A DNA stretch of 60,152 nt, taken from the NCBI GenBank assembly GCA_964652095.1, contig CAZZAC010000002.1, positions 1 to 60,152 on the forward strand, in the 5' to 3' direction. The translations under genes and the position numbers were made by a program. How positions within the stretch are numbered: position 1 is the stretch's first letter; each line of letters opens with the position of its first letter. The notes under the pieces were generated by a model. That model saw nothing but the letters and a program-made list of their open reading frames with translations. It did not search any database and was not told the DNA's origin. Of this stretch, positions 1 to 60,152 are shown one piece after another. The DNA comes from an uncultured Dehalococcoidales bacterium (lineage in GTDB: Bacteria > Chloroflexota > Dehalococcoidia > GIF9 > AB-539-J10).

Positions 1-2
1 TT

Positions 3-461
3 ACTTACAAGGAACTGAAAGCTGAAAGCTGTCGACTGTCAGCCGAGTTAGGCGAGGAGACACTTCGCCAGGCTTTGGACTTGGCTGTAGAGCACGGTAC
101 TCTATTACGCTCGAGGTTAAATATAAATGGAATGTTCGAGGATGTTTACTCTCTGACCGTTGATAGCCATCAGCCGCCGACTATCAACATCTTTGCTCTC
201 TACGAGCAGAATATCGGCATGATACAGGCCATGATTGCTGAAGAACTTAAGGAGGCAGAGAAGCTTTATCCACCCCAGTGGATTGAAGAAGCCTTTAAGG
301 AAGCAGTTACGCTGAATAAACGCAGTTGGAGATATATCGCCCGCATCCTTGAAAGATGGGCTAGCGAAGGTAAAGACAGTGGAGAGTATAAGAGAGACAT
401 TAAAAAGGATGGCCCAGACAAATATATCAAGGGCAAATACGGACACCTCGTCAAAAGGTAA
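3..461 (+). CDS. DnaD-like (DnaB_2 domain) replication protein, 5' end cut by window edge
   Basis: The frame is open from nt 3, with no stop before the TTG at 75. The C-terminal NIFALYEQNIG...WIEEAFKEAV..NKRSWRYIARILERW resembles the DnaD/DnaB_2 domain. A DnaC-like loader gene follows directly. Confidence 0.6.
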   Translation, partial: TYKELKAESCRLSAELGEETLRQALDLAVEHGTLLRSRLNINGMFEDVYSLTVDSHQPPTINIFALYEQNIGMIQAMIAEELKEAEKLYPPQWIEEAFKEAVTLNKRSWRYIARILERWASEGKDSGEYKRDIKKDGPDKYIKGKYGHLVKR

Positions 462-1770
462 CGTTCCCCCTCCCTCGATAGAGGAAGACGCGGGTGAAAT
501 CTGCCCTATTTGCAAAGGGGCGGGCTTTGTTCATCCTGCTCTAGATTCAGGGAAAGTTGATTTCAGCCGGGTGGTACCCTGCCGATGCAGTAAAGGGGAA
601 CTGAGAAAGAAAAAAACAGAATATCTTGAGAAATACAGTAATTTGGGTTCCCTGTCGCAGCTTACCTTTGACAATTTATCTCCTAAAGGAAAGGCGGCGA
701 GTGCCATTTCCCAGGAGCGCTTTGCTCAGGTCTACCAGGCTGCCAAAGCCTTTGCTGATAATCCCCAGGGTTGGCTGGTATTTTTAGGTCCCAGTGGCTC
801 TGGTAAAACACACATGGCTTGTGCTATCGCCAATTATCGTCTCAGCTTAGGGGAGCCTGTATTTTACATCGGTACTGCTGACCTCCTTGACCACCTCCGT
901 TCCGCTTTCAGCCCCACAAGCGACATCACTTATGACGAGCTGTTTGAGCAAGTAAAGAATGTGCCTCTATTAGTACTTGATGACCTTACTCTGGGAAGCG
1001 CTACTGCCTGGGCTAAAGAGAAACTGGAGCAACTCCTTCATCATCGCTTCAATACCAGACTGGCCACAGTAATCACCACCGATGTACCGCTGGAAAGGAT
1101 GGATGAACGCTTACGTGGCCATCTTGCCGATAATGAATTCTGCCAGGTATGGACGATTGAACCAGCACCGCCCTTGGAATCCCAGGGTGGCTTAGAGTTA
1201 GAGCTATTACGAAATATGACCTTTGATAATTTTGACCACAAAAGGATGGAACTTCCCCTGGAACAGCGGCAAAATCTGCGCCAGGCTTTCAACTTAGCAG
1301 TAGAATTCGCTCGCTCACCAGAGGGTTGGCTGATATTTCAAGGCGTTAATGGCTGTGGTAAGACTCATCTGGCAGCAGCTATCGCTAATTATCGGCTGGC
1401 ACAAGGAAAACCAGTCTTCTTTGTGGTTGTTCCCGACCTTCTTGACCATTTACGTTCTACATTCAGTCCGGATAGCAAAATATCCTATGACGAGTTTTCT
1501 GAGAGGATCAAAGAGGTTCCACTGCTGATACTCGATGACTTCGGGGAACAATCGGCCACGCCCTGGGCTCAGGAGAAGCTATATCAATTGATAAACTACC
1601 GTTATAATGCCAGGTTGCCAATGGTGGTCACTACATGTCTCTCTTTAGATGAGATTGAAACACGAATCAGTTCACGAATGGTGGACCCAATGATAAGCCT
1701 AGTATTCAACATCACCGCTCCCGATTACCGGGGCAATGTAAAGTCTACACGGCAAGCTAAACGCTACTGA
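409..1770 (+). CDS. Zn-ribbon plus two tandem DnaC/IstB-like AAA+ modules (helicase-loader-like ATPase)
   Basis: CPICKG...VPCRC forms a Zn ribbon. Two paralogous modules follow. Module 1 has WLVFLGPSGSGKTH (Walker A) and PLLVLDD (Walker B). Module 2 has WLIFQGVNGCGKTH and PLLILDD. Both share ANYRL..G.PVF...DLLDHLRS.FSP. The longest ORF starts at 349. ATG 409 is preferred because it overlaps the upstream gene less, but the start remains uncertain. Confidence 0.7.
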   Translation: MAQTNISRANTDTSSKGNVPPPSIEEDAGEICPICKGAGFVHPALDSGKVDFSRVVPCRCSKGELRKKKTEYLEKYSNLGSLSQLTFDNLSPKGKAASAISQERFAQVYQAAKAFADNPQGWLVFLGPSGSGKTHMACAIANYRLSLGEPVFYIGTADLLDHLRSAFSPTSDITYDELFEQVKNVPLLVLDDLTLGSATAWAKEKLEQLLHHRFNTRLATVITTDVPLERMDERLRGHLADNEFCQVWTIEPAPPLESQGGLELELLRNMTFDNFDHKRMELPLEQRQNLRQAFNLAVEFARSPEGWLIFQGVNGCGKTHLAAAIANYRLAQGKPVFFVVVPDLLDHLRSTFSPDSKISYDEFSERIKEVPLLILDDFGEQSATPWAQEKLYQLINYRYNARLPMVVTTCLSLDEIETRISSRMVDPMISLVFNITAPDYRGNVKSTRQAKRY

Positions 1771-1930
1771 TTTAAGCATTTCATAATTACCCTCTGCTCC
1801 TGACTCGGCGGAGGACAAAGTATCCCCACTTAACCCCACCGTAATCGTCATCGACATCCAAATCAGCATTAGTTCCGCTGGCTTTCCCCGCCCCCTCAAT
1901 CAGCTTCCATCCTAGAGAAGAAGTAGGAAC

Positions 1931-2008
1931 CTATTCAAATGAGATATGGTCTACCGCAACAAGATGACCAAACATCTTGGTTAGATTGTCAGCTATTATT
2001 GCCTTCAT
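1931..2008 (-). pseudogene. Remnant of an ABC-transporter ATPase N-terminus
   Basis: Minus-strand translation gives MKAIIADNLTKMFGHLVAVDHISFE then a stop, a typical ABC ATPase N-terminus. GAGK/GRGK Walker-A-like fragments appear downstream in other frames (about 1780-1930). No intact ORF is present. Confidence 0.4.
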
Positions 2009-2017
2009 TCGTCGTGT

Positions 2018-2590
2018 CTATTTCCCACGAACAAGCTCTTGACCAAGGCGAAATGCGTCCTCGAGAGCCGCAGGATGCTCTTCAATCTGGCCTTTGGTAT
2101 CAATTCCCCTGACTAATAAATCACCAGAATATTTCACGCCTATAGCATCAAAGAAATACTTCACCGTGAGCACTGCGCCATCAAAGAGCTTTTTGCCCTG
2201 AGTGGCGCCAACTGAAATGAACACCCCTCTGCGCACCCGATTGTCCTCCTTGCCCATGCCCAGCACATGTCTTCTTACCCAAAGCGCCTGGCATCTGTCT
2301 ATTATTGCTTTCGCCTGGCTGGTGATACCATAGAAGAACATCGGTGAAGCAAAAACAATGTGGTCTGCTTCCAGAAGCTTTTTATAGAGCAATTGCATAT
2401 CATCCTTAATGGCACAGTTGCCATCCTTGCGACAGGCGTATATTTCCAGGCATGGTGAGATTTTGAGCTTTGAGACCAGCATCTTTTCGACCTCGGCTCC
2501 GGCCTCCCTGGCACCTTCCAGCGCCCTATCAAGAAGGATTTCGGTATTGCTTTGCCTCCTCGGGCTGCCCATAATGCCTAATACTTTCAT
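2018..2590 (-). CDS. Flavodoxin-like FMN reductase / iron-sulfur flavoprotein family
   Basis: MKVLGIMGSPRRQSNTE... and the Cys-rich CLEIYACRKDGNC fit the NADPH-dependent FMN reductase / Isf family. Start ATG 2590 is preceded by GAAGGAAAG. Confidence 0.65.
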   Translation of the reverse strand: MKVLGIMGSPRRQSNTEILLDRALEGAREAGAEVEKMLVSKLKISPCLEIYACRKDGNCAIKDDMQLLYKKLLEADHIVFASPMFFYGITSQAKAIIDRCQALWVRRHVLGMGKEDNRVRRGVFISVGATQGKKLFDGAVLTVKYFFDAIGVKYSGDLLVRGIDTKGQIEEHPAALEDAFRLGQELVRGK

Positions 2591-2694
2591 ATCGCTTTCC
2601 TTCTCATAATTATAGCGCCCCGAATAAAATTGGGCATAAGCCCTTCGGGCTGAGACCCAGGACAGAACCCTGAGCAAGAATTGAATCCTGTTCT

Positions 2695-3774
2695 TTATAC
2701 ACCATACTTGTCTTTCAGTATCTGCGAGAGCTCAGGCAGGAAGGCAAATGCCTTCTCAACAAGCCCTTCCTCAATGCTTGAGACCTGACATTCGCTTACT
2801 GTCTTACCGACTGTGTTGACCTGGCCTAAATCGCTAAGGCAGCATCTGGCTGGAGCCACCAATGCCTGCTTTGCAATTTGATTCAAGGACAAACCTGTAT
2901 TTTCCGAGATTACCTCCCAATAGCTTGAGAGAATCGCAGCCAGTGTTTCTGGTGTCTGAGTCGCCAGAGCTGTGGATTCAGTGGGGATAATGCCCCACGA
3001 GATAATCCCGCCACTCTGAATGAATTCAGCCACATTGCCAGCATATTCCCTGGGCATAAACCCAATTTGATAGGCGTCGAAGGACAGAATTTCTACCCCC
3101 AACTCTAACAGATAGGGCAAATTCACCTCAGCACAGAGGTGCAGCCCCTTGGGGCCTTCCAGTCCCTCAACGAACTTATGATAGTCTTCTCTAGCATGTT
3201 GCTCGTTGTACCCGGAAAAACCGCTGAACACGTAGCCCAGCCCCGGTTCATCCACCCAGACAACGGCGTTAGGATTCTTCTTCCTGAGTTCCTGATACTG
3301 GATATTGACCTTTCTCTGAATGAAATCAAACAAAATAGTCCGCGCCTCTTCGTTATAGATGAGCGGCTTCAGGTCTTCATCCAATACTTTCAAGCCAAAA
3401 CTCACCGGGCCTATGACCTGTCCCCTGATAGTTTTATAACCTCGAAGTTCCCTGGAGAGAAACTTGTGAAATACCCTGGAATACTCGGCGGTGAGAGCAA
3501 AAGCTTCCGGGACATCCATTTTCACGAAATACTCGTCGAGTTCTTGTTCAAATCGTGCAGTGTCAAAACTAAGCCTCTCTTTGTCAAAGTCAATAGCTAT
3601 GCCCGGGAAATTTTGTGATGCTTGAACATACATATCTTCATACAAGCTCACTTTGGGAAGTTGGGGCCAGAATGGGATATCCAGACTCAAAGCAAGCTCC
3701 AGCGCCTGCTCAACATCCCTATGAGGCATTATCCCCATAGCGGTAGTGCTGCATCTCGCCTCAAATGCTATCAT
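2695..3774 (-). CDS. MetE/URO-D-like (cobalamin-independent methionine synthase fold) family protein
   Basis: The N-terminal TTAMGIMPH and the overall pattern resemble short MetE-like proteins. ATG 3774 has GAGGAGAG about 12 nt upstream, and the longer ORF to 3885 has no RBS. The family call is tentative. Confidence 0.45.
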   Translation of the reverse strand: MIAFEARCSTTAMGIMPHRDVEQALELALSLDIPFWPQLPKVSLYEDMYVQASQNFPGIAIDFDKERLSFDTARFEQELDEYFVKMDVPEAFALTAEYSRVFHKFLSRELRGYKTIRGQVIGPVSFGLKVLDEDLKPLIYNEEARTILFDFIQRKVNIQYQELRKKNPNAVVWVDEPGLGYVFSGFSGYNEQHAREDYHKFVEGLEGPKGLHLCAEVNLPYLLELGVEILSFDAYQIGFMPREYAGNVAEFIQSGGIISWGIIPTESTALATQTPETLAAILSSYWEVISENTGLSLNQIAKQALVAPARCCLSDLGQVNTVGKTVSECQVSSIEEGLVEKAFAFLPELSQILKDKYGV

Positions 3775-3902
3775 GAATTCCTGGTCTCTCCTCTCAAAAA
3801 TATCCCCTAAATCATAGCACGAAGGCGGGAAAAATCTTGAATATCCTTTAAGGAATCCCATGACACCGATGAGGGTTGGTTCCAATCCCGCTTCGAGGAC
3901 TA

Positions 3903-3987
3903 GTTACCGCATCAGCCGGAAATAGCGATTGAGGCCGAAACCTCCGCAAAAATTATTTCCTGAAACCAATCGCTATTTTAGGGTAAC
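3903..3987. other. Long imperfect hairpin with a 12-bp perfect inverted repeat plus outer GTTACC/GGTAAC
   Basis: AAATAGCGATTG (3920-3931) pairs with CAATCGCTATTT (3967-3978). An inner GAGG/CCTC stem and outer GTTACC (3903-3908) / GGTAAC (3982-3987) extend the structure. It is intergenic, between the DivIVA-like gene end and the MetE-like gene start. Confidence 0.5.
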
Positions 3988-4123
3988 AATTGGAACGATG
4001 CACCTCTTTATATGCTCAGCCATCAATCATGGCATAAACCTGGGTGCATCTAGTACTGACAATAACCTCTCATCCAGTGATAGCTCCAAAGATTACTACT
4101 TATCGTCGCAGAGACGCGTGTTT

Positions 4124-5335
4124 TTATTTTCCTTGCGACATTGTATTCCCTGAGAGGCTTATGCGAATTTTCCTTGGTTCGCCGTTGGTAGCAGCTTCGT
4201 CGGTTGTGACTTCTTCAATATGAGCCACTGCGGGGATTGTTTGCAGCACATCAACAAGGTTCATGGACTCACGCAGGAAAACCAGAATTGAAGGAGTATC
4301 AATCTGAGGTACAATCATCTCAGTATTTGCAACTTCGGGTAATTGGTCAAGGAAGGACACGACTTCCATGATTTTGGCTATATCAAACGGAGGTAAGATT
4401 TCCACTTCCCATTGCGGCTTGCCCAACTCTGGCTGGTCTTCAATCTCAAGTAATTTCGAGAGTTCGGAACTCTTTTCAATGTAGTCAGCAGCCTGGCTTG
4501 GCTCCGGGTGTTCGACAGGTGCCTTGCTCTCTTCCGTGACTATGGTGTCTCTTCCCTCTGTGATTTCCGCGGCTGAGGCGTCTTTCCCTTCCGCAACTGT
4601 GGTGTCTCTTCCCTCTGTGATTTCCGCGGCTGAGGCGTCTTTCCCTTCCGCAACTGTGGTGTCTCTTCCCTCTGTGATTTCCGCGGCTGAGGCGTCTTTC
4701 CCTTCCATGACTATGGTGTCTCTCTCTTCCGCGATTTTTGCAGCTATGGCGTCGCTCTCTTTCACGATTTCCATGGCTGCGGCGCTGTTCTCCTCCCTGG
4801 GTTTAGCCAACTTATTGTCAAAATCTGCCTGTACCGCTGCTGCCTGCTTCTTAAGGCTCTCCAGTTCTTCCAGCATATAGCCGAATTGTTGATTTACAAG
4901 GTTGCGTATTTCCCCCCTGATTTTATTTTTCTGGTTCTCTAGCAGCAGTGTTGCTTCCTCTTCAGCTTTGGCCTTGATTGCATTAGCCTTTTCATTAGCA
5001 ATCTCCACAGCTTCAGCTATTTTCTTTTCCGACATCTGGCGAGCTTGCTCTTTGGCTTTATCTATAATGGCAGCACTCTCAGCTTTAGCTTGTTCTGCGG
5101 CTTCTGTTTTGATCTGCGCGGCCAGCTTGTCGGCTTCGACAATGTTCCTCTCCGCAAGTCTGTTAAGAGACTCGATATGATCCTGGGACTTGGCCAGTTT
5201 ATCCCGCTCCTTGATAAGCTCGTCAATGAAAGACGCTACCTGAGCCTCATCTAGCCCGTTTTTTACTCGCTTGAACTCACGCTCTCCCAGCACAATGACA
5301 TCATCTTTAGCAGTATTACCCATAATATTCACCAT
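4124..5335 (-). CDS. DivIVA-domain coiled-coil protein with 19-aa tandem repeats
   Basis: The N-terminal FKRVKNGLDEAQVASFIDEL fits the DivIVA motif. A long Ala/Glu/Lys coiled coil follows, then three copies of VAEGKDASAAEITEGRDTT. RBS GAAAGG lies upstream of ATG 5335. Confidence 0.6.
   Translation of the reverse strand: MVNIMGNTAKDDVIVLGEREFKRVKNGLDEAQVASFIDELIKERDKLAKSQDHIESLNRLAERNIVEADKLAAQIKTEAAEQAKAESAAIIDKAKEQARQMSEKKIAEAVEIANEKANAIKAKAEEEATLLLENQKNKIRGEIRNLVNQQFGYMLEELESLKKQAAAVQADFDNKLAKPREENSAAAMEIVKESDAIAAKIAEERDTIVMEGKDASAAEITEGRDTTVAEGKDASAAEITEGRDTTVAEGKDASAAEITEGRDTIVTEESKAPVEHPEPSQAADYIEKSSELSKLLEIEDQPELGKPQWEVEILPPFDIAKIMEVVSFLDQLPEVANTEMIVPQIDTPSILVFLRESMNLVDVLQTIPAVAHIEEVTTDEAATNGEPRKIRISLSGNTMSQGK
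4543..4713. repeat. 57-bp tandem repeat, about 3 copies plus a degenerate fourth, inside the DivIVA-like CDS
   Basis: The unit tggtgtctcttccctctgtgatttccgcggctgaggcgtctttcccttccgcaactg repeats head to tail at 4543, 4600 and 4657. The 57-nt period keeps the reading frame. Confidence 0.9.
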
Positions 5336-5426
5336 ACTCTACCTTTCTCACAGGACTCGATAACGCGGCAGGTGTACCCATGTAACGCGCCAGTCCCGTT
5401 TCATTTCACGAGGTTCCGCCATATTT

Positions 5427-5897
5427 CTATTTCTTGATTTCACCCTGAAAGGCCTTCCAGATTCTCTCTGCATTTCTTTTAGTTTCTTCCCAGGCTTGCT
5501 CGATGGTCTCCTGGCGTACTTTCAATGCTTCATCCACACTGTCCTGGTGAATCTGCTTGGCTTTCATTTTCGCTTTCATATACGCTTCCTCAGCTTCCTG
5601 TTCGGCCTTTTCCAGGGCTCGCGCGGCTTTTTCTATAGCTTCGGCACAAAGTTTAGCGGCGTGCTCTTCAGTTTCTTTATAAGACATCTCCCCTTGGCGT
5701 TGGCGTTCCTGATATGCTGCCGCTACCTTTCTCTGAGCTTGCTGATAGGACTCATATGCGGCTTGGGCCTGGCTCATTAACTCAGCAATAGGATCCCCAC
5801 CCTCCTCGAGTACCTCGGAGGGAAGCTCGACCATTTGTTTCACATCTTTGCTTACCTCCTTCTTGACTTGTGGATTCTTAGTCATTGTAGTTGCCAC
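5427..5897 (-). CDS. Hypothetical coiled-coil protein
   Basis: 156-aa ORF rich in A/E/K/Q heptad-like sequence. It lies in an operon position between the MerR-like and DivIVA-like genes. Confidence 0.5.
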   Translation of the reverse strand: MATTMTKNPQVKKEVSKDVKQMVELPSEVLEEGGDPIAELMSQAQAAYESYQQAQRKVAAAYQERQRQGEMSYKETEEHAAKLCAEAIEKAARALEKAEQEAEEAYMKAKMKAKQIHQDSVDEALKVRQETIEQAWEETKRNAERIWKAFQGEIKK

Positions 5898-5940
5898 GAT
5901 ACACCTCCTGGAATTTGTTCCTCAAAATCGATGGTATTCT

Positions 5941-6171
5941 TCACATTTTGGCCACATGGTTCTTCTGAATTCTTTTAGTCTCCGCCTCAAGGCTGTGTAG
6001 TTCATCCTCCGCGAACAGCCTCCACCCCTTCCTGTCTCTATATTCGGCATCCTTTACGATGTCTTGCCTGATCCAGCGGAACAGAGTGCTCTTACCTATG
6101 CCAACTATCTGGCAAACTTCAGCAGTCCTATAATAAATTCGACCATCTATTTTTACAGGCATATGCAACAC
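5941..6171 (-). CDS. Small MerR/excisionase-type HTH DNA-binding protein
   Basis: YYRTAEVCQIVGIGKSTLFRWIRQ is a MerR_1-type helix-turn-helix. At 76 aa there is no effector domain. Confidence 0.6.
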   Translation of the reverse strand: MLHMPVKIDGRIYYRTAEVCQIVGIGKSTLFRWIRQDIVKDAEYRDRKGWRLFAEDELHSLEAETKRIQKNHVAKM

Positions 6172-6402
6172 CCCCTAAGACTAACTGAATATAGTCTAAG
6201 ACCCGTTCGCTTTCCCGTCAATCACCCATTAGTAACCTTACTTTCGTAAGGGACCAAGATTGTCTTGCACTCTACTAGCTTTCGCAGAGGCGACCAACGA
6301 AGGAAGCGACGAAGCTCAGGTGGTGGATTCAGGTTATCCCTGAAAGATGAGAGTCAAATGCAAGCATATTATATGAAGTGCCGTGCCAAGAGGGAACTGA
6401 GA

Positions 6403-6438
6403 AGGGCTGGATTTTCCCGGTGTCGGGATATCCAGCCC
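6403..6438. terminator. 10-bp stem hairpin downstream of serpin 1
   Basis: AGGGCTGGAT...ATCCAGCCCT with a 16-nt loop. The T-rich run (tgtatttta) is on the + strand only, so the orientation and role are unclear. Confidence 0.3.
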
Positions 6439-6491
6439 TTGTATTTTACAAATCACTTAACAGGCTTTTGTGCAATACAGGCGGCATTTAC

Positions 6492-7766
6492 TTACGCACC
6501 GGGATTCATAACGTGCCCGACAAAAAGAATGGCACCCGTTTCAATGTCGCGAATCAGGAAGATGAAGGGGTGGTCTATGGTGACTTCCACTGGCTGGCCT
6601 GGTATTGCGGTTTCTCCCACGATCACCGCCGTGGCCGCTGCCGCCTCTGTGCCTGCCTCATCTACCGAGACAAAAGCCTTGTGCAGCACTTCACTTATGC
6701 ATAGGTCCGGTGTACCCGTCATCCCGGAGAAATCCGCGCTGCCGGAAAAGGCAATCGGCATGCCCATCTCGGCGAGGGTATCCTTCAGGCTGAATTCTGA
6801 GTCAAATTCAAACCGGGGCATTGTCAGGGTGACCTGAGCGGGTTGCAGGCTGCTTATGATGTCACAGACCTGCTGGGCCTGGAGGCCTTCTTCAGAAGCC
6901 TGAAACTGGCCAGCTTCAGGTAAAAGGATGACCATGGAAAGTTCATTGCCATCGTATTGCAGCTCAACTGCCTGGTATCCTTCCCCCTCGGTGTAGCCGA
7001 AGGCCTCCGTCTGCTTCATCATCGGCACGCTGACCTGCCCGCCGTCAAGAAGGTAGAACGGGCCGTCTGCTGTCATGTCCTCATCGAAAGGGTACTCCCA
7101 GGCAGCATTGAAGTAGATAGCATTAGTCAGCACAAGGCGGGTCAGCGAAGTAATCACACCCTCCGGGATAAGGTCCTTAATGCGTTCTTCAGTCTGGTCA
7201 CTGACCCAATCGTTGATGGTAAGGCGGGACTTTTCCGTCTCATTCATGAAGTCCAGTATTCTCAGTCCGGCCCCGTAGTTCTCGGCCAGGACATCGAGGA
7301 AGGTGGGAAGGAAGCCGTAATCCTTTTGCCCCCAGATGGCGTTAACGATGTTCAGCCTGAACCCTTCGTCATCCTTGCCCTGGGCGCCTTCACCCCTGCT
7401 GGCAAGTTCTACATCGAGCCAGTTGAATGCCGGGTGCAGCCTCTCCTGTTCAAGAAGGAATTGAAGGGTAGCGGCCATCTGCTGAGCAGTTTCGCCGCGC
7501 GCTCCGGCGTATGTCATAGCCAGCGCCACTGAGATGCTGTGAGGAGAATAGAATAGATTACCTTCCTCCCCTTTAAGCGCCTGATAAAGCTCAAAGGCAA
7601 AGGCGCTGTTTCCTTCAACCAGTAATGCTTGCTCACTCGGATTGACATCCGGTGAAGTTATCCGCTCCTTATCTGATATGAGCAACTCGCCTCCTGCTGC
7701 CTGGTCACAGGCTATCAACGGCAGTACCAATAATACGATTAATGCTGATATCAATGCCTTCTTCAT
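6492..7766 (-). CDS. Serpin (serine protease inhibitor), lipoprotein-type signal, paralogue 1
   Basis: Serpin hinge/RCL EAGTEAAAATAV and C-terminal DHPFIFLIRD. The N-terminal signal carries the lipobox-like LPLIAC. ATG 7766 sits 9 nt after GGAGG. The GTG at 7775 lies within the RBS. Confidence 0.85.
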   Translation of the reverse strand: MKKALISALIVLLVLPLIACDQAAGGELLISDKERITSPDVNPSEQALLVEGNSAFAFELYQALKGEEGNLFYSPHSISVALAMTYAGARGETAQQMAATLQFLLEQERLHPAFNWLDVELASRGEGAQGKDDEGFRLNIVNAIWGQKDYGFLPTFLDVLAENYGAGLRILDFMNETEKSRLTINDWVSDQTEERIKDLIPEGVITSLTRLVLTNAIYFNAAWEYPFDEDMTADGPFYLLDGGQVSVPMMKQTEAFGYTEGEGYQAVELQYDGNELSMVILLPEAGQFQASEEGLQAQQVCDIISSLQPAQVTLTMPRFEFDSEFSLKDTLAEMGMPIAFSGSADFSGMTGTPDLCISEVLHKAFVSVDEAGTEAAAATAVIVGETAIPGQPVEVTIDHPFIFLIRDIETGAILFVGHVMNPGA

Positions 7767-7857
7767 CTCATGCACCTCCTATAAATATTCAGATTCGGAA
7801 CCATTTCACCTCCAGATTTAACAATCCAAACTTCCGTGTAATACACGTGGCATTTAC

Positions 7858-9141
7858 TTATGCACCGGGATTCAGGACACGCCCGACAAAGAGAATAGCA
7901 CCCGTATCAATGTCGCGAATCAAGAAGATGAAGGGGTGGTCTATGGTGAATTCCACAGGAGGTTCAGGTACTGCTGTTAGTTTCATAATCACTGCGGTGG
8001 CAGCAGCAGCCTCGGTGCCATCTTCATCCACGGCAACGAATGCCTTGTGCAGAACGTCTGATATGAACAGCTCAGGATTACCAGTCATTCCGGAGAAATC
8101 CGCACTGCTAGAAAAGGCAATCGGCATGCCCATCCCGGCGAGGGTGTCCTTCAGGCTGAATTCCGAGTCAAATTCAAACTGGGGCATCGTCAGGGTGACA
8201 TGAGTAGGTTGCAGACTGCTTATAATGGCATCAACCTGCTGAGCCTGAAGCCCTTCTTCAAAGACCTGGAAGTTACCAGCTTCGGGCAGGAGGATAACCA
8301 TGGAAAGTTCATTGCCATCGTATTGCAGCTCAACTGCCTGGTATCCTTCCCCCTCGGTGTAGCCGAAGGCCTCCGTCTGCTTCATCATCGGCACGCTGAC
8401 CTGCCCGCCGTCAAGAAGGTAGAACGGGCCATCTGCTGTAATGTTCCCATTGAAAGGGTATTCCCAGGCAGCATTGAAGTAGATAGCATTGGTGAGCACA
8501 AGGCGGGTCAGTGCATCAAACAAGCCTTGCGAGATAAGGTCTTCAATGCGACCTTCCGTCTGGTCACTGACCCAATCATTGATGGTGACGCGGGACTTTT
8601 CCGTCTCCGTTATGAAGTCCAGTATTCTCAGCCCGGCACCATAGTTTTCGGCCAGGACATCGAGAAAGGCAGGAAGGAAGCTGTAGTCCTTTTGCCCCCA
8701 GATGGCGTTAACGATGTTCAGCCTGAATCCCTCACCGTCCTTACCTTCAGCACCTTCATCCCTGCTGGCAAGCTCTGCATCGAGCCAGTTAAATGCCGGG
8801 TGTAGCCTCTCCTGTTCAAGAATGAAGTTAAGGGTATCGGCCATCTGCTGAGCAGTTTCGCCACGCGCTCCAGAGTATGTCATCGCCAGCGCCAGGGAGA
8901 TACTATAGGGAGAGTAGAAAACATTACCCTCATTCTTCTCTTTAAGCACCTGATAAAGCTGGAAGGCGAAAGCGCTGTTTCCCTCAACCAGCAATGCTTG
9001 GTCACTCGTACTGACATCTGGTGAAGTTATCCGCCCTTGATCTGATTTGAGCACCTCGCCTGCTGCTGGTTGAGCCATTTGAATAGAGGCTACCGCCAGC
9101 AGCAACACTATGACTAATACGGTTATCAATCTCTTATTCAT
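7858..9141 (-). CDS. Serpin, secreted, paralogue 2
   Basis: Same family as 6492-7766 (EDGTEAAAATAV, DHPFIFLIRD) with an N-terminal hydrophobic signal. ATG 9141 follows TAGGAGGTG. Confidence 0.85.
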   Translation of the reverse strand: MNKRLITVLVIVLLLAVASIQMAQPAAGEVLKSDQGRITSPDVSTSDQALLVEGNSAFAFQLYQVLKEKNEGNVFYSPYSISLALAMTYSGARGETAQQMADTLNFILEQERLHPAFNWLDAELASRDEGAEGKDGEGFRLNIVNAIWGQKDYSFLPAFLDVLAENYGAGLRILDFITETEKSRVTINDWVSDQTEGRIEDLISQGLFDALTRLVLTNAIYFNAAWEYPFNGNITADGPFYLLDGGQVSVPMMKQTEAFGYTEGEGYQAVELQYDGNELSMVILLPEAGNFQVFEEGLQAQQVDAIISSLQPTHVTLTMPQFEFDSEFSLKDTLAGMGMPIAFSSSADFSGMTGNPELFISDVLHKAFVAVDEDGTEAAAATAVIMKLTAVPEPPVEFTIDHPFIFLIRDIDTGAILFVGRVLNPGA

Positions 9142-9264
9142 CTCGTTCACCTCCTATAAATATTTAGACTCTTTATTTTGCCCTTCAGTTCAAATTTGGC
9201 CATTTTATAAGCCTTTCATTTCGAGATAGGAGATTCCTCAGACGGTCCTTCGCTGCCACGGGGC

Positions 9265-11289
9265 TCATCGAGGAGGTAGCCAGAAGGAGCCAGAAGGTAT
9301 CCAGGTTGAGAATGGAAGCTCCACCTCATTGATGTAATCCAGATTCTCCAGGCTGTTCATCTTTATCTTGGCCTGCGAGATAGTGTAGAGAACATCGCCT
9401 ATGTAGAGGGACCTCTCTACTGAGAAAGGAGAGTAATAGTAGTAATAACCCTGTTCTAGGGCAGAGGGATCATCAATGTGTGTGATCCTACCTCTGAGTT
9501 GAAGCCCGTTATTTATAGATATATCAAATACGTATGCGCCTTGGTAGACAGGCTGGCCGTAAGCCCACACAAGCTCCGCCTCAGAATACTTCGTCACATC
9601 TACCTTTGCCTCCATGACAGGTATCACCATCAAGTTCCTGGACTTATCAAATAGGAATGCTTTGTGGTCCCATAAAACCGGCGAATCGGTGCCCCTGTCC
9701 CCTATTTCCAGCTTTGATATCTCCCGCGGGTTGCTGACATCGGTGACATCGAACAGCGATATCTTGACTCCCTGATACCAGGCAAATTCCCCCGCGTCCG
9801 TTGTCTCCTTACCTATCCCTATAATATGGTTCTCATCGTAAGGATGGAGGTAGTCTGAGTATCCAGTTACCTTCAGATAACCGAGAACTTCAGGGTCATA
9901 AGGGTTCTTCAAATCTATCACGAATAGTGGGTCAACCTGCTTGAAGGTTACCAGATAGCCTCTTTCGCCCATAAACCTGGCTGAATAGATGGTTTCCCCA
10001 GGAGCGAGGCCTTCCAGTGAGCCGACAATATTGAGACCCATATCCAGAATGTATACGTGGTTCCTGGTTGTTTCCCCGTATGTTGTGGTCGCCACCCTGA
10101 AGTAGTCATCATACTCGTCCATTGAGAACTGGTTGAGCACCATGCCGGGCACCTCACCACTGGCGACATACTCGATTTCATCACTTTCTATATGAATCCG
10201 GTGGATAGAACTTTTCTGGAAATCCCCCACATCCCTCCCCCACACGGGGAAGGTCAGGTAAATGTTGTTTAGAGAGACATACAGGTTACTACTGGCTCCA
10301 AGCAGGATTGTTTCATATGTTGGCTCCTGGTCATCATTCTGCGTGTTTATGGCCATAATAGTCGTGTACATGTAAAAGTAGTCGTAGACATCGCAATAGT
10401 AGATATCTGTGGCAGGTATTTCTGTCTCGTTGCCGCCAGAATGAATCTTGGGAAGGTTCAATTCATCGTCTTGTTCATACACGGGCTCATTTATCACCAC
10501 ATAAGCATAATCACCGATCATCCGTGAACTGACATATTGACCATCGGCAGAAAGCTCCCTTTGCAACCGGGGGTTTTCCCTGTCTGAGACATCATATACT
10601 TTGATAGCTATTGTTGGTGATATGTAGCCGCTGTAAGATTCCTCTACAACTGGCATATCATCATAATAGAGGTAGTAAGGCATTTCCTGTTCAAACAAGA
10701 CCAGCCTATCTCCGTTGATGAATATTCCTGCCACTGTTCCCTCTAGCTCGATTTCAGATAGGACTCGAGCTTGCTCAGGGGGGTACGCCTTCACTATGAT
10801 AGTCCTGTTCCCCGAGACGAGGTAGATATACTCTCCGTCGGTCTTAACGATATCTGCCTCATCCACCCCGGCGACCTGGATATTGGTTGTAGAGTAATCT
10901 GAGTCAGAAAACGCCAGTTTGGCGCCTTCTCCGCTTTCTGGCGCAGGTGCAGACCCAGTTATAGAAAAGTCAAAGAAGTTATTCCTCCAAAGGGACGTTT
11001 TATGTTGCGCGTTCGTCTCTATAAATCCTTTTAATTCCTCATAAGAAGCGAACCTGCTGATTTGCAGAGGCGAAGGCTCAGGCCTATACACCGCCAAAAG
11101 TCCCACAACCGCTATTAAAAGCACGGCAGTAGCGACGGGGGCTAATATTTTTGTCCAATCCCAAATAGTTCTCTTCTTAAAACGCCCGGAGTTGAGCAAA
11201 AACATTTTTAATGTTTGTTTATGGCCGGGAAGCTCGATTTCCGGAGTTTCAAGGTTTTCCAGTTTCTTAATTAGGTCCTCGTGTTTCAT
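9265..11289 (-). CDS. Membrane-anchored beta-propeller domain protein (PF09826-like), possible anti-sigma partner
   Basis: STTNIQVAGVDEADIVKTDGEYIYLVSG is characteristic of the secreted beta-propeller family. The N-terminus has about 45 cytoplasmic residues and one TM helix. The gene lies directly downstream of the ECF sigma gene. Confidence 0.7.
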   Translation of the reverse strand: MKHEDLIKKLENLETPEIELPGHKQTLKMFLLNSGRFKKRTIWDWTKILAPVATAVLLIAVVGLLAVYRPEPSPLQISRFASYEELKGFIETNAQHKTSLWRNNFFDFSITGSAPAPESGEGAKLAFSDSDYSTTNIQVAGVDEADIVKTDGEYIYLVSGNRTIIVKAYPPEQARVLSEIELEGTVAGIFINGDRLVLFEQEMPYYLYYDDMPVVEESYSGYISPTIAIKVYDVSDRENPRLQRELSADGQYVSSRMIGDYAYVVINEPVYEQDDELNLPKIHSGGNETEIPATDIYYCDVYDYFYMYTTIMAINTQNDDQEPTYETILLGASSNLYVSLNNIYLTFPVWGRDVGDFQKSSIHRIHIESDEIEYVASGEVPGMVLNQFSMDEYDDYFRVATTTYGETTRNHVYILDMGLNIVGSLEGLAPGETIYSARFMGERGYLVTFKQVDPLFVIDLKNPYDPEVLGYLKVTGYSDYLHPYDENHIIGIGKETTDAGEFAWYQGVKISLFDVTDVSNPREISKLEIGDRGTDSPVLWDHKAFLFDKSRNLMVIPVMEAKVDVTKYSEAELVWAYGQPVYQGAYVFDISINNGLQLRGRITHIDDPSALEQGYYYYYSPFSVERSLYIGDVLYTISQAKIKMNSLENLDYINEVELPFSTWIPSGSFWLPPR

Positions 11290-11381
11290 AAACTCTGTCT
11301 CCTTCTATTACTGTAAATGCACAAGGCCGAAAAAGGTTGCATTATTTAACCCGAAAGGTCGCAAGATTTTCGCGGGGTGGT

Positions 11382-11945
11382 TTATTCTGTTTCTCTTAAT
11401 TTCTCCACTGCCCGGTGGAGCAAGGACTTTATCGTTCCCTCTTTCTTCCCCAATATTTCAGCGATTTCTTTAATCTGTTTCTTCTCAAAGAATCTGAGAG
11501 CAATGACCTCCTGGTATTTGGCAGGGAGCCGAACGATTCTTTCCTGAATTTCCAGAAAATCCTGATGTTGTTTCAATTTTTCCTGCGCTTCTATTAGTTC
11601 GCTTTCGGGGTCATGGGGTGATATGGGTTCAAAACCTTGTTCCTGTAATTCCTCCAGTGATACGGATTTTTTATATTCGGCTTTTCTAAAATATTGGTTA
11701 ATCTCGTTGGTGGCGATTTTATACAGCCACGGGGAAAAAGAGATATTGCGCCAGCGAAATTGCCAGAGCTTCCTCAACGCCTTTAAAAATGCCTCTGAAG
11801 TGATATCCTGGGCAGCTTCAAGATTGGCAGTCCGCCTCAGGATATAGCCAAAGATTTTGGGATAATACTGGTCGTAAAGCTTGGCAAAAGCATCGGGGTC
11901 TTTTTGTGCTTGTCTGACGAGCTCCTTTTCTTCGCTTAAATCCAT
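11382..11945 (-). CDS. ECF-type RNA polymerase sigma-70 factor
   Basis: Region 2 (FAKLYDQYYPKIFGYILRR...AQDITSEAFLKA) and region 4 (YQEVIALRFFEKKQIKEIAEILGKKEGTIKSLLHRA) are both present. Confidence 0.85.
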   Translation of the reverse strand: MDLSEEKELVRQAQKDPDAFAKLYDQYYPKIFGYILRRTANLEAAQDITSEAFLKALRKLWQFRWRNISFSPWLYKIATNEINQYFRKAEYKKSVSLEELQEQGFEPISPHDPESELIEAQEKLKQHQDFLEIQERIVRLPAKYQEVIALRFFEKKQIKEIAEILGKKEGTIKSLLHRAVEKLRETE

Positions 11946-12376
11946 ATTAGCCGGTAAAAAACTAAGCCTGCCCCAGTAATATAGTGCACTAGTAATAATT
12001 TAGTTTCCTCAAAATCCTAGTTTATACTGTATCACTCCCCCACGCACTGTCAAGCGTTCTTTCGTTCTTTCCAGATTTTCGTCGGATTGGTAAAAAGTCA
12101 GCAAATTGAATGATAGGAACTGAGCCCCCGGTCTTATACTCAACCATAATGGCAAGCTAACAAACTGGAAGAGTCTTTACGTTTTTGGGAAAACCTACCT
12201 GTTACACACAATCCAAGCAACTGTTATCAACTGTCGGGATGAAAATCGGGCTAGCTTCTCTTCTCCTTACCAATTCCACAACCTTCTCCTAGAAAACTAC
12301 TGAAAAATCCTCCATGTCTTTTTTCGATTAGGGGTTTTTTCAGGAGTCTCATAGCAGGCCCCGCTCGTCTTGTGGT

Positions 12377-13066
12377 CTATCTCGATCCTGTATGGAGAAC
12401 TGCCAATGCCTTCGTTACAGTGGTGCCGACACATCTAACGAGGTGAGGTTGATTAGAGTCGTAATAGACGGCATCTCCAGGCTTGAGAAATTCGACGCGA
12501 TCCCCAACTTGCACTTTCATTTCGCCCTCCAGGACATAAAGAAACTCCTGTCCGGCGTGGGTGGAGAATTCTTCTTTGTCTGTTGGCACCAGCGTCACAA
12601 TAAAAGGCTCCATCAATCGGTCAGCCTTTTCCGGGGCTAGGGATTCGTAAAAGTAGCCGTACTGCATACTCTTCGTCTCTCCATAGCGAGATATTGGCCG
12701 TCGTTCATCCTTGCGCACCACGGTCATGAGCTTGTCAATTCCTGGGGAGATAAAGTAGCCCATCTTCATGTCAAGTGCTCTGCCTAGCCTAGCCAACTGC
12801 CCCAATGCAGGGATCGTTTCGCCTGACTCTGTACGTTCCAAGGTAGCTATATCAATCCCCGTTCGGCTACTGAGGTCCTTAATGGTAAGCCCTCGCATTT
12901 CTCGAACCCTTCGAATTCGATCGCCCACAGATTCTTTTTCCTCGGCCATCCCTTTCAGATGGGCGAGGTTAGCCAGGTCGGTGAGAAAATCATCATGTTT
13001 CGCCGCTTTACCCTTAGCCGAACTCAATCTGGCAGAAGTCTTGCGCTTTATTTTTTCCTTTTTCAT
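12377..13066 (-). CDS. XRE-family HTH plus cupin-domain transcriptional regulator
   Basis: IRRVREMRGLTIKDLSSRTGI matches an XRE HTH. The C-terminal HAGQEFLYVLEGEM...GDAVYYDSNQPH matches a cupin. ATG 13066 has a GAAGGG RBS. Confidence 0.75.
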   Translation of the reverse strand: MKKEKIKRKTSARLSSAKGKAAKHDDFLTDLANLAHLKGMAEEKESVGDRIRRVREMRGLTIKDLSSRTGIDIATLERTESGETIPALGQLARLGRALDMKMGYFISPGIDKLMTVVRKDERRPISRYGETKSMQYGYFYESLAPEKADRLMEPFIVTLVPTDKEEFSTHAGQEFLYVLEGEMKVQVGDRVEFLKPGDAVYYDSNQPHLVRCVGTTVTKALAVLHTGSR

Positions 13067-13079
13067 GGTGCCCTTCTTT

Positions 13080-14243
13080 CTAGATTGCCCTTCCCGACAC
13101 GCCGATGTTACGAGCAATCACGATGCGTAGTATTTCGGACGTTCCTTCGCCGATCTCAAGAATCCTCTGGTCTCGATATAATCTCTCGACTTCATAATCC
13201 TTCATCAGGCCGTACCCTCCGTGAAGTTGCACTGCGTGATGGACACAGCGGCCCATAACCTCGGAACAAAACAATTTTGCCATGGCTGCCTCTTTAGTGA
13301 TGGGACGTCCTTTTTCTCGTAGCCAGCAGACCTTGTAGAGCAGATTCCTGGCTAATTCGATCTCCAGCGCCATGTCGGCTAGCTTGAAGGCGTTGACTTG
13401 AAATGAAGCGATGGGTCGTCCAAATTGGTTACGTGAATTAGCGTATTGTAAACCCAATTCGAAAGCTGCCTGCGACCCACCCAGTCCCATGGCGGCAATG
13501 CTGAGGCGTCCGCCGTCGAGTGTGGCAAGCATTTGATGGAAGCCATCACCCCTCTTTCCCAGAAGGTTTACCTTGGGCACGACACAATCATCGAAAAAAA
13601 GTTCACCCGTGTTGGACGCCCGCCACACCATCTTGTCTTTCATCTTGTTAGCTGTGAACCCGGGGGTGCCGCTTGGAACGATAAGGCAACTGAGCTCCGG
13701 CTTGCCATCCTCACGTTTACCGGTAACAGCCTGGACAACAATGACACCGGTTAACGAGCAGGCCGAGTTGGTGATAAAAATCTTGTGCCCGTTGATAGTC
13801 CAGTAGTCCCCTTTAAGTGTTGCGGTGGTTCGAGAGCTTCCAGCGTCGGAGCCAGCATCAGGCTCCGTCAGACCAAACGCAGCTAGACACTCTCCCGAAC
13901 AGAGCCTGGGAAGCCATTCTTGTCTTTGCTTTTCATCACCGAAATAATAGATAGGACCGATTCCTAGAGAGTTTCCGGCAGCAATAGTAGCGGCCTGGGA
14001 AGCATCCACCCTGGCCAGCTCTTCAACCGCAATTGCATACGAGATGTAGCCCATATTGGATCCACCATATTTCTCTGGAACAAAACAACCCAGCAGCCCT
14101 AAGTCCGCCATTTTGCGCGTTAGCTCGGCAGAAAACTCCTCCTTTTCGTCCAGCTCTCGGGCGATCGGGGCAATCTGCCTTTCAGCGAAAGCCCGAATCG
14201 CCTGGCGCGTTAGATTCTGCTCCTCGCTCAAATCAAAATCCAT
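13080..14243 (-). CDS. Acyl-CoA dehydrogenase
   Basis: Typical ACAD sequence throughout (GLTEPDAGSD, YRDQRILEIGEGTSEI). Confidence 0.85.
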   Translation of the reverse strand: MDFDLSEEQNLTRQAIRAFAERQIAPIARELDEKEEFSAELTRKMADLGLLGCFVPEKYGGSNMGYISYAIAVEELARVDASQAATIAAGNSLGIGPIYYFGDEKQRQEWLPRLCSGECLAAFGLTEPDAGSDAGSSRTTATLKGDYWTINGHKIFITNSACSLTGVIVVQAVTGKREDGKPELSCLIVPSGTPGFTANKMKDKMVWRASNTGELFFDDCVVPKVNLLGKRGDGFHQMLATLDGGRLSIAAMGLGGSQAAFELGLQYANSRNQFGRPIASFQVNAFKLADMALEIELARNLLYKVCWLREKGRPITKEAAMAKLFCSEVMGRCVHHAVQLHGGYGLMKDYEVERLYRDQRILEIGEGTSEILRIVIARNIGVSGRAI

Positions 14244-14395
14244 GGCTCATCTCACCCAAGGGTACTTTCTGCGCAGTACACACAAGAATGGTACCTAAGA
14301 ACTCAACCCCTTTCATGAAGTGTGTCTGAGCAATGTCGCTACTAAGTCCCGTTGCTCTCAATTTTTCGGCTCCTCGCGCTTTTTATAAAAGTAGA

Positions 14396-16357
14396 TTAAG
14401 ATTTGAGTACCCCTTCTCCAATAAGCTTCTCATAGCAATCCAGGCATTGGGGATTGCACAGGGCATCCCTGTTCATGACAGGTCTGCCATGGATTATGTT
14501 TGTGACAGCGCTTTCGACCTTCTTCATGTTCGTGGTGTAAGGAATATCCGGTACCGCAATGATTCTCGCCGGGACGTGTCTTGGGGAAGCTTTCTCACGG
14601 AGATTTCTCTTGATTTTGTTCTCCAGATCTTCCGTCAGATGATATCCTTCAGCCAATTTGACAAAAAGGAGGACACGCTGGTCTCCCTTCCAGTTCTGCC
14701 CTATCGCTAAGCTATCAGCAATCTCCGGCAGCCCTTCCATTACGTTATATATTTCGGCTGTACCTATGCGAACCCCGGATGGTTTCAGTACTGAATCAGA
14801 GCGACCATAAAAAGTAGCTCCCCCAGTATCACTATGAAATACGATGTAGTCCCCATGACGCCACACACCAGGGTAAACACCAAAATAAGCCTCCCTGTAT
14901 TTCTTACCAGCCGGATCATTCCAGAAATAAAGCGGCATAGGCGGGGCAGCCGCTTCACAGACGAGTTCGCCTTGTTGGTCAAATACCGGACGACCTTTTT
15001 CATCATACGCTTTCACCTTCATACCCAAACCCGGTCCCTGCAATTCACCAGCGTATACAGGTTGAATCGGACTTCCAGTGAAAAAGCAGCCATTGATGTC
15101 TGTGCCACCTGAACTGGAATTGAAATGAAGATCTTTCTTGATTCCTTGATATACATACTCAAACCCTTCCTTCGACAGAGACGAACCGGTTTGCCATATC
15201 TCTTTTAATGATGACAAATCATAATCATTAGCTGGCTCAAAATTTTCACTCCGGAGATAGTTAATATAGCTGGCGCTGCAACCAAACATGGTGACTTTTT
15301 CATCCTGAATCAATTTCCACATAGCTCCCGGCCCGGGGTAGGCGGGATTACCATCATACAAAATAATGGTGTTACCTGTGGCTAAAGAAGTCAGCATCCA
15401 GTTCCACATCATCCAGCTACAAGTCGTGATAAAGAAGTGAACATCATCTCGCTTCAAATCGGTGTGGATTATTAATTCCTTCAGTTGATTAACCAGAATT
15501 CCGGCTGCTCCTTGAACGATGCACTTCGGCTTGCCAGTCGTCCCTGACGAAAACATGATAAACACAGGATGGTCTGCGGGCAACTGTTCAAATTGAATCT
15601 CGGGCGTCCCTCCTGATAGGAAATCGTCATAATATACAGAGTTAGGAATATGGCTAATATCGGGTTTTTCTTCCCTGTAGCGGGTCACTACCACTTTCTC
15701 AATAGAGGGTATCCCCTTTACAATTTCAGCAGCGCTGGAAAGGGAATCAAAAGCCTTCCCTTTATAGAAATAGCCATCAACGGTAAACAAAAGTTTTGGT
15801 TCGATTTGACCAAAGCGATCAATAGCTGCTCCAGAACCGATATCCGTGGCACACGAAGCCCAGACAGCACCAATACTCGTGCTGGCAAGCATCGCCACAG
15901 CTGTCTCTATCATATTAGGCATGTAGGCAGCTACCCGGTCTCCAGGCTTGAGTCCTATTCCTCGAAGAGATTCTGCCAGGCGTCCTACAGAGTTATACAG
16001 TTCAGAGTAACTCATCCTCGCTGACTTTTGAGTTTCTCCTTTGAATATGAAGGCTGTATTCTTATCCCTGTATCTCAATAGATTTTCGGCGAAATTTAGC
16101 CTAGCTCCAATAAACCATTTTGCACCGGGCATCTTAGTTACATCGTCAACCACTACTTCGTAGCCTTTCGAAGCCTTCACCCCAACAAAATCCCACACAG
16201 AAGCCCAAAAATCTGGTATCTTGTCTACGGACCAGTCATAAAGCTCCTTATAGGAATGAAAGTTCTGTTTATATCGTTTATTAACAAACTCTCTAAAACT
16301 GGTTATATTCGCATTCTTCTTTCGTTCTTCCGTCGGCTCCCAAAGTAACTTGCCCAT
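14396..16357 (-). CDS. Acetoacetate-CoA ligase (acetoacetyl-CoA synthetase-like AMP-forming enzyme)
   Basis: The N-terminal LWEPTEE...ITSFREF...YKELYDWSVDKIPDFWASVWDF is typical of acetoacetyl-CoA synthetases. The AMP-binding motif SSGTTGKPK is present. Confidence 0.75.
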   Translation of the reverse strand: MGKLLWEPTEERKKNANITSFREFVNKRYKQNFHSYKELYDWSVDKIPDFWASVWDFVGVKASKGYEVVVDDVTKMPGAKWFIGARLNFAENLLRYRDKNTAFIFKGETQKSARMSYSELYNSVGRLAESLRGIGLKPGDRVAAYMPNMIETAVAMLASTSIGAVWASCATDIGSGAAIDRFGQIEPKLLFTVDGYFYKGKAFDSLSSAAEIVKGIPSIEKVVVTRYREEKPDISHIPNSVYYDDFLSGGTPEIQFEQLPADHPVFIMFSSGTTGKPKCIVQGAAGILVNQLKELIIHTDLKRDDVHFFITTCSWMMWNWMLTSLATGNTIILYDGNPAYPGPGAMWKLIQDEKVTMFGCSASYINYLRSENFEPANDYDLSSLKEIWQTGSSLSKEGFEYVYQGIKKDLHFNSSSGGTDINGCFFTGSPIQPVYAGELQGPGLGMKVKAYDEKGRPVFDQQGELVCEAAAPPMPLYFWNDPAGKKYREAYFGVYPGVWRHGDYIVFHSDTGGATFYGRSDSVLKPSGVRIGTAEIYNVMEGLPEIADSLAIGQNWKGDQRVLLFVKLAEGYHLTEDLENKIKRNLREKASPRHVPARIIAVPDIPYTTNMKKVESAVTNIIHGRPVMNRDALCNPQCLDCYEKLIGEGVLKS

Positions 16358-16416
16358 ACTGTCTCCTCCTTGTTCCGTTAGTGTTTGTGCTAATTAGCTC
16401 GCTACCGATTACCTGC

Positions 16417-16938
16417 TTAGAACCGGGCATCCGCATCATTGACTACAGGAATCCAGTATATATCAAGAATTGTGTTGGTGAAATCTTCGGTGCGGAAGCC
16501 AGCCTTCACTTTCATGCCTATTTCGGGTGTTCCATATTTCAGATAGCCCTTGAATATAGTGCACACGCCAGGTAACTCAACGTCAACCTGGAAATAGGGT
16601 GTAGTAAGTTCTATGCCAGCGCCAGCGTACTCCACACGCGCATAGGTGTGCACTGTGCCAATTACTGGCTGGGGCAGTTCTTCCCAAGTCATGGGCTGGT
16701 TGCAGTCAGGGCAGTCAGCCCGTGGCGGAAGCCACAGCCTGTGCTCTCCACATTCAGGATTGGCGCATCTGGTGGCTAGTAATTTACCCTTCGTCAGACC
16801 TTCGAAGAACGGGGAAAGTTTCCCATAAGTATGCCTGTGGGCGAGACTCCTCGGCCACTCTATCACTAGGGCTGGTTCGGATTGAAGCACCTTTGCGGGT
16901 TTGCCAGTATACTTGGTTATCTTGCCTTTTGATGCCAC
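16417..16938 (-). CDS. Zn-ribbon/OB-fold protein (DUF35 family)
   Basis: CANPECGEHRLWLPPRADCPDCN forms a Zn ribbon followed by an OB-fold-like C-terminus. It is adjacent to an SCP-x-type thiolase, the usual partner. Confidence 0.7.
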   Translation of the reverse strand: MASKGKITKYTGKPAKVLQSEPALVIEWPRSLAHRHTYGKLSPFFEGLTKGKLLATRCANPECGEHRLWLPPRADCPDCNQPMTWEELPQPVIGTVHTYARVEYAGAGIELTTPYFQVDVELPGVCTIFKGYLKYGTPEIGMKVKAGFRTEDFTNTILDIYWIPVVNDADARF

Positions 16939-16950
16939 AGTTTTCCTCCT

Positions 16951-18321
16951 TTAAAAAGCCTTTCTGAGAATGCCTACTGTTACATGTGACCCTACACCAG
17001 CGTGAGATACCCAGAGTGACTGTTTAGCATTAGGTACCTGAAGGCTCTTCCAGTCTTCGGGCTTCTTCTTGCCAAAAAACTCCCAAATCTTGGGGTCGCC
17101 ATGGAACTTATCATACTTGCCCTGTAGTTGCCAGAGGCACTCGATTCCTTGAAAGATGCCAGTTGCTCCTACGGCATGCATGGTGCCTATCAACCCTCCC
17201 GACAGATTGGATGGACATTTACCACCAAAATAGGCATCTCCAGATTCAATGTAATCAGGTTCCTGTCCATAGGGACGGAGTCCGATGTCTCCATAAGTTT
17301 GAATGTCACTTATGGTAAATGCATCATGCAGCTCCACCAGGTCAAGCTCTTCAAGCGGGTTAGTGATGCCAGCCATTCGGTAAGCAAAATAAGCGGCAAA
17401 TCGTGCCGCAGCGAAGCTTTCAAATCCCGGCCACCGCTGCCCCTCTTTCTTGTGCAGGCCTTTATACATATCGGCGGTCTCGTGTGGCAGCAACGGGATC
17501 TCCATATCTCTACGGTCCGCTACCCTCAAGGTATGGCTCCCGCCGGCTATGAAAAGCTCGCAAGGTTTATCTGTCAACTTATAGGCAGTTTTTTCATCGC
17601 AAAGTAGCATGCAGGCGGCACCATCTGTCATGGCACAGCATTCCAAGAAACGTAACGGATAGGTTGACATTGGGCTGTTAAGGACATCTTGAATTGTGTA
17701 TTTGCCTGGTTGCTGAGAATATGGCGAGTAATAAGCGTAGAGGTGATTCTTGACTGCCACCTTGGCTCTAGTCTCCTCGGAGAGATTGTAAGCCCAGGCG
17801 AAACGGACGGCCATAGGAGCATAGTAGGCAGCATAAATGCGGGAAAGCCTGGTCTCAAAGTCTTTACAGGCTGCGTTAGCAATGTAGTAATTGCCTGTTC
17901 GCGTATCCACTTCAGACATGCGCTCCCAGCCTACGGCTAACGCCACATCAGCATATCCACTGGCTATCGCCATAGCAGCTGTCAGCACTGTGGAGCCACC
18001 GGTAGCCCCGCCAGTCTTGATACCTATATCATACATGGGGTCAAGACCGAGGTAATCAGTGACCTTGGCTTCGCACAGGAGCTGGTCTTGAAAGTGGTCG
18101 GCAAATTCGCCGCAGGCAAGAAAGTTGACTAATCCTTTGATTTCTACCGGAGAGAGCTTTAAATCGTTATTCTCTAACATCTGCCGGAATGCCACCATCA
18201 CCTGCTCTTCGAGCTTCATTTCCGGGCAGAACTTCTTATAATTTGTCAGACCCCCAGCAACAGCAAATACCTTCCTGCTCCATTTGGGAATGCGCAAATT
18301 TCCTTTCTTCAAAGTAATCAT
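16951..18321 (-). CDS. Thiolase-like (SCP-x / nonspecific lipid-transfer type) protein
   Basis: Thiolase-fold sequence (GGATGGSTVLTAAMAIASG, GGLIGTMHAVGATG). Its start overlaps the stop of the upstream TetR reading frame by 4 nt. Confidence 0.75.
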   Translation of the reverse strand: MITLKKGNLRIPKWSRKVFAVAGGLTNYKKFCPEMKLEEQVMVAFRQMLENNDLKLSPVEIKGLVNFLACGEFADHFQDQLLCEAKVTDYLGLDPMYDIGIKTGGATGGSTVLTAAMAIASGYADVALAVGWERMSEVDTRTGNYYIANAACKDFETRLSRIYAAYYAPMAVRFAWAYNLSEETRAKVAVKNHLYAYYSPYSQQPGKYTIQDVLNSPMSTYPLRFLECCAMTDGAACMLLCDEKTAYKLTDKPCELFIAGGSHTLRVADRRDMEIPLLPHETADMYKGLHKKEGQRWPGFESFAAARFAAYFAYRMAGITNPLEELDLVELHDAFTISDIQTYGDIGLRPYGQEPDYIESGDAYFGGKCPSNLSGGLIGTMHAVGATGIFQGIECLWQLQGKYDKFHGDPKIWEFFGKKKPEDWKSLQVPNAKQSLWVSHAGVGSHVTVGILRKAF

Positions 18322-18990
18322 TTGGATGACTCCTTTCCCTGTCTATTAATAACAGCAGTGTTCTTGTCTACCGTAATCGCCCTCAACACAGCATCGGTCT
18401 GTTCCTTTACATATGTTTTGAAAGTCCAGTGTTTTCTCAGATGCCAACGCCTGAGGGCCCAGGCATGCCCAAGAACGACTATGTCATGGGCAATCAGCTT
18501 GGGATCATCAATGTTAAACTCACCCCCTTCAATGCCTCTTGTCAGCAACTTCTCAAATACAGTTAATATACGCGCTTCAGAGTCGAAAATGACTTGCCGG
18601 GCATTGCCTGGCAGGTTTTTCATTTCCTGATATGCAAATAGAGTAATGTCTTGGTTGTCGTCATGCCATTCATAAAACTTTCTCATAAGCCCTACAAGAG
18701 CTATCGTCGGGCTTACCATTGCCAACTCATTGGCCCAATCTTCCAGGGAACCCGCCTGTTGTGACATAGTACTATTGATAAATCGAATAGAGGATCTCCT
18801 CTTTTGAACCGAAATAGTGATACAGCGTGCCGGCACTCATCTCGTAAGCTTTAGCCAACTCACGCATATTAGTCCGGTCATACCCTTTCTTAGTAAATAC
18901 TTTTGTAGAGCATCGAACTATATGATTTCTGCGCTCTTTGACTAAAGCCTCGTGACTACTAAAAGTGCGTATTCTGAACTCTTCAGACAA
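18318..18990 (-). pseudogene. TetR-family regulator split by a 1-nt frameshift
   Basis: The N-terminal HTH ORF (18772-18990, ...TLYHYFGSKEEILYSIYQ*) and the C-terminal ORF (18318-18836) are in different frames. Removing one nt near 18774 joins them. Confidence 0.6.
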
Positions 18991-19417
18991 CTTTCACCCG
19001 GATAATTGAACAAACATTCAGTCTACAACTATTGCTCAACTATATCACCAGGTAGGCCTTCCGTCAACAACGTGTGCTAGCTGACCACATGAGCAACACT
19101 GGGTAGCATATTTCAGCAAGTTCCCCTTCAATATACTCTACGGGGACAAGATAGCCCGGGGATTGGTGCGGACAGTTGAAATCATACTCAATAGACCGAA
19201 AAGTTTAGCTTACGCATTTCACCTTAGTGTGCATCCAAGTAACATTTCAAGCTTTTGTTCAGGGTTAGGGTTGTCCAGCTCTACCACGTGCTATAATTCC
19301 TATTATTGATAGGAGCCAGCCACAAGAAACCTTTCTAGTATGGCTTCGTTTCTTGCCTGACACCCGCGACTTTAAAATATGAAATAGCGGTATCCTTTTC
19401 ATTCTTATTGGAGAAAC

Positions 19418-20047
19418 ATGGGGGAAAATACCAAATTTAAGCTGATTATTGGATTTCTGGCAATTCTGGCTTTGATCGTCTCGATTTACGCCCGGTTCAC
19501 ACCCCGGTTTCCAGGCGACCTGTACCTGACGCTCCGTTTGCAATCTTTTGATAATCATTTTTTGCTCTCATTCATGGACTGCGTTTCGTTTATATTTGGG
19601 GGCTGGTCTTCAGTGCTGGTGGTTGTTATCATCGGTATCCTTGTTTGGTGGCGTATAGGTAGGCTGGAGGCCATCATGATTCCGGTCGGGGGATTACTCA
19701 CGCTTGTAAATACAGCATTGAAGCTGGCCATCGGCCGTCCACGGCCCTCGGCGGATCTGGTTCACATCTTATCCCGTGAGCAAGATAATGGATTCCCCAG
19801 TGGGCATGCTTTCTTTGCTATTGTGATCTTGGGACTCCTAGCTTATTTTGCCTTCATCAATCTGAAGAATCGTACCCTACGTATGGTGGTTCTAGCAGGT
19901 TTGATTGCTTTAATTCTCTTAATCGGCACTTCTCGGGTTTACCTGGGAGTCCACTGGCCCAGTGACGTTATAGGAGGCTACCTTATAGGTGGAGTTTTAT
20001 TAACTGCGCTGATCTGGTTTCACCAGACTTACAAGGCCCGTCACTAA
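19418..20047 (+). CDS. PAP2-family phosphatase (membrane)
   Basis: KLAIGRPRP, PSGH and SRVYLGVHWPSDV motifs with multiple TM helices. Confidence 0.8.
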   Translation: MGENTKFKLIIGFLAILALIVSIYARFTPRFPGDLYLTLRLQSFDNHFLLSFMDCVSFIFGGWSSVLVVVIIGILVWWRIGRLEAIMIPVGGLLTLVNTALKLAIGRPRPSADLVHILSREQDNGFPSGHAFFAIVILGLLAYFAFINLKNRTLRMVVLAGLIALILLIGTSRVYLGVHWPSDVIGGYLIGGVLLTALIWFHQTYKARH

Positions 20048-20086
20048 CTAACAGGCGACTTTGAAATCACACAATATGGACTTTAG

Positions 20087-20602
20087 TTACTCGTCATTAG
20101 GTTCTATCAAGCCCAGTTCCAGCAAGACCGCATCTTCTTCAAAACCACAGGTCTTATAGAATCGTCTAGCTTTTGTGTTACTTTTTTCTGTACTGACCTC
20201 AACCTCATAACAGCCGGACTCTCGACACTTATCAATCACAGCCTGGATTAGCTGTTTTCCAATCCCCGCTCCTCGACTGCTTTTGGACACAACCAGTTCA
20301 TCAACCAGCCCGGACGGGCCGGGATGCATCATCGTTTTCCTTATCGTAAAATTCACAAAGCCAAGAAGGCTATCTCTTTGTCTAGCAACAAGTATACATT
20401 GTGCTGGGTCTTTAATAAGAGTACGGAACTTCTCAATCGATTTGTCTACATCAAAACCTTCCGTATCTGCCATGGCTTCCATCAGCTCCGTTAATAACGA
20501 TTTAATCAAAGGAAGGTCAGCTTCCACAACCGGCTCAATTGTAATCTCGGTGGGCACGAGACTCCTCCTGTTTAACTCAATCAATTTCAAACACTGCAAC
20601 AA
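20087..20602 (-). CDS. GNAT-family N-acetyltransferase
   Basis: The acetyl-CoA-binding motif RGAGIGKQLI is followed by ...ARRFYKTCGF. The start codon is uncertain. Confidence 0.8.
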   Translation of the reverse strand: MLQCLKLIELNRRSLVPTEITIEPVVEADLPLIKSLLTELMEAMADTEGFDVDKSIEKFRTLIKDPAQCILVARQRDSLLGFVNFTIRKTMMHPGPSGLVDELVVSKSSRGAGIGKQLIQAVIDKCRESGCYEVEVSTEKSNTKARRFYKTCGFEEDAVLLELGLIEPNDE

Positions 20603-20684
20603 TCAGGCAAATATATGGCTAATGCCTGTTATTAGTAAATCTAACGTTCCGCCCAAAAGTTCAAGGATGTTCATACGTACAGTA

Positions 20685-22628
20685 TTACGTCAGGTTCTCT
20701 ATCAAGACCGGTTCAATCTGATCAGACAAATCGAAGTTGAATATCTTGGAGTAGAAGTAGAGTTCAGCATCGAGAGCCCGCTTAATATTCTGTGCCTTCC
20801 TGAAACCGTGCTGCTCGCCCTGAAACACGACAAAGGCAACCGGTATCCCCTTCTTGCGTAATGCGTTTGCCATCACCTCCGCCTGGTCTGGAGGGACAAT
20901 CTTATCCTCGTCTCCCTGGAAGAAGATGATCGGGCAAGACAGCCGCTCTACGGATCTTATTGGCGAACGTTCTAAATACAAATCACGCCGCGTGGGGTAC
21001 GGGCCAACTAGACGATCCAGGTAGCGTGACTCGAACTTATGCGTGTCCTTGGCCAGAGCTTCCAGGTCGCTCACTCCGTAGTAGCTTGCTCCAGCCTTAA
21101 AGACGTTACGAAAAGCCAGGGCAGCTAAAGTAGTATAACCGCCAGCGCTACCTCCCCTAATGACTGTCCGCTCCCCATCTACTTCACCGCGTTCAATAAG
21201 ATAGCGGGCACAGTTGACACAGTCATCCACGTCGATAATACCCCAACGCCCGTCCAGTCTTTGCCGGTATGCTTTACCGTAACCTGTACTTCCGCCGTAG
21301 TCGACATCGGCAACAGCAAACCCGCGACTGGTCCAGAACTGCATGGACAGATTCAACGTGCTAGACGTGGCGCCGCTTGGTCCGCCGTGGCTCACGATAA
21401 TCAGCGGCGGCCGTTTGTCACTGGGGCCAGTAAAATTGTCGTTCTTCGGCTTGTAGTAGAGCGCATGAGCGGTCAGCCCGCTCTCGGTCGGAAACTCGAT
21501 TGCCTCAGGTAACGAAAGGTACCGGGGGTCAACTTTGACCTCAGTCGAGCGGCACAGCACCTCCGTCTTGCCCCCTGCCAGATCAAGCCGGACAATTGCC
21601 GGAGCTTCGGTTGGCGAACCGGCGAGAAAGACCGCATAGCCGGGGACTGCCTGGACCGATGAAATAGAAGTGTAAGGGGTATCGATTATCTCGAATCTGA
21701 GCGTCACCGTATCGAGGCTTGCAAGACGCCATGCTTCGTTCTTGAAATAGGCGCAGATAAGCTGTCTAGTAGAGGCGAATCCGTAGTTTGATTGCCCGAA
21801 AGTCCAGTGTGGCACCCCGAATTCAGCCTCCATAGGACAGAGCGGTTCGATAAATCCGTCTCTCCAGCGGTAGAGATTCCACCAGCCAGTCCTTTCTGCG
21901 ATGAAGTAAAGTGTACCGTCGGAAGAATATTTCGGCTGGCAGATAGACTCGTCGCTGCCGCCAGCCAACTTTACTGCGTTGGTGATGGCACCGCCTTCTT
22001 CAATCTCACCGACCCAGAGTTCCGTGTAGTCCCAGGGCATATTGGGGTGATTCCAGGTGAGCCAGGCCAGATGAGAGCCATCCGGGCTAACTCTAGGAGA
22101 TGAATAGAAATCATTTCCCGATACCAGTTTTTGAACTTGCCCGGTACCATGGATATTTATTGATGCAAGGTAATTCTCCGGTTCTTTATCATTCTTGGTG
22201 TGATCTTGGCAGACACATATCATTCGCTCGCGGCGGTGGTCGATAATCCCATCGGCATAACGCATACTGCCCTCGTGAGTAATCGGCCACGGAGTAGAAC
22301 CGAAATTCTGGCAGTAAAGACGCTGGTCAGTAAAATTAGAGAAGTAGACCGAACCATTATCTACCTTGAAGGCTCCGCCGCCATACTCATGCACTCTTGT
22401 TCTGGCATTGAATTGCCTCGGAGTGATGTCGCTTTTCCGACCATCGCGCGAACGGCGTACAACCACATACCGTCCTGCTTCTGCCGGACGCATCTCGACC
22501 CAGTATATTTCATCGCCATCGATCTCGATCTGTCCATCGAACCTAATTGTCCCCGATGAGACAAGATCCGATGTTACCTGAGATTTCCAAGAGCCGTATC
22601 CAGATGTTGTGGCTTTTCTTTTTCGCAC
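20685..22628 (-). CDS. S9-family serine peptidase (prolyl oligopeptidase / acylaminoacyl peptidase type)
   Basis: An N-terminal beta-propeller-like region is followed by a C-terminal alpha/beta hydrolase domain with the GGSAGGY nucleophile elbow. Confidence 0.8.
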   Translation of the reverse strand: MRKRKATTSGYGSWKSQVTSDLVSSGTIRFDGQIEIDGDEIYWVEMRPAEAGRYVVVRRSRDGRKSDITPRQFNARTRVHEYGGGAFKVDNGSVYFSNFTDQRLYCQNFGSTPWPITHEGSMRYADGIIDHRRERMICVCQDHTKNDKEPENYLASINIHGTGQVQKLVSGNDFYSSPRVSPDGSHLAWLTWNHPNMPWDYTELWVGEIEEGGAITNAVKLAGGSDESICQPKYSSDGTLYFIAERTGWWNLYRWRDGFIEPLCPMEAEFGVPHWTFGQSNYGFASTRQLICAYFKNEAWRLASLDTVTLRFEIIDTPYTSISSVQAVPGYAVFLAGSPTEAPAIVRLDLAGGKTEVLCRSTEVKVDPRYLSLPEAIEFPTESGLTAHALYYKPKNDNFTGPSDKRPPLIIVSHGGPSGATSSTLNLSMQFWTSRGFAVADVDYGGSTGYGKAYRQRLDGRWGIIDVDDCVNCARYLIERGEVDGERTVIRGGSAGGYTTLAALAFRNVFKAGASYYGVSDLEALAKDTHKFESRYLDRLVGPYPTRRDLYLERSPIRSVERLSCPIIFFQGDEDKIVPPDQAEVMANALRKKGIPVAFVVFQGEQHGFRKAQNIKRALDAELYFYSKIFNFDLSDQIEPVLIENLT

Positions 22629-22777
22629 CAGGTCCTTACTTCAGTTACTCTGGTTGAAATCTAACATACGCATTTGCACCTGTCAAAAATGTTCACTCCC
22701 CAGCTATATTGTCAAATCCTTGAAGATATGTCCAACAAATCGCTAGAAAGTTCAATAAGTGTCGGCTTAGCAGCATG

Positions 22778-23338
22778 CTACTTCATTGACCATCGCTTAA
22801 GCCGTTTTGCCCACTGTTTGCGAAACCTGTCGACCTTGGGGGAAATCACCATCTGGCAGTATGCTTGTTCCGGATGTTGTGAAAAGTAATCCCGGTGGTA
22901 GTCTTCTGCAGGATAGAACTTGTCCAGCGGAAGAATCTGGGTAACAATCGTCTTCTTCCACAAATGAGCTTTATCGAATTCTCCGATGAGCTGCTCGGCA
23001 ACGGCTTTTTGCTCTTCGCTTTGGTAGAAAATAGCTGAACGGTACTGGGTGCCAACATCGCCACCCTGCCGGTTCAGTGTTGCTGGGTCATGGACAGAAA
23101 AGAAGATCTCCAGAATTTCCCGATACGAGATCTTAGAACGATCAAACCTTACCTGGACCGCCTCAGCATGACCAGTTTTACCACTGCAGACCTGCTGGTA
23201 GGTTGGATTGACCGTTGTGCCGCCTGTGTAGCCGGAAACCACACTCTCCACTCCGTTAATTTCTTGGAACACTGCCTCAATGCACCAGAAACAACCGCCG
23301 GCGAGGGTGGCAGTTTCCTGCGAGTTTGCCTGGTTCAT
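22778..23338 (-). CDS. msrA: Peptide-methionine (S)-S-oxide reductase
   Basis: The GGCFWC active site is present. ATG 23338 overlaps the msrB stop (ATGA). Confidence 0.9.
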   Translation of the reverse strand: MNQANSQETATLAGGCFWCIEAVFQEINGVESVVSGYTGGTTVNPTYQQVCSGKTGHAEAVQVRFDRSKISYREILEIFFSVHDPATLNRQGGDVGTQYRSAIFYQSEEQKAVAEQLIGEFDKAHLWKKTIVTQILPLDKFYPAEDYHRDYFSQHPEQAYCQMVISPKVDRFRKQWAKRLKRWSMK

Positions 23339-23784
23339 CCCTTGCTTTCGGGCATGAATCTCAGCGCAATGCCGTTCATGCAATAGCGTTTCCCGGTCGG
23401 TGGCGGACCATCGTCAAAAACATGACCAAGGTGAGAGCCACACCTAGCGCAAAGTACTTCCGTCCGCACCCTCTCGAGACTACGATCAGGCTGCTCGACT
23501 ACATTCAGTGGTGAGACCGGCTCATAGAAGCTGGGCCAGCCTGTTCCTGATTCGAACTTGGCAGCGCTGTGAAAAAGGTCAGTGTCACAACGCACGCACT
23601 TGAAGATACCCGGTTCGTGGATCTGATCAAATGTGCAGGTACCCGGAGCTTCCGTTCCTTTCTTAGTGGTGATTTCATACTGCTCCTGAGTCAACAGCTT
23701 TTCCCACTCCGCATCCGACTTCTCAATTCTTGTTACATTGAGGACTTTGTTTTGCTTGGTATCATAAATCTGGACCACAGTCAT
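23335..23784 (-). CDS. msrB: Peptide-methionine (R)-S-oxide reductase
   Basis: Two CxxC pairs (CVRCDTDLF, CARCGSHLGHVFDDGP) are typical of MsrB. Confidence 0.9.
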   Translation of the reverse strand: MTVVQIYDTKQNKVLNVTRIEKSDAEWEKLLTQEQYEITTKKGTEAPGTCTFDQIHEPGIFKCVRCDTDLFHSAAKFESGTGWPSFYEPVSPLNVVEQPDRSLERVRTEVLCARCGSHLGHVFDDGPPPTGKRYCMNGIALRFMPESKG

Positions 23785-23988
23785 GCCTCCGACTCTCCTG
23801 ACTCCCTAACCATATTATAGCATCGTGTGTGTTAGTTAAGGAATTGCAAAGACTTTTACGAATCAACTGGCACTTGCGCGGAAGCGTAAGTTGAACGAAA
23901 TTCAGAAATGTTGGGGAACAACACGGGCTTTTATTGGATTTCGAACAGGTTGGATTATTCCTCATCCTTACCTAATTCTAATTCCGTA

Positions 23989-24918
23989 CTACAACTCTCC
24001 TGCCTTTGCCATGGTGTCCATCCGTAAGAAGACTTCGGCAACATTCAGCTTAGAGGTGGTGGGGTCTTCGCTGCGGAACTCTCGCCATAGACGTTCCACG
24101 TTGAGCAGAATGCGCTCGCGGTTAGGCCATTGCTTGAATTGCCCCAAGTCGATGTCTTTGGCAGCTTCATCAACGGTCATACCTTTGTCGAATCGTTTCT
24201 TGGCCTCGCGTCGGACAAAGACAAGATAATCGCGACACAGATTCAGCCCCTCCACTCCGCACACCGGCCCATGGCCGGGGACATAGACTTGGGCACCCAG
24301 ATTCGCCATGGCATCCAGGTTCCTGAGCCAGCCAGCAAAGGACCCTTCCATGCCCAGCGGGGTGGAATACAAAAAAATGAAGTCGCCGGCAAAGATGATA
24401 CCCTCCTCGGGTAAATGCACAATTATGTCGCTTGCAGTATGGCCAGGCCCAAAGTGCAGCAGCCGGACTTCCCGCCCATCCATATGCAGTGTAAGCTGCT
24501 TGTCAAAGGTGATATCAGCTGGTGTGACCGCGATTCCCCGGAAATCGAATTCAGGGAAGATGGTATTCAGCAGGCCGGGGTCCATTATACCTGCCTCCAT
24601 TGCCTCATGGCGACAGTAGTCATGCGAGATTATAGTAGCCCCTGCAAACACATGGTTTCCATAAATATGGTCTCCATGGTGATGAGTGTTGATTAAATAA
24701 CGAATTGGCTTATCGGTGATCTTTCTAATCTCGTCCCTGAATTTCTGGGTCAGGCCAACCGTAGCCAGCGAGTCCACGACCACCACATAGTCGTTGCCCA
24801 CAATGAATCCAGCATTGCTCCAGTACCAGGTAGCCTTTGCCTGGATATAGGCATAGATATTGGGAGCCAACTGCTTGACCCCCGATTCCCAGGTCGGAAC
24901 TGTGTATTCCTTGTTCAT
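23989..24918 (-). CDS. MBL-fold metallo-hydrolase
   Basis: The HHHGDH motif is present. ATG 24918 is preceded by AAGGGGGA. Confidence 0.75.
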   Translation of the reverse strand: MNKEYTVPTWESGVKQLAPNIYAYIQAKATWYWSNAGFIVGNDYVVVVDSLATVGLTQKFRDEIRKITDKPIRYLINTHHHGDHIYGNHVFAGATIISHDYCRHEAMEAGIMDPGLLNTIFPEFDFRGIAVTPADITFDKQLTLHMDGREVRLLHFGPGHTASDIIVHLPEEGIIFAGDFIFLYSTPLGMEGSFAGWLRNLDAMANLGAQVYVPGHGPVCGVEGLNLCRDYLVFVRREAKKRFDKGMTVDEAAKDIDLGQFKQWPNRERILLNVERLWREFRSEDPTTSKLNVAEVFLRMDTMAKAGEL

Positions 24919-25002
24919 AGTAGTGTCCCCCTTTCTAACCCTGCTTAATTTCAATCATCCAAGATGCTCGGCAGCGTGCAAAACACCCTGTGGACAGAAA
25001 TA

Positions 25003-26007
25003 TCAACGGGTGAACATGTGCTTCGGCGGTTTCTCTCCAACGTGGTTCCTGAGGATGCCGATACCTTCCACCTCCAGCTCAATGACATCGCCTGGCTGAA
25101 TCCAATGGTTGAGTTCCATACCACAGCCACTCTCCACCGTCCCCGAGCCTAAGAAATCACCGGGATATAGCGTCTCCTCCATGGAAGCAAACTCAATAAT
25201 CTGAGGCCAGGTCCAGTAAGCCGTGCCGCTGTTATTATCCGACCATAACTCACCGTTGATACGGGCCATCATCCGCAGGTTCTTAGGGTCCACCTCTTCA
25301 GGGGTCACCAGGCAAGGCCCCATGATACTACAGGTGTCCTTGCCCTTAGCCGGACCGAGGCCACCTGCCAGCATCTCCTGCAACTGGATATCACGGGCAC
25401 TGATGTCGTTGAAGATAGTATAGCCAGCAATGTACTCCTCTGCTCGTTCTCTTGGGATGTTTTTGCCTTCTTTGCCAATATAGATGCCGTATTCCAACTC
25501 GTAGTCCAGCAAATCGGTGAAGGCAGGCCAGAGAATGACTTCGTCGGGACCAATGATAGTGTCAGGATTACCCTTATAGCATACCGGTATCTCATACCAG
25601 CCTTTGTCAAGCTGCCTTTTCCCTGAAAAGCTGGCATGGCCCTCGAAGGCGAGATAATCCCGAAGTGAATTCGGCCGCGGCACTGGCGCCTTCAGCTTGA
25701 CCTCACTCATCTCATATACTATCTTTTCACCCCGGGGACCAAGCAAGCTGCCTTTGACTTGGTATTTCGCCACATAGTCGAGGGTCATCTCGGCTCTGTC
25801 TTTCCCTTCATCCCCTCTTCGGAAGAAGGCAATCATGTCAGGCGGCAGGATTGCTGCGGCTAGTTCATAGGCCTGAATATTGCCATGCTTATCAGCCAGG
25901 TAGCGCGTATAGCCCATATTAAGATCGATAATCTTATTTTGGTGTATGGCTCCGATGCGTTGTACCTGGCCAACTGATGTGGGAACCCCGAAAGTCACTA
26001 GCTTCAT
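25003..26007 (-). CDS. Fumarylacetoacetate hydrolase (FAH) family protein
   Basis: FAH-family C-terminal domain pattern (YTIFNDISARD, GTVESGCG). Confidence 0.8.
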   Translation of the reverse strand: MKLVTFGVPTSVGQVQRIGAIHQNKIIDLNMGYTRYLADKHGNIQAYELAAAILPPDMIAFFRRGDEGKDRAEMTLDYVAKYQVKGSLLGPRGEKIVYEMSEVKLKAPVPRPNSLRDYLAFEGHASFSGKRQLDKGWYEIPVCYKGNPDTIIGPDEVILWPAFTDLLDYELEYGIYIGKEGKNIPRERAEEYIAGYTIFNDISARDIQLQEMLAGGLGPAKGKDTCSIMGPCLVTPEEVDPKNLRMMARINGELWSDNNSGTAYWTWPQIIEFASMEETLYPGDFLGSGTVESGCGMELNHWIQPGDVIELEVEGIGILRNHVGEKPPKHMFTR

Positions 26008-26176
26008 TCCTTCCTCCTGCCTCCTGTAGCCTCTGTATACTATCGGTTTCTCATATGGTATGTCAAGATCTCACCATGTTGTACAAACCAGGCAAGCGTG
26101 CAATCTCACTCTCAGGTATACTCTGGACCTCTGCCTGGCTGCCTGGGTACTTAGGCAGCCAGTGTGCCTGAAACCT

Positions 26177-28120
26177 TTATAAAGCCAGCCCGGTCCGGTA
26201 TCCTTCACTGGTAGCTTCCAGTATTCTCCGCGGTTCGGAAGAATTGCCTATGCAGTATATTTCAGGGACTTTACCTTCCAAAGCTTTGTATAGGCGATCA
26301 TTTGCCTTGTAGCCGACTGCTATAATGACTGTGTCGGCTGGAATGGTTTCCTTCTTACCCTCAGCAGTAGTTACCTGAACACTGCCTTCCTTTATCTCTT
26401 CACAGGTCGCGCTGGTCAGCAGGGTCACCTTTTTGCTCCTCAGCCCATCCATGAGTCGGCGTCTTGTCATGAATAACATGTCGCTAGCCATCCGTTTCAA
26501 TATTTCTATGATGGTCACCGTCTTTCCCTGTTCCGCCAGATGGTGCCCTGTCTCACAGCCGATCATCCCTCCACCGATGATGACCACATTCTGCCCGGCC
26601 CTGACTTTGCCCGAGAGCACATCCTGAGCAGTAACCACATTTGCTTTATCAATGCCAGGTATGTCAGGCATGGCTGGAGTGCCTCCTGTGGCTATCACAA
26701 CGGCATCTGGATTCCCTTCAGTAACGATTTCAGCAGTGGCATCTGTATTAAGCTTAACTTCCACTCCAGCTTTCTCAACTTGATTGACCAGATAGTCTAT
26801 CCAGGGGAAGATATCGCCCTTAAATGGAGGTAAAGCAGCTGTATTCAGTTGCCCACCCAGCTTCGCATCCTTTTCAAACAGAGTAACCTTGTGACCTCTC
26901 TGTGCCGCCACAATGGCAGCCTGCATGCCGGCCGGACCACCACCCACTACAACCACTTTTTTGGCCTTTCTCACGGGCTTAATTTGGTATGCTTTCTCCC
27001 TGCCCAGCGTGGGGTTGACGACGCAGGTGACACCCTCGCCACGTTCATCGAAGGCCAGCCGTTCAATACACTCCATACAGCCTATGCATGGGATAACTTC
27101 ATCAAGCCTTCCTTCAGCCACCTTATTGGGCAGGTCCGGGTCGGCTAAAAGACGCCTGCCTATGGCTATAAGGTCAGCTTTGCCCTCCTCGAGAATCCTC
27201 TCGCCAAGCTCGAGATCCAGTCTGCCCACTGCAATTACCGGCACGTTGGTCAGCTTCTTGACCTCTTCAGCCAGAGGTACCATAAAGCCCGGGGTATCCG
27301 AAATTGGAGCGGTGGTTATATAAGACCCCACACCATAACCCGATACGTGAAGCGCCTGAGCACCCGCCTCCACCACCAGCGGTACCATCTGTTTGGTCTC
27401 CTCAATGGTAATCCCGTTCTCCACTCCCCATTCCTGGGCATTGAACCTGACCCAAACAGGAAAATCTGGGCCTACTTCCCTTTTAATAGCCTGAAGTATC
27501 TCTACCAAAAATCTTGCCTTATTCTTAACCGAGCCACCGTATTCATCCTTGCGCTGGTTGGTAGCCGAGGAGAGAAAGGCGGCGACAATGTACTGGTGAG
27601 CACCATGAACCTCTACCCCATCAAAGCCAGCCTCCCTGGCAAGTCTGGCAGCCGAAGCAAACCACTTTACCCTTTCAGCAATTTCTTCCACAGTTAATTC
27701 ATGAGGAGGTTCTCCCGAGATACCCATAACTCTGGCGGGCACTATTACCGGGGACGGACTCACCTGCACTACCTTTCCATCCCAGTACTCCATGGTGGAA
27801 TGCATTATCTGGATAGCTATCCTGGCATTGTATTTATGAGCGGCATCCGTCAGTTTTTGCCATCCGGGAATCAACTTATCGTCTCCGAGAGATGCCTGGT
27901 GAGGCGTGGTGCATTGCAGGCTGGGAGCGCTTCCTTCGACAATAATCAATCCTACCCCACCTCTAGCCCTTGCCTCATAATAATCGAGCGTCCGCTGACC
28001 AACAGCGCCGCCTTTTTCGGCATAGTTGGTCCCCATCGGCGGCATGACTATGCGATTCTTCAGGTTCATCTGGCCTATGCTCGTTGGCTCAAAAACTTTC
28101 TTGAATCGAGTTGCAATCAT
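26177..28120 (-). CDS. Old-yellow-enzyme-type NADH:flavin oxidoreductase fused to an FAD/NAD(P)-binding domain (2,4-dienoyl-CoA reductase / enoate reductase-like)
   Basis: The N-terminal OYE TIM-barrel motifs (MPPMGTNY, HGAHQYIV) are followed by a Cys cluster (CIGCMEC) and then GGGPAG and GGGMIGCE dinucleotide folds. Confidence 0.8.
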   Translation of the reverse strand: MIATRFKKVFEPTSIGQMNLKNRIVMPPMGTNYAEKGGAVGQRTLDYYEARARGGVGLIIVEGSAPSLQCTTPHQASLGDDKLIPGWQKLTDAAHKYNARIAIQIMHSTMEYWDGKVVQVSPSPVIVPARVMGISGEPPHELTVEEIAERVKWFASAARLAREAGFDGVEVHGAHQYIVAAFLSSATNQRKDEYGGSVKNKARFLVEILQAIKREVGPDFPVWVRFNAQEWGVENGITIEETKQMVPLVVEAGAQALHVSGYGVGSYITTAPISDTPGFMVPLAEEVKKLTNVPVIAVGRLDLELGERILEEGKADLIAIGRRLLADPDLPNKVAEGRLDEVIPCIGCMECIERLAFDERGEGVTCVVNPTLGREKAYQIKPVRKAKKVVVVGGGPAGMQAAIVAAQRGHKVTLFEKDAKLGGQLNTAALPPFKGDIFPWIDYLVNQVEKAGVEVKLNTDATAEIVTEGNPDAVVIATGGTPAMPDIPGIDKANVVTAQDVLSGKVRAGQNVVIIGGGMIGCETGHHLAEQGKTVTIIEILKRMASDMLFMTRRRLMDGLRSKKVTLLTSATCEEIKEGSVQVTTAEGKKETIPADTVIIAVGYKANDRLYKALEGKVPEIYCIGNSSEPRRILEATSEGYRTGLAL

Positions 28121-28338
28121 CGCTGGCTCCTTCTTTTATTTAAAAATCGTATTCCATTTTTTCCCCAAGTTTACCACAAAACCAGAATCCGCCACCCACA
28201 CTTTTGGTCTCAATCTGCTTTTGTACAACATTATCATACCAACTTCAAAGCCCAGGTGGGGGATTTAGATAAAAGTGCAGGTAGATAATAATGCTCATTG
28301 TGATGGTGAAGAAATTTTTGATAGTTAGAAATTCCTCG

Positions 28339-28374
28339 TTTGGTGCCCTCGGCACAAATGCTATAATCTAGCTA
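28339..28374 (+). promoter_or_regulatory. Extended -10 promoter (TGcTATAAT) predicting a leaderless dnaE mRNA
   Basis: TATAAT lies at 28362-28367 with TG at 28359-28360. ATG 28375 is 7 nt downstream, and no Shine-Dalgarno lies between them. Confidence 0.35.
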
Positions 28375-31300
28375 ATGCCACAGAAGTTTGCCCACCTTCA
28401 CGTCCACACTGAGTATAGCTTGCTCGATGGCATGTGCCGCATCCCTCAGCTTATTGCCCGGACCAAAGAGTTGGGCATGGACAGCCTTGCTATCACTGAC
28501 CACGGCGCCATGTATGGCGTCATCGATTTTTATGTGGCGGCCAGGGAAGCAGGTATAAAACCAATCATTGGCTGCGAAGTCTATGTCGCCGAGACCGATT
28601 GCCATAGCCGGGAGCCAGCTCACAAAAACGCCTATCATCTTACTTTACTGGTCAAGAATGAAAAGGGCTACCGCAATTTGCTCCAACTGGTTACTAAAAG
28701 CCACCTTGAGGGATTTTACTATAAGCCCAGGGTAGATAAGGAGCTTCTCAAGCTTCATCATGACGGGCTTATTGCCCTTTCCGGGTGTGCTCATGGGGAA
28801 CTGGCTCGACTTATCCTCGAAGGGCGAAACGACGAGCTTGCCAGGGCAGCTTCATGGTACAAGGAAGTCTTCGGTGATTACTACCTGGAGATTCAAAGGC
28901 ATCCTATCCCTGAACTGGAGCAAATCAACCAGGAGCTTATTTCGCTGTCCACTAAACTCAATATACCCCCGGTAGCCACCTTTGATGTGCATTACGTTGA
29001 TAAAAAAGACGCCCCAGCCCATGAACTCCTTTTGTGTATACAGACGAATACCACTGTTTATGATGAAAAAAGGCTGAAGATGGCTGGCGATTTCTTCTAC
29101 CTGAAAAGCCCTGAAGAGGTGGAACAACTGTTTGCTGACTTACCTCAGGCTGTGGAGAATACTCAAGCCATTGCTGATATGTGTCAGCTGGAGCTGGATT
29201 TCACCAAGCTACATCTGCCGCAGGTGGAATTGCCCGAGGGCAGAAAAGCTGATGATTTCCTGGCTGAGCTCTGCTGGCAGGGCCTGGGAAAACGTTACCA
29301 GGAGCCCGGCTCAGAGGTCAAGGAACGGCTTAGCCACGAGCTTGATGTCATCCAGAAGACAAGGTTTGCCCATTACTTCCTCGTTGTTTGGGATATAATC
29401 TCCTTTACCAGAGAACGGGGCATCTATCTTGGTGTTCGGGGAAGTGCTGCTGCCAGCCTGGCTCTTTACTGTCTGGGCGTCACTGATGTAGACCCGCTAG
29501 CATATGGGCTTGTTTTCGAACGATTCCTTAATGTCGAGCGCCGCGAGCTCCCTGATATTGACCTTGATTTTCAGGACGACCGCCGTGATGAAGTCCTGGC
29601 CTACGTTAACCAGAAATATGGCTCCGACCACGTAGCTCAAATTATTACCTTTGGCACCATGGGAGCCAGAGCAGCGATAAGAGACACGGGGCGGGCTTTA
29701 GGCATGCCTTATGCTCAGGTTGATCGGGTAGCTCGACTCATTCCTCTGGAGCTGACCATAACCCTGGATAGGGCACTGGAACAGAGCAGGGAGCTTCATG
29801 ACATTTATCACCAGGATTCAGCAATACGTAACCTGATTGACTCAGCCAGGAAATTGGAGGGATTAGTCAGGCACGCCAGCACCCATGCCGCCGGTGTGGT
29901 TATAGCGCATGAGCCCTTAATCGAATATGTGCCACTACAACTGCTGGGAAAGGGTGAGCAGCGCACTGTCATGACTCAGTTCCACATGGGGAACATCGCC
30001 CGCCTGGGACTGTTAAAAATGGATTTCCTGGGACTATCTAATTTGACCATCCTGGCCAAAGTTAAAGAAATTATTGCCCAAAATCGTGGAATCTCCCTGG
30101 ATTTGCAGCATATTCCTCTCGACGATGCCAGGACCTTTGAGTTGCTTGCCTCGGGGGAAACTAAAGGCATCTTCCAACTGGAAAGCTCAGGGATGCGCCG
30201 CTATATCAAGGAGCTCAAGCCCACTAACTTTAGCGATATCGCGGCTATGGTGGCGCTCTATCGCCCTGGCCCCATGGAACAAATTCCCACTTTTATCAGG
30301 GCCAAGCAGGGTGTTGCCCCTATTCATTATCCCCATCCCATTCTAAAAGAGATTCTAGAAGAAACCTACGGAGTTATCGTTTATCAGGAGCAGGTAATAT
30401 TTATCGCCCAAGCTCTAGCCGGCTATAGCCTGGGTCAGGCTGACATTTTTCGTAAAGCTATGGGTAAAAAGATACCTGCGGTGATGAAGAAAGAGGAGCG
30501 CAATTTCATCGCCGGAGCTAAAAAAAATGGCATACCGCCGGAATTAGCTCAGGAGGTATTTTCCCTAATCGAGCCTTTCGCCGGTTACGCTTTCAACAAA
30601 GCCCACAGCGTTAGCTATGGCCTCATTGCTTACCGCACTGCCTATCTTAAGGCAAACTACCCCATTGAGTACATGGTGGCCTTGCTCGACACTTATTCGG
30701 ATAATATGGACAAGGTCCGTTCGGCGATTGCTGAATGCCGGAGGTTGGGCATCAAAGTGCTCCCACCGGACATTAGTAAGAGCCATGCTAGCTTCGCCAT
30801 TGAGAAGGATGATGAAAATAATCCCGCCATCCGCTTTGGACTGGCTTCTATTAAAAATGTCGGCTTTTCCCCAATTGAGCACATCTTGTCTGGTCGGGAC
30901 TCAGGGGGCGATTTTAAGTCCATAGAAGACTTCTGCTATCGAGCCGCCCTTCGTAACATCAATAAGAAAGTATTAGAAAGCTTGATTAAAGTTGGTGCCT
31001 TTGACTCCCTGGGCAGCCGTAAGGCGCTACTCGAGTCTCTGAATAAAATTATCTCCCTGGCTCAAACGAAACAAAGAGCAAAGGAATCGGGACAAGTTAG
31101 CATGTTTGATTTATGGGGTCAAAGCTCCCCCACCCCTCGTGTTGGTTACCCCCAAGTTGAGGAAGAGGTATCCGCCAAGCAAAAACTTATCTGGGAAAGA
31201 GAGCTGCTAGGGGTTTATTTCTCCCAGCCCCTTGACTTCCTCGCCAGGGAACCATCTTCAACAGGAGTTATTTCCTGCGGTGAAATCAATATGGACATGG

Positions 31301-31818
31301 TTGATGAAACGGTGACCGTTAGGGGAATGGTGGTCTCGGTACGCCAGGCCCACACCAAAGATAATCGCCCATTTGTTGTCTCCTCAATTGAAGACCTGGA
31401 TGCCAGTATTGAGGTCATCGCCTGGCCCAGGCTCTACGAGAGCACCCAGGGGCTATGGCAGGAGGGTAACATTCTCAGCATCAAGGGTGTGGTGAAGGTC
31501 AGGGATGGGGAAGTGCAATTAAACTGTCAGGAGGCGACGCTCCTCCCTGTGAGGCAAGAAGTGCTAAAGGAACCCCAGCGTCGCCATGTCATGATAGATG
31601 TCAACCAGTCGGACGATGCCGAAAAAGACATCGAATGCCTCCATAAAATTATGGATATCCTAAAGAGTTATCCCGGGCAAGACAGGGTTTCTCTGGCAGT
31701 TGTCAGCGATGGTGAAATAACTAATCTGGAGATGCCCAACATAACAATAAATTACTGTCCCGAATTAGCCAGAGAATTGAGCGCGATAGTAGGCGAAAGT
31801 AACTTCAGGCTTGAGTGA
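28375..31818 (+). CDS. dnaE: DNA polymerase III alpha subunit
   Basis: 1147 aa, with an N-terminal PHP domain (HLHVHTEYSLLDG) and polymerase core motifs. Confidence 0.95.
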   Translation: MPQKFAHLHVHTEYSLLDGMCRIPQLIARTKELGMDSLAITDHGAMYGVIDFYVAAREAGIKPIIGCEVYVAETDCHSREPAHKNAYHLTLLVKNEKGYRNLLQLVTKSHLEGFYYKPRVDKELLKLHHDGLIALSGCAHGELARLILEGRNDELARAASWYKEVFGDYYLEIQRHPIPELEQINQELISLSTKLNIPPVATFDVHYVDKKDAPAHELLLCIQTNTTVYDEKRLKMAGDFFYLKSPEEVEQLFADLPQAVENTQAIADMCQLELDFTKLHLPQVELPEGRKADDFLAELCWQGLGKRYQEPGSEVKERLSHELDVIQKTRFAHYFLVVWDIISFTRERGIYLGVRGSAAASLALYCLGVTDVDPLAYGLVFERFLNVERRELPDIDLDFQDDRRDEVLAYVNQKYGSDHVAQIITFGTMGARAAIRDTGRALGMPYAQVDRVARLIPLELTITLDRALEQSRELHDIYHQDSAIRNLIDSARKLEGLVRHASTHAAGVVIAHEPLIEYVPLQLLGKGEQRTVMTQFHMGNIARLGLLKMDFLGLSNLTILAKVKEIIAQNRGISLDLQHIPLDDARTFELLASGETKGIFQLESSGMRRYIKELKPTNFSDIAAMVALYRPGPMEQIPTFIRAKQGVAPIHYPHPILKEILEETYGVIVYQEQVIFIAQALAGYSLGQADIFRKAMGKKIPAVMKKEERNFIAGAKKNGIPPELAQEVFSLIEPFAGYAFNKAHSVSYGLIAYRTAYLKANYPIEYMVALLDTYSDNMDKVRSAIAECRRLGIKVLPPDISKSHASFAIEKDDENNPAIRFGLASIKNVGFSPIEHILSGRDSGGDFKSIEDFCYRAALRNINKKVLESLIKVGAFDSLGSRKALLESLNKIISLAQTKQRAKESGQVSMFDLWGQSSPTPRVGYPQVEEEVSAKQKLIWERELLGVYFSQPLDFLAREPSSTGVISCGEINMDMVDETVTVRGMVVSVRQAHTKDNRPFVVSSIEDLDASIEVIAWPRLYESTQGLWQEGNILSIKGVVKVRDGEVQLNCQEATLLPVRQEVLKEPQRRHVMIDVNQSDDAEKDIECLHKIMDILKSYPGQDRVSLAVVSDGEITNLEMPNITINYCPELARELSAIVGESNFRLE

Positions 31819-31860
31819 AAATGGGGGCAACTCTATTTTCCTCTACATGCCCCACCCCAG

Positions 31861-31899
31861 GATTGCTTCGGCTGACGAAGTCAGCCTCGCAATGACAGG
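31861..31899 (-). repeat. Family-2 small repeat (CATTGCGAGGAGC..GACGAAGCAATC type), reverse orientation
   Basis: gattgcttcggctgacgaagtcagcctcgcaatgacagg is the reverse complement of the motif at 31956-31990 and 35396-35432. It contains the nested hairpin GGCTGAC-gaa-GTCAGCC. Confidence 0.6.
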
Positions 31900-31955
31900 C
31901 GGAGTATCACTATGAGCACCTCACTTCTTTGTGTCATTTTGAGGCACCCTCTCTT

Positions 31956-31990
31956 CCTGTCATTGTGAGGAGCGTAGCCACGAAGCAATC
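31956..31990 (+). repeat. Family-2 small repeat, forward orientation
   Basis: cctgtcattgtgaggagcgtagccacgaagcaatc forms an inverted pair with 31861-31899, separated by a 56-nt spacer. Confidence 0.6.
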
Positions 31991-32047
31991 TGGAAAAGGA
32001 ATTGCCCGGGCTGTGAGGTCGCTGGAAATAGACGCTGCTCTCATTTC

Positions 32048-33265
32048 TTGCTATATTTGAGTTTTGTGTTTACCTTAATTCCTTCGGGCAGTGTTAGCTC
32101 AGCTTCGGGATTCCTGGCTGGGGCGGTGCATGCCGGAATAAAGAGCGAAGATGAGCTTGGTTTAGCTATTCTTTGCTCCGAAGTGCCCTGCACGGCTGCC
32201 GGCGTTTTTACTACCAGCCAGATTAAATCAGCTCCGGTTATTCTATCCCAGAAGCATATAGCAAAAAAGCGAGCGCAGGCTGTAGTGGTAAATTCCGGTT
32301 GTGCCAATGCCTGCGTGAGTGGGCAGGGATTGGCAGATGCCCTGGAAATGGCAAACCTAGCAGCAACCAAGCTAGGCATATCTCCCGAGGAAGTCCTTGT
32401 CGCCAGCACAGGGCTAATTGGAGTACCACTGCCTATGGATAAAATCAGGGCTGGAATTCCTGGGATAAAGCCAACCAGAGAAGGAGGTCACGACTTTTGC
32501 CGGGCAATAATGACCACGGATACCAGACCCAAAGAGCTGGCAGTCCAGGCGGATTCAAGAGGAACTGAGTTCACCATTGGTGGGGTGGCTAAAGGGATAG
32601 GCATGATTCACCCCAACCTGGCTACCATTCTTTGTTTTATCGCCACCGATGCTGTGGTGAGTGCTGATTTCCTGCAAGCAGCATTACAAAAGGCGGTGGA
32701 CTGCTCTTTCAACATGGTAAGTATTGATGGTGATACCAGCCCCAACGATTGTGCGTTCTTATTGGCCAACGGCTTAGCGGGTAACGAACCTATTGACTTC
32801 GATAATGGCGGCGATTTCCAGGAAGCCTTAAATGCAGTTTGCACTCATCTGGCTAAGTCCATGGCTCGGGATGGAGAGGGAGCCACAAAACTTATTGAAG
32901 TTATAGTAGAAGGGGCGGAAGACCAGGCTGGGGCTCGCCAGGCGGCTCGAACTATCGCTGGTTCACCGCTGGTGAAAGCAGCCATCCATGGCAACGACCC
33001 TAACTGGGGGCGTATCGTTGCTGCCCTCGGGCGAAGCGGGGCAAGGGTGAGAGAAGACAGATTGGATGTCTATTTGAATGACGTTTGTGTCATGAAGCAG
33101 GGTTGCCCCGCCCCTTTTAGCAAAGAAGAGATGAAATCGGCTTTGGGCAACAGCGATAATGTGCCCATAAGGCTATGCCTGAATTTAGGAGACGGTCAGG
33201 CCACCGCTTGGGGCTGCGACCTCTCCGAGGAATATGTTAGGATAAACAGCAGGTATACCACATAA
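32048..33265 (+). CDS. argJ: Bifunctional ornithine acetyltransferase / N-acetylglutamate synthase
   Basis: The ArgJ family pattern is present, including the autoprocessing region ATILCFIATDA. The start is uncertain: TTG 32048, TTG 32057 or GTG 32066. Confidence 0.85.
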   Translation: MLYLSFVFTLIPSGSVSSASGFLAGAVHAGIKSEDELGLAILCSEVPCTAAGVFTTSQIKSAPVILSQKHIAKKRAQAVVVNSGCANACVSGQGLADALEMANLAATKLGISPEEVLVASTGLIGVPLPMDKIRAGIPGIKPTREGGHDFCRAIMTTDTRPKELAVQADSRGTEFTIGGVAKGIGMIHPNLATILCFIATDAVVSADFLQAALQKAVDCSFNMVSIDGDTSPNDCAFLLANGLAGNEPIDFDNGGDFQEALNAVCTHLAKSMARDGEGATKLIEVIVEGAEDQAGARQAARTIAGSPLVKAAIHGNDPNWGRIVAALGRSGARVREDRLDVYLNDVCVMKQGCPAPFSKEEMKSALGNSDNVPIRLCLNLGDGQATAWGCDLSEEYVRINSRYTT

Positions 33266-34059
33266 TGCAAAAGGGAATAATCGTAGTCAAGATTGGCGGC
33301 AGCACCCTGGGCAACCACGATACTACCTTGGAAGACCTGGTGGAGCTTCAGAAACAGGGTAAGTCCCTGGTAGTGGTTCATGGCGGCGCCAAGGTGACTT
33401 CCGAGTGGCTGGCCCGGCTGGGCATTCCCACCAGCTTTGTAAACGGGTTGAGGGTCACCGATGCCGAGACCCTGAAGGTGGTGGCTGCGGCGTTGGGTGG
33501 GCTGGTCAATAAGGAACTGGTAGTGGCTATCCAGGCTCTGGGGGGAAAGGCGGTAAGCTTAAGTGGCTGCGACGGCAACTTGCTCTGGGCAAGCATCAAG
33601 AGCCCCGAGCTGGGCTATGCCGGTGAAGTTGTCGCTGTTGACCCCACTCCATTGAAGCTATTGCTGGATGCCGGCTATATGCCGGTGGTCTCGCCAGTAA
33701 GTTTCGGCTCCGTTGAAGGCCGGACGATGCTGCTCAATGTCAACGGGGATACTGCGGCCGGGGAAATTGCCGCGGCATTAGCTGCAGAAAAACTCGTATT
33801 CCTGACCGACGTCGATGGTATTCACGATGGGTCGGGGAAGGTGATCCCCAGGCTCAATCTGGCCGAGGCCAAGAATATGCTCGTCTCCAGAGTAGCTTCA
33901 GGGGGCATGGTCCCTAAAATAGAAGCCAGCCTTAGAGCCCTGACTACCACGCAGGTCGTGCGCATCATAGACGGTAAAATTTCCCATGCTTTACTCCATG
34001 AGATTACCGGACAGGCTCGGCAAACTAAATCAAGAGGTACAACAATTGTCCCGGAATAA
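33265..34059 (+). CDS. argB: Acetylglutamate kinase
   Basis: IVVKIGGS...VVVHGGG-type amino acid kinase fold. Its start abuts the argJ stop. Confidence 0.9.
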   Translation: MQKGIIVVKIGGSTLGNHDTTLEDLVELQKQGKSLVVVHGGAKVTSEWLARLGIPTSFVNGLRVTDAETLKVVAAALGGLVNKELVVAIQALGGKAVSLSGCDGNLLWASIKSPELGYAGEVVAVDPTPLKLLLDAGYMPVVSPVSFGSVEGRTMLLNVNGDTAAGEIAAALAAEKLVFLTDVDGIHDGSGKVIPRLNLAEAKNMLVSRVASGGMVPKIEASLRALTTTQVVRIIDGKISHALLHEITGQARQTKSRGTTIVPE

Positions 34060-35248
34060 CTGGCAAGAGCTGGAGCAGAAGCTATTTCTCAGAACGGTGA
34101 CTAGAGTTCCCGTGACCCTGGTTCGCGGTCAAGGAGCTTGGGCCTGGGATGACCAGGGCAGGGAATATCTCGACTTTGTCGGCGGCTGGGCAGTAAACAG
34201 CCTGGGGCATTGCCCTCCGGTGGTAGTCGAGGCCCTGGAAAAGCAAGCTAAAACCCTGATCCAGGCGTCCAACCAGTTTTATACCATCCCGCAGATAGAG
34301 CTAGCACAGCTTCTAATTGGGCATAGCTGTCTCGATAGGGTTTTCTTTTGCAACAGCGGTGCTGAGGCTAATGAAGGGGCAACAAAATTGGCTCGCCGAT
34401 ATGGAAAACTTCGACTTAACGGCGCTTACGAGGTCATTACTAGCCATAGTTCTTTTCATGGGCGAACTCTGGCTATGACGGCCGCCACTGGGCAAAGTAA
34501 GTTTCAGGAGCCCTACATACCTCTGCCTGAGGGCTTTGTCAATGTGAAATATAACAATGTCGAGGCGATCAAGCGGGCAATTGGTGGACAAACCTGTGCT
34601 GTAATACTGGAGCCAATCCAAGGAGAAGGCGGGGTGAACATACCTGACGATGACTACCTCAAAAAGGTGCAAAGCTGGTGTCGGGAAAAGGGAATCCTTT
34701 TTATTCTGGATGAAATCCAGACGGGCATCGGTCGAACGGGAACCCTCTTCGCCTATGAGCAGTATGGGGTCGAGCCAGACATAATGACTTTGGCTAAGGG
34801 ACTGGGCAGTGGTGTGCCCATTGGCGCTTTCTTAGCCAAAGAAAATGTCTCCCTTTTTTCTCCCGGCGAGCATGGCTCTACCTTTGGTGGCAACCCTCTG
34901 GTTTGTGCCGCCGCTCATGCCGCCCTGAAATACATCATTGCTAACGACATACCGGGAAAGGTTAAGCGAGTAGGGGATTATTTTATGACCAGGCTGGAAA
35001 GCCTGAAGCAGCAGTTTGATTTTATCACTGAGCTAAGAGGCCGGGGACTCCTCATAGCTTTGGAATTTAACCAGGAAATTGCCGAGAGGTTGGTACTGGC
35101 TTGTATTGATAGAGGCTTGCTGGTCAACAAATTGAAGCCGAATGCTCTGCGCTTTATGCCTCCCCTTATCATCACCGAAAAGGAAGTGGACAAGGCGATA
35201 GGCATTTTAGGGGATGTGCTGGGGGAAATAAGAACTGCGAAATCCTAA
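34046..35248 (+). CDS. argD: Acetylornithine aminotransferase
   Basis: Class III aminotransferase (LDEIQTGIGRTG, TLAKGLG). TTG 34046 has AGAGG 8 nt upstream. The longest ORF begins at ATG 33986. Confidence 0.85.
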   Translation: MSRNNWQELEQKLFLRTVTRVPVTLVRGQGAWAWDDQGREYLDFVGGWAVNSLGHCPPVVVEALEKQAKTLIQASNQFYTIPQIELAQLLIGHSCLDRVFFCNSGAEANEGATKLARRYGKLRLNGAYEVITSHSSFHGRTLAMTAATGQSKFQEPYIPLPEGFVNVKYNNVEAIKRAIGGQTCAVILEPIQGEGGVNIPDDDYLKKVQSWCREKGILFILDEIQTGIGRTGTLFAYEQYGVEPDIMTLAKGLGSGVPIGAFLAKENVSLFSPGEHGSTFGGNPLVCAAAHAALKYIIANDIPGKVKRVGDYFMTRLESLKQQFDFITELRGRGLLIALEFNQEIAERLVLACIDRGLLVNKLKPNALRFMPPLIITEKEVDKAIGILGDVLGEIRTAKS

Positions 35249-35482
35249 ACACTAAATACGGAATGCTAAACAATACCAAAATCCAAAATCCCAATGAACA
35301 AAACATGAAGACTTGGAACAATTTCATTGTCAGGTGCCTCTCTCCCCATCATTGCCAGGCGCCTTTTCTTCCTGTCGTTGCCAATCGCCTCCCTTCTTGT
35401 CATTGCGAGGAGCCGAAGGCGACGAAGCAATCTCGAAGGTTTTGAATTTAGGACATTTGAAATTTGAATTTGTTTAGGATTT
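35240..35482. repeat. MITE-like insert bounded by a 12-bp perfect inverted repeat, carrying a family-2 repeat
   Basis: AAATCCTAAACA (35240-35251, includes the argD stop) pairs with TGTTTAGGATTT (35471-35482). The interior is low-complexity and holds degenerate tcattg(c/t)(c/g)agg units. It fills the argD-argG spacer. Confidence 0.4.
35396..35432 (+). repeat. Family-2 small repeat, forward orientation
   Basis: cttgtcattgcgaggagccgaaggcgacgaagcaatc. Confidence 0.6.
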
Positions 35483-35506
35483 AAGACTTCTCCAGAGGAG
35501 GTAGAA

Positions 35507-36709
35507 ATGTCAGACAAGGTAGTATTGGCCTACAGCGGCGGTTTGGATACATCCGTGGCGGTAAAATGGCTTGAGGAAAAATATAACTCAAAGGTCATCA
35601 CTCTCACCGTGGATATCGGCAATGTCCCCGATCTCGAGGCTATCAGGCAAAAAGCACTCAAAGTCGGAGCCGTAAAAGCACTGGTAGTCGACGCCAAAGA
35701 AACCTTTATTAAGTCCTATGTTTTCCCGGCCCTTCAAGCCAATGCCGTTTATGAGGGGCAGTATCCCTTAGCCACAGCTCTGGGGCGTCCTCTCATCGCC
35801 CGGCTCCTGGTGGAAACAGCTAAGAAGGAAAGGGCAAGGGTGGTCGCTCACGGCTGCACCGGCAAGGGCAATGACCAGGTGAGGATTGATGTAAGCGTAG
35901 CCGCTCTAGCCCCCGAGCTAAAGGTAATAGCTCCAGCTCGGGCATGGAATATGACCCGGGAGCAAACAATTGAATATGCCCAGGCCCACAATATTCCTGT
36001 CCCTATCACCAGGGCCAGCCCGTATTCCATCGACGAGAACCTGTGGGGCAGGAGCATTGAATGCGGCGTGCTGGAACACGCCTGGAACGAACCACCCGAG
36101 GATGTCTTCCTGTGGACAAAGTCGCCTGAAAAAACACCGGCTCGGCCTGCTTATCTGGAGATTGGCTTTGACAAAGGGATACCGGTAAGCCTTGATGGCC
36201 AAGAGTTAGAGCCTGTTACGCTTGTCCAGAAGGTTCATAACCTGGCTGGCCAGCATGGCATAGGCCGGATTGACCACATCGAAAATAGACTGGTGGGCAT
36301 AAAATCGAGGGAAGTTTATGAGGCGCCGGCTGCCGTGGTCCTGCTGAAAGCTCACCAGGCCCTGGAGGACCTGGTGCTGGCCAAGGAGCAGCTCCGCTTC
36401 AAGGCCAGGGTGGCCGCTGAGTATGCCGACCTCACCTACAATGGGCTGTGGTTTACAGGTATGCGTCGGGACTTAGCCGCCTATGTGGAAAGCACACAGA
36501 GATACGTCACCGGCACAATAAGGGTAAAGCTCTTCAAAGGTAACTGCCAGATAGTGGGTAGAAAATCGCCCTACTCCCTTTATGACTACAGCCTGGCTAC
36601 TTACGACAAGGGCGATGCCTTTGACCAGAGTGCCTCCCCCGGTTTCATCCATATCTGGGGCCTGCCGGCGAGAACTCAGGCCAAGGTGCAGCCAGAACCA
36701 CCCAAGTGA
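35507..36709 (+). CDS. argG: Argininosuccinate synthase
   Basis: AYSGGLDTS and GCTGKGNDQVR motifs. RBS GGAGG precedes the ATG. Confidence 0.95.
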   Translation: MSDKVVLAYSGGLDTSVAVKWLEEKYNSKVITLTVDIGNVPDLEAIRQKALKVGAVKALVVDAKETFIKSYVFPALQANAVYEGQYPLATALGRPLIARLLVETAKKERARVVAHGCTGKGNDQVRIDVSVAALAPELKVIAPARAWNMTREQTIEYAQAHNIPVPITRASPYSIDENLWGRSIECGVLEHAWNEPPEDVFLWTKSPEKTPARPAYLEIGFDKGIPVSLDGQELEPVTLVQKVHNLAGQHGIGRIDHIENRLVGIKSREVYEAPAAVVLLKAHQALEDLVLAKEQLRFKARVAAEYADLTYNGLWFTGMRRDLAAYVESTQRYVTGTIRVKLFKGNCQIVGRKSPYSLYDYSLATYDKGDAFDQSASPGFIHIWGLPARTQAKVQPEPPK

Positions 36710-36710
36710 T

Positions 36711-36774
36711 GGTATCCCGAGGACATAATGCCTAATTTGTAGTAGGCCTGATTGGTATGGTATCCCTGGAATTC
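36711..36774 (+). repeat. 64-nt hairpin repeat (family 1), copy A
   Basis: ggtatcccgaggacataatgcctaatttgtagtaggcctgattggtatggtatccctggaattc. It begins 2 nt after the argG stop. Confidence 0.9.
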
Positions 36775-36880
36775 TCACATGCCGGGGATTGTGCAACTGC
36801 GATTTGGTACATCACACCATCCACTCTGCTGTTCAATGCCTAGAGACATGTGCAATAGCATACTAATAGGGGCAGAAGTC

Positions 36881-37579
36881 CTAACCTTTAGCGAGTGCCA
36901 GATTGACCGCTGCTTCCGCATGGAGCCGAGTAGTATCAAATATCGGAGCATGTATCTCACTGGGCCGGACAAGCAAGGAGAGTTCAGTGCATCCGAGCAC
37001 AATACCCTCGGCACCCTTATTAACCAATTTGCTAATAATATCGGCACAAACACGGCGGGAGAATGCCTTAATCTTGCCCTCACAGAGTTCATCGAAGATA
37101 ATTTGATGGATAGTATCCATATCATCTTCCCCAGGCACAAGCACCTCGATAGCGAAGCTGTCTCGAAGCCGCCCCTGATAGAAAGGCCCTTCCATTACAA
37201 ACCGTGTCCCCAGCAGGCCTATTCGGTGCAGCCCCCGTTCCCTGACGGCATCGCCAGTTACATCAACAATGTGAAGCAGCGGCAGGCCAACTTTCTCCTC
37301 TACGTCATCAGCAACTTTGTGCATGGTGTTTGTGCAAATAACCAAGAAGTCGGCACCAGCCCGCTTAACAGCATTACCTGCACCGATAAGAATACTGGCT
37401 GTGTCATCCCAGCGGCCTTCGCGTTGAGCTCTTATAATCTCATCAAAATCTAAGTTATAAAGAACCAAGCGGGCTGAGTGAAGACCGCTCAGCCTCTGGG
37501 CAACTGACTCATTGATGATTCGATAGTACTCCAATGTAGAATTCCAGCTCATGCCTCCTATTAGTCCAATAACTTTCAT
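36881..37579 (-). CDS. Aspartate/glutamate racemase family protein
   Basis: MKVIGLIGGMSWNSTLEYYRIIN and the second catalytic region GCTEL are present. Confidence 0.8.
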   Translation of the reverse strand: MKVIGLIGGMSWNSTLEYYRIINESVAQRLSGLHSARLVLYNLDFDEIIRAQREGRWDDTASILIGAGNAVKRAGADFLVICTNTMHKVADDVEEKVGLPLLHIVDVTGDAVRERGLHRIGLLGTRFVMEGPFYQGRLRDSFAIEVLVPGEDDMDTIHQIIFDELCEGKIKAFSRRVCADIISKLVNKGAEGIVLGCTELSLLVRPSEIHAPIFDTTRLHAEAAVNLALAKG

Positions 37580-37897
37580 AAGTCTCCTCTCTATATGTCT
37601 CAGCTCTGGTTATCAACCAGGACCCTATGAAATCTAATATGTCTCGGGCTCGGTTTAGCCATGAATATAACATACTTTGACACAGCCCGTACTCTCTTGA
37701 CTCTAGCTGAGCAAATTAAGTAAGCACAAATACGAATTGTGTGTGGATGACTTGCAGTGCTCCCAAGGGCAAGAGTAAAATGACCCAGAAACAGCAGAGC
37801 CTTGGGAAGTCTCCATAACCTCACATGACTTTTGATCGTATCATTTTCTTGTGTCGAATAGTCACGGCCTGCATAGCTATGGTTAGCCTCAAGGATA

Positions 37898-39340
37898 ATG
37901 AAGACAGATAAACACGACGAGCTTCAAGAGACTACTGCACGTCTCGGTACGGAGCGGCTGAGCAAGCTGCTCCTCCGCCTGAGTGCGCCCAGCATTGTCT
38001 CAATGATAACCATCTCTCTCTATCACCTAGCTGACACATTCTGGCTGGGTCAGCTCAGCTATCAGGCGATTGCCGCTGTAACCATTACCTTTCCGTTTTA
38101 TATTGCCGTGGTCGCCATCGGTGTTGGCACGGGTGTTGGCGCCAACGCCTTAGCATCGCGGCGTTTCGGTGAAAGAAACATCGAGGCAACCAACCAAGTG
38201 GCTGGCCAGATCTTTCCTCTGACTGCTGTATTTGGTGTTGTTTTCATCGTTGCCAGCGTCTTCTTTGCCAGACAGTTAGCTGCCCTACTCGGGGCTACAC
38301 CGGACATTGTAACCCTGACGGCGGATTACATCTTTTTCTTAGGCTGGGGAGTGCCATTTATGCTTTTTCGACTCATGTCACGCAACGTCTTCCACGCGGC
38401 TGGGGATGCTGTCAAGCCGATGATTTTCACTGTTGTTGGCGCTGTGCTCAATGCCATCCTCGACCCATTCTTTATCTTTGGTTGGGGGCCTTTCCCGGAG
38501 ATGGGTGTTGGTGGGGCTGGGTTGGCGACGACGATATCCGGCGGAATCGCTGCTGTACTCAGTTACTACTATCTGGTCGGCGGAAGATCCGTCTACAGGT
38601 TGAAGCTGCATCACCTCAGACCTAACTTTTCTATCATGGCACAGATCTACCGTGTGGGCTTGCCATCGCTTTTGATGGAACTAACAGAAACAATCATTTT
38701 CATCATATTCAACCGGATTGTCGCTGGTTTCGGTTCAATAACGCTGGCAGCCCTGGGAATTGCGATACGTATTGCCGACCTCGCGTTTATGCCCATCGTC
38801 GGTGTTGCCCATGGTCTTCTGCCAATTGTTGGCTTCTGCTTGGGGGCACGCCTCTGGGAGAGGCTGTGGTCAGCTGTCAAGCTGGCCTCCCTCGCTCTAG
38901 TGGTGTTGCTGGGCGTCGCGACTATCTTCCTGGAAATTTTCACTCCACAGGTAATAGCTATTTTCAATAATGACCCTGATCTGCTGGCCATCGCCGTGCC
39001 GGGTATGCGCATTTTCATTTCAACTCTCATTCTGATTGGTCCGGCCATTATGTTCATTACCACATTTCAGGGATTATCCAAAGGGTGGACGGCCACTGCT
39101 CTATCACTGGTGCGTGAGTTGGTTTTTTTCATCCCGGCAGTGCTTATCCTGCCCCGCTTCATGGGGCTGAACGGCGTCTGGCTGTCTCTGCCCATCGCAG
39201 ACGTCTGCGGTACCGCTATCGCCGGGTTCTGGCTTTACCGTGAGTACCAGTTACAGAAGCGTAGTGGCATCTGGGATAATGCCCCGGTGACGGAGCCCAT
39301 ATCGGAGTCTGTATCGAAAGGCCGGTCTACGCTTGATTGA
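37898..39340 (+). CDS. MATE-family efflux transporter
   Basis: 480 aa with about 12 TM segments and a MATE-like N-terminus (LLRLSAPSIVSM...). Confidence 0.85.
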   Translation: MKTDKHDELQETTARLGTERLSKLLLRLSAPSIVSMITISLYHLADTFWLGQLSYQAIAAVTITFPFYIAVVAIGVGTGVGANALASRRFGERNIEATNQVAGQIFPLTAVFGVVFIVASVFFARQLAALLGATPDIVTLTADYIFFLGWGVPFMLFRLMSRNVFHAAGDAVKPMIFTVVGAVLNAILDPFFIFGWGPFPEMGVGGAGLATTISGGIAAVLSYYYLVGGRSVYRLKLHHLRPNFSIMAQIYRVGLPSLLMELTETIIFIIFNRIVAGFGSITLAALGIAIRIADLAFMPIVGVAHGLLPIVGFCLGARLWERLWSAVKLASLALVVLLGVATIFLEIFTPQVIAIFNNDPDLLAIAVPGMRIFISTLILIGPAIMFITTFQGLSKGWTATALSLVRELVFFIPAVLILPRFMGLNGVWLSLPIADVCGTAIAGFWLYREYQLQKRSGIWDNAPVTEPISESVSKGRSTLD

Positions 39341-39566
39341 CATAGGTGAAACCTACCACTCTTTCGGATTGCCGAAGTTCCCGTTAAACTGCGTGAAACC
39401 CTTTGCCTGATTGCGCTTCCGTTGAACATTTCCAACGAATGTGCAGCCTACCTTCGCCGTCTTGCTTAATAAACGTAGACTCAGTATGTTTGTCGTGATG
39501 AAGGCACTTCCTTGTACGAGTCTCCAAAAAGCATATGAAGAGCATGAAGAGATTTCTCACGTAGTC

Positions 39567-39630
39567 GGTATTCCGGGGACATAACATCGAACTTGCAGTA
39601 GGTCTAATTGGTATAATGTCCCTGGAATTC
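39567..39630 (+). repeat. 64-nt hairpin repeat (family 1), copy B
   Basis: ggtattccggggacataacatcgaacttgcagtaggtctaattggtataatgtccctggaattc. It lies between convergent gene ends. Confidence 0.9.
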
Positions 39631-39648
39631 GACCCAGCGAATAGCTGA

Positions 39649-39993
39649 CTACGCTAGTCTCATGGTGATAAACGCTGTTGCTAAATAAGCTGCAACACTC
39701 GCTAGAAGTGACACCACCAATCCCAAACGAGGCAGAGGAAAAATCACGCCAACGACATAAAGCACCTAGGCAGGCAATAGTATTATCATACTCTTGGCAT
39801 AAGAAATAGCTGCCCCTGTGCCGCCAGCAAAGTATATGGTGCACACAATTATCAGACTGGTACGGGGTAAGAAAGCAATGAAGACAGCAAGTTCACTCTT
39901 TCCTTGGCTCTCAAAATAGGTTACGACCGAGACTACAAGTCCGCCTATCACAAAGTATGCTATTAGTAACTTGAGGTCCACGATGTTTTTCAA
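39649..39993 (-). pseudogene. Small 4-TM membrane protein (DUF3147/GlpM-like, tentative) interrupted by one in-frame TAG
   Basis: The 75-codon ORF (39766-39993) ends at TAG 39766-39768. The same frame then continues for 38 hydrophobic codons (VLYVVGVIFPLPRLGLVVSLLASVAAYLATAFITMRLA) to TAG 39649-39651. The combined length is 114 aa. Confidence 0.5.
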
Positions 39994-40089
39994 GCTTGAG
40001 GTCGCTTATACCATATAGCCTGGCAAACATGACGACACGAACTGCCAAGTTGCGACGGAGGGCAGCAACATTCGCTAGTACGGGACTGA

Positions 40090-40983
40090 CTAGTCACGAG
40101 CCAAGATATCCCTGACCTGCACGGCGAAAGCCTCGCTCTTAGCATCTCCGGTGACAAGCTGAATCTGCTTTGCCGAGGATACGCCCAGTCCCAGCTCAGC
40201 GGCTCGTGCAATCTGCTCTTGTTCGAAGATAGACCCGCGGCTGACCTCTGGTGTCGTCCCCAACAGACGGAGAATCGCCACCCCCACCGCATCGATGGCC
40301 ACTCGGTCGGTGCCAGCAAGCATCACCTTAGCTTCTACTTTGGTGCCACGGTCGGGCCCACCGTCAACAAAAGCCTCCACGCCATCCAGAACCACTAAGT
40401 CGGGCGAATAAGCGGTATTAATCTCAGCAATCATTTGCCGCTGGTACCGTGATGAGTGAAGTTCCCCCATATAGGGATAGCCTGCCAAGGGGACAAGTCC
40501 TACCGTGTTCTTCAAAGAGAGTGTGAAATGGCCGCCGTAAGCATGTGTCTTAAGGCAGCAGGTCTGGACAACTGATTCCGCTTCGAGATAAATCCGGGGA
40601 AAATGAAAACCCTGGCTCCAATGACTCTCTTTAGGCTCTATCTTGCTCCAGCCTTCGGGACCTAACTCTTCCAGATTAAGGATGTTGAAGCCCAGCTCTT
40701 GAGCTAGCCTGAAAATCCCCTTCTTCTCCATAACCGTCCGGGTGCTATTTCCGGGTCCGCTTCGCTCAGCCAGGGTAATCTGCTTTGCTTCCATTTGCTG
40801 AAGAGTTGGAACTAGAGACCACAGTGTGTCGTTATGCGTGGAACCCGGTGCCGGGTCAGCCGTGTTGAAATTAGGTTTCAGAACCACGGATTTGCCACGG
40901 AAAGATTTCAACTCGAGGAGGTCTATTGATTGTCTGACACCTTCACCTCGGTTCTTGGTGCTTACCAGTGCCACTTTTGTCAT
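40090..40983 (-). CDS. DUF362 domain-containing protein
   Basis: GKSVVLKPNFNTADPAPGSTHNDTL is typical of DUF362. ATG 40983 has a GGAGAAAG RBS. Confidence 0.7.
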   Translation of the reverse strand: MTKVALVSTKNRGEGVRQSIDLLELKSFRGKSVVLKPNFNTADPAPGSTHNDTLWSLVPTLQQMEAKQITLAERSGPGNSTRTVMEKKGIFRLAQELGFNILNLEELGPEGWSKIEPKESHWSQGFHFPRIYLEAESVVQTCCLKTHAYGGHFTLSLKNTVGLVPLAGYPYMGELHSSRYQRQMIAEINTAYSPDLVVLDGVEAFVDGGPDRGTKVEAKVMLAGTDRVAIDAVGVAILRLLGTTPEVSRGSIFEQEQIARAAELGLGVSSAKQIQLVTGDAKSEAFAVQVRDILARD

Positions 40984-41212
40984 ACCAACTTTCTCCATCT
41001 ATCGAGCATAGCCTAATTATAGCTGATATACGCCAGTCAAACCAAGCTCACAAAGTCAGTGCTCCAACTACGGATTACAGCCTACATCGTTGCCACTGCG
41101 CAAAACGCGAGATTGTTCAACGATGCCACTCCCACATTTGCTGACGATACTTCAAATACAGGGCGACAAGAGATATAATTCGGTGTAGCCTAATATAATA
41201 AGAGGTTAACCG

Positions 41213-42127
41213 ATGGCTCCCGATGAAATAACAGGACTCATCTGCTCCAAGCTGGAGGAGAAAGGTTATCGCGGTACAGTGTTGTCCATCGAGCATGTCG
41301 CTCAACTCAAATATGAAATAGAAGAGTGCCTCAGCCAGAGAAAAATAGACGCGGGATTGTATGAGAAATACCTGACTTATTTTGAATTCGATGTTACCGC
41401 CAGTCTTCCAAGGGCTTGTTCAATCATAATAACTGCAGCTCCACAACCTCAGCGCAAAATCACCTTCCATTTCAACGGGCAGACCTATTTGGTCATAATC
41501 TCTCCTACTTACTATGCTGACACAGATAACCAAATTAGAAACATGCTTCAAAGCATTCTTAATTCTAACAACTACCAGCTTTACCCGGCTGCGTTGCCGC
41601 TGAAGTTATTGGCAGTGTACAGCGGAATGGCAGAGTATGGGAAGAACAACATCGCTTACGTAGAAGGTCTGGGGAGCTTTGTTCGACTCAAAGCCTTTCT
41701 TTCAGACATGCCGACTGGCAGAGGTGAGTGGTTGGAACCGCAGGTAATGAAAGAATGTGATAGGTGCAAGTCATGTCTTAATGAATGTCCTACCGGAGCG
41801 ATTGTCCCGGACCGCTTCTTGATTCATGCGGAGAGATGCATTACCTTCCTTAATGAATGGAGAGAAGAGTTTCCTGAATGGATAGACCCAGCCTGGCACA
41901 ATAGCCTTATAGGCTGCATGAAGTGCCAGCTTGTCTGCCCGGTGAACAAGCGTTTTATCAAATGGGTGGAAGAGGGAGAAGATTTCAATGAAGCTGAGAC
42001 CGAGTTAATCCTGAATGGAGTACCACTTGATCGCATCCCGCCTGAAACAGCTCACAAACTCAACCGTTGCTATATGCTGGAATACCTGGACGTGCTACCG
42101 AGGAACTTGCGTGCCCTCTTAAAGTGA
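41213..42127 (+). CDS. Epoxyqueuosine reductase (QueG)-like 4Fe-4S dicluster protein
   Basis: Two ferredoxin-type motifs (CDRCKSCLNECPTGAI, CMKCQLVCPVN) follow a QueG-like core (SGMAEYGKNNIAYVEGLGSFVRL). Confidence 0.65.
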   Translation: MAPDEITGLICSKLEEKGYRGTVLSIEHVAQLKYEIEECLSQRKIDAGLYEKYLTYFEFDVTASLPRACSIIITAAPQPQRKITFHFNGQTYLVIISPTYYADTDNQIRNMLQSILNSNNYQLYPAALPLKLLAVYSGMAEYGKNNIAYVEGLGSFVRLKAFLSDMPTGRGEWLEPQVMKECDRCKSCLNECPTGAIVPDRFLIHAERCITFLNEWREEFPEWIDPAWHNSLIGCMKCQLVCPVNKRFIKWVEEGEDFNEAETELILNGVPLDRIPPETAHKLNRCYMLEYLDVLPRNLRALLK

Positions 42128-42255
42128 TTATTCGCAACAGCGGGTTTTTGTTGTTTACATCTCTGAGTGCCCTGTTATTTATCTCCGCTGTGCCAGATTA
42201 CGTGCTAGCAATACACCGACTGCACCGAAGTCAGTATTGTTCTCCGGTTATACCA

Positions 42256-42319
42256 AGTATTCTGGGGACATAATGCCTGATTTGGAGCAGGCCTAATTGG
42301 TATGGTGTTCCTGGAATTC
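42256..42319 (+). repeat. 64-nt hairpin repeat (family 1), copy C
   Basis: agtattctggggacataatgcctgatttggagcaggcctaattggtatggtgttcctggaattc. It lies 14 nt from the methyltransferase stop. Confidence 0.9.
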
Positions 42320-42332
42320 GCGGTAAACACGC

Positions 42333-43022
42333 TTACTTGCGTTTCTTAAGTGTAATCTCCATCCAAATATCTGTTAGCGCCATCTGGTAGTTGCCTTTGA
42401 ATGTCGTTTGCTCTAGCATACCCTTGATTATGGTCTGGTATTCTTCCCAGGTGAAACCATGCAGTGTAGAGACCCTGTGTCCAAGTCGGCCAACGAAGAA
42501 CCCGTATTCCTTGTTCAGTTTTCTTCTATCAGCCCGATTGCTGAAAACCTCAGGACATCCATCGTATATCCAGGCTTCTTTGCCGGTTTTTAGAACGCGA
42601 TAGCATTCATCAAACACCAGGCGCGGTGTCTTCCAATGGTGCGAAGCGCCCGTACTAATCACAACGTCTATCGAATTATCCTTGAAAGGGAGTTTGGCCG
42701 CATTGCCAAACACAAATCGAGCATTATCAACGCCTTTGGCATGGCGTCTGGCAATCTTGACCATTTGCCTGCTGAGATCGATGCCATAGACCTGCAGGCT
42801 GGGTGACTTCTTGGCAATCTCTATTGACAAATAGCCTGTTCCCGAACCCAAATCAAGAATAGTTCCCTTTCCCATCTGTGCCACTATGTTATTAGCTATC
42901 TTTGTTTCAGGCTTTCGAAGAACTTTTGCCACTGTCGCATTGTAGAATATGGCACCAGGGGTTGGGATTGATTCAGGTTTCCTCAGTAAATCCTTGATGA
43001 ATCTTGTTAGAGACATGGTCAT
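42333..43022 (-). CDS. Class I SAM-dependent methyltransferase
   Basis: ILDLGSGTGYLS (motif I) is present, with UbiE/COQ5-like architecture. Confidence 0.8.
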   Translation of the reverse strand: MTMSLTRFIKDLLRKPESIPTPGAIFYNATVAKVLRKPETKIANNIVAQMGKGTILDLGSGTGYLSIEIAKKSPSLQVYGIDLSRQMVKIARRHAKGVDNARFVFGNAAKLPFKDNSIDVVISTGASHHWKTPRLVFDECYRVLKTGKEAWIYDGCPEVFSNRADRRKLNKEYGFFVGRLGHRVSTLHGFTWEEYQTIIKGMLEQTTFKGNYQMALTDIWMEITLKKRK

Positions 43023-43026
43023 TCCT

Positions 43027-43090
43027 CATATTCCGGGGACATAATACCTAATTTGCAGTAGGCCTAATTGGCATGGCGCCCCTAGAATTC
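43027..43090 (+). repeat. 64-nt hairpin repeat (family 1), copy D (most diverged)
   Basis: catattccggggacataatacctaatttgcagtaggcctaattggcatggcgcccctagaattc. It fills the 71-nt gap between the Vms1-like gene stop and the methyltransferase start. Confidence 0.85.
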
Positions 43091-43093
43091 CCG

Positions 43094-43858
43094 CTAAGAG
43101 TTATCCGCGCACCATTCGATAACATCGGTTGACCAGACAGTGCCCACGGCTTTTTCCAGTACCGCCTGGCGTGGCTCCCGTATATCCAGCAGCGTCCGCA
43201 GGATGCGGTCGTCAAATTGGCTCAGGAACGGGCACCGTTTGCGCAGTGAGAGGATGGTAGTCCTTGCTCCGCCATAGACCAGATAGTCGAGTGACCGGGC
43301 ATGGGGCTCGATATTCTCCCGCACGTGACCGCAAACCCGGCCCAGAAACTGCTCTATTTGCTTTTCCCGGTGTCGGGCAAACCGCGCCTGCGAGGAGCCA
43401 CCCTTTTTGTGGCGGGCGTGCACCAGGCCTGTTCCCGTCTTGCTATCTATGAACTCTGTGCCCCGGCAGATGCCAATACTGTATGCTCCCAGGCGGACCA
43501 GAACCAGAGCGATAAGGAAGTCGTGACTGATAAGAGAACACAACGGTCCAACATCATAGCCGTCGGTGATATATTCTTCGGCAATCGGGAATGGTGGCAG
43601 GACCAGATACGTTTGCAGCGGGCTCCAGAAAAACGCCGCTCCCATTCTCGAGCCGGCAATAGCCTCAGCCACGCCTGGCGGTATGGCAGTTGCGGCAAAC
43701 ACCTTTCCCAGCAGATTTTCCACTCTGGCTTGAGGCATCCCCCGTGGGAGATATAACGACATCGCCTTGCCTTCAGTCGAAGCCAGCTCGTCCAGAAAGC
43801 TGAGCGCCTTCGACCTGCCGAGACGGAATCTCTTCGATACAAACATAATATCAATCAC
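43094..43858 (-). CDS. Vms1/ANKZF1-like peptidyl-tRNA hydrolase (acVLRF1-type eRF1-fold release factor)
   Basis: The motif HARHKKGGSSQARFARHRE (GGSSQ encoded at 43388-43402) matches the GxxQ catalytic loop of the VLRF1 family. The length is about 250 aa. The gene lies 22 nt downstream of mutS2. Confidence 0.7.
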   Translation of the reverse strand: MIDIMFVSKRFRLGRSKALSFLDELASTEGKAMSLYLPRGMPQARVENLLGKVFAATAIPPGVAEAIAGSRMGAAFFWSPLQTYLVLPPFPIAEEYITDGYDVGPLCSLISHDFLIALVLVRLGAYSIGICRGTEFIDSKTGTGLVHARHKKGGSSQARFARHREKQIEQFLGRVCGHVRENIEPHARSLDYLVYGGARTTILSLRKRCPFLSQFDDRILRTLLDIREPRQAVLEKAVGTVWSTDVIEWCADNS

Positions 43859-43880
43859 CCGGCCGAATGAAATACTCTGG

Positions 43881-46268
43881 CTACATGCTGACTATGGTAA
43901 CGCCGTCACCACCCTCGCCCTGCTCCCCGGGCTGGAAAGACGTGACCAGCGGGTGAGAGGCCAGAATCTCCCTGACAATCTGACGCACGGTGCCCGTGCC
44001 GATACCGTGAATGATGCGGACCCGGCTCAAGCCGCATAAAGACGCTTCGTTAAGGTAGCCTTCCAGCGCCGGCTCGACCTCCTCAGCCCTCTTTCCCCGC
44101 AGGTCAAGCTCGAGAGAGACCCTGGACTTGCGCATCTCACTCCTTATCAGGGCGCTGCCCGTCTTCACCACGCCAGTTGATGGTATCCTCTTTTCCACGC
44201 TGTCCAGCCTGAGGGTCATCTTCACTTTCCCGGCATAGACTTCGACGAGCCCGCGTTCCTCAGACACTGATAGTACCGTAGCCGACACGCCAGCCTCTTT
44301 CAGCCAGACGGTATCACCGGCGGTGATTGGGCCTGTCCCGACTTCTGTTTCGTCTATCCCAACCGCCGGTCTGGCTTGCCATACCCCAGTATCTAACTGT
44401 TCCTGTGCCTCGGCTAGTGCCTTTTTCGCCTGCTCGATTCTTCCCCGCGATTTTTCCTTGCGCAATTCCGCTGCTGCCTCGCGAATTTTCATCTGTAATT
44501 CGGCAGCCTCGCAACCTATCCGGTCACGGGTCTCCTTGACGATTCTTCGTTTGTCCTCCTCCAACTGGCGGAGCCTGTTTCTCAAGTCCGCGTCGCTCTG
44601 TTCTGCCTCATTCAGTTCCTTCTCCAGGCTGTGGCGAAGCGACTCAACATTCTTCTGCTCGGTCACCAGATGGGTAAGCAAAGATTCAATCTCCTGGGCG
44701 CCTTGGGAAAGCATGTGCCGGGCGCGGGCCACAATCTCCGCAGGCAGTCCCAGACGAGATGCTGTAGCCAGAGCATTGCTGCCGCCCGGGATACCCACTG
44801 TCAGGTGATAGGTGGGCGCCATCGTAACGGGGTCCACATCCAGAGCCGCGTTTTCCACGCCGTCGGTAGCGTGAGCCAGTGCCTTTAATTCGGTGTAGTG
44901 AGTGGTGGCTACGGTCATCGTTCCCTGTGGTAAGAAATGGAGCAGGATAGCGCGGCCGAGAGCCGAGCCTTCGCCCGGGTCAGTGTTGGTGCCCAGTTCG
45001 TCTAACAGCACCAGGCTCTGTGCCGTGGCGTTGTTGATGATGCGCACGATGTTGCCTATGTGCCAGCTGAAGGTAGAAAGGGTCTGCTCGATGCTCTGCT
45101 CATCACCGATGTCGGCATATACGCCGTCATAAACGGGGATGCGGCTTTCCGCCTGAGCCGGAATGGGCAAGCCAGCCTGCGCCATCAGGCTGAGAAGTCC
45201 TATCGTCTTGAGGGCGACCGTCTTGCCACCGGTATTGGGCCCGGTGATGACCAGGACGGAGAAGTTCCGGCCAATCTCGACCGACAGCGGCACTGCCTTC
45301 TTTTTCAGCAGCGGATGTCTGGCTTCGACCAGCCTGAGCACTCCGGCCGGTTCATGTCCCTCTGACTTAGCATTTCTACCAGCGGCCACGATAATAGGCT
45401 CGGTGGCTTTGGCTTCTCTGGCGTATCTGGCCTTAGCCAGCGCCAGGTCAATCTCAGCAATCAGCTCAATGTCACGGGAAATTTCGCTTTCGAATGCTCC
45501 GACTTCAGCACTGAGCATTCTCAGTATCCTTTCTATTTCGTCCTTCTCTTCGGCACCCAGCTCGCGCAGTTCATTCTGCACGTCTGTAGTGGTCCATGGC
45601 TCAATAAATACCGTAGCCTCGGTATTGGAGACGTCGTGGACAATGCCCTTTATCTGCCGGCGACATTCCACCTTGACGGGAATTACATACCGGCCTTCCC
45701 GCTCGGTCACAATGGGATCCTGGATTATTTTCCGCCATCTGGGTGAGGTGATTATGGCTTGCAGGTGAGTGAGCAATTCCTGGCGCACTTCTCGCATTCT
45801 ATGCCTCACCGACGCCAGTTTATGTGAGGCGGTATCCAAAAGGTCGCCGGTCGGACTCAAGCAGCCATCAATATCCTTTTGAAGCTGGGCCAGTGTCACA
45901 ATGTCATTGGCCAGACCACTGAGTAACGGGAGTTCACCCGGCATGTTCACCAGGTGGCTTCTTAGCCTGTGGGCAGCGCCCAGCGTCTTTTGAATTTCCA
46001 ACAAAGATTGAGGGTCCAGGATTTTGCCGCGTGTCGCCATCTTCACCACTTCCCGGATATCAACAACTTCGCCGATATGGGTATCTGGACTGAGTGACAG
46101 CAAACGGCGTGCCTCAGCCGACTGCCTGAGCCGCAGGCGGACTTCTTCTTCATCCGAGAGAGGAGTGAGGTCGAGGGCCAGCTCTCGGCTGGCGGAAAAT
46201 GAAGTGAAGCCGGCTAGTATCTCCCTCATCTTGTGAAATTCCAGCAGTTCTAAATCGCTGTCGCCCAA
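43881..46268 (-). CDS. mutS2: MutS2 (endonuclease/ATPase with C-terminal Smr domain)
   Basis: 795 aa, with the MutS ATPase Walker A GPNTGGKT, a long coiled coil and a C-terminal Smr domain (LDLRGKRAEE...RIIHGIGTGTVR). Confidence 0.9.
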   Translation of the reverse strand: MGDSDLELLEFHKMREILAGFTSFSASRELALDLTPLSDEEEVRLRLRQSAEARRLLSLSPDTHIGEVVDIREVVKMATRGKILDPQSLLEIQKTLGAAHRLRSHLVNMPGELPLLSGLANDIVTLAQLQKDIDGCLSPTGDLLDTASHKLASVRHRMREVRQELLTHLQAIITSPRWRKIIQDPIVTEREGRYVIPVKVECRRQIKGIVHDVSNTEATVFIEPWTTTDVQNELRELGAEEKDEIERILRMLSAEVGAFESEISRDIELIAEIDLALAKARYAREAKATEPIIVAAGRNAKSEGHEPAGVLRLVEARHPLLKKKAVPLSVEIGRNFSVLVITGPNTGGKTVALKTIGLLSLMAQAGLPIPAQAESRIPVYDGVYADIGDEQSIEQTLSTFSWHIGNIVRIINNATAQSLVLLDELGTNTDPGEGSALGRAILLHFLPQGTMTVATTHYTELKALAHATDGVENAALDVDPVTMAPTYHLTVGIPGGSNALATASRLGLPAEIVARARHMLSQGAQEIESLLTHLVTEQKNVESLRHSLEKELNEAEQSDADLRNRLRQLEEDKRRIVKETRDRIGCEAAELQMKIREAAAELRKEKSRGRIEQAKKALAEAQEQLDTGVWQARPAVGIDETEVGTGPITAGDTVWLKEAGVSATVLSVSEERGLVEVYAGKVKMTLRLDSVEKRIPSTGVVKTGSALIRSEMRKSRVSLELDLRGKRAEEVEPALEGYLNEASLCGLSRVRIIHGIGTGTVRQIVREILASHPLVTSFQPGEQGEGGDGVTIVSM

Positions 46269-46413
46269 GGTAACCTTCCCGAGTCGCCTATACTCTCATC
46301 GCCATATTAATAATCATCGAATAGTATAAAGCAATCACCCCAGTTTTCAAAAAATCGGCTTCTCCAGCCAGGGGCGGACGAGATTACTTACGTCGTTTTA
46401 AAGAGGGTTCCAA

Positions 46414-46477
46414 GGTATTCTGGGGACATAATGCCTGATTTATGATAGGCTTAATTGGTATGGTGTCACTGGAATTC
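46414..46477 (+). repeat. 64-nt hairpin repeat (family 1), copy E
   Basis: ggtattctggggacataatgcctgatttatgataggcttaattggtatggtgtcactggaattc. It sits in the divergent promoter region between mutS2 and the AMP-ligase gene. Confidence 0.9.
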
Positions 46478-46479
46478 CA

Positions 46480-46509
46480 TTGACAGGAAATAGGAAATTG
46501 GCTCATAAT
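46480..46509 (+). promoter_or_regulatory. Sigma-70-type promoter of the AMP-ligase gene
   Basis: TTGACA (46480-46485), an 18-nt spacer, then CATAAT (46504-46509). The ATG lies at 46548 after GGGAGAG. The -35 hexamer starts 3 nt after repeat E. Confidence 0.5.
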
Positions 46510-46547
46510 CCTACTTCAAAAAACTCGTCAAGTCTTCGGGAGAGACA

Positions 46548-48041
46548 ATGAATCTCAAGCAGATGCTAGAAAGAACTGCCAGCGAGGTGCCACAGAATAT
46601 GGCTATCGTCCTTGGCTCTCGCAGGGTTAGCTACCGCGAATTGGATGAAACTTCTAACAGGATAGCCAACGCCCTTATAAGTCTAGGAACAAAGAAGGGC
46701 GACCACGTAGCCATTCTAATGTCTCGTACCCCTGAGTGGGTCATCAATTGTTTTGGAGTGCTTAAAGCTGGAGCTGTGGGCGTGCTCCTCGATGCCGGAG
46801 CTAAGGCGCCCGAACTTGAGCCTCTACTCCGTGAAACTGATTCCAAAATCCTGATTACCGAAGAAAGATTCTCCCCCATGCTGTCTTCAATTTTGCCCAA
46901 TATCCCCCTGCTGAAACAGGTTCCTGCAATTGGTACAGACCCTTACAATAGGATGGTGGCCAGCAGTTCCCCTGCATCACCCTCTGTCGATATAAAGGAC
47001 GAGGATGAAGCTATCGTTTTTTGCACCCTGGGCGTGCTGGGGAAGAACAAGGGCATAGTGCATACTCACGCGTCGTTCATGTCAATTTTGCCCATAGCGG
47101 TGGCAAAATTTGAACTGGAGAGAGACGATGTTATTTTGGGTATGCTACCTTTTAACAACCTTCTGGGATTTGGATTAGTCATTCTCCTGCCCGTTAAGAC
47201 GGGAGCCACCATAGCAATCCTCCCTCATTTCAGTTCCAAGAATATACTGGAGACTGTAGAGCAGGAAAAGGCAACCATGCTTATAGGCGTCCCGGCTAGC
47301 TTTAATGCCATGGCTATGATAGACGAAGAGACCATTAAGAGCTATGACCTTAGTTCGTTAAGGGCGGTGCTTTCTGCCGGAGCAAAATCCTCAGCCCTTT
47401 TTATGGGGATTCTTGAGAAAAAGTTTGGCTTAACTGCGTGCGAAATATATGGGCTCACGGAGTTGATAATCGTTACTCTGGGTGCTATTCGTGACCGCAA
47501 ATTGGGTACGGCGGGGAAACCCCTGGCTGAGCTCAGAGTGCTGGATAAAAACGGCAAGGAAGTACCCCGGGGCAGCGTAGGGGAAGCTGTTGCCCGAGCC
47601 CCCTGGATGATGAAAGAATATTACAAGTCGCCTGAACTCACGGCCCGGGTCCTCAAAGATGGTTGGTTTCATACTGGCGACCTGGTCAAGTTGGATGAGG
47701 ACGGCTACCTGGAGTTCATAGAAAAGACATCATCTATCATAGTGCCCTCGGGGGGAGTTAAGATTCTCCCCGCGGCAGTTGAAGAAGTTCTCCTGAGGCA
47801 CCCCGCGGTAGCCGAAACAGCCTGTGTCGGTGTCCTTGATGATTACAAAGGGCAAATACCCACAGCTTTTATAGTGCTTAAGGAAGGACAAAGTGCTACG
47901 GTGGACGAAATACGCGATTTTTGTCGCCGGAGCTTATCTGATTATAAAGTGCCCAAGCAAATCAAGTTTGTTGACAGCATGCCTAGAACCGGGTCGGGCC
48001 AAATAGACCGGAGACGACTCAGCGGGACAAAGGAAAGCTGA
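46548..48041 (+). CDS. AMP-dependent synthetase/ligase (acyl-CoA synthetase family)
   Basis: ANL superfamily architecture (YGLTE, GWFHTGD, C-terminal ..YKVPK..). Confidence 0.8.
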   Translation: MNLKQMLERTASEVPQNMAIVLGSRRVSYRELDETSNRIANALISLGTKKGDHVAILMSRTPEWVINCFGVLKAGAVGVLLDAGAKAPELEPLLRETDSKILITEERFSPMLSSILPNIPLLKQVPAIGTDPYNRMVASSSPASPSVDIKDEDEAIVFCTLGVLGKNKGIVHTHASFMSILPIAVAKFELERDDVILGMLPFNNLLGFGLVILLPVKTGATIAILPHFSSKNILETVEQEKATMLIGVPASFNAMAMIDEETIKSYDLSSLRAVLSAGAKSSALFMGILEKKFGLTACEIYGLTELIIVTLGAIRDRKLGTAGKPLAELRVLDKNGKEVPRGSVGEAVARAPWMMKEYYKSPELTARVLKDGWFHTGDLVKLDEDGYLEFIEKTSSIIVPSGGVKILPAAVEEVLLRHPAVAETACVGVLDDYKGQIPTAFIVLKEGQSATVDEIRDFCRRSLSDYKVPKQIKFVDSMPRTGSGQIDRRRLSGTKES

Positions 48042-48089
48042 AAAGAAGAACTAAAACGGCCGATCAGGCTGTTTTGCGGTGTCCAGCAC

Positions 48090-48153
48090 GGTGTTCTGGG
48101 GACATAATACCTGATTTGTAGTAGGCCTAATTGGTATGGTGTCCCTGGAATTC
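48090..48153 (+). repeat. 64-nt hairpin repeat (family 1), copy F
   Basis: ggtgttctggggacataatacctgatttgtagtaggcctaattggtatggtgtccctggaattc. Confidence 0.95.
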
Positions 48154-48346
48154 ACACTAGAGACAGGAAAATGCTACACTATAATAGAATAAAGCTGTAG
48201 GCGGGTGGTACTCGGAACTATCAAATGTCCCATAATTCCGCGAAAAATGCAGCAGTTTTGTGCACTTTGCCTAACCAGTGGCTGCTGTTGAAACCCGTGT
48301 TACGCCATTACTATTAATTGAATATAGACAATAAGGAGACACTGAT

Positions 48347-48832
48347 ATGCCAGAGTTAGGTTTAGGCGTCCCTTTCTGGGTAATCGTTTTAATATGGTTA
48401 GCTAAGGTCGTGTTGCTGGTCTTCATCTCTGCTCTTTTGGCATGGCTCGGAGTCAGAGCGCTGGATGCGATTATCCGTCAGGTCCCTTATCGCGAGCGCA
48501 TAGGCGAGAGCCCGGTGGCTGTCGGGTTGTTCACGGCAGGCTTCTTCATCCTGATTGGTCTTGTTATCCACGGCGCTATTACCGCACTCACTGCGGTCAC
48601 AGCTCCAATAGTGTGGTACATCTTCGACTTCAGGACGTGGGGGTTACTGGCTATGAGCTTTGCGATAAGCTTACTTCTTGGAGTAGCCCTATTCTATATC
48701 GTGGACAAGCTAACGCCCAAAATACCGTTTGCCAGTATTAACGAAAGCCCGGTGGCGGCAGGGCTACATGTCTCTGGTTATCTCATCTTCTTTGGCTTAA
48801 TACTCCATGCGGCACTGACCGGACCATTATGA
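48347..48832 (+). CDS. Small multi-TM membrane protein (DUF350-like, two internal halves)
   Basis: 161 aa with four hydrophobic helices and two similar halves (SPVAVGLFTAGFFILIGLVIHGAI / SPVAAGLHVSGYLIFFGLILHAAL). GGAG RBS is present. The family call is tentative. Confidence 0.5.
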   Translation: MPELGLGVPFWVIVLIWLAKVVLLVFISALLAWLGVRALDAIIRQVPYRERIGESPVAVGLFTAGFFILIGLVIHGAITALTAVTAPIVWYIFDFRTWGLLAMSFAISLLLGVALFYIVDKLTPKIPFASINESPVAAGLHVSGYLIFFGLILHAALTGPL

Positions 48833-49698
48833 AGACAGCTCGGGTTTTACTAAGTTTAATAGTTGTCTTATTAGCTGGGGTGGCGACTGCTGGTTATGCC
48901 TCGGCATTTTCATCTGCAGGTTTGCCCGAGAGAGATGGAGATACTTTTGATGATTGGGAGATATGCAGGACCAGGGCCTTCAGTGAAGACGGCTTTTATC
49001 AAATAACTGAGACAGGGTCTCATGAAATAGCGTTTCGTCCGGTCATAGCCTTCCAGAGCCTGGGGGAAAATGCTGACCTAGCCTACAGCCTGGGTGAGCA
49101 AATTGCCGCCAAATATCCAGACCCGCTACAGAGGGCAGAGGCGGTATTTCATTTTGTCCGTGACAGGGTGGAATATACCCCTGATATAGAGCAAACTGGA
49201 AATGAAGAGTTTGCCCAGAATGCCGACGAGCTGGCGATGACTATTGTCGAGGATGGAAGTGGGGAGGGTGATTGTGAAGATATGACGGTATTACTGGCGG
49301 TTATGTATAAAGCTGCCGGATTTCGCTCAGCTATAGTGCTTCCCTCAGGGCACACTGCGGTATTGGTTTATCTACCTGAATATAACGAGGCAACGGTTTT
49401 CTTTGAGCTGGAAGGTGAGCCAGGATGGATCTGGGCCGAGGCTACTGGCAGAAACAACCCGCTGGGTTGGGCGCCCGAGCAGTATCTTGATATGGAAATA
49501 CCTGCCTATGAAATTTTTGCCGAGATACCTGCCTACGAAATACCTTCCGAAGGAGTAGCTCCATTAACACCACCTCCCGCCGCGGAGATAGCGGTCGCCG
49601 GAATCGCAGGGGGAGTCACCTACCGACCGTATCTTTTTTTCATCGTAATTGGTCTATTGTGGTGTATGTCGTTGTTCGGACGGAAGCGAAGGCGTTGA
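48829..49698 (+). CDS. Secreted/anchored transglutaminase-like cysteine protease-fold protein
   Basis: An N-terminal signal, GEGDCEDMTVLLAVMYKAAGF ... SGHTAVLV (Cys/His of the transglutaminase-like core) and a C-terminal TM helix are present. There is an internal 27-nt-period duplication (EIPAYEI twice, 49495-49541). ATGA overlaps the upstream gene. Confidence 0.6.
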   Translation: MKTARVLLSLIVVLLAGVATAGYASAFSSAGLPERDGDTFDDWEICRTRAFSEDGFYQITETGSHEIAFRPVIAFQSLGENADLAYSLGEQIAAKYPDPLQRAEAVFHFVRDRVEYTPDIEQTGNEEFAQNADELAMTIVEDGSGEGDCEDMTVLLAVMYKAAGFRSAIVLPSGHTAVLVYLPEYNEATVFFELEGEPGWIWAEATGRNNPLGWAPEQYLDMEIPAYEIFAEIPAYEIPSEGVAPLTPPPAAEIAVAGIAGGVTYRPYLFFIVIGLLWCMSLFGRKRRR

Positions 49699-49728
49699 GC
49701 CAAGCCCCTGTATGCGTCGCCAGTGATC

Positions 49729-49798
49729 GGTATTCCGGGGACATAATACCTGATTTGTAGCAGGCCTAATTGGTATGGTGTCCCTGAAATTACCAATT
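49729..49798 (+). repeat. Hairpin repeat (family 1), copy G, variant 3' end (ccctgaaattaccaattc)
   Basis: ggtattccggggacataatacctgatttgtagcaggcctaattggtatggtgtccctgaaattaccaattc. It has the same variant 3' end as copy J. Confidence 0.9.
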
Positions 49799-49809
49799 CC
49801 GAAGACCCT

Positions 49810-49827
49810 GTACTAACGTCTTAGTAC
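49810..49827. promoter_or_regulatory. Perfect palindrome GTACTAA-cgtc-TTAGTAC upstream of the sRNA promoter (operator candidate)
   Basis: The 7-bp arms end 10 nt before the -35 hexamer. The site is identical in the second copy (53884-53901). Confidence 0.35.
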
Positions 49828-49837
49828 GTATGGGGAC

Positions 49838-49867
49838 TTGACAACTGGTCTATATATGTGCTAGTAT
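49838..49867 (+). promoter_or_regulatory. Sigma-70-type promoter with extended -10 (TTGACA-N18-TGcTAGTAT)
   Basis: TTGACA at 49838-49843, TG at 49859-49860 and TAGTAT at 49862-49867. The region is 100% identical in copy 2. Confidence 0.5.
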
Positions 49868-49873
49868 TAACAT

Positions 49874-50024
49874 TGTCCCGAGTAGCCGAGCAGGGACCTG
49901 GCATGAGAGTTGGGTTTGGTGAAAGCTGAAAGGTGCAGGTAGTGGCCAGCACAAGGTAAGCTGAAGGCCAGGCCGGACTATGGCAGGTGAAGAAAGTGAG
50001 GTTACTCGGGGCGTCTTATTTTTT
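49874..50024 (+). ncRNA. Candidate structured sRNA of about 150 nt, copy 1, family unknown
   Basis: It starts about 7 nt after the -10 hexamer. A 13-bp closing helix forms between GUCCCGAGUAGCC (49875-49887) and GGUUACUCGGGGC (50000-50012), followed by GUCUUAUUUUUU. There is no conserved ORF and no downstream + strand gene. Confidence 0.45.
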
Positions 50025-50060
50025 GCTGGCTAAGCGTCCTTGTCACAGTTTGAAATGACC

Positions 50061-50100
50061 CAATAAATAGGCTTGATACTTGCGTGGATATCAGCCTATT
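50061..50100 (-). terminator. Hairpin plus U-rich tail on the minus strand, downstream of the NAD(P)H-binding gene
   Basis: The minus strand reads AAUAGGCUGAUA-UCCACGCAAG-UAUCAAGCCUAUU followed by UAUUGGG. Confidence 0.4.
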
Positions 50101-50148
50101 CAAGTTTGACTCTTAACCAAAGTTCACCATCTACGCCTTTGATTTCGT

Positions 50149-50212
50149 GGTATTCTGGGGACATAATACCTGATTTGTAGTAGGCCTAATTGGGACGGTG
50201 TCCCTGGAATTC
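50149..50212 (+). repeat. 64-nt hairpin repeat (family 1), copy H
   Basis: ggtattctggggacataatacctgatttgtagtaggcctaattgggacggtgtccctggaattc. Its last 2 nt are part of the TGA stop of the 50211-50852 gene. Confidence 0.95.
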
Positions 50213-50852
50213 AGTAAGCGACAGTGAATCGTTCGCGAATGTGTTGCGGATGCTCAAGTTCATCGAGCATGGCAACGGCGTAGTCCTGCGTGGAGATTTT
50301 GCTTTCGCCTTCTTTGTTCTTAAGAAGTTGGTCTTTCCCAACCCGGTAATGCCCCGTCCGCTCTCCGGGGGCGATCGAGGATGGTGGACACAAGAATGTC
50401 CACTCAAGTTCATTTTCTTTCTTTAGCATGTAAAGTGTTTCCCTGGTTGCCAGTACTCCTTTTTTCACCTGCTCCGGGAAACTCACCGTATCAATGAGCT
50501 GCACGCCGGGGGCGACTTCAAGAGTTCCAGCCCCGCCGACAACCAGCAATCTTTTGATTCCCGACTTCTTGACCCCGCTGATAATCGCCTTATAACCCTT
50601 GATTTGCTCATTGTAGATATCTGGATTGCTCCAGCCGGGATTGTAGGCACTCATGACCGCGTCATGACCTTTCACGAGTTCGTCGACCTTATCTTTAAGA
50701 ATGTCCGCTTTCACAACGGTAAGACGTGGGTTCTGCACAGTTATCTTCTCAGGATGGCGCACAATCGCAGTTACCTGATGACCCCGCGCCAGTGCTTCAT
50801 CGCGAATGAATGCTCCAATCTGTCCGCTTGCTCCGATGATTGCTACTCTCAT
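50211..50852 (-). CDS. NAD(P)H-binding (NmrA/atypical SDR-like) protein
   Basis: MRVAIIGASGQIG is a Rossmann motif. 213 aa. Confidence 0.75.
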   Translation of the reverse strand: MRVAIIGASGQIGAFIRDEALARGHQVTAIVRHPEKITVQNPRLTVVKADILKDKVDELVKGHDAVMSAYNPGWSNPDIYNEQIKGYKAIISGVKKSGIKRLLVVGGAGTLEVAPGVQLIDTVSFPEQVKKGVLATRETLYMLKKENELEWTFLCPPSSIAPGERTGHYRVGKDQLLKNKEGESKISTQDYAVAMLDELEHPQHIRERFTVAY

Positions 50853-50915
50853 AAATGTAACCTCCCTTTATGCTTTCAAAGTTATTTCCCATCCCTCGCT
50901 TCTGGTGCTTCGCCC

Positions 50916-51560
50916 TTAGGTCAGACTGAAGAGAGGATACCGATCCGTTGTCAACAAAAAAGCGTATGCAGCTACTCTCAGCGACCATTGGTATACACCA
51001 GCTATGAAGTCAAATAAACCTCTAGGATAGCGACCAGTAAACAAGATGGCAAACCAGGCTATCACCACGCAGACGAAGGCTGCAATCCCCAAGAAGGCCA
51101 GGATGATGTAGTGTGGGATAGCTAGAAACCATTTCACTAGTGGTAACCAACGGTTAAGGTCTTTCGGGACGTCTGGATATGGGATCTCAAGGTGAACCGC
51201 CTGCTCTTCGTCAGTTGACGGGTATACATCTGTAAGCAGACTAATATAAGTGGCAACACGTATGCCGAACTTGGTCAATGCTATATTCCAATCAAACCAC
51301 CACTTGGGATACTTTTGCCGGAAAAGGATCATGAGTACGATTGGCAGAAACAAGGTACCTCCCGCAGTATATAGCCAGGTCCAACCATTCATTCCACTCC
51401 AATCAAAGTTCCCACCACTTACCAAGACCAGAATAATAGCGATTGGAATTACTGTGAAGATCCTGAAGAACGTGGTTAACCGATTAAGAGATCTGTCCGG
51501 GTAATCGATTGTTAAAGTGGCGGGATACGCGGGCGGGGTCGGCGACGCTTTTGTTGTCAT
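50916..51560 (-). CDS. DUF4389 domain-containing membrane protein
   Basis: LNRLTTFFRIFTVIPIAII and AWFAILFTGRYPRGLFDF are characteristic of the family. Confidence 0.7.
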   Translation of the reverse strand: MTTKASPTPPAYPATLTIDYPDRSLNRLTTFFRIFTVIPIAIILVLVSGGNFDWSGMNGWTWLYTAGGTLFLPIVLMILFRQKYPKWWFDWNIALTKFGIRVATYISLLTDVYPSTDEEQAVHLEIPYPDVPKDLNRWLPLVKWFLAIPHYIILAFLGIAAFVCVVIAWFAILFTGRYPRGLFDFIAGVYQWSLRVAAYAFLLTTDRYPLFSLT

Positions 51561-51642
51561 TGTTATTGATACCTCCCTTTATGTTTTGGCCTATAATGTG
51601 TTCACTTTCTAATTTAAGCATGCCCTATAATTTGTTGCAAGG

Positions 51643-51706
51643 GGTATTCTGGGGACATAATACCTGATTTGTAGTAGGCCTAATTGGTACGGTATCCCTG
51701 GAATTC
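51643..51706 (+). repeat. 64-nt hairpin repeat (family 1), copy I
   Basis: ggtattctggggacataatacctgatttgtagtaggcctaattggtacggtatccctggaattc. Its 3' 27 nt encode the last 8 codons and the stop of the 5'-nucleotidase ORF on the opposite strand. Confidence 0.95.
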
Positions 51707-53710
51707 TTTGTACTTTCTCCTACGGAGGAGCAGGAATACTATTCCCGCCGCAGTAACTGCCAGTATTAAGATAAGCCACCCTACCAGGGGGAAAGTCCAG
51801 GTTTTGTTGATGCGCCCGGCAACAGCTTCATAATAATCGGGTATCCGGGGTATTCCATCTACTCCCGGCAGCTGGGCCGCGGCGTAAATCACCACCGCCT
51901 CCCAAACTTTGAGCTCTTTTCCGTCGGCATTATGCACTATCAATTCGCCCAATCTTTCCAGCGGTACCGGCTCTCCATCGGCATTTTTAGGGACTATCTC
52001 CAGCTGGGGCAGCATGTCTGTCACCAAGGGGAGGAAGAGGAGGATGTAGGCGTCGGTAACCAGGTGGTACAACTTTTCATCTCCGCGCTTTAAGGGGACA
52101 TACCCTTCACCGTTTACAGGTTGAATCCCATCACCCGTGTAAAGCTCTGCTCTAGTAACCGCACGGGTCGTGGGAATAGGCAGGTTTACAAAAGGTATGG
52201 TCAAGAGCACTGCATTGGCGGGGTTGTAGCTGTACCGCAGGCCGGAGAACTGTAGAAAGAAAGAATCTCCCACAAACTCCTGCAGCAGTATGGTTACCTC
52301 CAGCAGACGGCGCACTTCTTCGCCGGTGAGATAGACAGACGCAATGGGACAACCTGCGTAGCCGTCGCGTCCGTGTCCCATGCCTGTAGCTTCGACAATC
52401 TCATAAAAGGAAACGTTTCCTGCAGAGTGTTCCATGGTGCCAGGAAAGATGCTTGTCCGGATGCAGCCGCTAGCCTGACATGCTACGTCGACCCTCTTGC
52501 CGATGACCTCCTGGGCAACCATGCGCATGGCGTCGGTAACGAAGTTGCCGAGCGGAGTTTCACTCAAGGGCAGCTGGTTGGACAGGATAAAGTCAGACCT
52601 GGCTACCGTACTCATGATATCGTCGAATTTGCCGCCGGTCATTTCATCGATGTACGCATTCAAGATGAGGGTATATTCCCGGACCAGGGCATCGATTTCC
52701 GGATGGCAGGCAAAGCTGTCGTCAATGGGAATAAGAAAGGGGCGGTCGTTTTCTTCGTTGCGCACCCGTACCTTGCCGGTGTTGGAGTTGTACGCCAGTT
52801 CAAGTTGCCCCAGGTACCTTCCCAGGGAACCAGCCTGGACAATGATGGTAGCGCCCTGTAAGACTGGCTTATATAGGGCGGTCTCACTGTGGCCGCCTAC
52901 GATTACGTCGATACCCGGGACCTCTCGTGCCAGTTCCCGGTCCTCATCCACGCCAGAGTGAGTTATGCCCACGATGACATTTGCACCCTGTTCTTTCAGC
53001 TCATCTACCGCCTGGCGGGCCGCCTCGTGCTGGTCCAGGAACTGCACGTCCCCGGTTTCACCGATTACCAGGATGGCGTCTTTACCTATAAGGCCGAAAA
53101 CTCCTACTTTCAGGCCGTTTTCCAGCTCAAACATCCCGGCCTTTCTGTAGAGACCCCGGGCAGCCAGCGGATGGGCTGGTGGCGCCTCCGTGTTGGAGGC
53201 CAGTACCAATGTTTTTTGGTGGGCTTCGGGGTATCCGGCCTGTAAAAGGTATTGCGCCAGGACGTCAGGGCCGTAATCGTACTCATGGTTGCCGATGACT
53301 ACGGCGTCATATCCCATCTCCTGCATTATGGTAAGCTCTGCGGCGTAACCACGGAGGGCCAGCCAAGCGAAAGCAGAGCCTCCCAGGAAATCACCGGCGT
53401 CAAAAAGAAGGACCGGCTCACCTTCCTTCATTTTGTTCTCTCGGATTTCGTCCACGGCGGTAGCCAGACGAGCGAACCCTCCTATAGCAGGGTCTTCTTT
53501 TTCGGGGTCGTAGTCTACTGCCGGCGAATGGGGTATCAGCGCGGACTGCATATCGTTGGTATGGAGTATACAGAAATACAGCTCTTCGGTTTCACCTGCG
53601 TAACTTTTCAAATTTCCCGGAATGCCCAGGAATGAGGCGACTACCAGGATGGTTATCAGAATACAGAACAACCCTTTGTTTGCCCTGAAAAGGCTGTTTC
53701 TGTTACACAT
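51680..53710 (-). CDS. Bifunctional metallophosphatase / 5'-nucleotidase with C-terminal membrane anchor
   Basis: Calcineurin-like motifs (HTNDMQS, GDFLGGS, GNHEYD, GGHSE), a 5'-nucleotidase C-terminal domain, a signal peptide and a C-terminal TM helix are present. The tail EFQGYRTN* is encoded by repeat I. Confidence 0.8.
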   Translation of the reverse strand: MCNRNSLFRANKGLFCILITILVVASFLGIPGNLKSYAGETEELYFCILHTNDMQSALIPHSPAVDYDPEKEDPAIGGFARLATAVDEIRENKMKEGEPVLLFDAGDFLGGSAFAWLALRGYAAELTIMQEMGYDAVVIGNHEYDYGPDVLAQYLLQAGYPEAHQKTLVLASNTEAPPAHPLAARGLYRKAGMFELENGLKVGVFGLIGKDAILVIGETGDVQFLDQHEAARQAVDELKEQGANVIVGITHSGVDEDRELAREVPGIDVIVGGHSETALYKPVLQGATIIVQAGSLGRYLGQLELAYNSNTGKVRVRNEENDRPFLIPIDDSFACHPEIDALVREYTLILNAYIDEMTGGKFDDIMSTVARSDFILSNQLPLSETPLGNFVTDAMRMVAQEVIGKRVDVACQASGCIRTSIFPGTMEHSAGNVSFYEIVEATGMGHGRDGYAGCPIASVYLTGEEVRRLLEVTILLQEFVGDSFFLQFSGLRYSYNPANAVLLTIPFVNLPIPTTRAVTRAELYTGDGIQPVNGEGYVPLKRGDEKLYHLVTDAYILLFLPLVTDMLPQLEIVPKNADGEPVPLERLGELIVHNADGKELKVWEAVVIYAAAQLPGVDGIPRIPDYYEAVAGRINKTWTFPLVGWLILILAVTAAGIVFLLLRRRKYKEFQGYRTN

Positions 53711-53803
53711 TAACGATTACCCTTCTCCTTAAGACAGTACAAGCCCGGTCGACAACCAGCGTCTTAAAGGAAAAACTACTGAATGATATCATAGACTACA
53801 CCT

Positions 53804-53873
53804 GGTATTCTGGGACATAATACCTGATTTGTAGTAGGCCTGATTGGTATGGTGTCCCTGAAATTACCAATTC
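53804..53873 (+). repeat. Hairpin repeat (family 1), copy J, variant 3' end
   Basis: ggtattctgggacataatacctgatttgtagtaggcctgattggtatggtgtccctgaaattaccaattc, with a 1-nt deletion in the 5' arm. Confidence 0.9.
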
Positions 53874-53883
53874 CGAAGACCCT

Positions 53884-53901
53884 GTACTAACGTCTTAGTA
53901 C
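53884..53901. promoter_or_regulatory. Palindrome GTACTAA-cgtc-TTAGTAC (operator candidate), copy 2
   Basis: Identical to 49810-49827. Confidence 0.35.
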
Positions 53902-53911
53902 GTATGGGGAC

Positions 53912-53941
53912 TTGACAACTGGTCTATATATGTGCTAGTAT
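53912..53941 (+). promoter_or_regulatory. Promoter with extended -10, copy 2
   Basis: Identical to 49838-49867. Confidence 0.5.
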
Positions 53942-53947
53942 TAACAT

Positions 53948-54098
53948 TGTCCCGAGTAGCCGAGCAGGAACCTGGCATAAGAGTTGGGTTTGGTGGAAGC
54001 TTAAAGGTGCAGGTAGTGGCCAGCACAAGGTAAGCTGAGGGCCAGGCCGGACGATAGCAGGTGAAGTAAGTGAGGTTACTCGGGGCGTCTGATTTTTT
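53948..54098 (+). ncRNA. Candidate structured sRNA, copy 2
   Basis: It differs from copy 1 by 9 substitutions, all outside the three helices I propose. The closing helix and U-tract are the same. Confidence 0.45.
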
Positions 54099-54134
54099 GC
54101 TGGCTAAGCATCCCTGTCGCAGCTTGAAATGACC

Positions 54135-54174
54135 CAATAAATAGGCTTGATACTTGCGTGGATATCAGCCTATT
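54135..54174 (-). terminator. Minus-strand hairpin plus U-rich tail downstream of the Lpd-like gene
   Basis: Identical to the hairpin at 50061-50100. Confidence 0.4.
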
Positions 54175-54222
54175 CAAGTTTGACTCTTAACCACAGTTCA
54201 CCATCTACGCCTTTGATTCCGT

Positions 54223-54286
54223 GGTATTCTGGGGATATAATACCTGATTTGTAGTAGGCCTAATTGATATGGTGTCCCTGGAATTC
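54223..54286 (+). repeat. 64-nt hairpin repeat (family 1), copy K
   Basis: ggtattctggggatataatacctgatttgtagtaggcctaattgatatggtgtccctggaattc. Confidence 0.95.
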
Positions 54287-54349
54287 TGATGATAACCAAA
54301 TCATATGCATCTTTCATTGACCACCTCCAAGACCCATTATATTGCGAAT

Positions 54350-55720
54350 CTAGGAATCCTCTAGGCTATTGATGGTGTACTTTACTAGTTCTGAAAGGGC
54401 AGGGTGAATGTGAATTCCCTGTTCGAGCTCCTCCATACCGCCACCGGATGTCATTGCGTTGACAACTTCTTGAATGAGCTCTGGTGCGTACGGCCCTATG
54501 ATATGAAAACCAAGTATTCTGTTGCTACCTTTCTCCACTATTGCCTTAGCGAAACCCTCCTTTTCCATCATGGCCTCGCCCTTGGCAATATCGAAGTATT
54601 TCATCCTACCGATGAGAACATCATGGCCTTCCCTAGCCTGCACCTCCGTCATGCCTACCGACGCAACCTGAGGATGTGAGTACACCGCGTGAGGAACGGC
54701 GCTGTAGTCAACCTTGATATTCGTGCCATAGAAGGCATTCTGCGCAACGATTTCAGCTTCCCTGTTAGCCATATGCCTGAACATCTGCTGGCCGTTGGCA
54801 TCCCCAATAGCGAAAATACCCCTCCGATTCGTCTCGAGGTATTCGTTGACCTTGACAAAGCCCTTCTTGTCTGTCTCCACTCCGGTATTTTCTACTTTTA
54901 ATATATCTGCGTTAGACCTTCTACCCACAGCCATCATAATCCTTTGTGCAGCAAATTCCCTGCGCTTGCCGGAATTAGTATCCTTTGCAATAACCACAAC
55001 ACCATGCTCGCTTTGTTTTACTTCCTCTACCAAGGCATTTGTATGGACTCCCATGCGCTTGCTCAACTCATTCCCCAGGAGTGCAGAGATTTCGGGGTCC
55101 TCGGATAGAACCAACCTGTCAGCCATCTCGAGAATGGCAACTTCAGTGCCCATAGCCGCAAAGAAATGCCCGAATTCTACAGCGATATAGCCACCACCAA
55201 TGATGATGAGGCTGTCCGGTTTTTCTTTTAGCTCCAGCACCGATTCGTTGGTAAGGTAGTCTACATTTTCCGAGCCTTTAATCGGAGGTATGAACGGTCG
55301 CGATCCGGATGCAATGAAAATCCTTTCCCCTTTAAGTTTCTCTCCATTGACCTCAAGCAGGTAGTCACCCACGAAATATCCTTCACCTTCATAAAAATCC
55401 AGGTTCTTAGACTGCTTGATACCCTTTCTAATATGAACCTGACTTTCCTGTCTGCTCTTTCTCATCCTCTCCATTATTGATTTAAAATCTACGTTCTTTA
55501 TCTCCGCTTCAATACCCAGCTTCTTCCCTTCCTCAATTTCTACAATGCGGTCGGCTGTGTAAATCAGCATTTTGGATGGTATACAACCCCAGTTGAGGCA
55601 AGTTCCGCCTATTAATGGTCCCTTGTCTATGAGTGCTGCCTTTAGACCTTGCGCTGCGGCTTCTTCCGAAATGATTGCTCCAGCCCCCGAGCCGATGACT
55701 ATAACGTCGTAACTCTTCAA
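54350..55720 (-). CDS. Pyridine nucleotide-disulfide oxidoreductase (dihydrolipoyl dehydrogenase family)
   Basis: GSGAGA FAD fold, redox-active GGTCLNWGCIPSK, and a C-terminal dimerisation domain with HIHPALSE. Confidence 0.75.
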   Translation of the reverse strand: MKSYDVIVIGSGAGAIISEEAAAQGLKAALIDKGPLIGGTCLNWGCIPSKMLIYTADRIVEIEEGKKLGIEAEIKNVDFKSIMERMRKSRQESQVHIRKGIKQSKNLDFYEGEGYFVGDYLLEVNGEKLKGERIFIASGSRPFIPPIKGSENVDYLTNESVLELKEKPDSLIIIGGGYIAVEFGHFFAAMGTEVAILEMADRLVLSEDPEISALLGNELSKRMGVHTNALVEEVKQSEHGVVVIAKDTNSGKRREFAAQRIMMAVGRRSNADILKVENTGVETDKKGFVKVNEYLETNRRGIFAIGDANGQQMFRHMANREAEIVAQNAFYGTNIKVDYSAVPHAVYSHPQVASVGMTEVQAREGHDVLIGRMKYFDIAKGEAMMEKEGFAKAIVEKGSNRILGFHIIGPYAPELIQEVVNAMTSGGGMEELEQGIHIHPALSELVKYTINSLEDS

Positions 55721-55831
55721 TGTTGATCACCTCCTTCTCCGTGTTTATCACTTTTGCGTTTACACGGTCTAAACCACTTGTCAATATAACTGTCTCTCTC
55801 GTGATAAGAGGGTTAGGTTGGAGTCATTTTA

Positions 55832-56896
55832 TCACGTCAATTCGATCACCGTTTTGATATTATCTGGATCGGGATCAAGCCCATCCCTGAACTTATGCAG
55901 TGTAAGCCGTCGAGTAATTAGTCTTGCTAGCCAGCCAGGCCATTTCTTTTCTATACAAAGCAGTGACTCGACTGATCTTTCAAAATGGCTACGGTTAGAA
56001 CTGACGGTGCCGAATACTGTCTTATTACCCAACACCATCTGCATGTTTAAACACGAAGCATCAACCTCAAGCGGCTTCTGGCCGGTCGATACTCCCATCA
56101 GGCATAAAATCCCGTTTGTCCCCAGGGCACTCATCGCCTGGAAGGCGACAGTACTATTGCCGGTAACTTCCATAATCAGATCAAGATTCCCAATCTTATG
56201 TGGTAAACTCACGACCGGTGACTCATTTCCGTCGACGTAATTGGCACCGATGCTTTCGACAAGTTGTGCCTTCACACTTGATCTAGGCACTACATCAAGA
56301 GTGTATATATTGTAATCATGAAGCTTTAGCAGTGCCGTCGTCAGCAGGCCTAATGGTCCCGCCCCAAGCACCACGGCGATGTTAATTGAATTGGCACTTC
56401 GATTATGAAATCCTATAGCCTTTTCTATTCCCTTTGTAGCAATGCTTGTTGGTTCGGTAAGCACAGCGATATTTCGTAGTTCTTCGGGAACCGGCACCAA
56501 GAAAGCTGCATCTTCAGCAAGATACTCTCTCAGAAATCCATGCGCACCCTTTATGCCACATTCTTGGTAGTTACCCTTAAGGCACATATCAGGCTGGCCT
56601 CTCCGACAGTCAACACAGTCGTCGGGACGCCTGACCATCGGCACTACAAATTCGCCCTTGCCCAACTCCGTTGTACCAGGATTCTCAATCTGACCGAGAG
56701 CTTCGTGCCCCCAGACAATGAAGTCATTGTCTGGGGGTGGTTCTCCGTATTCACCCCGGTTGATCTCTATATCGGTACCATCAATCCCCAATTCAAGCAG
56801 TCTGACCAAGACCTGACCGCCTGAAATGGCTGGCATATCCATTTCAATCAATCTAGCACTGTCTTTTTGCCCTGGTGTTACTACCCCAGCTCTCAT
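55832..56896 (-). CDS. Zn-dependent medium-chain dehydrogenase, glucose 1-dehydrogenase-like
   Basis: GIDGTDIEI..G.YG and WGHEALG resemble archaeal-type glucose dehydrogenases. A GAGPLG Rossmann fold is present. Confidence 0.6.
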   Translation of the reverse strand: MRAGVVTPGQKDSARLIEMDMPAISGGQVLVRLLELGIDGTDIEINRGEYGEPPPDNDFIVWGHEALGQIENPGTTELGKGEFVVPMVRRPDDCVDCRRGQPDMCLKGNYQECGIKGAHGFLREYLAEDAAFLVPVPEELRNIAVLTEPTSIATKGIEKAIGFHNRSANSINIAVVLGAGPLGLLTTALLKLHDYNIYTLDVVPRSSVKAQLVESIGANYVDGNESPVVSLPHKIGNLDLIMEVTGNSTVAFQAMSALGTNGILCLMGVSTGQKPLEVDASCLNMQMVLGNKTVFGTVSSNRSHFERSVESLLCIEKKWPGWLARLITRRLTLHKFRDGLDPDPDNIKTVIELT

Positions 56897-56919
56897 TCTT
56901 CACCTCCCTCTCTTTTCTT

Positions 56920-58713
56920 TTATATCGCCTGTGTTAACTCCAGTCCTGTAATAATAACCGCCAGATGAGTCAAAGCCTGTGGGAAATTACCCAAGGCCTC
57001 TCCTGTAACAGGGTTGACTATTTCAGAAAAAAGACCTAAATGATTACCATAGCCGAGCAGTCTTTCGTAAAGCTCAACGGCATCCTCAAGTTTTCCCAAC
57101 CTAAGTAAGTTGCGAACTAACCAGAATGTGCACCACAGAAATGCGCCTTCAGAACCTTTCAGCCCATCGTCAGTCTCATCAGTTCTGTACCTGCGTAGGA
57201 GGCCATTCCAGCTGAGTTCATCAGTAGCATGGTTGATAGTAGATTTGATCCGCTTATCAGAGACGGGCAAGAAGCCGAAAAGAGGTATTAATAGAGCACT
57301 GGCGTCTAGAGCTTCCGTATCATAGTGCTGGGTAAAGGTCTCCTTCTTTGGGTTCCAGCCCTTAGTCAGAATGTCACTGCGTATATCCTCGGCAGCCTGA
57401 CGCCAGTAACCGACCTTCTCGTTTCGCTCGAGACTCTGGGCCAGTTTTATTCCCCTATCTACAGCTACCCAGCACATGACTTTAGAGTGAACAAAATGGA
57501 ACGGACCTCCCCTTACTTCCCAGATGCCACTGTCTGGTTCTGGCCATAGTTCACAGGCAGCATCAACAAATGTCTCCAGTAGTTTCCAGTCCTTACTACT
57601 TATGTAGCCGCCGATTTTTACATAGTTGTACGCTGCTTCGAGCACTTCGCCAAAGATATCCAGCTGGCGCTGGTTATAAGCACCATTACCGATTCGTACC
57701 GGCCGGGACCTACGGTAGCCTTCCAAGTGATCTAGAGTTCGTTCATCAAGAGGATCCCCAAAATCGATATCGTATAGAATCTGTGCTTTAGGGCCACATC
57801 TTTCGCATACGTTGAGTAACCATTTCATGAAGCCGATAGCTTCTTCTTTGTGTCCCAGCGAAGAAAAAGCATTGAGGGTAAGAGAGGCATCACGGAGCCA
57901 TGTAAAGCGGTAGTCCCAGTTTCTTTCGCCACCGATTTCTTCAGGGAGGGAGGTGGTTGGAGCGGCGACGATTGCTCCTGTCAGCGAGTATACCAGCAGG
58001 TGTAGGGCCAGGTAAGAGCGCACTATATAATATCGATATGGACCCGAATAAACACAGCCCTCTGCCTGTTGCTGCCAGTATCCCTTTGTTTGAGAAAGCT
58101 TGATCAGTGAGTTCTTTATAACACCGGTGAGCGGTTTATCCGAACCATACCTTAATACGAAGACAACTTTCTCTCCACGCTGCAGGTTAACAGTTGCCGT
58201 GGCTTGGTCTCCGAGATCTTTGAATGGGACGGACGACGATAGTGATACAGGAGCTCCGCCACCTGTGACCACTACACCATACTGTGCGACAGTTAGCGAG
58301 GGATCAACTGTAGCATATCCTGGTTTGGGCTTAAATGTGACCGTGAGCTCGACTTGCCCGTCAGTGCACTCTGCCATACGATGGATTTCATTGAATTGTA
58401 CGTGTTTGCCATCCGTCCTTTCGTAGCAGGGCATGAAGTCCGTTAACGTCACTGTACCAGTGTCAGTTTGAAAAACCGTCTGCAACACGTTGGTTTCACC
58501 CAAATAAGATTGACTGGATTCGAAGTGCAAGCTCGGTTTTATGCCAAACCTTCCACCTTTCTCATCGTCAAGAATGGCGGCAAATATGCTGGGCGAATCA
58601 AACCTGGGAAGACAGCACCAGTCAATGGAACCATCCCTGGCTACCAGGGCTGCTGAAACCATGTTCCCAATGATGCCGTAGTCACTAATCGGTTTATAGA
58701 CCAAACCTGACAC
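56920..58713 (-). CDS. Glycoside hydrolase family 15 (glucoamylase/trehalase-type)
   Basis: The N-terminal ISDYGIIGNMVSAALVARDGSIDWCCLPRFDSPSIFAAILD is typical of GH15. 597 aa. Confidence 0.8.
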   Translation of the reverse strand: MSGLVYKPISDYGIIGNMVSAALVARDGSIDWCCLPRFDSPSIFAAILDDEKGGRFGIKPSLHFESSQSYLGETNVLQTVFQTDTGTVTLTDFMPCYERTDGKHVQFNEIHRMAECTDGQVELTVTFKPKPGYATVDPSLTVAQYGVVVTGGGAPVSLSSSVPFKDLGDQATATVNLQRGEKVVFVLRYGSDKPLTGVIKNSLIKLSQTKGYWQQQAEGCVYSGPYRYYIVRSYLALHLLVYSLTGAIVAAPTTSLPEEIGGERNWDYRFTWLRDASLTLNAFSSLGHKEEAIGFMKWLLNVCERCGPKAQILYDIDFGDPLDERTLDHLEGYRRSRPVRIGNGAYNQRQLDIFGEVLEAAYNYVKIGGYISSKDWKLLETFVDAACELWPEPDSGIWEVRGGPFHFVHSKVMCWVAVDRGIKLAQSLERNEKVGYWRQAAEDIRSDILTKGWNPKKETFTQHYDTEALDASALLIPLFGFLPVSDKRIKSTINHATDELSWNGLLRRYRTDETDDGLKGSEGAFLWCTFWLVRNLLRLGKLEDAVELYERLLGYGNHLGLFSEIVNPVTGEALGNFPQALTHLAVIITGLELTQAI

Positions 58714-58783
58714 GCTCCTTCATTTCTCTTACTTGATCTTATTGCCATAGCTACATAGACTTAAGGCCTTGTTCCTGTATCGA

Positions 58784-59746
58784 CTATTCGCGAATAAAAT
58801 CGCTGATCTGTCCCTGGCGACGCTCTCGCACGGTTGCCGGATCATGTCCGTACTTGTGTCCTCCAAATCCGTGCCGCATCATCGCTATTGCCCGTGCCCA
58901 AAACTTATCATCGTCGCGCGAGGAGATAAGCTGCATAACAGCCTGTGCAATGACCGGCACAGGAACCTCCATGTGCATGGCATCGTCCACCAGCCAGTTC
59001 ACTTCACCAGTGTCGTCGACATAGGCAGGTATCTTGTCTAATCCGTCCTCTTCTCGATATGCCGCTTCCATAAGGTCTATGAGCCAGGAACGGATAACAG
59101 ACCCGTGGCGCCAGCATCGCAGTATCTCTTTGATATCGAGTTTTTCCCTGTAGTGCTCAAGAAGGTCAACACCTTCACCAATTGCCTGGAGCATACCGAA
59201 CTCTATTCCGTTATGGACAAGCTTGGTGAAATGGCCTGCTCCAGGCGGTCCAGCATGAACGTATCCCCTTGGTGTAGCAAGCTCGATCAGGATTGGTTCG
59301 ATTCGGGCTATTGGCTCCATGTCACCACCGGCCATAAAGCAAGCACCATGGCGGGCACCTTCCACACCACCGCTTGTCCCGAGGTCAACGAAGTTGATTC
59401 CCTTTTCAGATAGACTTCGATGGCGGCGTATTGAGTCGCCCCAGTAGGAGTTACCCGCATCGACAATAATGTCACCCTTATCTACATGTGGAACAATATC
59501 GTCGATAACACTGTCGACAGCCGGTCCAGCAGGAACGTAGATGAATAAGGGTCGAGCTGGCGATAACTTGTCGCGAAAACCATCGAGACTATTAGCCTCT
59601 ACCATGCCGGCCTTTTTTAATTCGTCAGACACACTTTTGAGATCAAAACCCACGACGCGCATGCCCTTCTCCAAGGCTTGAAGTGAAAGATTCGCTCCCA
59701 TGCGGCCAAGGCCAACAACACCGAACTCCCTTTTTGCATCTGCCAT
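58784..59746 (-). CDS. gnd: 6-phosphogluconate dehydrogenase (decarboxylating, short form)
   Basis: GVVGLGRMGANL, the NSYW motif and HNGIEFGMLQAIGEG are present. About 320 aa, typical of Gnd-like YqeC-type enzymes. Confidence 0.8.
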   Translation of the reverse strand: MADAKREFGVVGLGRMGANLSLQALEKGMRVVGFDLKSVSDELKKAGMVEANSLDGFRDKLSPARPLFIYVPAGPAVDSVIDDIVPHVDKGDIIVDAGNSYWGDSIRRHRSLSEKGINFVDLGTSGGVEGARHGACFMAGGDMEPIARIEPILIELATPRGYVHAGPPGAGHFTKLVHNGIEFGMLQAIGEGVDLLEHYREKLDIKEILRCWRHGSVIRSWLIDLMEAAYREEDGLDKIPAYVDDTGEVNWLVDDAMHMEVPVPVIAQAVMQLISSRDDDKFWARAIAMMRHGFGGHKYGHDPATVRERRQGQISDFIRE

Positions 59747-59789
59747 GTCATTCTCCTTTATTCAGGATTGATTTGCGTGTTATTAATGC

Positions 59790-60062
59790 TTAATTGCTTA
59801 CCATGGATTTTATAATAGCACGAGCAGGAGCGCCATCTCTTCCAACAATTCTCAGTGGTAAACATATGAGGTTGTATTTGCCAGGCGTTGCATCTGATAG
59901 GTTCAGTCCTTCAATAGTCCATATACCACTACTGAGAAGTGTCTTATGTACATAGGGTCCGCCATGCTTGAAACTCCCGACAGACAGATAATCAGCGCCA
60001 ATCAACTGTATGCCCCGATTCGCAATGTATTCTGTGGAAATAATACCTGATTTGTAGTAGGC
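59790..60062 (-). pseudogene. C-terminal fragment of a cyclase-family (arylformamidase-like) gene, truncated at repeat L
   Basis: ...IQLIGADYLSVGS...IEGLNLSDATPGKYNLICLPLRIVGRDGAPARAI resembles the last third of PF04199 cyclases. The frame runs upstream into repeat L and is closed by the TAG of its central palindrome (60063-60065). Confidence 0.45.
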
Positions 60063-60089
60063 CTAATTGGTATGGTGTCCCTGGAAATC
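60026..60089 (+). repeat. 64-nt hairpin repeat (family 1), copy L
   Basis: tgtattctgtggaaataatacctgatttgtagtaggcctaattggtatggtgtccctggaaatc. Confidence 0.9.
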
Positions 60090-60152
60090 CTGATACTTTA
60101 CACCTTTGTCAGAGTGTTTTTTCTCGCCTTTCTCAAGTGAGTGGGCTCTTTG

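Follow-up and report, generated by a model that had tools for sequence, protein, structure and literature searches.

Among the described systems that come closest to the locus considered here, REP elements are palindromes of 20-40 bp that bear an unpaired GTAG tag at one end and occur mostly in inverted pairs, head-to-tail pairs being rare (PMC3733652). Integrons, for their part, are known in Chloroflexi (PMC4889954). The 60,152 nt analysed here (the window, meaning the whole stretch) belong to an uncultured member of the Dehalococcoidia and carry a repeat whose consensus is a 64-nt imperfect hairpin. We propose, with a probability of about 0.6, that this repeat both bounds the units of a large chromosomal integron-like cassette array and serves as their recombination element. 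The preliminary description, which took the repeat for a REP-like element, missed the main point, namely that the repeats delimit cassettes whose order varies between genomes. Neither an Rfam family nor a paper matching this repeat system was found.

A cassette array anchored at argG

Mismatch searches and an nhmmer profile recovered all 12 previously reported copies at the same starts and, without exception, on the + strand; an unfiltered covariance model likewise returned 12 matches of 77-95 bits in the window. The copies lie at 36711-36774 (80.9 bits), 39567-39630 (77.2), 42256-42319 (87.5), 43027-43090 (78.6), 46414-46477 (82.3), 48090-48153 (94.7), 49729-49792 (89.9), 50149-50212 (90.7), 51643-51706 (90.2), 53804-53866 (81.7), 54223-54286 (90.5) and 60026-60089 (82.7). 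A 1-nt deletion shortens the copy at 53804 to 63 nt, which corrects the uniform length of 64 nt given before, and the last 27 nt of the ninth copy overlap the 3' end of the - strand 5'-nucleotidase ORF in the ORF list. Matches on the - strand were only echoes of 12-27 bits at the same 12 places; nt 1-36700, said to lack the repeat, gave only noise with the unfiltered model (E>2), and dinucleotide-shuffled sequence gave 0 matches. Stop codons in all three + strand frames, also claimed earlier, can be read directly in the repeat (TAA, TGA and TAG).

The array occupies 36711-60152 (+ strand; nhmmer and covariance model), comprises 12 co-oriented repeats and 11 inter-repeat cassettes, and runs off the window end. 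It starts at the argG stop codon (36709) and extends at least 10 kb past the window; the 10 kb of the same contig (L113) that follow hold 8 further copies. The reported confinement to the last 23 kb thus holds within the window, because the array begins right after argG, but not beyond it. The argG gene (argininosuccinate synthase; 35507-36709, +; Pfam) acts as a conserved left anchor, the first repeat beginning 2 nt past its stop codon; the same junction is present in L068, L066, L082, L013, L050, L005 and L120. The last of these represents another lineage, in which an argG-anchored array holds 17 repeats in 16.4 kb and rpoD lies 8 kb from argG, compared with ~32 kb in the lineage of the window.

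Each unit ends in one repeat, which follows one to four genes or a non-coding RNA gene (genes assigned by Pfam). Cassette 1 (36775-39566) encodes an Asp/Glu racemase (36881-37579, -) and a MatE transporter (37898-39340, +); it is found in L071 beside other cassettes and is collinear in L005 and L079. Cassette 2 (39631-42255) encodes a DUF362 protein (40090-40998, -) and a 4Fe-4S protein (41213-42127, +), and its Fer4 gene forms a lone cassette directly after argG in L120. Cassette 3 (42320-43026, -) carries a SAM methyltransferase gene (42333-43022); the block 42325-43027 recurs with exact repeat bounds and other neighbours in L015, L024, L110, L040 and L010. Cassette 4 (43091-46413, -) encodes an acVLRF1 release-factor-like protein (43094-43858) and MutS2/Smr (43881-46268), and is present with varying left neighbours in L027, L050, L040, L061, L049 and L045. 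Cassette 5 (46478-48089, +) holds an AMP-binding enzyme gene (46548-48041) and is followed in L010 by the methyltransferase cassette, while cassette 6 (48154-49728, +), with a DUF350 gene (48347-48832) and a transglutaminase-like gene (48829-49698), lies in L071 between the NAD-binding and racemase/MatE cassettes. Cassette 7 (49793-50148, +) is non-coding, with a promoter-like site (49838-49867) and a structured RNA of ~150 nt that has no Rfam match; cassette 10 (53867-54222, +) is a second copy, 95.8% identical. The two genes of cassette 8 (50213-51642, -), encoding an NAD(P)-binding protein (50211-50852) and a DUF4389 protein (50916-51560), are found apart in L071, L024, L010 and L120. Cassette 9 (51707-53803, -) encodes a 5'-nucleotidase/metallophosphatase (51680-53710) and occurs in L077, L042 and L103 with differing right neighbours. 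Finally, cassette 11 (54287-60025, -) encodes a pyridine-nucleotide disulphide oxidoreductase, a glucose dehydrogenase-like protein, a GH15 glucoamylase/trehalase-like protein and a 6PGD-like dehydrogenase, and has a 96.8% identical counterpart block in L069.

Hairpin structure and strand asymmetry

The proposed hairpin is real: above a basal stem of 13 bp come a 1x1 mismatch and a further 5 bp of stem, and the loop measures 21 nt. Folding energies are -25.1 kcal/mol for the + strand and -17.3 for the - strand as RNA, and -9.9 and -9.0, respectively, as DNA. This asymmetry arises because the stem holds three G-T wobbles. The suggested + strand preference is borne out across 179 distinct copies, the sample from which the stem and loop statistics were drawn: G-T pairs outnumber A-C pairs in the stem (570 vs 124), and the three wobbles are retained in 131, 147 and 161 copies. 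The compensatory change noted earlier in one variant turned out to be anecdotal, since main-stem double changes across the 179 copies number 22, against 19.3 expected under independent variation of the two sides. The sole covarying pair joins loop positions 33 and 40 (T-A 67, T-G 53, C-G 45, C-A 9) and tolerates T-G but not C-A, which is consistent with pairing on the + strand. Conservation is as strong in the loop as in the stem, which together with the retained wobbles points to sequence-specific, strand-asymmetric recognition. Across species whose genes share 75-90% identity, the repeat shows ~85% pairwise identity.

Strand asymmetry of this kind, the numerous intergenic copies and their uniform orientation over tens of kb would also suit a REP-like element mobilised on single strands by a RAYT (IS200/IS605-type Y1) transposase, with the replication fork setting orientation. 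The earlier assignment to this class is not supported, and we consider it improbable. The GTAG sits in the apical loop and not at a palindrome end, and the TAGGCCTA that follows has no loop to fold on; the unit measures 64 nt, against 20-40 for REPs, and copies are essentially all head-to-tail instead of mostly in inverted pairs (PMC3733652). A Y1 gene flanked by the repeat, which the preliminary description proposed to look for, did not emerge: the organism group does possess a RAYT-like gene (L203:387-851; Pfam Y1_Tnp, 7.4e-16), but the 13 repeats that flank this sole example belong to another family, a GC-rich GTAG-REP of the classical kind that does not occur in the window, and no Y1 gene was found in the rest of the ~1.6 Mb of repeat-bearing DNA. 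Moreover, REP transposition alone does not explain cassettes that move with their repeat.

Cassette order across genomes

The repeat family is widespread in uncultured Dehalococcoidia: across ~1.6 Mb of contigs from MAGs and metagenomes, 235 sequence sources yielded 645 copies. The non-random orientation first noticed in the window extends far beyond it: orientation is mixed in only 2 of the 235 sources, and co-orientation persists over tens of kb. Inter-repeat segments (n=238) have a median length of 1050 nt. Their contents across the family include toxin-antitoxin pairs (nucleotidyltransferase/HEPN, HicAB, MazF-like and Fic types), methyltransferases, the multi-copy non-coding RNA gene, rpoD and MutS2, with some cassettes duplicated; the toxin-antitoxin types and the duplications are usual for sedentary integrons. 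Genes lie on both strands, 60% of them antisense to the repeat.

Related genomes contain the same units in partly different order, whole units having been gained, lost or moved. Where the window is homologous to other MAGs, the matching blocks end at repeats, and nearly all multi-member cassette families have differing left and right neighbours between MAGs; the order is NAD-binding, DUF350/transglutaminase, racemase/MatE in L071, for instance, and methyltransferase, DUF4389 in L024. A unit almost never flips relative to its repeat, as matches of at least 300 nt were on the same strand in 346 cases and on the opposite strand in 12 (~97% kept). Near argG the order is partly collinear between lineages (L005, L079, L040), so that part of the variation could simply reflect genes gained or lost amid dense repeats. 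Among the contigs with the repeat, many are short or have a copy at their very end, as would be expected if the shuffled orders were artefacts of contigs mis-joined there. We give this explanation next to no weight: the contig names give final k-mers (k87-k191) longer than the 64-nt repeat, the order of the window is identical in three independent samples (L113-L115), arrays sit inside contigs of 100-700 kb, and random mis-joins would not preserve ~97% of orientations.

In the mechanism that we favour, recombination between two co-oriented repeats would excise a circle with one repeat, which could recombine with any other repeat and re-insert in unchanged orientation; this would explain both the shuffling and the strict co-orientation. 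Less securely, the reaction may be catalysed by a site-specific recombinase that acts in trans from a gene outside the array; this enzyme would recognise the conserved sequence and perhaps the folded + strand, as integron integrases do with folded attC. Counting against this reading are the lack of an adjoining recombinase, a crossover mapping that is not robust and the missing main-stem compensation, as well as the essential or housekeeping genes rpoD and MutS2 in cassettes and genes on both strands, which are unlike classical integrons. The two tyrosine recombinases seen, in L078 and L147, adjoin tRNA sequence and resemble those of ordinary integrative elements.

Breakpoints bear on whether a dedicated enzyme is involved at all. 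In L081, the left breakpoint of a 1.96-kb indel falls exactly at a repeat 3' end, and in the commonest cassette family (family 0) the entire repeat co-segregates with the upstream cassette. Mapping of the crossover to the 3' end is not robust, however: once family 0 is excluded, linkage to the upstream cassette is confined to the first ~10 nt and linkage to the downstream cassette to the last 4 nt, while interior positions are linked to neither. This pattern suits crossovers at any point within the repeat, as homologous recombination would give. The repeat might accordingly be a MITE that is old and inactive, or an intergenic element with a structural or protein-binding role; no dedicated recombinase would then be needed, and RecA-dependent homologous recombination between 64-bp direct repeats, including after DNA uptake, would move the cassettes. 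Also in line with this are the lack of any recombinase adjoining an array in the ~1.6 Mb of repeat-bearing DNA, a repeat divergence per site that is nearly the same within one locus (14.5%) and between loci (15.4%), and the fact that Campbell-type integration likewise yields direct repeats. We regard this as a tentative possibility, since it leaves unexplained the origin and ~85% maintenance of the conserved loop and wobble sequence, the near-absence of inverted copies and the exact L081 breakpoint.

Comparison with known cassette and module systems

The repeat sequence and the lack of a nearby integrase or transposase set the system apart from known integrons and REP elements. With REP/BIME elements and their RAYTs (REPtrons) it shares short intergenic hairpins in high copy number, the presence of GTAG and G-T pairs that suggest single-strand function, but here GTAG is internal, the unit is 2-3 times longer, the order is strictly head-to-tail and no RAYT is flanked. 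PATEs, derived from IS200/IS605 and moved on single strands by Y1 enzymes, are alike in hairpin recognition, strand specificity and long-range coherence of orientation; each PATE, however, moves on its own and has unlike hairpins at its two ends, whereas here one type of hairpin delimits host genes and no TnpA turned up.

Xer modules (IMEX arrays at dif, pdif modules of Acinetobacter plasmids) likewise comprise genes bounded by short sites and a recombinase encoded elsewhere, and CTX-type elements use a folded single-strand hairpin. Their dif-type sites differ in spanning 28 bp (11-6-11), and pdif sites alternate in orientation. The GGGGACATAAT...ATTTGTA of the repeat bears what we take to be a weak resemblance to a dif half-site.

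A close parallel is with sedentary chromosomal integrons and CALIN arrays, one example being the superintegron of Vibrio cholerae, whose attC sites are the VCRs. That the array is simply an ordinary CALIN with unusual-looking attC sites, served by a standard IntI encoded elsewhere, is very improbable, even though integrons occur in this phylum and architecture, cassette sizes and toxin-antitoxin content are held in common. Read directly, the consensus contains neither AAC nor GTT, the most conserved part of attC, on either strand, and thus no RYYYAAC/GTTRRRY core; the hairpin has no bulged, extrahelical bases, and its loop is as conserved as its stem. Genes are of mixed orientation, units may be multi-gene or include housekeeping genes (rpoD, MutS2), one cassette has its own promoter-like site, the array starts at a core gene in place of intI/attI, and no integron integrase was found, nor any IntI-like ORF near any array. 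The likenesses are nonetheless extensive. Both systems form long arrays of ~1-kb cassettes, each closed by an imperfect hairpin repeat within the range of 57-141 nt, with all repeats pointing the same way; repeats are homogeneous within a lineage and one strand folds better; cassettes come and go, are duplicated and change order without being inverted; and many encode toxin-antitoxin systems while some are non-coding. Although several defining features of a sedentary integron or CALIN fail, the array would, by analogy, work like one.

Co-oriented repeats inside and beyond the window

Twelve plus-strand copies of the 64-nt repeat had been described in the window, starting at 36711, 39567, 42256, 43027, 46414, 48090, 49729, 50149, 51643, 53804, 54223 and 60026, and arm-by-arm mismatch searches matched all of them, with no hit in shuffled sequence. 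A repeat profile search of the window returned the same 12 copies and no others at E<=10, and with every filter disabled a covariance model gave 12 matches of 77-95 bits, the minus strand contributing only weak echoes at the same sites. Copies are absent from nt 1-36700, where the covariance model produced noise at E>2 only. Eight further copies of the same orientation follow in the 10 kb to the right of the window (L113), so that what had been described as confinement to the last 23 kb reflects the start of a longer array that runs past the window end. There the repeats separate HicAB, two nucleotidyltransferase/HEPN pairs, an MscS channel, Fic and rpoD, and at least 20 copies lie within 33 kb of one contig. 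The window itself corresponds to positions 2976-63127 of the 141-kb metagenome contig Ga0307428_1000029.

Every window copy (12/12) is intergenic or overlaps gene ends only, the first one starting 2 nt past the argG stop codon, and the plus strand of the repeat, read directly, carries a stop codon in all frames, as claimed before. Because the intergenic gaps occupied are convergent, divergent and co-directional, the common orientation of the repeats is not set by transcription.

The family was sought with a 24-nt degenerate loop pattern in one genome per species, which gave more than 112 stretches from 37 assemblies, nearly all of them uncultured Dehalococcoidia MAGs; a metagenome scan added 119 stretches. 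A few of the matches in the genome scan are on short contigs binned to other phyla, which we read as binning errors. The profile total is 645 copies in 235 sources (about 1.6 Mb), at densities of up to one copy per kb. The non-random orientation put forward for the window extends to this whole set, 233 of the 235 sources being of a single orientation. Only L204 (425+, 3613+, 6229-) and L208 (174-, 999+), two of the repeat-bearing loci from MAGs and metagenomes designated here by L numbers, are mixed, and they may be junctions of two arrays or local inversions. L018 and L064 (JACAEN010000040.1, 8-16 kb and 32-40 kb) are identical sequences in opposite orientation, which reflects inverted duplication or else a palindromic artefact of the assembly. 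In single-strand elements of the IS200/IS605 type, orientation is tied to the replication fork (lagging-strand template). GC skew over all loci is +0.078 in plus-strand genes and -0.076 in minus-strand genes, with no detectable replication-strand component; it follows the coding strand only, so that the orientation of the repeats relative to replication is not readable from it.

Hairpin structure and comparison with REP elements

The folded repeat has a basal stem of 13 bp, which a 1x1 mismatch separates from a second stem of 5 bp carrying a loop of 21 nt. That the structure favours one strand is borne out by the predicted energies as RNA: the plus strand, at -25.1 kcal/mol, is 7.8 kcal/mol more stable than the minus strand (-17.3), because three of its pairs are G-U. 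Single-base bulges are absent from both strands, the plus strand having one 1x1 mismatch and the minus strand two 2x2 internal loops. In a set of 179 distinct copies of 64 nt, conservation of the loop equals that of the stem, each of the three wobble pairs is retained in 73-90% of copies, and the stem cells amount to 2378 Watson-Crick, 570 G-T and 124 A-C. Compensatory stem changes, which the preliminary description had seen in one copy, did not hold up over this set: double changes in stem pairs (22 against 19.3) do not exceed the chance expectation, and the main stem thus lacks compensatory support. Within the unit as a whole, covariation is strongest between loop positions 33 and 40 (T-A 67, T-G 53, C-G 45, C-A 9), which flank AGGCCT; the pattern, a single pair only, fits pairing on the plus strand. 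Copies of one locus differ at 14.5% of sites and copies of different loci at 15.4%. Concerted evolution within genomes was considered and found to be essentially absent, except that the variable loop positions 33 and 40 are modestly more often identical within a locus.

About 4% of copies contain an extra mini-hairpin of 13 or 23 nt within the apical loop, the basal stem being unchanged. The inserts read CCTTCAC..GTGAAGG or GGTCCCCGATTAAATCGGGGA, with examples in L012, L018, L070 and L087 (45-nt apical part) and in L075 and L225 (55-nt apical part). The sequence flanking the repeat is not conserved. No known RNA family was recognised: Rfam gave no match at gathering score in the whole window and none at E<=1 around the non-coding doublet. 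In the literature searched, which covered the repeat sequence, integrons of Dehalococcoidia/Chloroflexota and REPs of Chloroflexi, no publication gives the sequence or describes the family or the arrays.

A REP is a palindromic unit of 20-40 bp with an unpaired GTAG at one end, and REPs occur mostly in inverted pairs (head-head or tail-tail), head-to-tail pairs being rare (PMC3733652). The repeat studied here resembles them in being intergenic and present in many copies, but it is 64 nt long and its copies stand head-to-tail. A GTAG next to a palindrome had been taken as the hallmark of REPs; the tetranucleotide (positions 29-32) does adjoin the 8-nt palindrome TAGGCCTA, but it lies inside the 21-nt apical loop, and the palindrome is without a loop. 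The repeat departs from the REP definition in the position of GTAG, in size and in head-to-tail arrangement, and the proposal of REP elements mobilised by RAYT is not supported. The window encodes no RAYT/Y1 transposase, as already stated in the earlier work, and the expected Y1 gene flanked by the 64-nt repeat was not encountered in the ~1.6 Mb. The sole RAYT-like gene there (L203:387-851; Pfam Y1_Tnp) belongs to a REPtron (L203:1-1100), where two classical GC-rich GTAG REPs, GTAGGGGCGGGTCTTGTACCCGCCC and GTAGTGGCGGGGTTTATCCCCGCC, surround it in 13 copies; the 64-nt repeat of the same contig is 6.8 kb away. These REPs occur otherwise in L232 only, are absent from the window and are unrelated to the 64-nt repeat. 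That this RAYT has its own, unrelated REP family weakens the RAYT reading. A weak RAYT match in L065 was dismissed as spurious. Strand-specific recognition of the repeat as a single strand is plausible.

Units between repeats

Homology blocks between the window and other loci begin and end at repeats. The segments between neighbouring repeats, or cassettes (n=238, median 1050 nt), cluster into families, and nearly every family with several members has differing left and right neighbours across MAGs. With the window units numbered 1-11 from argG, L071, from the window's closest relative, carries units 8 (NAD-binding), 6 (DUF350/transglutaminase) and 1 (racemase/MatE) in that order; the methyltransferase unit comes right after the AMP-binding unit in L010 and right before DUF4389 in L024. 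Cassettes keep their orientation relative to the repeat in 346 same-strand matches versus 12 on the opposite strand, most of the 12 being short paralogue matches. Near argG there is partial collinearity, as L005, L079 and L040 retain units 1-4 or 2-4 in window order, and whole-unit indels are seen in L066 and L081. The argG-anchored array of L120 packs 17 repeats into 16.4 kb, and its argG-rpoD distance is 8 kb versus ~32 kb in the window's lineage. The two have the Fer4, DUF4389, methyltransferase and rpoD units in common, in an order that is nearly, not fully, alike; when L120 and the window were compared upstream of Fer4, no informative breakpoint emerged. Four lineages have the primary sigma factor gene rpoD between two repeats (L113:950-2428; 10001-11473 of L119, L120 and L121), and its neighbours differ from one to the next. 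Contigs carrying rpoD of this group are mostly 2-10 kb only. Elsewhere, arrays begin beside dtd/fur/znu or after a DUF2851-like gene that follows groESL, and right-hand ends are not recurrent. Mis-assembly is an unlikely cause, because three independent samples show the window's order and arrays are also found inside contigs of hundreds of kb; repeat-bearing contigs include CAVYNS010000003.1 (737 kb) and Ga0307378_10000005 (476 kb).

Genes recurring in cassettes include SAM methyltransferases, nucleotidyltransferase/HEPN pairs, a MazF-like toxin, Fic, hydrolases and a radical-SAM protein. Some cassettes are multi-gene, and 60% of coding nucleotides are antisense to the repeat. One cassette (window 43094-46268) joins an acVLRF1 release-factor-like gene to MutS2/Smr, plausibly a ribosome-rescue pair travelling as a unit.

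The commonest cassette family is non-coding (18 of the 238 segments, in many MAGs), with copies at 49793-50148 and 53867-54222 and a third, truncated one at L113:7274-7556. A promoter-like site, TTGACA-18-TAGTAT (49838-49867), is conserved in this family, which also holds a highly conserved RNA of ~150 nt (consensus fold -51.6 kcal/mol) with an 11-bp terminal stem, then a U-run; the 125 nt downstream are conserved to the same degree. The RNA is possibly a small RNA or a component of a toxin-antitoxin or recombination system, and it has at most 7-mers in common with the repeat when examined for complementarity. The cassette start (CCAATTCCGAAGACCCTG) reproduces, in inverted form, part of the right arm of the repeat before it (…GTCCCTGAAATTA; 49786-49815 and 53860-53889), so that the junction could form a second hairpin.

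Proposed recombination at the repeat and comparison with integrons

The window consists of ordinary chromosomal genes on both strands, including dnaE, argJ-argB-argD-argG, MutS2 and a Chloroflexi-type VLRF1, and neither a transposase nor an integrase is found in it. A tandem pair of serpin genes (427 and 430 aa; 6492-9150 and 9265-11289) lies beside genes for a beta-propeller protein and a sigma factor of the ECF type. Near the left contig end, an ORF of 473 aa (349-1770) has an IstB/DnaA-like AAA ATPase domain and could encode an IS21 helper or a loader of the DnaC kind. All six-frame ORFs of the ~1.6 Mb of repeat-bearing DNA were screened with approximate versions of XerD, IntI1, IS608 TnpA, E. 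coli RAYT and Hin as queries, and no IntI-like ORF was found. Every array start seen, at argG, a DUF2851-like gene or dtd, is without an integrase, and rpoD homologues on long contigs yielded more arrays and no recombinase. Tyrosine recombinases at L078:5896-7086 and L147:5377-6513 were rejected as the array enzyme since both abut tRNA sequence; judged by this sequence context, they look like ordinary tRNA-targeting integrative elements.

When crossovers were mapped over all families, the whole repeat appeared to go with the upstream unit, with the switch at position 64/65. This placement at the 3' end, drawn from variant linkage, rested on the dominant non-coding family and was lost on its removal, after which only the first ~10 nt track the upstream unit and the last 4 nt the downstream unit. 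As the linkage result changes in this way, the crossover would lie inside the repeat or at its 3' edge. L081 offers a clean breakpoint: an extra 1.96 kb (4045-6003), without a recognisable repeat of its own, begins right after the last base of a repeat and ends right before the methyltransferase unit's first base (window 42319/42320). In the mechanism we propose, two direct repeats would recombine to excise a circle carrying one repeat, which could then recombine with another repeat and thus insert in the same orientation; shuffling and co-orientation would both be accounted for. The main rival is homologous recombination between the 64-nt repeats. We give about three chances in ten to a further-reaching reading, a hitherto unrecognised recombination system that is neither integron nor REPtron, in which a sizeable part of Dehalococcoidia chromosomes, with essential genes such as rpoD, would be organised into hairpin-bounded mobile modules and a putative recombinase encoded in trans would recognise the conserved 64-nt site, possibly with the multi-copy structured RNA of the commonest cassette.

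If the recombination is enzymatic, these arrays would represent a second, sequence-distinct answer to the task that integrons perform, the storage and rearrangement of genes next to folded hairpins, in a class of widespread, uncultured and environmentally important bacteria, and could give a new pair of site and recombinase for genome engineering. A primary sigma factor gene inside an array calls into question the view that such arrays hold accessory genes only. The arrays also offer a practical explanation for the fragmentation of Dehalococcoidia metagenome bins and for contigs of this lineage landing in bins of unrelated phyla, and a new multi-copy structured RNA is indicated.

Integron attC sites are imperfect hairpins of 57-141 nt with conserved R'' (RYYYAAC) and R' (GTTRRRY) boxes at their two ends; one strand is favoured, and this recombinogenic strand has extrahelical bases and an unpaired central spacer. 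The 64-nt repeat is likewise an imperfect hairpin within this size range with a favoured plus strand, and its mini-hairpin inserts recall the variable terminal structure of attC sites, but AAC and GTT are absent from both strands of its consensus and it has no bulged bases. Xer/dif sites are 28 bp long, with two 11-bp arms around a 6-bp spacer, and comparison by eye with the dif consensus gave a weak match. In integrons, most cassettes consist of one ORF that lacks a promoter and points the same way as the array, whereas the units described here have mixed gene orientation, may be multi-gene and, in the non-coding cassette, include a promoter-like site, and the arrays start at argG or another gene with no IntI there. 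Integrons have been reported in Chloroflexi (PMC4889954). The excision and insertion logic proposed here is that of integron cassettes, and the presence of at least two same-strand repeats, with cassettes differing in order or content among relatives, resembles CALINs. The best reading of these arrays is as non-canonical, integron-like cassette arrays served by a putative recombinase.

Follow-up and report, generated by a model that had tools for sequence, protein, structure and literature searches.

In eukaryotic ribosome quality control (RQC), Vms1/ANKZF1 (eVLRF-1) acts on 60S-peptidyl-tRNA following splitting of the ribosome. In the RQC of Bacillus subtilis, MutS2 (RqcU) is the splitting factor, RqcH, an NFACT protein, and the S4/Hsp15-like RqcP are responsible for Ala-tailing, and Pth is credited with release. 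We know of no release-factor-like gene that is paired with mutS2 in Bacillus, of no function for the prokaryotic Vms1-like proteins, and of no acVLRF1 protein with experimental data. The prokaryotic VLRF-1 proteins were described as standalone, with no connection to the other components of RQC, and codon-independent release on stalled ribosomes was suggested as their role (Burroughs and Aravind 2019, PMC6514570).

Here we analyzed a stretch of 60,152 nucleotides from an uncultured Dehalococcoidales bacterium, referred to below as the window. It contains mutS2 upstream of a gene for a Vms1/ANKZF1-like protein, acVLRF1. The ORF list and the profile matches place both genes on the minus strand and in the order given by an earlier note on this DNA. 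As in B. subtilis, MutS2 is full-length, with ATPase, KOW/MSSS-like and Smr parts. In contrast to Bacillus, mutS2 has acVLRF1 as a conserved partner, and rqcH, rqcP and pth are not found within the 60-kb window.

The acVLRF1 protein shares with Vms1/ANKZF1 the RNase-H-like M domain of the aeRF1 type, in which a loop of small residues is followed by a basic helix, and like its eukaryotic counterpart it is predicted not to read stop codons. It comprises 250 aa, its aRF1-like N-terminal region is reduced, and it has no link to Cdc48. The Rei1-type zinc finger, the ankyrin repeats and the VIM of Vms1/ANKZF1 were not found in a Pfam search, and the protein leaves no room for them. In place of the eukaryotic splitting factors, its partner is an ATPase of the MutS family encoded by the neighbouring gene. 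The loop reads GGSSQ, while eVLRF-1 and bVLRF-1 carry GxuQ (PMC6514570). The protein belongs to the same family, PF18859, as the acVLRF-1 proteins of Burroughs and Aravind (PMC6514570). In contrast to that description, our data show tight linkage to mutS2 in two large clades, and the Gln that was treated as catalytic proves to be variable.

Organization of the locus

Two start codons can be considered for acVLRF1. The longer ORF (43094-43858) encodes HARHKKGGSSQARFARHRE and begins with a GTG at 43858, an alternative start that would yield 254 aa. This GTG is not kept in relatives, whereas the ATG at 43846 and a purine-rich patch in front of it are kept among the homologues, most of which are 250 aa long. 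For these reasons we prefer the ATG as the likelier true start, which gives a protein of 250 aa and a gap of 34 nt to mutS2 and replaces the 254 aa and 22 nt of the earlier note. The features of the locus are listed in Table 1.

Table 1. Features of the mutS2-acVLRF1 locus in window coordinates.
Feature	Position	Strand	Description
mutS2 (rqcU-type)	43881-46268	-	795 aa; MutS ATPase core, without mismatch-binding domain I
MutS domain V ATPase	44706-45254	-	Residues 339-521 of MutS2
Walker A GPNTGGKT	45219-45242	-	Within MutS domain V
MSSS (KOW/SH3-like) domain	44199-44321	-	Residues 650-690 of MutS2; PF20297, 24.9 bits, cut-off 26.8
Smr nuclease domain	43887-44108	-	Residues 721-794 of MutS2; PF01713, 78.5 bits; DLRG and HGIGTG motifs
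Intergenic spacer mutS2/acVLRF1	43847-43880	-	34 nt; GGGTGA, Shine-Dalgarno-like, 9-14 nt ahead of the start codon
acVLRF1 gene (Vms1/ANKZF1-like release factor)	43094-43846	-	250 aa from the conserved ATG
GGSSQ loop codons	43388-43402	-	G149-Q153 of acVLRF1, where the long basic helix (RFARHREKQ) begins
Candidate sigma-70-like promoter	46321-46350	-	TTGAAA, 16-nt spacer, TATACT; consensus match only
D1 intergenic palindromic repeat	43028-43100	.	73 nt; overlaps the stop codon of acVLRF1; lies between the gene pair and the methyltransferase gene
D1 repeat, second copy	46415-46487		Upstream of mutS2
Class I SAM methyltransferase gene	42333-43022	-	Downstream of acVLRF1; Methyltransf_11/25

MutS2 matches the mutS2 model TIGR01069 with 800.1 bits (cut-off 400). 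Among the Pfam domains, MutS_V and Smr score above their cut-offs and MSSS just below, while MutS_I was not found in the Pfam search. The Walker B motif DELG begins at residue 423. Residues 6-794 align end to end with ribosome-bound B. subtilis MutS2 (entry 7qv3, E = 3.4e-148). Walker A, Walker B, DLRG and HGxGxG are kept in all complete MutS2 genes adjoining acVLRF1. By these sequence measures MutS2 is a full-length orthologue of B. subtilis MutS2/RqcU, and it would be expected to bind and split collided ribosomes.

A consensus scan of the spacer did not detect a promoter-like or terminator-like site on the minus strand, and the candidate promoter precedes the mutS2 start by approximately 55 nt. 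Judged by the spacing and the consensus scans, mutS2 and acVLRF1 are probably co-transcribed as an operon. The D1 repeat was considered as a structured terminator and rejected, as it folds no better than shuffled sequence (z = 0). The methyltransferase gene is indeed on the same strand and separated from the pair by a copy of the repeat, as the earlier note had it, but it is not a conserved partner and follows acVLRF1 in close relatives only (13 of 80 loci). We also rejected it as a third member of the unit, such as a Gln methylase of the PrmC type, given its generic Methyltransf_11/25 assignment and a PrmC score of 40.9 bits against a cut-off of 199. PADLOC returned no match for MutS2 or acVLRF1, and an anti-phage defence system was set aside. 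Rfam families, tRNA and tmRNA were not detected in the window.

Conservation of the gene pair

A genome scan for acVLRF1 loci was performed with a 16-sequence alignment. MutS2 is encoded upstream on the same strand in 72 of the 76 assessable Dehalococcoidia loci at the GTDB species level, which cover 50-91% identity. The two genes are directly adjacent in 69 of these 72 loci, while a transposase or a small ORF lies between them in the other three; the median gap over the 72 loci is 34 nt. The same order is kept in 17 further metagenome loci at approximately 40% identity. A distinct clade at 28-33% identity (9 loci) carries the reversed order, acVLRF1 followed by MutS2, with unrelated genes between the two in 3 loci. 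The next most conserved neighbour is found in only 13 of 80 loci in the main set and in 3 of 9 in the reversed-order clade. The adjacency reported for this genome by the earlier note is therefore conserved well beyond it. The pair is found in roughly a hundred related genomes, arranged in either of two orders, and mutS2 and acVLRF1 constitute a conserved gene pair with orientation-independent linkage.

Insertions between the two genes include a RAYT-like transposase, an R-M system and HicB. The gene that separates the pair in loci L076 and L080, and lies upstream of acVLRF1 in L071, was rejected as a third component on account of its IS200/RAYT-type transposase motifs. MutS2-acVLRF1 fusion proteins were not present among the matches listed, all of which are 306 aa or shorter. 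In other acVLRF1 clades, MutS2 was absent from the neighbourhood in at least 10 sampled loci (unlinked loci L084-L090, L094-L097, L102, L106, L110, L114 and L115). The coupling is clade-specific and not family-wide, and because these clades are unlinked, the acVLRF1 family does not generally need MutS2.

The acVLRF1 fold and the GGSSQ loop

The assignment of the protein to the VLRF1 family, and its likeness to the acVLRF1 clade, hold well: it matches PF18859 (acVLRF1) with 104.2 bits, far above the cut-off of 27.1 (E = 8e-30, profile positions 3-129 of 130). The same match is found in all 120 closest homologues, and NCBI labels close relatives as "Vms1/Ankzf1 family peptidyl-tRNA hydrolase". 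The NCBIfam model NF041024 (acVLRF1_NCBI) is a near miss, with 121.6 bits below a cut-off of 125. The protein belongs to the acVLRF-1 branch and not to the bVLRF-1/eVLRF-1 branch.

The AlphaFold (AF2) model (pLDDT 95.8) consists of an N-terminal region of approximately 100 aa and an RNase-H-like core, an aeRF1-type fold. Foldseek matches comprise aRF1/eRF1, Balon, Pelota/Dom34 and Vms1. The best match is aRF1 (4af1, 1.5e-11), and both aRF1 and eRF1 rank above Vms1 (6r84_R, 5e-5). Matches restricted to the M domain were obtained with 8hku_ARF1 (rmsd 3.5, 126 columns) and 4crm_X (rmsd 3.0, 135 columns). In a profile comparison with aRF1 (E = 2.9e-22), the N-terminal region resembles a reduced aRF1 N domain, with the NIKS-containing segment skipped in the alignment. 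The alignment stops before the C domain, and neither it nor the AF2 model contains a Pelota C-terminal domain. The lack of the NIKS segment and of the Pelota domain fits a factor that reads no codons.

The hallmark of acVLRF1 proteins is a GGxSQ loop that leads into a helix bearing conserved arginines (PMC6514570), and both are present in the window protein. Residues G149, G150, S152, R155, R158 and R160, as well as R145, H146 and F156, are invariant or nearly so over 126 loci. The terminal Gln behaves differently. Q153 is kept in 96 of the 126 loci and in 86 of 130 representative clusters, while position 153 is Ala or Ser in the other 44 clusters, about one third of the family. The loss includes 26 MutS2-linked loci, and one whole MutS2-linked subclade carries GGSSANRF. 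The GxxQ loop noticed earlier is thus present here as G149-Q153, but its Gln is not a constant feature of the family or of its MutS2-linked members. In this Gln-less subclade the loop is nevertheless conserved at 93.5%, compared to 74% for the rest of the protein.

The HMM alignment with aRF1 is ungapped and pairs GGSS with GGQS. Ser151 consequently takes the place of the Gln in the canonical GGQ, and Q153 sits two residues past that position. A Gln at position 151, directly after the GG, is absent here and occurs in only 8 of the 126 loci; 42 of the 130 clusters have Gln at neither candidate position. Because Q153 is variable and the canonical position is a Ser, textbook Gln-dependent hydrolysis is not assured.

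A possible role in ribosome rescue

The sequence comparisons support the coupling of MutS2 to a release factor that was proposed before. With a moderate degree of confidence, we interpret mutS2 and acVLRF1 as a two-gene unit that rescues stalled ribosomes, in which MutS2 would split the ribosome and acVLRF1 would release the nascent chain. By homology to B. subtilis MutS2, a MutS2 dimer would recognise collided ribosomes and split the leading one in an ATP-driven step, which would leave peptidyl-tRNA trapped in a 50S subunit. acVLRF1, a release-factor-like protein that appears to have lost the stop-codon-reading elements and the Pelota-type C-terminal domain, would then bind the exposed intersubunit face of the 50S, as Vms1 does on the 60S, and its invariant basic GGxS..RF.R.R loop would enter the peptidyl-transferase centre. 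The nascent chain could be detached from the tRNA by ester-bond hydrolysis or by a cut at the tRNA 3' end, the latter having reportedly been proposed for ANKZF1. The sequence of steps, the 50S as substrate and the release chemistry are our inference. The proposed logic would be that of eukaryotic RQC, with a splitting factor acting first and codon-independent release on the large subunit afterwards, and the Vms1-like factor would take the place of Pth at the release step in this lineage.

A tighter arrangement, which we regard as rather doubtful, would make MutS2 and acVLRF1 one physical machine, a bacterial counterpart of eRF1/Pelota-ABCE1. Here acVLRF1 would be delivered by or docked on the MutS2 clamp, and the loop would act by Gln-independent chemistry, such as a cut at the tRNA 3' end. 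Such chemistry would explain the tight linkage to mutS2 that is retained by variants lacking the Gln (GGSSA, GGSSS). If this arrangement is correct, the lineage would have a simple RQC without Ala-tailing.

Sequential splitting and release has to be weighed against other uses of the same two proteins. The Smr domain of MutS2 might cut the mRNA between collided ribosomes, so that the upstream ones advance to the 3' end thus created, where acVLRF1, without a codon-reading domain, would release the peptide from non-stop 70S ribosomes. ArfB and other single-component rescue factors are likewise codon-independent, release-factor-like proteins for stalled ribosomes, as is predicted for acVLRF1. The intact DLRG and HGxGxG motifs and the missing NIKS-type segment agree with action on the 70S, and the conserved linkage fits this order of events equally well; none of the computed results directly discriminates between a 50S and a 70S substrate. 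We nevertheless consider the 70S unlikely as the site of action. Eukaryotic Vms1 binds the 60S and is not known to bind the 80S, and for B. subtilis MutS2 it was later reported that splitting occurs without cleavage of the mRNA. The acVLRF1 model also lacks a C-terminal tail of the ArfB type, with which an empty mRNA channel could be probed. ArfB has an unrelated fold, of the bacterial RF type and not archaeo-eukaryotic, and stands alone, whereas acVLRF1 is genetically coupled to a collision sensor in this clade.

Very unlikely, in our view, is a purely structural role, in which acVLRF1 would serve as a non-catalytic A-site adaptor that marks or props open the stalled ribosome for splitting by MutS2, with Pth or another enzyme releasing the peptide. 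The precedent is Pelota or eRF1 with ABCE1, where an aeRF1-superfamily protein is also paired with a ribosome-splitting ATPase, and MutS-family ATPases are members of the ABC ATPase superfamily. The structural matches include Pelota/Dom34 as well as Balon, a hibernation factor that is not catalytic, and the loss of Gln153 in about a third of the family, MutS2-linked loci included, is consistent with such a role, as are the clusters with Gln at neither position. However, acVLRF1 lacks both the C-terminal domain of Pelota and a GTPase partner, its ATPase is MutS2, and many acVLRF1 clades exist without MutS2. The loop (GG.S..RF.R.R with R145 and H146), predicted to be directed at the peptidyl-transferase centre, exceeds the rest of the protein in conservation even in the Gln-less subclade, which would not be expected of an idle loop. 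Pelota and Balon are not known to have such a conserved loop, and bacterial release factors with a Gln-to-Ala exchange keep much of their hydrolytic activity. The loop thus favours catalysis over a pure adaptor role. We also give very little credence to a functionally meaningless adjacency, be it a gene order inherited within one class or a MutS2 that acts on DNA in recombination control beside an unrelated housekeeping gene. Every locus with the gene order of the window does belong to Dehalococcoidia or related Chloroflexota, several acVLRF1 clades are unlinked, and prokaryotic VLRF-1 proteins have been described as standalone (PMC6514570). Yet the pair persists from 91% to approximately 40% identity while all flanking genes change, it survives the insertions between its members, and it recurs in the opposite order in the clade at about 30% identity, where flanking genes are common to at most 3 of 9 loci.

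For the preferred reading, in which splitting by MutS2 is followed by release through acVLRF1, the two proteins offer a small system suited to biochemistry and cryo-EM. The natural Gln-less variants constitute a ready experiment on the disputed chemistry of Vms1/ANKZF1, hydrolase versus tRNA nuclease. The pairing with mutS2 gives the prokaryotic Vms1-like proteins a concrete, testable cellular place, in which they would carry out release after collision-triggered splitting, parallel to eukaryotic RQC and unlike the Pth-based release of Bacillus. It suggests a possible bacterial way to free unfinished proteins from stalled ribosomes. If this is true, the logic of splitting followed by Vms1-type release would exist in bacteria, which would bear on how the eukaryotic pathway was assembled.

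The MutS2 and acVLRF1 proteins

The MutS2 identity of the first ORF is well supported, in agreement with the earlier note. The protein matches TIGR01069 at 800.1 bits (cut-off 400), and an alignment with B. subtilis MutS2 in the 7qv3 ribosome complex (residues 6-794 against 6-783 of that chain, E = 3.4e-148) covers the full span. A Pfam search identified the MutS_V, MSSS (slightly under its cut-off) and Smr domains, and found no mismatch-recognition domain. The ATPase motifs (Walker A GPNTGGKT, Walker B DELG) and those of the Smr domain (DLRG, HGIGTG) are intact.

The second protein was proposed to be a Vms1-like release factor, and it indeed matches the family model PF18859, scoring 104.2 bits where the cut-off is 27.1. 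Its score with the NCBIfam acVLRF1 model, 121.6, falls just below the cut-off of 125. Close relatives at NCBI, from Dehalococcoidia and Chloroflexota MAGs, are named 'Vms1/Ankzf1 family peptidyl-tRNA hydrolase'; both protein families are already known and annotated. The GTG start assumed previously, which gave 254 aa and a 22-nt gap, had to be revised. In an alignment of the upstream DNA of 46 relatives, the GTG at 43858 is not conserved, whereas the ATG at 43846 and the purine-rich patch preceding it are. Since homologues are also mostly 250 aa long, the gene most likely spans 43094-43846 and encodes 250 aa, with a spacer of 34 nt from the mutS2 stop. Scanning the minus strand revealed nothing resembling a promoter or a terminator between mutS2 and acVLRF1; a promoter-like TTGAAA, 16-nt spacer and TATACT lie ~55 nt upstream of mutS2.

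The AlphaFold2 model of acVLRF1, calculated with 46 diverse homologues as input, is confident (pLDDT 95.8, pTM 0.90). A Foldseek search of the PDB returned archaeal aRF1 (1.5e-11), as well as eRF1, the hibernation factor Balon and Pelota/Dom34; yeast Vms1 on the 60S subunit (6r84_R) was matched at 5e-5, with a TM score of 0.42 over 192 columns. At the sequence level, the family profile can be aligned with aRF1 over residues ~7 to 237 (E = 2.9e-22). Here the N-terminal ~100 residues (window 43546-43846) match the start of the aRF1 N domain in a shortened form that skips the NIKS stop-codon segment, and a Pelota-type C domain has no counterpart. Because of this alignment, the 'distinctive N-terminal extension' of acVLRF1 may derive from the stop-codon domain by reduction and not be a new element. 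The domain layout is consistent with the original description of acVLRF-1 (PMC6514570).

Features of the window and of related acVLRF1 loci (L0xx, homologous loci from related genomes or metagenomes)
Feature	Position	Strand	Details
mutS2 ORF	43881-46268	minus	795 aa; first of three successive ORFs
acVLRF1 ORF	43094-43858	minus	254 aa counted from GTG; second ORF
GGSSQ loop codons	43388-43402	minus	in acVLRF1 gene
Class I SAM methyltransferase, generic	42333-43022	minus	229 aa; third ORF
Two tandem serpin genes	6492-7775, 7858-9150	minus	427 and 430 aa; each ~400 bits to PF00079
Tandem array, 57-nt period	4471-4755		inside minus-strand ORF 4124-5335; 4 overlapping 114-nt copies, 57-nt spacing
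300-nt duplication	49738-50037, 53812-54111		96% identity, 4 kb apart
473-aa ORF	349-1770		window edge; matches IstB_IS21-like, DnaA-like AAA ATPase
Abhydrolase_10 gene	L084:2952-4943, L085:3019-4995, L088:1930-3927, L090:3003-4997	same as acVLRF1	PF20091
Mobile/defence-type inserts near acVLRF1	L083:5939-7431, L093:6070-6282, L088:4080-4962		pair retained

Conservation of the mutS2-acVLRF1 linkage

One genome per GTDB species was scanned, which gave 284 relatives, and the best 80 of these, all Dehalococcoidia or Chloroflexota MAGs with 50-91% identity, were kept. Neighbours were assigned by tblastn with the window proteins, and 76 loci have 150 nt or more of sequence before the acVLRF1 gene. 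MutS2 is encoded on the same strand in 69 of them and ends no more than 250 nt before acVLRF1 (median gap 34 nt); in three more (L076, L080, L051) MutS2 is also upstream, with a gene inserted between the two. The adjacency therefore extends beyond the window genome, with MutS2 upstream on the same strand in 72/76 loci; it is missing from this position in four (L054, L061, L071, L082). All-against-all clustering of the 721 ORFs from the 80 loci revealed MutS2 and acVLRF1 as the only families widely common to them.

The insert in L051 is a 106-aa ORF. Those in L076 (1723-2292) and L080 (5428-5991) are genes of 187-189 aa, a type also found directly upstream of acVLRF1 in L071 (650-1216). With its HxH and NYYEHVIRNE motifs, the encoded protein looks like an IS200/REP-associated (RAYT-like) tyrosine transposase.

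More distant homologues were sampled by individual-protein look-ups and by a metagenome scan seeded by a distant clade, and a tree of 126 sequences separates into three groups. The clade of the window protein reaches down to ~40% identity, and MutS2 is followed by acVLRF1 in all 17 further loci. A second clade, 28-33% identical to the window protein, has the reversed order, with acVLRF1 preceding MutS2 in nine of ten loci; the tenth ends early downstream. In three loci of this clade the pair is split by unrelated genes, namely an R-M system, HicB and a small ORF, and no flanking family is found in more than 3/9 loci. The remaining clades have no MutS2 nearby. Overall, the linkage is strong and old and does not depend on gene order, yet it is clade-specific and not family-wide. 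The tie of MutS2 to ribosome rescue came after the paper that defined acVLRF-1, in which prokaryotic VLRF-1 proteins are described as standalone. Others may well have noted the association already; our comparison with published work covers PMC6514570.

In other acVLRF1 clades, the gene immediately before acVLRF1, on the same strand and 3-58 nt away, encodes a ~660-aa alpha/beta hydrolase (Abhydrolase_10), and a Peptidase_S51 gene is often near. These loci have further neighbours in common, which fits conserved synteny or functional linkage alike. Inserts beside or inside the pair of acVLRF1 and its partner include an R-M system (N6_N4_Mtase with a BglII-like endonuclease), a HicB antitoxin and TIR-domain genes.

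Surroundings of the pair

The methyltransferase does follow acVLRF1 on the same strand in the window, but it does not qualify as a conserved partner: although it is the next most shared family, it occurs in only 13/80 loci, all close relatives. No rqcH, rqcP, pth, tRNA, tmRNA or Rfam element was found within the 60-kb window, and neither MutS2 nor acVLRF1 matched the PADLOC defence models. The window has a counterpart in a JGI metagenome contig.

The pair lies between two copies of the D1 repeat (46415-46487 and 43028-43100); in the window, mutS2 and acVLRF1 have no copy between them. D1 comprises imperfect palindromic intergenic repeats of ~50-73 nt with the core GGGGACATAATACCTGATTTGTAGTAGGCCTAATTGGTATGGTGTCCC; 12 copies, all in a single orientation, lie within 36712-60099 (others include 42257-42329, 48091-48163 and 51644-51716), and D1-like copies occur in 28/82 related Dehalococcoidia loci. 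The family looks like a REP/MITE-type element, and its predicted RNA fold is not more stable than that of shuffled sequence. The transposase-like gene of L076, L080 and L071, which has no copy in the window, might mobilise such repeats. Both copies of the 300-nt duplication begin at a D1 repeat. Elsewhere in the window, the serpin genes have duplicated flanking DNA (repeat families D4-D6) and adjoin genes for a beta-propeller protein and an ECF-type sigma factor. The 403-aa ORF holding the 57-nt array has no Pfam match, and the 473-aa ORF could belong to a mobile element.

The acVLRF1 loop and a possible role in ribosome rescue

Residues R145, H146, G149, G150, S152, R155, F156, R158 and R160 show little or no variation across the 126 loci. 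Position 153 is more variable: Gln in 96, Ala in 26, Ser in 3 and Glu in 1, and, among 130 representative clusters at 50% identity, Gln in 86, Ala in 29 and Ser in 15. Burroughs and Aravind described a longer loop, with GGxSQ as the motif of the family (PMC6514570). An ungapped HMM alignment sets GGQS of aRF1 opposite GGSS of the window protein, which places the canonical GGQ glutamine at Ser151, with the family Gln153 two residues later; 42/130 clusters lack Gln at both candidate positions. MutS2 adjoins such Gln-less proteins in 10 loci of the genome set and in one entire GGSSANRF subclade. There the loop is under selection even in the absence of the Gln, since it is 93.5% identical compared with 74% for the whole protein. 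The 'GxxQ loop' of the earlier note is present, but it is no safe basis for assuming classic Gln-dependent hydrolysis.

In B. subtilis, MutS2 senses collided ribosomes and then splits them. By orthology, the window MutS2 would do the same, and the 7qv3 match is consistent with this. The codon-blind, release-factor-like acVLRF1 could then strip the nascent chain from the peptidyl-tRNA remaining on the 50S subunit, either by ester hydrolysis or by cleavage of the tRNA 3' end.

The adjacency itself could be meaningless synteny, but this is unlikely because the pair occurs in two gene orders, its flanking genes turn over and insertions inside it are tolerated. Two functional alternatives are less likely than the reading above: acVLRF1 may act on non-stop 70S complexes after mRNA cleavage by Smr, or it may be a non-catalytic, Pelota-like adaptor for splitting driven by MutS2. 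Given the MutS2 orthology and a codon-blind partner whose best-conserved part is the loop with which its relatives reach into the peptidyl-transferase centre, we infer that acVLRF1 would most likely act like Vms1 on the 60S and remove the nascent chain from the peptidyl-tRNA of the 50S subunit.

Follow-up and report, generated by a model that had tools for sequence, protein, structure and literature searches.

The window, the whole 60,152-nt stretch of Dehalococcoidales DNA that was analyzed, carries argG followed by a long array of gene modules separated by copies of one repeat. The repeat is an imperfect palindrome of 63 to 64 nt, and its 12 copies in the window, all on the + strand (nhmmer, E values of 1e-19 to 1e-23), start at positions 36712, 39568, 42257, 43028, 46415, 48091, 49730, 50150, 51644, 53805, 54224, and 60027. 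They divide the region into modules (here called cassettes) of about 1 kb. In L005, an independent assembly from another sample with 97% nucleotide identity to the window, the array extends past the point where the window ends. The array and the part of it that holds both copies of a duplicated 484-bp unit are composed as follows.

36712..60090, + strand: cassette array with 12 co-oriented repeats, starting 2 nt past the argG stop codon and running off the window end
Left of 49730: DUF350/transglutaminase cassette
49730..49793, + strand: repeat G, bounding the DUF350/transglutaminase cassette and RNA cassette A; 3' tip variant ...CCCTGAAATTACCAATTC
49794..50149, + strand: cargo of RNA cassette A, 356 nt, a member of the commonest cassette cluster
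49838..49867, + strand: sigma-70-type promoter, TTGACA-18-TAGTAT, with 10 of 12 matches to the consensus
49875..50024, + strand: predicted rod-like RNA of about 150 nt, with a 14-bp closing stem of its 5' and 3' ends, then UUAUUUUUU
50066..50100, no strand assigned: second hairpin, AATAGGCTTGATA...ATATCAGCCTATT, read from the sequence
50139..50167, + strand: outward-reading promoter-like TTGATT-17-CATAAT, a consensus match only
50150..50213, + strand: repeat H, with the variant GGGACGG that also occurs in L005 copies to the right of an RNA cargo
50214..51643, - strand: NAD(P)H-binding and DUF4389 cassette, with genes at 50211..50852 and 50916..51560 (Pfam)
51644..51707, + strand: repeat I, containing the stop codon of the 5'-nucleotidase gene
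51708..53804, - strand: 5'-nucleotidase cassette, with its gene at 51680..53710
53805..53867, + strand: repeat J, with one base deleted near the 5' end and the same 3' tip variant as repeat G
53868..54223, + strand: cargo of RNA cassette B, with its promoter at 53912-53941 and a predicted RNA at about 53949-54098
54224..54287, + strand: repeat K

The nhmmer search of the window found no repeat in positions 1 to 36711, giving 0 copies in 36.7 kb versus 12 in 23.4 kb. A 30-mer of the repeat, with up to three mismatches allowed, had 10 matches in the window and none in 100 shuffled sequences, so the family is far beyond chance expectation. Each copy has 21-nt arms around a 21-nt loop, arms and loop being conserved to the same degree, with fixed T.T and A.G mismatches; the consensus reads GGTATTCTGGGGACA...TGTCCCTGGAATTC (+ strand) or GAATTCCAGGG...CCCCAGAATACC (- strand). 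The ends are GTATTC...GAATTC, with small duplications at the GAATTC tip (GAATTGCTAATTC and GGAATTCGGAATTC). Across 137 loci (the window and fetched relatives), 430 of 434 copies were co-oriented and 4 had the minority orientation. When folded as RNA, the + strand hairpin was more stable than its - strand counterpart in 243 of 252 copies; when folded as DNA, in 197 of 252. Compensatory changes were almost absent from the stems and so lend no support to a mechanism acting on the folded strand of the repeat. Replication strand was considered as a cause of the polarity and rejected, GC skew being uninformative (positive in 37 of 80 oriented loci). Among the sequences in IMG/VR, one contig carried the repeat, as a small array beside prophage-like genes.

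The same cassettes recur in altered order and context among related Dehalococcoidia contigs. In relatives fetched through argG, the array starts directly downstream of that gene and the gene order that follows is different in each; upstream of argG, no repeat was found in the up to 10 kb examined. Blocks of homology between the window and L006 (43029-46478 and 51642-53865) stop at repeats, and in L001 the homologs of 42325-43027 and 50917-51605 are adjacent, with block ends that are again repeats. Single-cassette indels were seen in L005 and L125, and L006 has the 5'-nucleotidase cassette from repeat to repeat (95% nucleotide identity) between unrelated neighbors. Modules are delimited by the repeats and shuffled as cassettes across these relatives, and near-identical cassettes always retain their orientation relative to the repeats. 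The median repeat-to-repeat spacing is about 1 kb, and most modules consist of one gene. Among cassettes of 250 to 1,600 nt, 66 had their longest open reading frame (ORF) on the - strand, 46 had it on the + strand, and 32 had none. Two arrays, both rich in toxin-antitoxin genes, reached at least 23.5 kb (L128 plus L133) and at least 28 kb (L135 plus L136). Arrays are frequent at contig ends, so these repeats do give assemblers difficulty.

These repeats resemble REP/REPIN sequences and their RAYT systems in being short, extragenic imperfect palindromes of high copy number whose core contains GTAG and whose single strand forms a hairpin. They could be selfish palindromes of that kind that were inserted independently, the shuffling and the RNA duplication being ordinary by-products of homologous recombination with no dedicated cassette system. 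Solitary copies between core genes (L043, L046, L048, and L106) are what such insertion would leave, but the copies in the arrays are extremely clustered, with a sharp edge at argG that is the same in the argG-fetched relatives, and they delimit shuffled gene modules. Their polarity is near-absolute, whereas known REP families are present in either orientation or form inverted pairs. An attempt to map a fixed crossover point found weak linkage between polymorphisms of the repeat and the sequence on either side of it, which fits crossovers anywhere in the repeat, as in homologous recombination, or frequent homogenization better than one fixed point. The presence of housekeeping-like genes such as mutS2 between repeats in the window array, the lack of a recombinase near the arrays in our probe searches, and the gene conversion evident among RNA copies (see below) agree with an origin in ordinary recombination. 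However, the empty orthologous sites expected of independent insertion were sought and none that was informative was found, and no RAYT-like gene was seen with a weak probe. Overall, we consider this explanation unlikely.

Within the array, positions 49729-50213 and 53804-54287 align end to end with 23 substitutions and one single-base indel (95.1% identity). The first-pass annotation had recognized this full-length duplication and its single indel, but its count of about 15 substitutions was too low. It had also placed the limits of similarity at the outer edges of the flanking repeats, and the alignment agrees to the base: similarity runs from the first base of the left repeat to the last base of the right one, identity falls to background at these edges, and the 100 nt outside either copy are unrelated. 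An ordinary segmental duplication is difficult to reconcile with flank alignments in which the similarity does not reach the flanking genes. Nor is the duplication an artefact of a chimeric or collapsed contig, a concern raised by the frequency of arrays at contig ends, because in L005, which was assembled independently, both copies stand where they do in the window and also differ from each other. Together with the 23 differences in the window and the multi-copy RNA cassettes of L006, L136, and L138, these observations make a segmental or artefactual origin extremely improbable.

The unit was copied as a repeat-bounded module, as the first-pass annotation had proposed, and not within a larger duplication: the combination of repeat, cargo, and repeat is found again, 82 to 97% identical, at more than 20 other loci, where its neighbors are unrelated. 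The variant 3' end CCCTGAAATTACCAATTC is indeed present in the left repeat of both units; its description as private needs qualification, in that the variant moves with the cargo and the same junction in other genomes has GAATTGCTAATTC or plain GAATTC. Two further parts of the earlier picture were revised. The two flanking repeats are not the unit's own ends, since every module of the array shares with the next a single repeat of this family, in this orientation; the unit thus amounts to a cassette of about 420 bp together with its neighbor's boundary. The genes between the copies, previously treated as a three-gene block, do not travel as one: the NAD(P)H-binding/DUF4389 cassette and the 5'-nucleotidase cassette are apart elsewhere (L001, L125, L134, and L138), the NAD(P)H-binding and DUF4389 genes are themselves separate cassettes in L001, L134, and L138, and in L125 and L138 the cassette that joins them does not intervene between the RNA cassette and the 5'-nucleotidase cassette. 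Recombination between the two copies is plausible and is indirectly supported by mosaic patterns in the RNA cassettes, but none of the predicted products, excision or amplification of the 3.6-kb block, was seen, and L005 retains the two-copy arrangement despite 3% nucleotide divergence.

The cargo of the duplicated cassette combines promoter and RNA structure signals. The TG one base upstream of the -10 hexamer makes the promoter at 49838..49867 an extended -10 promoter, and the -35 and -10 hexamers are kept in all RNA cassette copies, with a variable spacer. The predicted RNA of cassette A, with putative ends at 49875 and 50024, folds with a minimum free energy of -71.4 kcal/mol (z = -6.1); the values for cassette B are -68 and -6.75. 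The consensus fold has 43 pairs with 97.5% of cells paired, and single changes mostly keep the pairing. Support from covariation is weak, with two double changes and an observed score that was reached by 31 of 500 shuffles. The long-range closing stem and the U-tract form a candidate terminator that differs from a canonical short hairpin, and a terminator scan made no call at the RNA 3' end. The second hairpin (50066..50100) is followed by TTTATT on the - strand, so transcripts entering from the right may terminate there. In some relatives this hairpin is also a deletion break point, with truncated copies joined at AATAAATAGGC/CTGAT. The promoter-like element at 50139..50167 has its -35 hexamer in the cargo tail and its -10 hexamer within repeat H.

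We found no counterpart of this RNA in Rfam 15 when the entire window was searched at gathering thresholds; at E values up to 10, the sole match in 49600-50300 was to a vertebrate lncRNA model, by chance and with a score of 10 bits. Several known classes (6S RNA, SRP RNA, retron RNA, and riboswitch) were rejected by considering shape and context. The RNA forms one rod, whose internal loops are small and rich in purines; it lacks a central bubble, there is no nearby reverse transcriptase, and no gene follows it in the cassette. A guide or "bridge" RNA was also rejected, the longest identity or complementarity between RNA and repeat being 7 nt, as was a hidden peptide, given that no ORF in the cargo is conserved across copies. 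A covariance model (R1) run over 669 kb found no more distant members except one 84-bit homolog, in L104. BLAST searches of plasmid and phage collections with the 484-bp unit gave no match, and the RNA was in no IMG/VR contig. The cassette encodes a candidate new RNA family. The RNA would be expressed and act in trans, and we would guess that it binds a protein, given its purine-rich unpaired segments.

Of 211 cassettes, 24 were RNA cassettes, which makes this the commonest type (the runner-up had 9). Arrays hold one to three copies, in a fixed orientation and next to diverse neighbors. The copies show mosaic sequence patterns, which point to gene conversion between RNA cassettes.

This over-representation, 24 versus at most 9, raises the possibility that the RNA unit is an autonomous-looking mobile element of the MITE or PATE type, with two direct hairpin repeats as its ends, a transposase supplied in trans that would copy it onto single-stranded DNA, and the other repeats being solo ends or relics. 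IS200/IS605 elements end in subterminal hairpins that are alike and lie on one strand, and PATEs are transposase-less derivatives of such elements. The RNA unit shares with both the hairpins of this kind, the strand-asymmetric stability, and the short noncoding cargo, and the small duplications at the GAATTC tip also favor this view. Its termini, however, are the array-wide repeat and are not specific to the element: MutS2, 5'-nucleotidase, and toxin-antitoxin modules are likewise bounded by the repeat and shuffled. A two-ended insertion would leave doubled repeats, but neighbors share a single one and no doubled repeats were seen; moreover, some RNA copies (L002, L003, and L006_4253) are without a complete left repeat. 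The flanks show no visible target-site duplication, and no TnpA or TnpB, target tetranucleotide, or insertion signature was identified. We therefore regard a mobile element of this type as quite improbable.

Searches for a recombinase were negative throughout the loci covered. Pfam annotation of the window revealed no recombinase gene. In 853 kb of repeat-bearing loci, neither an approximate XerD probe (E < 0.01) nor an approximate IS608 TnpA probe gave a match, the latter, a Y1 transposase, being distant from RAYTs. The conserved argG end of the array was without an integrase in the window and in the argG-fetched relatives; the sampled loci include no distal array end. When proteins flanking the array edges were clustered, the recurring ones were only core genes and defense-like genes.

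Integrons are the textbook means by which bacteria stockpile and shuffle gene cassettes, and their defining parts are the integrase IntI and attC sites built on an AAC/GTT core; the core sites are R'' (RYYYAAC) and R' (GTTRRRY), with conserved AAC...GTT triplets. Clusters of attC sites without an integrase are known as CALINs. The argG arrays resemble CALINs and sedentary chromosomal integrons, such as the Vibrio superintegron with its VCR attC sites, in being long, chromosomal, and fixed at one locus. As in integron arrays, mostly single-gene cassettes of about 1 kb lie between co-oriented imperfect palindromes of about 60 nt, within the 57 to 141 nt of integron sites, that are similar within the lineage. 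Toxin-antitoxin, ORF-less, and duplicated cassettes are numerous; the same cassette stands in different contexts, and order and content vary among close relatives while the orientation of cassettes to sites is kept. Unlike attC, the repeat lacks the RYYYAAC...GTTRRRY core: AAC and GTT are absent from either end on both strands, and the sequence just outside has no consistent GTT. The argG end showed no intI, attI, or Pc, and the sampled loci yielded no tyrosine recombinase. The ORFs of the arrays face both ways (66 versus 46) rather than being co-oriented, the loop of the repeat is conserved like its arms, and housekeeping-like genes of the mutS2 type are included. With no integrase found in the loci covered, no AAC/GTT core, and genes facing both ways, we read the array as integron-like but not as a canonical integron.

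Another comparison is with the pdif modules of Acinetobacter plasmids, in which gene modules lie between short XerC/XerD recombination sites and appear in different contexts. The pdif sites are acted on by an unlinked housekeeping recombinase. They are 28 bp long and alternate in orientation, unlike the 63-nt, uniformly direct repeats of these chromosomal arrays. The repeat has a resemblance to the dif core (GGGGACATAAT-ACCTGA-TTTGTAGTAGG), which we take to be weak, in a by-eye comparison.

Taken together, the 484-bp unit is probably one cassette of a large chromosomal, repeat-delimited array next to argG in a clade of sediment Dehalococcoidia, and it was probably duplicated at the repeats. 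We infer that the repeats are recombination sites. The co-oriented 63-nt palindromes would be the joints where the array gains, loses, duplicates, and reorders its modules. The RNA cargo would be an ORF-less cassette composed of a strong sigma-70 promoter, a stable rod-like RNA of about 150 nt with a U-tract, and a hairpin tail of about 125 nt. Its second copy in the window probably arose when the cassette was duplicated or reinserted through recombination at the repeats, and gene conversion has probably exchanged sequence between the RNA copies since then. As to the acting mechanism, we lean to a site-specific or single-strand process over RecA-type homologous recombination because of the near-absolute polarity of the repeats and the strand asymmetry of their hairpins. 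A stronger proposal, that the arrays anchored at argG capture cassettes through a system separate from integrons, with its own 63-nt site, a recombinase encoded elsewhere, and the RNA cassette as a working part, is tentative and on balance rather unlikely. In such a system, the RNA might, for example, be a cofactor, or its strong transcription might drive both the folding and the recombination of the adjacent repeats.

Arrays of at least 23 to 28 kb in a widespread, uncultured lineage of sediment Dehalococcoidia behave like integrons at the population level, although their joint sequence differs from that of integrons, their genes lie in both directions, and the loci covered show no integrase. 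Should there be a dedicated recombinase, the arrays would represent a second way of capturing cassettes, independent of integrons; otherwise, they show to what extent ordinary recombination between polar repeats can imitate one. The promoter-plus-RNA cassette offers a concrete case of the possible content of "ORF-less cassettes." In annotation, the repeats account for contig breaks at the argG array locus in these genomes.

In the window, the region immediately after argG behaves as an array of cassettes, each lying between two neighboring copies of a 63- to 64-nt repeat. A profile search found exactly 12 copies of the repeat in the window, all on the + strand and within positions 36712-60090; the preceding 36.7 kb yielded none. 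The leftmost copy begins 2 nt past the argG stop codon, and the repeats occupy nearly every intergenic space of the 23-kb stretch, regardless of neighboring gene direction. The duplicated unit is this array's most recurrent cassette, which has no ORF and encodes a predicted RNA.

36712-60090, + strand: stretch holding the 12 repeat copies
49729-50213, + strand: first copy of the unit (RNA cassette A, cargo 49794..50149, between repeats G and H)
53804-54287, + strand: second copy of the unit (RNA cassette B, cargo 53868..54223, between repeats J and K)

An end-to-end alignment of the two copies shows 95.1% identity, the differences being 23 substitutions and one indel of a single base; the first-pass annotation had described the duplication accurately, except that its count of about 15 substitutions was too low. 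As it had stated, the similarity is bounded by repeats: a repeat copy forms the start and end of each unit, the 100 nt beyond each end of the two units are unrelated, and both left repeats carry the variant 3' end CCCTGAAATTACCAATTC. An artifact is ruled out for either copy, because the unit also occupies both positions in L005, which was assembled independently from a different sample (97% nucleotide identity to window positions 42077-60152). The repeats had been taken as boundaries of the unit; they do flank it, but they belong to the whole 23-kb region. Similarly, the 3.6-kb block does intervene between the copies, but it consists of two cassettes, each of which also occurs separately, and no excision or amplification product of it was seen in the loci compared. 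The finding is thus real, and its import is wider than that of a local duplication.

A 21-mer taken from the RNA sequence matched four species-level MAGs of Dehalococcoidia (Chloroflexota) among the GTDB genomes. Related loci were gathered from contigs coding homologs of the 5'-nucleotidase, argG, or the FAD-oxidase cassette gene, from a metagenome scan by repeat pattern (among the matches listed), and from one IMG/VR viral contig with the repeat (L127). With the window, the set comprised 137 loci (~1 Mb), some of which overlap one another. Across this set, 4 of 434 repeats had the minority orientation within their own locus. L127 (16,235 nt; probably the same record as L032) is one of a small number of loci in which repeat orientation is mixed, and its terminase- and portal-like genes adjoin a small array containing a HicB cassette. 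Arrays very often lie at contig ends (L001, L004, L005, L006, L134, and others), and these repeats are a probable cause of assembly breaks at the array locus in these genomes.

The array's position is conserved. Seven distinct relatives were fetched through argG (L128/129, L130/131, L132, L134, L135, L137, and L138), and all seven keep the order dnaE-argJ-argB-argD-argG where the locus extends that far. Repeats begin directly downstream of argG in all of them, and none was found upstream (up to 10 kb). In the window, L128/129, L130/131, and L137, the first repeat comes right after the argG stop; one or two genes precede it in L132, L134, L135, and L138. Two long contigs follow the array for at least 23.5 kb and at least 28 kb, respectively, without coming to its end. 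In L134 and L138 (junction at ~19910-19920), the NAD(P)H-binding gene ends right beside the argG stop. Only GTAGGTAGGGCC separates the two in L134 (5425-5441, oriented), a spacer that resembles the repeat center GTAGTAGGCC, as though a repeat had lost its two arms.

Module order differs in every genome, and the modules themselves recur. The shuffled modules comprise NAD(P)H-binding, DUF4389, DUF350/transglutaminase, AMP-binding, methyltransferase, baeRF-MutS2, 5'-nucleotidase, FAD-oxidase/CCG, radical SAM, and 4HBT genes, together with many toxin-antitoxin genes. Window segments 43029-46478 and 51642-53865 recur repeat to repeat in L006 beside unrelated neighbors, and in L001 segments 42325-43027 and 50917-51605 are next to each other. 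Relative to the window, L005 has one extra 360-nt cassette, inserted precisely at the junction of repeat G with the RNA cargo, and L125 and L138 show the order transglutaminase-RNA-5'-nucleotidase without the NAD(P)H/DUF4389 cassette. The median inter-repeat spacing is ~1 kb. The longest cassette ORF is on the - strand in 66 cases and on the + strand in 46, with no ORF in 32. Near-identical cassettes always keep their orientation relative to the repeats; reverse-strand matches show paralog-level similarity (72 to 81%), with one exception in a locus of mixed repeat orientation. In every array examined, a baeRF_family10/acVLRF1-like release-factor homolog and MutS2 (Smr domain) form one joint cassette (window 43094-46268).

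When 211 inter-repeat segments were clustered, the RNA cargo formed the largest cluster (24 members in 20 loci), followed by a HicB-like antitoxin (9 members). Arrays hold one to three RNA cassettes (two in the window, L006, and L138; three in L005 and L136), always co-oriented with the repeats and with diverse neighbors. The cargo holds a promoter, TTGACA-18-TAGTAT, with a TG one base upstream of the -10 (extended -10); both hexamers are conserved in 20 of 20 close copies, and the spacer varies. A segment of ~150 nt is predicted to fold as a rod, in which a 14-bp closing stem pairs the first and last bases, followed by a U-tract. Minimum free energies for two copies are -71.4 and -68 kcal/mol (z-scores, -6.1 and -6.75). 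Across 21 distinct copies, 97.5% of cells are paired in a consensus fold of 43 pairs. Stem changes are mostly single-sided and keep the pair; since only 2 are double and the observed covariation score was reached by 31 of 500 shuffles, the rod-like structure is supported by thermodynamics and conservation and not yet proven by covariation. A tail of ~125 nt with a second hairpin completes the cargo and is missing from the shortened-cassette lineages (L126 and L114/L027). The cargo matched no Rfam family, its copies share no conserved ORF, and the RNA has no complementarity of meaningful extent to the repeat; any specific function proposed for it would be held with low confidence. A search with R1, the covariance model of the RNA, added only one more distant relative (L104:13342-13496, - strand; 84 bits), which lacks the TTGACA/TAGTAT promoter; after it come a dodecin-like gene that has a promoter of its own and then a partial repeat.

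Some RNA cassettes (L005:291-573, L114:1127-1380, and L027) are truncated exactly at AATAAATAGGC|CTGAT, a recurrent microhomology deletion joining the cargo hairpin (TAGGCTTGAT) to the repeat center (TAGGCCTGAT). In L003, an IS element is inserted in the left part of the cassette, and an ORF with an rve-type transposase C terminus (RPHQALGYLTPQEF; 1523-1648) ends just upstream of the RNA promoter.

The RNA cassette copies are mosaics. The promoter-proximal part of copy A is common to copy B and the L005 B-position copy (ACCAATTCCGAAGACCC type), and its 3' part matches the L005 A-position copy (CTATGG, GAAGAAAG, TCTTATT, and GTCACAG). Such mosaicism indicates gene conversion among the copies. 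The variant 3' end of the left repeat is carried along with the cargo; in other genomes the junction reads GAATTGCTAATTC or plain GAATTC, and a HicB cassette has GGAATTCGGAATTC. These variants point to the GAATTC tip as a putative frequent joint. A pairwise co-variation test of repeat positions against the left and right flanks gave weak linkage on both sides and so did not demonstrate a single fixed crossover point. Recombination at the repeats, either site specific or homologous, probably duplicated or reinserted one cassette and so gave rise to the second copy. We consider this anatomical and mechanistic reading of unit and array, taken jointly, to be likely.

The repeat sequence is imperfectly palindromic, its 21-nt arms enclosing a loop of equal length (TGATTTGTAGTAGGCCTRATT) and equal conservation. 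Its T.T and A.G mismatches are invariant, and at three positions a G.T wobble is present on the + strand only. Of 252 distinct copies, 243 form the more stable hairpin on the + strand when folded as RNA, and 197 do so when folded as DNA. Because compensatory changes in the arms are rare, folding of the strand into a hairpin is plausible and unproven. One repeat subfamily has a 13-nt mini-hairpin insertion (CCTTCACAAGGTGAAGG) replacing part of the 3' arm (L004:1031-1107, L006:4180-4252, L027, L032, and L114); since it is common to several genomes, repeat subfamilies appear to spread between arrays.

In this Dehalococcoidia clade, the argG-anchored cassette array is integron-like but noncanonical. 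Integrons are defined by an AAC/GTT core, co-oriented cassette ORFs, and an integrase. The sedentary chromosomal integron, or CALIN, is closest in behavior, but the repeat here lacks the AAC/GTT core and the cassette ORFs are not co-oriented. Crude probes found no integrase at the conserved array end or in the sampled loci, a sample outside which the distal array ends lie. REP/REPIN elements are likewise extragenic palindromes, but do not share the clustering and polarity of these repeats. The modules of pdif systems are similarly bounded by sites for an unlinked recombinase, whereas site size and orientation differ. Ends of the IS200/IS605 type are also same-strand hairpins; here, however, the hairpins are common to neighboring gene modules.

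Elsewhere in the window, a 403-aa ORF (4124..5335, - strand) without a Pfam match contains four to five tandem 57-nt repeats (4471-4755). Two adjoining serpin paralogs of 427 and 430 aa (6492-9150) share ~80% nucleotide identity over 1.3-kb direct repeats.

Follow-up and report, generated by a model that had tools for sequence, protein, structure and literature searches.

The locus analyzed here raises the question of what is encoded by two nearly identical segments of a 60,152-nt stretch of DNA from an uncultured Dehalococcoidales bacterium (GenBank assembly GCA_964652095.1, contig CAZZAC010000002.1; the whole stretch is referred to as the window). A first-pass annotation made from the sequence had proposed that both segments, located on the + strand at 49874-50024 and 53948-54098, correspond to a stand-alone structured RNA of about 150 nt. 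This proposal was supported by the analysis carried out, because a transcript is seen, the family is conserved, the pairing is kept and the fold belongs to the + strand, with a mature RNA of about 138 nt. The pair of copies was also borne out, with exactly 9 mismatches over 151 nt, and searches with nhmmer and a covariance model revealed only these two copies inside the window.

The promoter first described, TTGACA-N18-TAGTAT with a TG extension, is present on the + strand at 49838-49867 (TTGACA at 49838-49843, an 18-nt spacer and the TG-extended TAGTAT at 49862-49867) and, in identical form, at 53912-53941. It matches the consensus at 10 of 12 positions, is kept in all homologues and is a strong promoter of the sigma-70 type. 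The identity claimed for the promoter region extends over an upstream stretch of about 85 nt that is the same in both window copies. In the soil metatranscriptome X30, the promoter had a sequencing depth of 0, the RNA body one of 1,800-4,500 and the stretch from the downstream spacer to the repeat that borders it one of 70-120, and in the marine sediment run X28 the values for promoter, RNA and downstream DNA were 0, 25-50 and 13-26, respectively. Runs X46, X48, X51 and one more were mapped on the commonest variant of the family, L055. The RNA reached a depth of 17,000-29,000 in X51, a 277-Mb sediment metatranscriptome, with 0 in both flanks, and 50-470 in X46 and X48, also with flanks at 0. 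The depth in X51 corresponds, as an order of magnitude, to about 1% of all bases, and the downstream DNA showed 0-5% of the RNA depth in X30 and X51. The two copies are independent genes, each producing a very abundant and very stable RNA.

With nucleotide 1 of the RNA set at 49874, Illumina adapters in X46, X48 and X51 begin directly after position 139, where the terminal helix P1 ends; this final base of P1 is thus the mature 3' end, the U tail being removed to leave about 138 nt. Of the RNA ends initially placed near 49874 and 50024, the first agrees with the start predicted from the promoter geometry (49874-49875), but the mature 3' end is at 50012. The mature RNA thus spans 49875-50012 in copy 1, as delimited by fold, consensus, expression and 3' end, with the 5' end predicted from the promoter, and 53949-54086 in copy 2. 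The U-rich tail occupies 50013-50024 in copy 1 (GUCUUAUUUUUU), where it was located by the drop in depth and by the adapters that abut position 139, and 54087-54098 in copy 2, by sequence comparison. At this tail depth falls 20- to 40-fold in X30 and to 0 in X46, X48 and X51. P1 and the U-rich tail act as an intrinsic terminator, and the tail is trimmed from the mature RNA.

At the other end, inserts begin in four independent RNA-seq runs at RNA positions 13-16 (window 49886-49889; L055:11959-11961), where P1 meets the basal loop, which leaves the initial 13-15 nt of the RNA uncovered. These insert starts are read as a reverse-transcription stop or as the common loss of 5' ends, and real processing could also be their cause. 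Some contigs of X51 run on after L055:12082-12084 (positions 137-139) with a non-templated A-rich sequence (AAAAACCGAAAAACCGCG), and this extension may reflect heteropolymeric tailing of the RNA.

Folding of both copies, a check suggested in the first-pass annotation, gave a result far better than chance, with each 151-nt copy forming one long hairpin or single rod (-71.4 kcal/mol and z = -6.9 for copy 1; -67.9 kcal/mol and z = -7.0 for copy 2, whose covariance-model score is 176.6 bits). The 138-nt core (49875-50012) has a folding energy of -69.9 kcal/mol (z = -9.65) on the + strand and of -38.9 kcal/mol (z = -3.0) on the complement; the fold depends on G.U pairs, so the structure is a property of the + strand RNA and not of the DNA. 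From the base upwards, the rod consists of the G+C-rich 13-bp terminal helix P1 (49875-49887 with 50000-50012; nt 2-14 with 127-139), a tandem G15.A126/A16.G125 followed by the pairs G17-U124 and C18-G123 (49888-49891 with 49996-49999), an asymmetric purine loop AGGG/GAAGGAA (49892-49895/49989-49995; A19-G22/G116-A122), P2 (49896-49900 with 49984-49988; nt 23-27 with 111-115) with a loose loop above it, the G.U-rich P3 (49908-49920 with 49967-49979; nt 35-47 with 94-106), P4, in which AGCU pairs with AGCU (49924-49927 with 49959-49962), and P5 with a small apical loop (49933-49940 with 49945-49952), all on the + strand. Pairs take up about 85 of the 138 nt, and the loops measure 7-8 nt at most. 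The consensus obtained with RNAalifold from 81 sequences contains, between the basal stack and P3, a zone of 18 x 18 nt with 2 pairs only. In single-sequence folds the invariant P2 (3-5 bp) sits inside this loose zone, which lies near the base and is not central.

Two parts of the RNA are the most conserved. One is the basal module formed by P1, the tandem G.A/A.G, the two following pairs and the asymmetric purine loop, and the other is a pseudo-symmetric upper module in which GAA-AGCU-GAAAG is paired with GUA-AGCU-GAAGG. Variation is greatest at the apex, in P5 and its loop.

The helices drawn in the first-pass annotation fared unequally. The 13-bp terminal helix followed by a U-rich tail corresponds to P1 and was confirmed, but the two inner helices (49897-49903 with 49934-49939 and 49943-49950 with 49960-49970) appear in neither the minimum-energy nor the consensus fold. 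Both inner helices can be formed on paper and agree with the alignment (91.9% paired), being alternatives made from the same complementary words; in 12 homologues, however, a fold in which they are imposed is 13-34 kcal/mol worse, and this penalty is largest for divergent homologues, in which P3 and P5 turn into perfect helices. It had also been stated that all 9 differences between the copies fall outside helices. This holds for 7 of the 9, which avoid every pair of the rod, but the other 2 touch pairs, both of them in two weak pairs that are not kept by the RNA family.

About 100 distinct homologues were found in Dehalococcoidia MAGs and sediment metagenomes. A scan for exact 20-mers, with one genome per species, yielded 13 true homologues, all from Dehalococcoidia/Chloroflexota MAGs, the remaining matches being due to chance in coding DNA of G+C-rich genomes, and a scan of JGI metagenomes gave 101 stretches. 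The exact 20-mer of the family did not occur in any Dehalococcoides genome of the species-representative collection. The covariance model, built from 81 distinct sequences, gave 120 matches in 705 kb of homologous loci, including divergent paralogues missed by the word search. Contigs of sufficient length mostly hold 2-3 copies separated by 0.4-9 kb.

Standard pairs occupy 94.8% of the tested pair positions in 105 distinct sequences, a value that falls to 27-40% when partners are slid by 1-3 columns, and column shuffles reached the observed pairing measures in 0-9 of 500 cases. Both sides have changed at 8 pairs, including G9-C132 to A-U in P1 and several in P5, the G.U pairs of P3 vary one side at a time, and in one lineage P2 shows paired 1-nt deletions on both strands that keep the register. 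This pairing test is supportive and not rigorous, since the sequences are close (mean identity about 88%), the model itself guided the alignment and a family member was the source of the structure. When mutual information was calculated for all column pairs, the top pairs were lineage markers of paralogue groups and not base pairs.

Palindromic repeats and hairpins are common in the intergenic regions concerned, so the hairpin could in principle be an element acting at the DNA level, or a terminator or insulator, that is transcribed by chance and has no function as RNA. This explanation is barely credible in view of the dedicated and conserved strong promoter with its regulator-like site, the strand-specific, G.U-dependent stability, the diverged paralogues that still pair and the enormous steady-state level. 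A trans-acting sRNA that regulates mRNAs by base pairing through one of the purine-rich loops would explain the stand-alone gene with its own promoter and terminator, and also the several paralogues, which are found in many regulatory sRNA families. Such a role is nevertheless improbable: with about 85 of 138 nt paired and loops of at most 7-8 nt little single strand is offered, the apical loop, usual site of the seed, is the most variable part, and about 1% of a community transcriptome far exceeds the level of typical pairing sRNAs.

Concerning known RNA classes, the Rfam check proposed in the first-pass annotation revealed no Rfam 15 family, either in the window at gathering thresholds or at the locus and 12 homologous loci at E <= 10. 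At gathering thresholds, 149 kb of related loci contained one tRNA only, and ARAGORN found no tRNA and no tmRNA. The RNA sequence strings were not found in the searchable literature. As had been noticed, no gene on the + strand follows either copy; the homologues likewise have no same-strand gene after the RNA, and the downstream genes are mostly convergent across loci. A riboswitch or 5' leader was rejected, because transcription ends at the U tract and there is no same-strand gene downstream that the RNA could lead.

Small (4.5S) SRP RNA and Y RNAs are also abundant hairpins with paired termini, and the conserved protein site of Y RNAs lies in the basal stem. However, SRP RNA carries its motif at the apex, the most variable part of the RNA described here; SRP RNA was discarded because there was no Rfam match and the likeness of the apex to domain IV is lost in homologues. 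For Y RNA there was likewise no Rfam match, no Ro/Rsr gene was seen among the neighbours, and no TROVE protein was present among the window proteins and the recurrent neighbour proteins that were annotated, which are a part of the neighbours. Considered as a CsrB/Rsm-type sponge, the RNA was found to hold 1-3 GGA motifs, all in internal loops. Mimicry of a Shine-Dalgarno/CsrA site by the main loop was also discarded, as its GGA is not conserved and is missing in both window copies, which read GAAGAAAG and GAAGUAAG.

The statement that no ORF is conserved between the copies was correct as regards coding sequence, although short ORFs do occur in both. A frame of 33 codons on the - strand (50002-50103) is present in both copies, but its substitutions are distributed 47/52/50 across codon positions, internal stops interrupt it in 9 of 31 unique sequences and frameshifts in 9 of 46. 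This frame is therefore non-coding, which excludes a small toxin gene and with it a type I toxin-antitoxin pair. On the + strand, indels in the homologous loci L001 and L021 disrupt a GUG frame of 20-23 codons.

The RNA is only one part of the duplicated DNA. The duplicated unit is about 490 nt long (49730-50222 and 53804-54296, about 96% identity), is bounded by repeats and is larger than the RNA alone. Within it, each RNA gene lies in a cassette of about 420 nt bounded by a high-copy REP-like palindrome. The order of the unit is a palindromic repeat of about 65 nt, a 15-nt spacer, an 18-bp palindrome, a 10-nt spacer, the promoter, the RNA, the U-rich tail, a spacer of about 123 nt and again the same palindromic repeat. 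Cassette 1 is bordered by + strand repeats at 49728-49794 (79 bits with the nhmmer repeat profile) and 50148-50214 (80 bits), and cassette 2 by those located with the same profile at 53803-53869 and 54222-54288. In most homologues the left repeat is at -145 to -80 from the RNA start and the right repeat at +275 to +341.

The non-coding spacer that follows the RNA, designated dn, extends over about 123 nt at 50025-50147 in copy 1, with a hairpin at about 50066-50100, and at 54099-54221 in copy 2, as located by sequence comparison. It is present in most of 95 homologous units, and the 18 units without it are also without the right-hand repeat. Most homologues keep the nucleotide sequence of the spacer, and some copies lack it or have it truncated; its hairpin (AATAGGCTTGATA...TATCAGCCTATT) shows at least one compensatory change, in L015. 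Possibly the dn spacer is an insulator or terminator block, and it may serve to protect the RNA gene against convergent transcription.

A third copy of the RNA was found about 2.1 kb past the right end of the window, on the - strand at L125:7326-7477 (about 62,270-62,421 in window numbering). It has the same repeat, palindrome and promoter and carries G in place of A19, and part of its spacer has been lost in a deletion that brings spacer and repeat together at a TAGGC microhomology. Another homologous locus, L043, contains a perfect 420-nt tandem of the cassette.

The REP-like palindrome (GGTATTCTGGGGACATAATACCTGATTTGTAGTAGGCCTAATTGGTATGGTGTCCCTGGAATTC, about 65 nt) was found by the repeat profile search in 12 copies between 36710 and 60091 of the window, where it separates almost all genes or operons; these copies start at 36710, 39566, 42256, 43029, 46413, 48089, 49728, 50148, 51643, 53803, 54222 and 60026. 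All of them are on the + strand, and the first 1-36 kb contain none. In metagenomes the depth of the palindrome is 50-80 times that of unique flanks, and its stem shows compensatory changes among relatives. When the region 42333-51560 of the window was compared with the related loci L007, L014, L015 and L018, gene order and orientation around the RNA cassettes differed, and the same relatives carry the same genes, with proteins 76-89% identical. The REP-like repeats may be recombination points. An integron cassette array was rejected, because no integrase was found, the RYYYAAC/GTTRRRY (attC) cores are absent from the repeat sequence and the repeats separate core housekeeping genes (DnaE, arg, MutS2, sugar and redox enzymes) on both strands.

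The architecture of the unit also suggests that the RNA might serve a selfish REP-bounded cassette, either as antitoxin to a product of the spacer or as guide of a recombinase at the repeats. Direct copies of a high-copy palindrome form the borders, duplications are tandem as well as dispersed, position varies among close relatives and all parts of the unit, the non-coding spacer included, are more conserved than the neighbour genes. This possibility was considered quite improbable, however, as the 33-codon minus-strand frame of the spacer is not coding, 18 of 95 units persist without spacer and right-hand repeat, no recombinase or transposase gene is linked and the family is absent from viral contigs, in which the covariance model gave no match and the 20-mer scan a single match due to chance.

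The 18-bp palindrome GTACTA-N6-TAGTAC (GTACTAACGTCTTAGTAC) is located 10 bp upstream of the -35 box, at 49810-49827 in copy 1 and, as an exact match, at 53884-53901 in copy 2. Its exact form occurs in the window at both RNA promoters only, and elsewhere it precedes nearly every RNA copy, divergent paralogues included. On sequence grounds it looks like a putative regulator site and points to a dedicated dimeric regulator. Genes for Rsm/Csr sponge sRNAs are preceded by the GacA box, an 18-bp palindromic activating site. In a scheme of this kind, the RNA would be a sponge or scaffold for a protein other than RNA polymerase, for example a dimeric RNA-binding global regulator with Rsm/Csr-like logic; a response regulator bound at the palindrome would activate the copies, and the (G)AAGG/GAAAG loops and the AAGCUGAA element would titrate the protein. 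RsmX/Y/Z and CsrB/C are comparable in being RNAs of 110-140 nt with several paralogous genes, repeated purine motifs and high levels. Multiple, clustered copies that are in tandem in L043, the 6-N6-6 palindrome before almost all of them, five or six similar purine-rich loops, the two-fold symmetric AGCU module kept in divergent homologues and the very high abundance are all consistent with such a sponge. It is considered rather unlikely, since the GGA motifs are few and that of the main loop is not conserved, the motifs lie in the internal loops of one rod, unlike the multiple hairpin loops of the known sponges, and no candidate partner gene is linked. Any given neighbour gene is shared by at most 15 of 97 loci.

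The shape of the RNA bears more directly on its function. The conserved surfaces of the rod are internal loops, and hardly any single strand is left free, which suggests protein binding rather than pairing with mRNA. The RNA may act as a protein-sequestering RNA, possibly as a compact 6S-like decoy for RNA polymerase, and this reading is tentatively ranked first on account of the rod, the loose zone, the position of AGCU and the published data on 6S stems, 6S copy number and Dehalococcoides mccartyi. Of the abundant RNAs known in bacteria, 6S RNA alone combines a rod shape and paired termini with imperfect arms and a loose inner zone. The abundant 6S RNAs form rods that open into a central bubble, their terminal stem is dispensable, and a 78-nt 6S core still binds the polymerase and templates product RNA (PMC8876501). 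Genomes can contain 2-4 copies of 6S, sometimes in tandem (PMC7726162). The 6S RNA (ssrS; RF00013) resembles the RNA described here as an abundant stand-alone rod with a sigma-70-type promoter, paired ends, possible multiple copies and slow-growing hosts. The rod fold with an end-paired terminal stem and a loop-interrupted apical stem is found in both, together with the very high abundance.

In the mechanism proposed, the partner would be the RNA polymerase holoenzyme, for which the RNA would imitate an open promoter in compact form. The loosely paired nucleotides 19-36/105-122 would represent the bubble, the basal stack of 17 steps would be the downstream helix and template a short product RNA, and the AGCU module, about 30 nt higher, would provide a -35-like contact. 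The RNA would thus be equivalent to a 6S RNA minus its dispensable outer terminal stem, and its dose in slow-growing sediment cells would depend on the multiple gene copies and on the palindromic regulator site, which lies about 56 bp before the start.

Several observations argue against this 6S-like role. No Rfam 6S model matched even at E <= 10. Described 6S RNAs measure about 200 nt (PMC8876501) or 183 bp on average (PMC7726162), and the usual range of about 180-200 nt compares with about 138 nt for the RNA of the window, which is shorter than described 6S RNAs and falls outside a length range of 150-200 nt. The open zone is small, cut by P2 and close to the base; no stable alternative hairpin of the 3' strand that could drive release is evident; at least 3 near-identical copies, each with a palindromic site, recall Rsm/Csr sponge genes equally; and a 6S homologue resembling that of D. 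mccartyi may exist separately in the same genomes. As to the missing Rfam match, the putative 6S RNA of D. mccartyi and two other abundant sRNAs of this organism also have no Rfam family (PMC12961961), so a 6S role is still compatible with the Rfam result. These D. mccartyi CBDB1 sRNAs (sRNA1-3) stem from a member of the same bacterial class and are abundant, monocistronic and intergenic, with sigma-70-type promoters and predicted hairpins; sRNA1, proposed as 6S, has 188 nt (PMC12961961). Actinobacterial Ms1 RNA is a 6S-like rod that standard 6S models miss and that binds RNA polymerase (PMC9130861). Ms1 differs, however, in its length of about 300 nt and in binding the core enzyme, and homology to the present RNA is not evident.

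A somewhat doubtful alternative, set against the 6S analogy, is that the RNA is one half of an undescribed and very abundant ribonucleoprotein of sediment Dehalococcoidia. The two-fold symmetric AAGCUGAA element and the conserved basal module would then meet a dedicated, probably dimeric protein, and the RNA gene would be spread by the REP-bounded cassette and controlled by its own palindrome-binding regulator.

Whatever the partner, the RNA family is new, with no Rfam match, and the nearest published objects, judged from their description, are the three D. mccartyi sRNAs. Its kind is familiar, that of a stand-alone, abundant bacterial regulatory RNA, and its natural abundance, copy number and repeat-bounded cassettes are unusual. 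Dehalococcoidia are among the commonest bacteria of the subsurface, of cold seeps and of marine and estuarine sediments, and hardly any have been cultured. The RNA is among their most abundant transcripts (on the order of 1% of bases in one community metatranscriptome), but RNA databases do not contain it. Should it be a decoy of the 6S type, it would give direct access to the throttling of transcription in slow-growing cells and fill the missing 6S model of this class; if it binds another protein, it would mark an unknown major regulatory complex. A covariance model of the family would make it possible to recognise and quantify this RNA in metatranscriptome studies, where its reads otherwise stay unassigned.

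Further observations concern the genes around the cassettes. On the - strand of the window (43094-46268), a gene for a peptidyl-tRNA hydrolase/release factor of the acVLRF1 type adjoins MutS2 with an Smr domain, and the same pairing occurs in L015 and L018, so that it looks like a conserved ribosome-rescue gene pair. The region that adjoins the third RNA copy (L125:950-9649) encodes HicB, two HEPN/nucleotidyltransferase pairs, a Fic protein and the primary sigma factor (Sigma70 regions 1.2-4).
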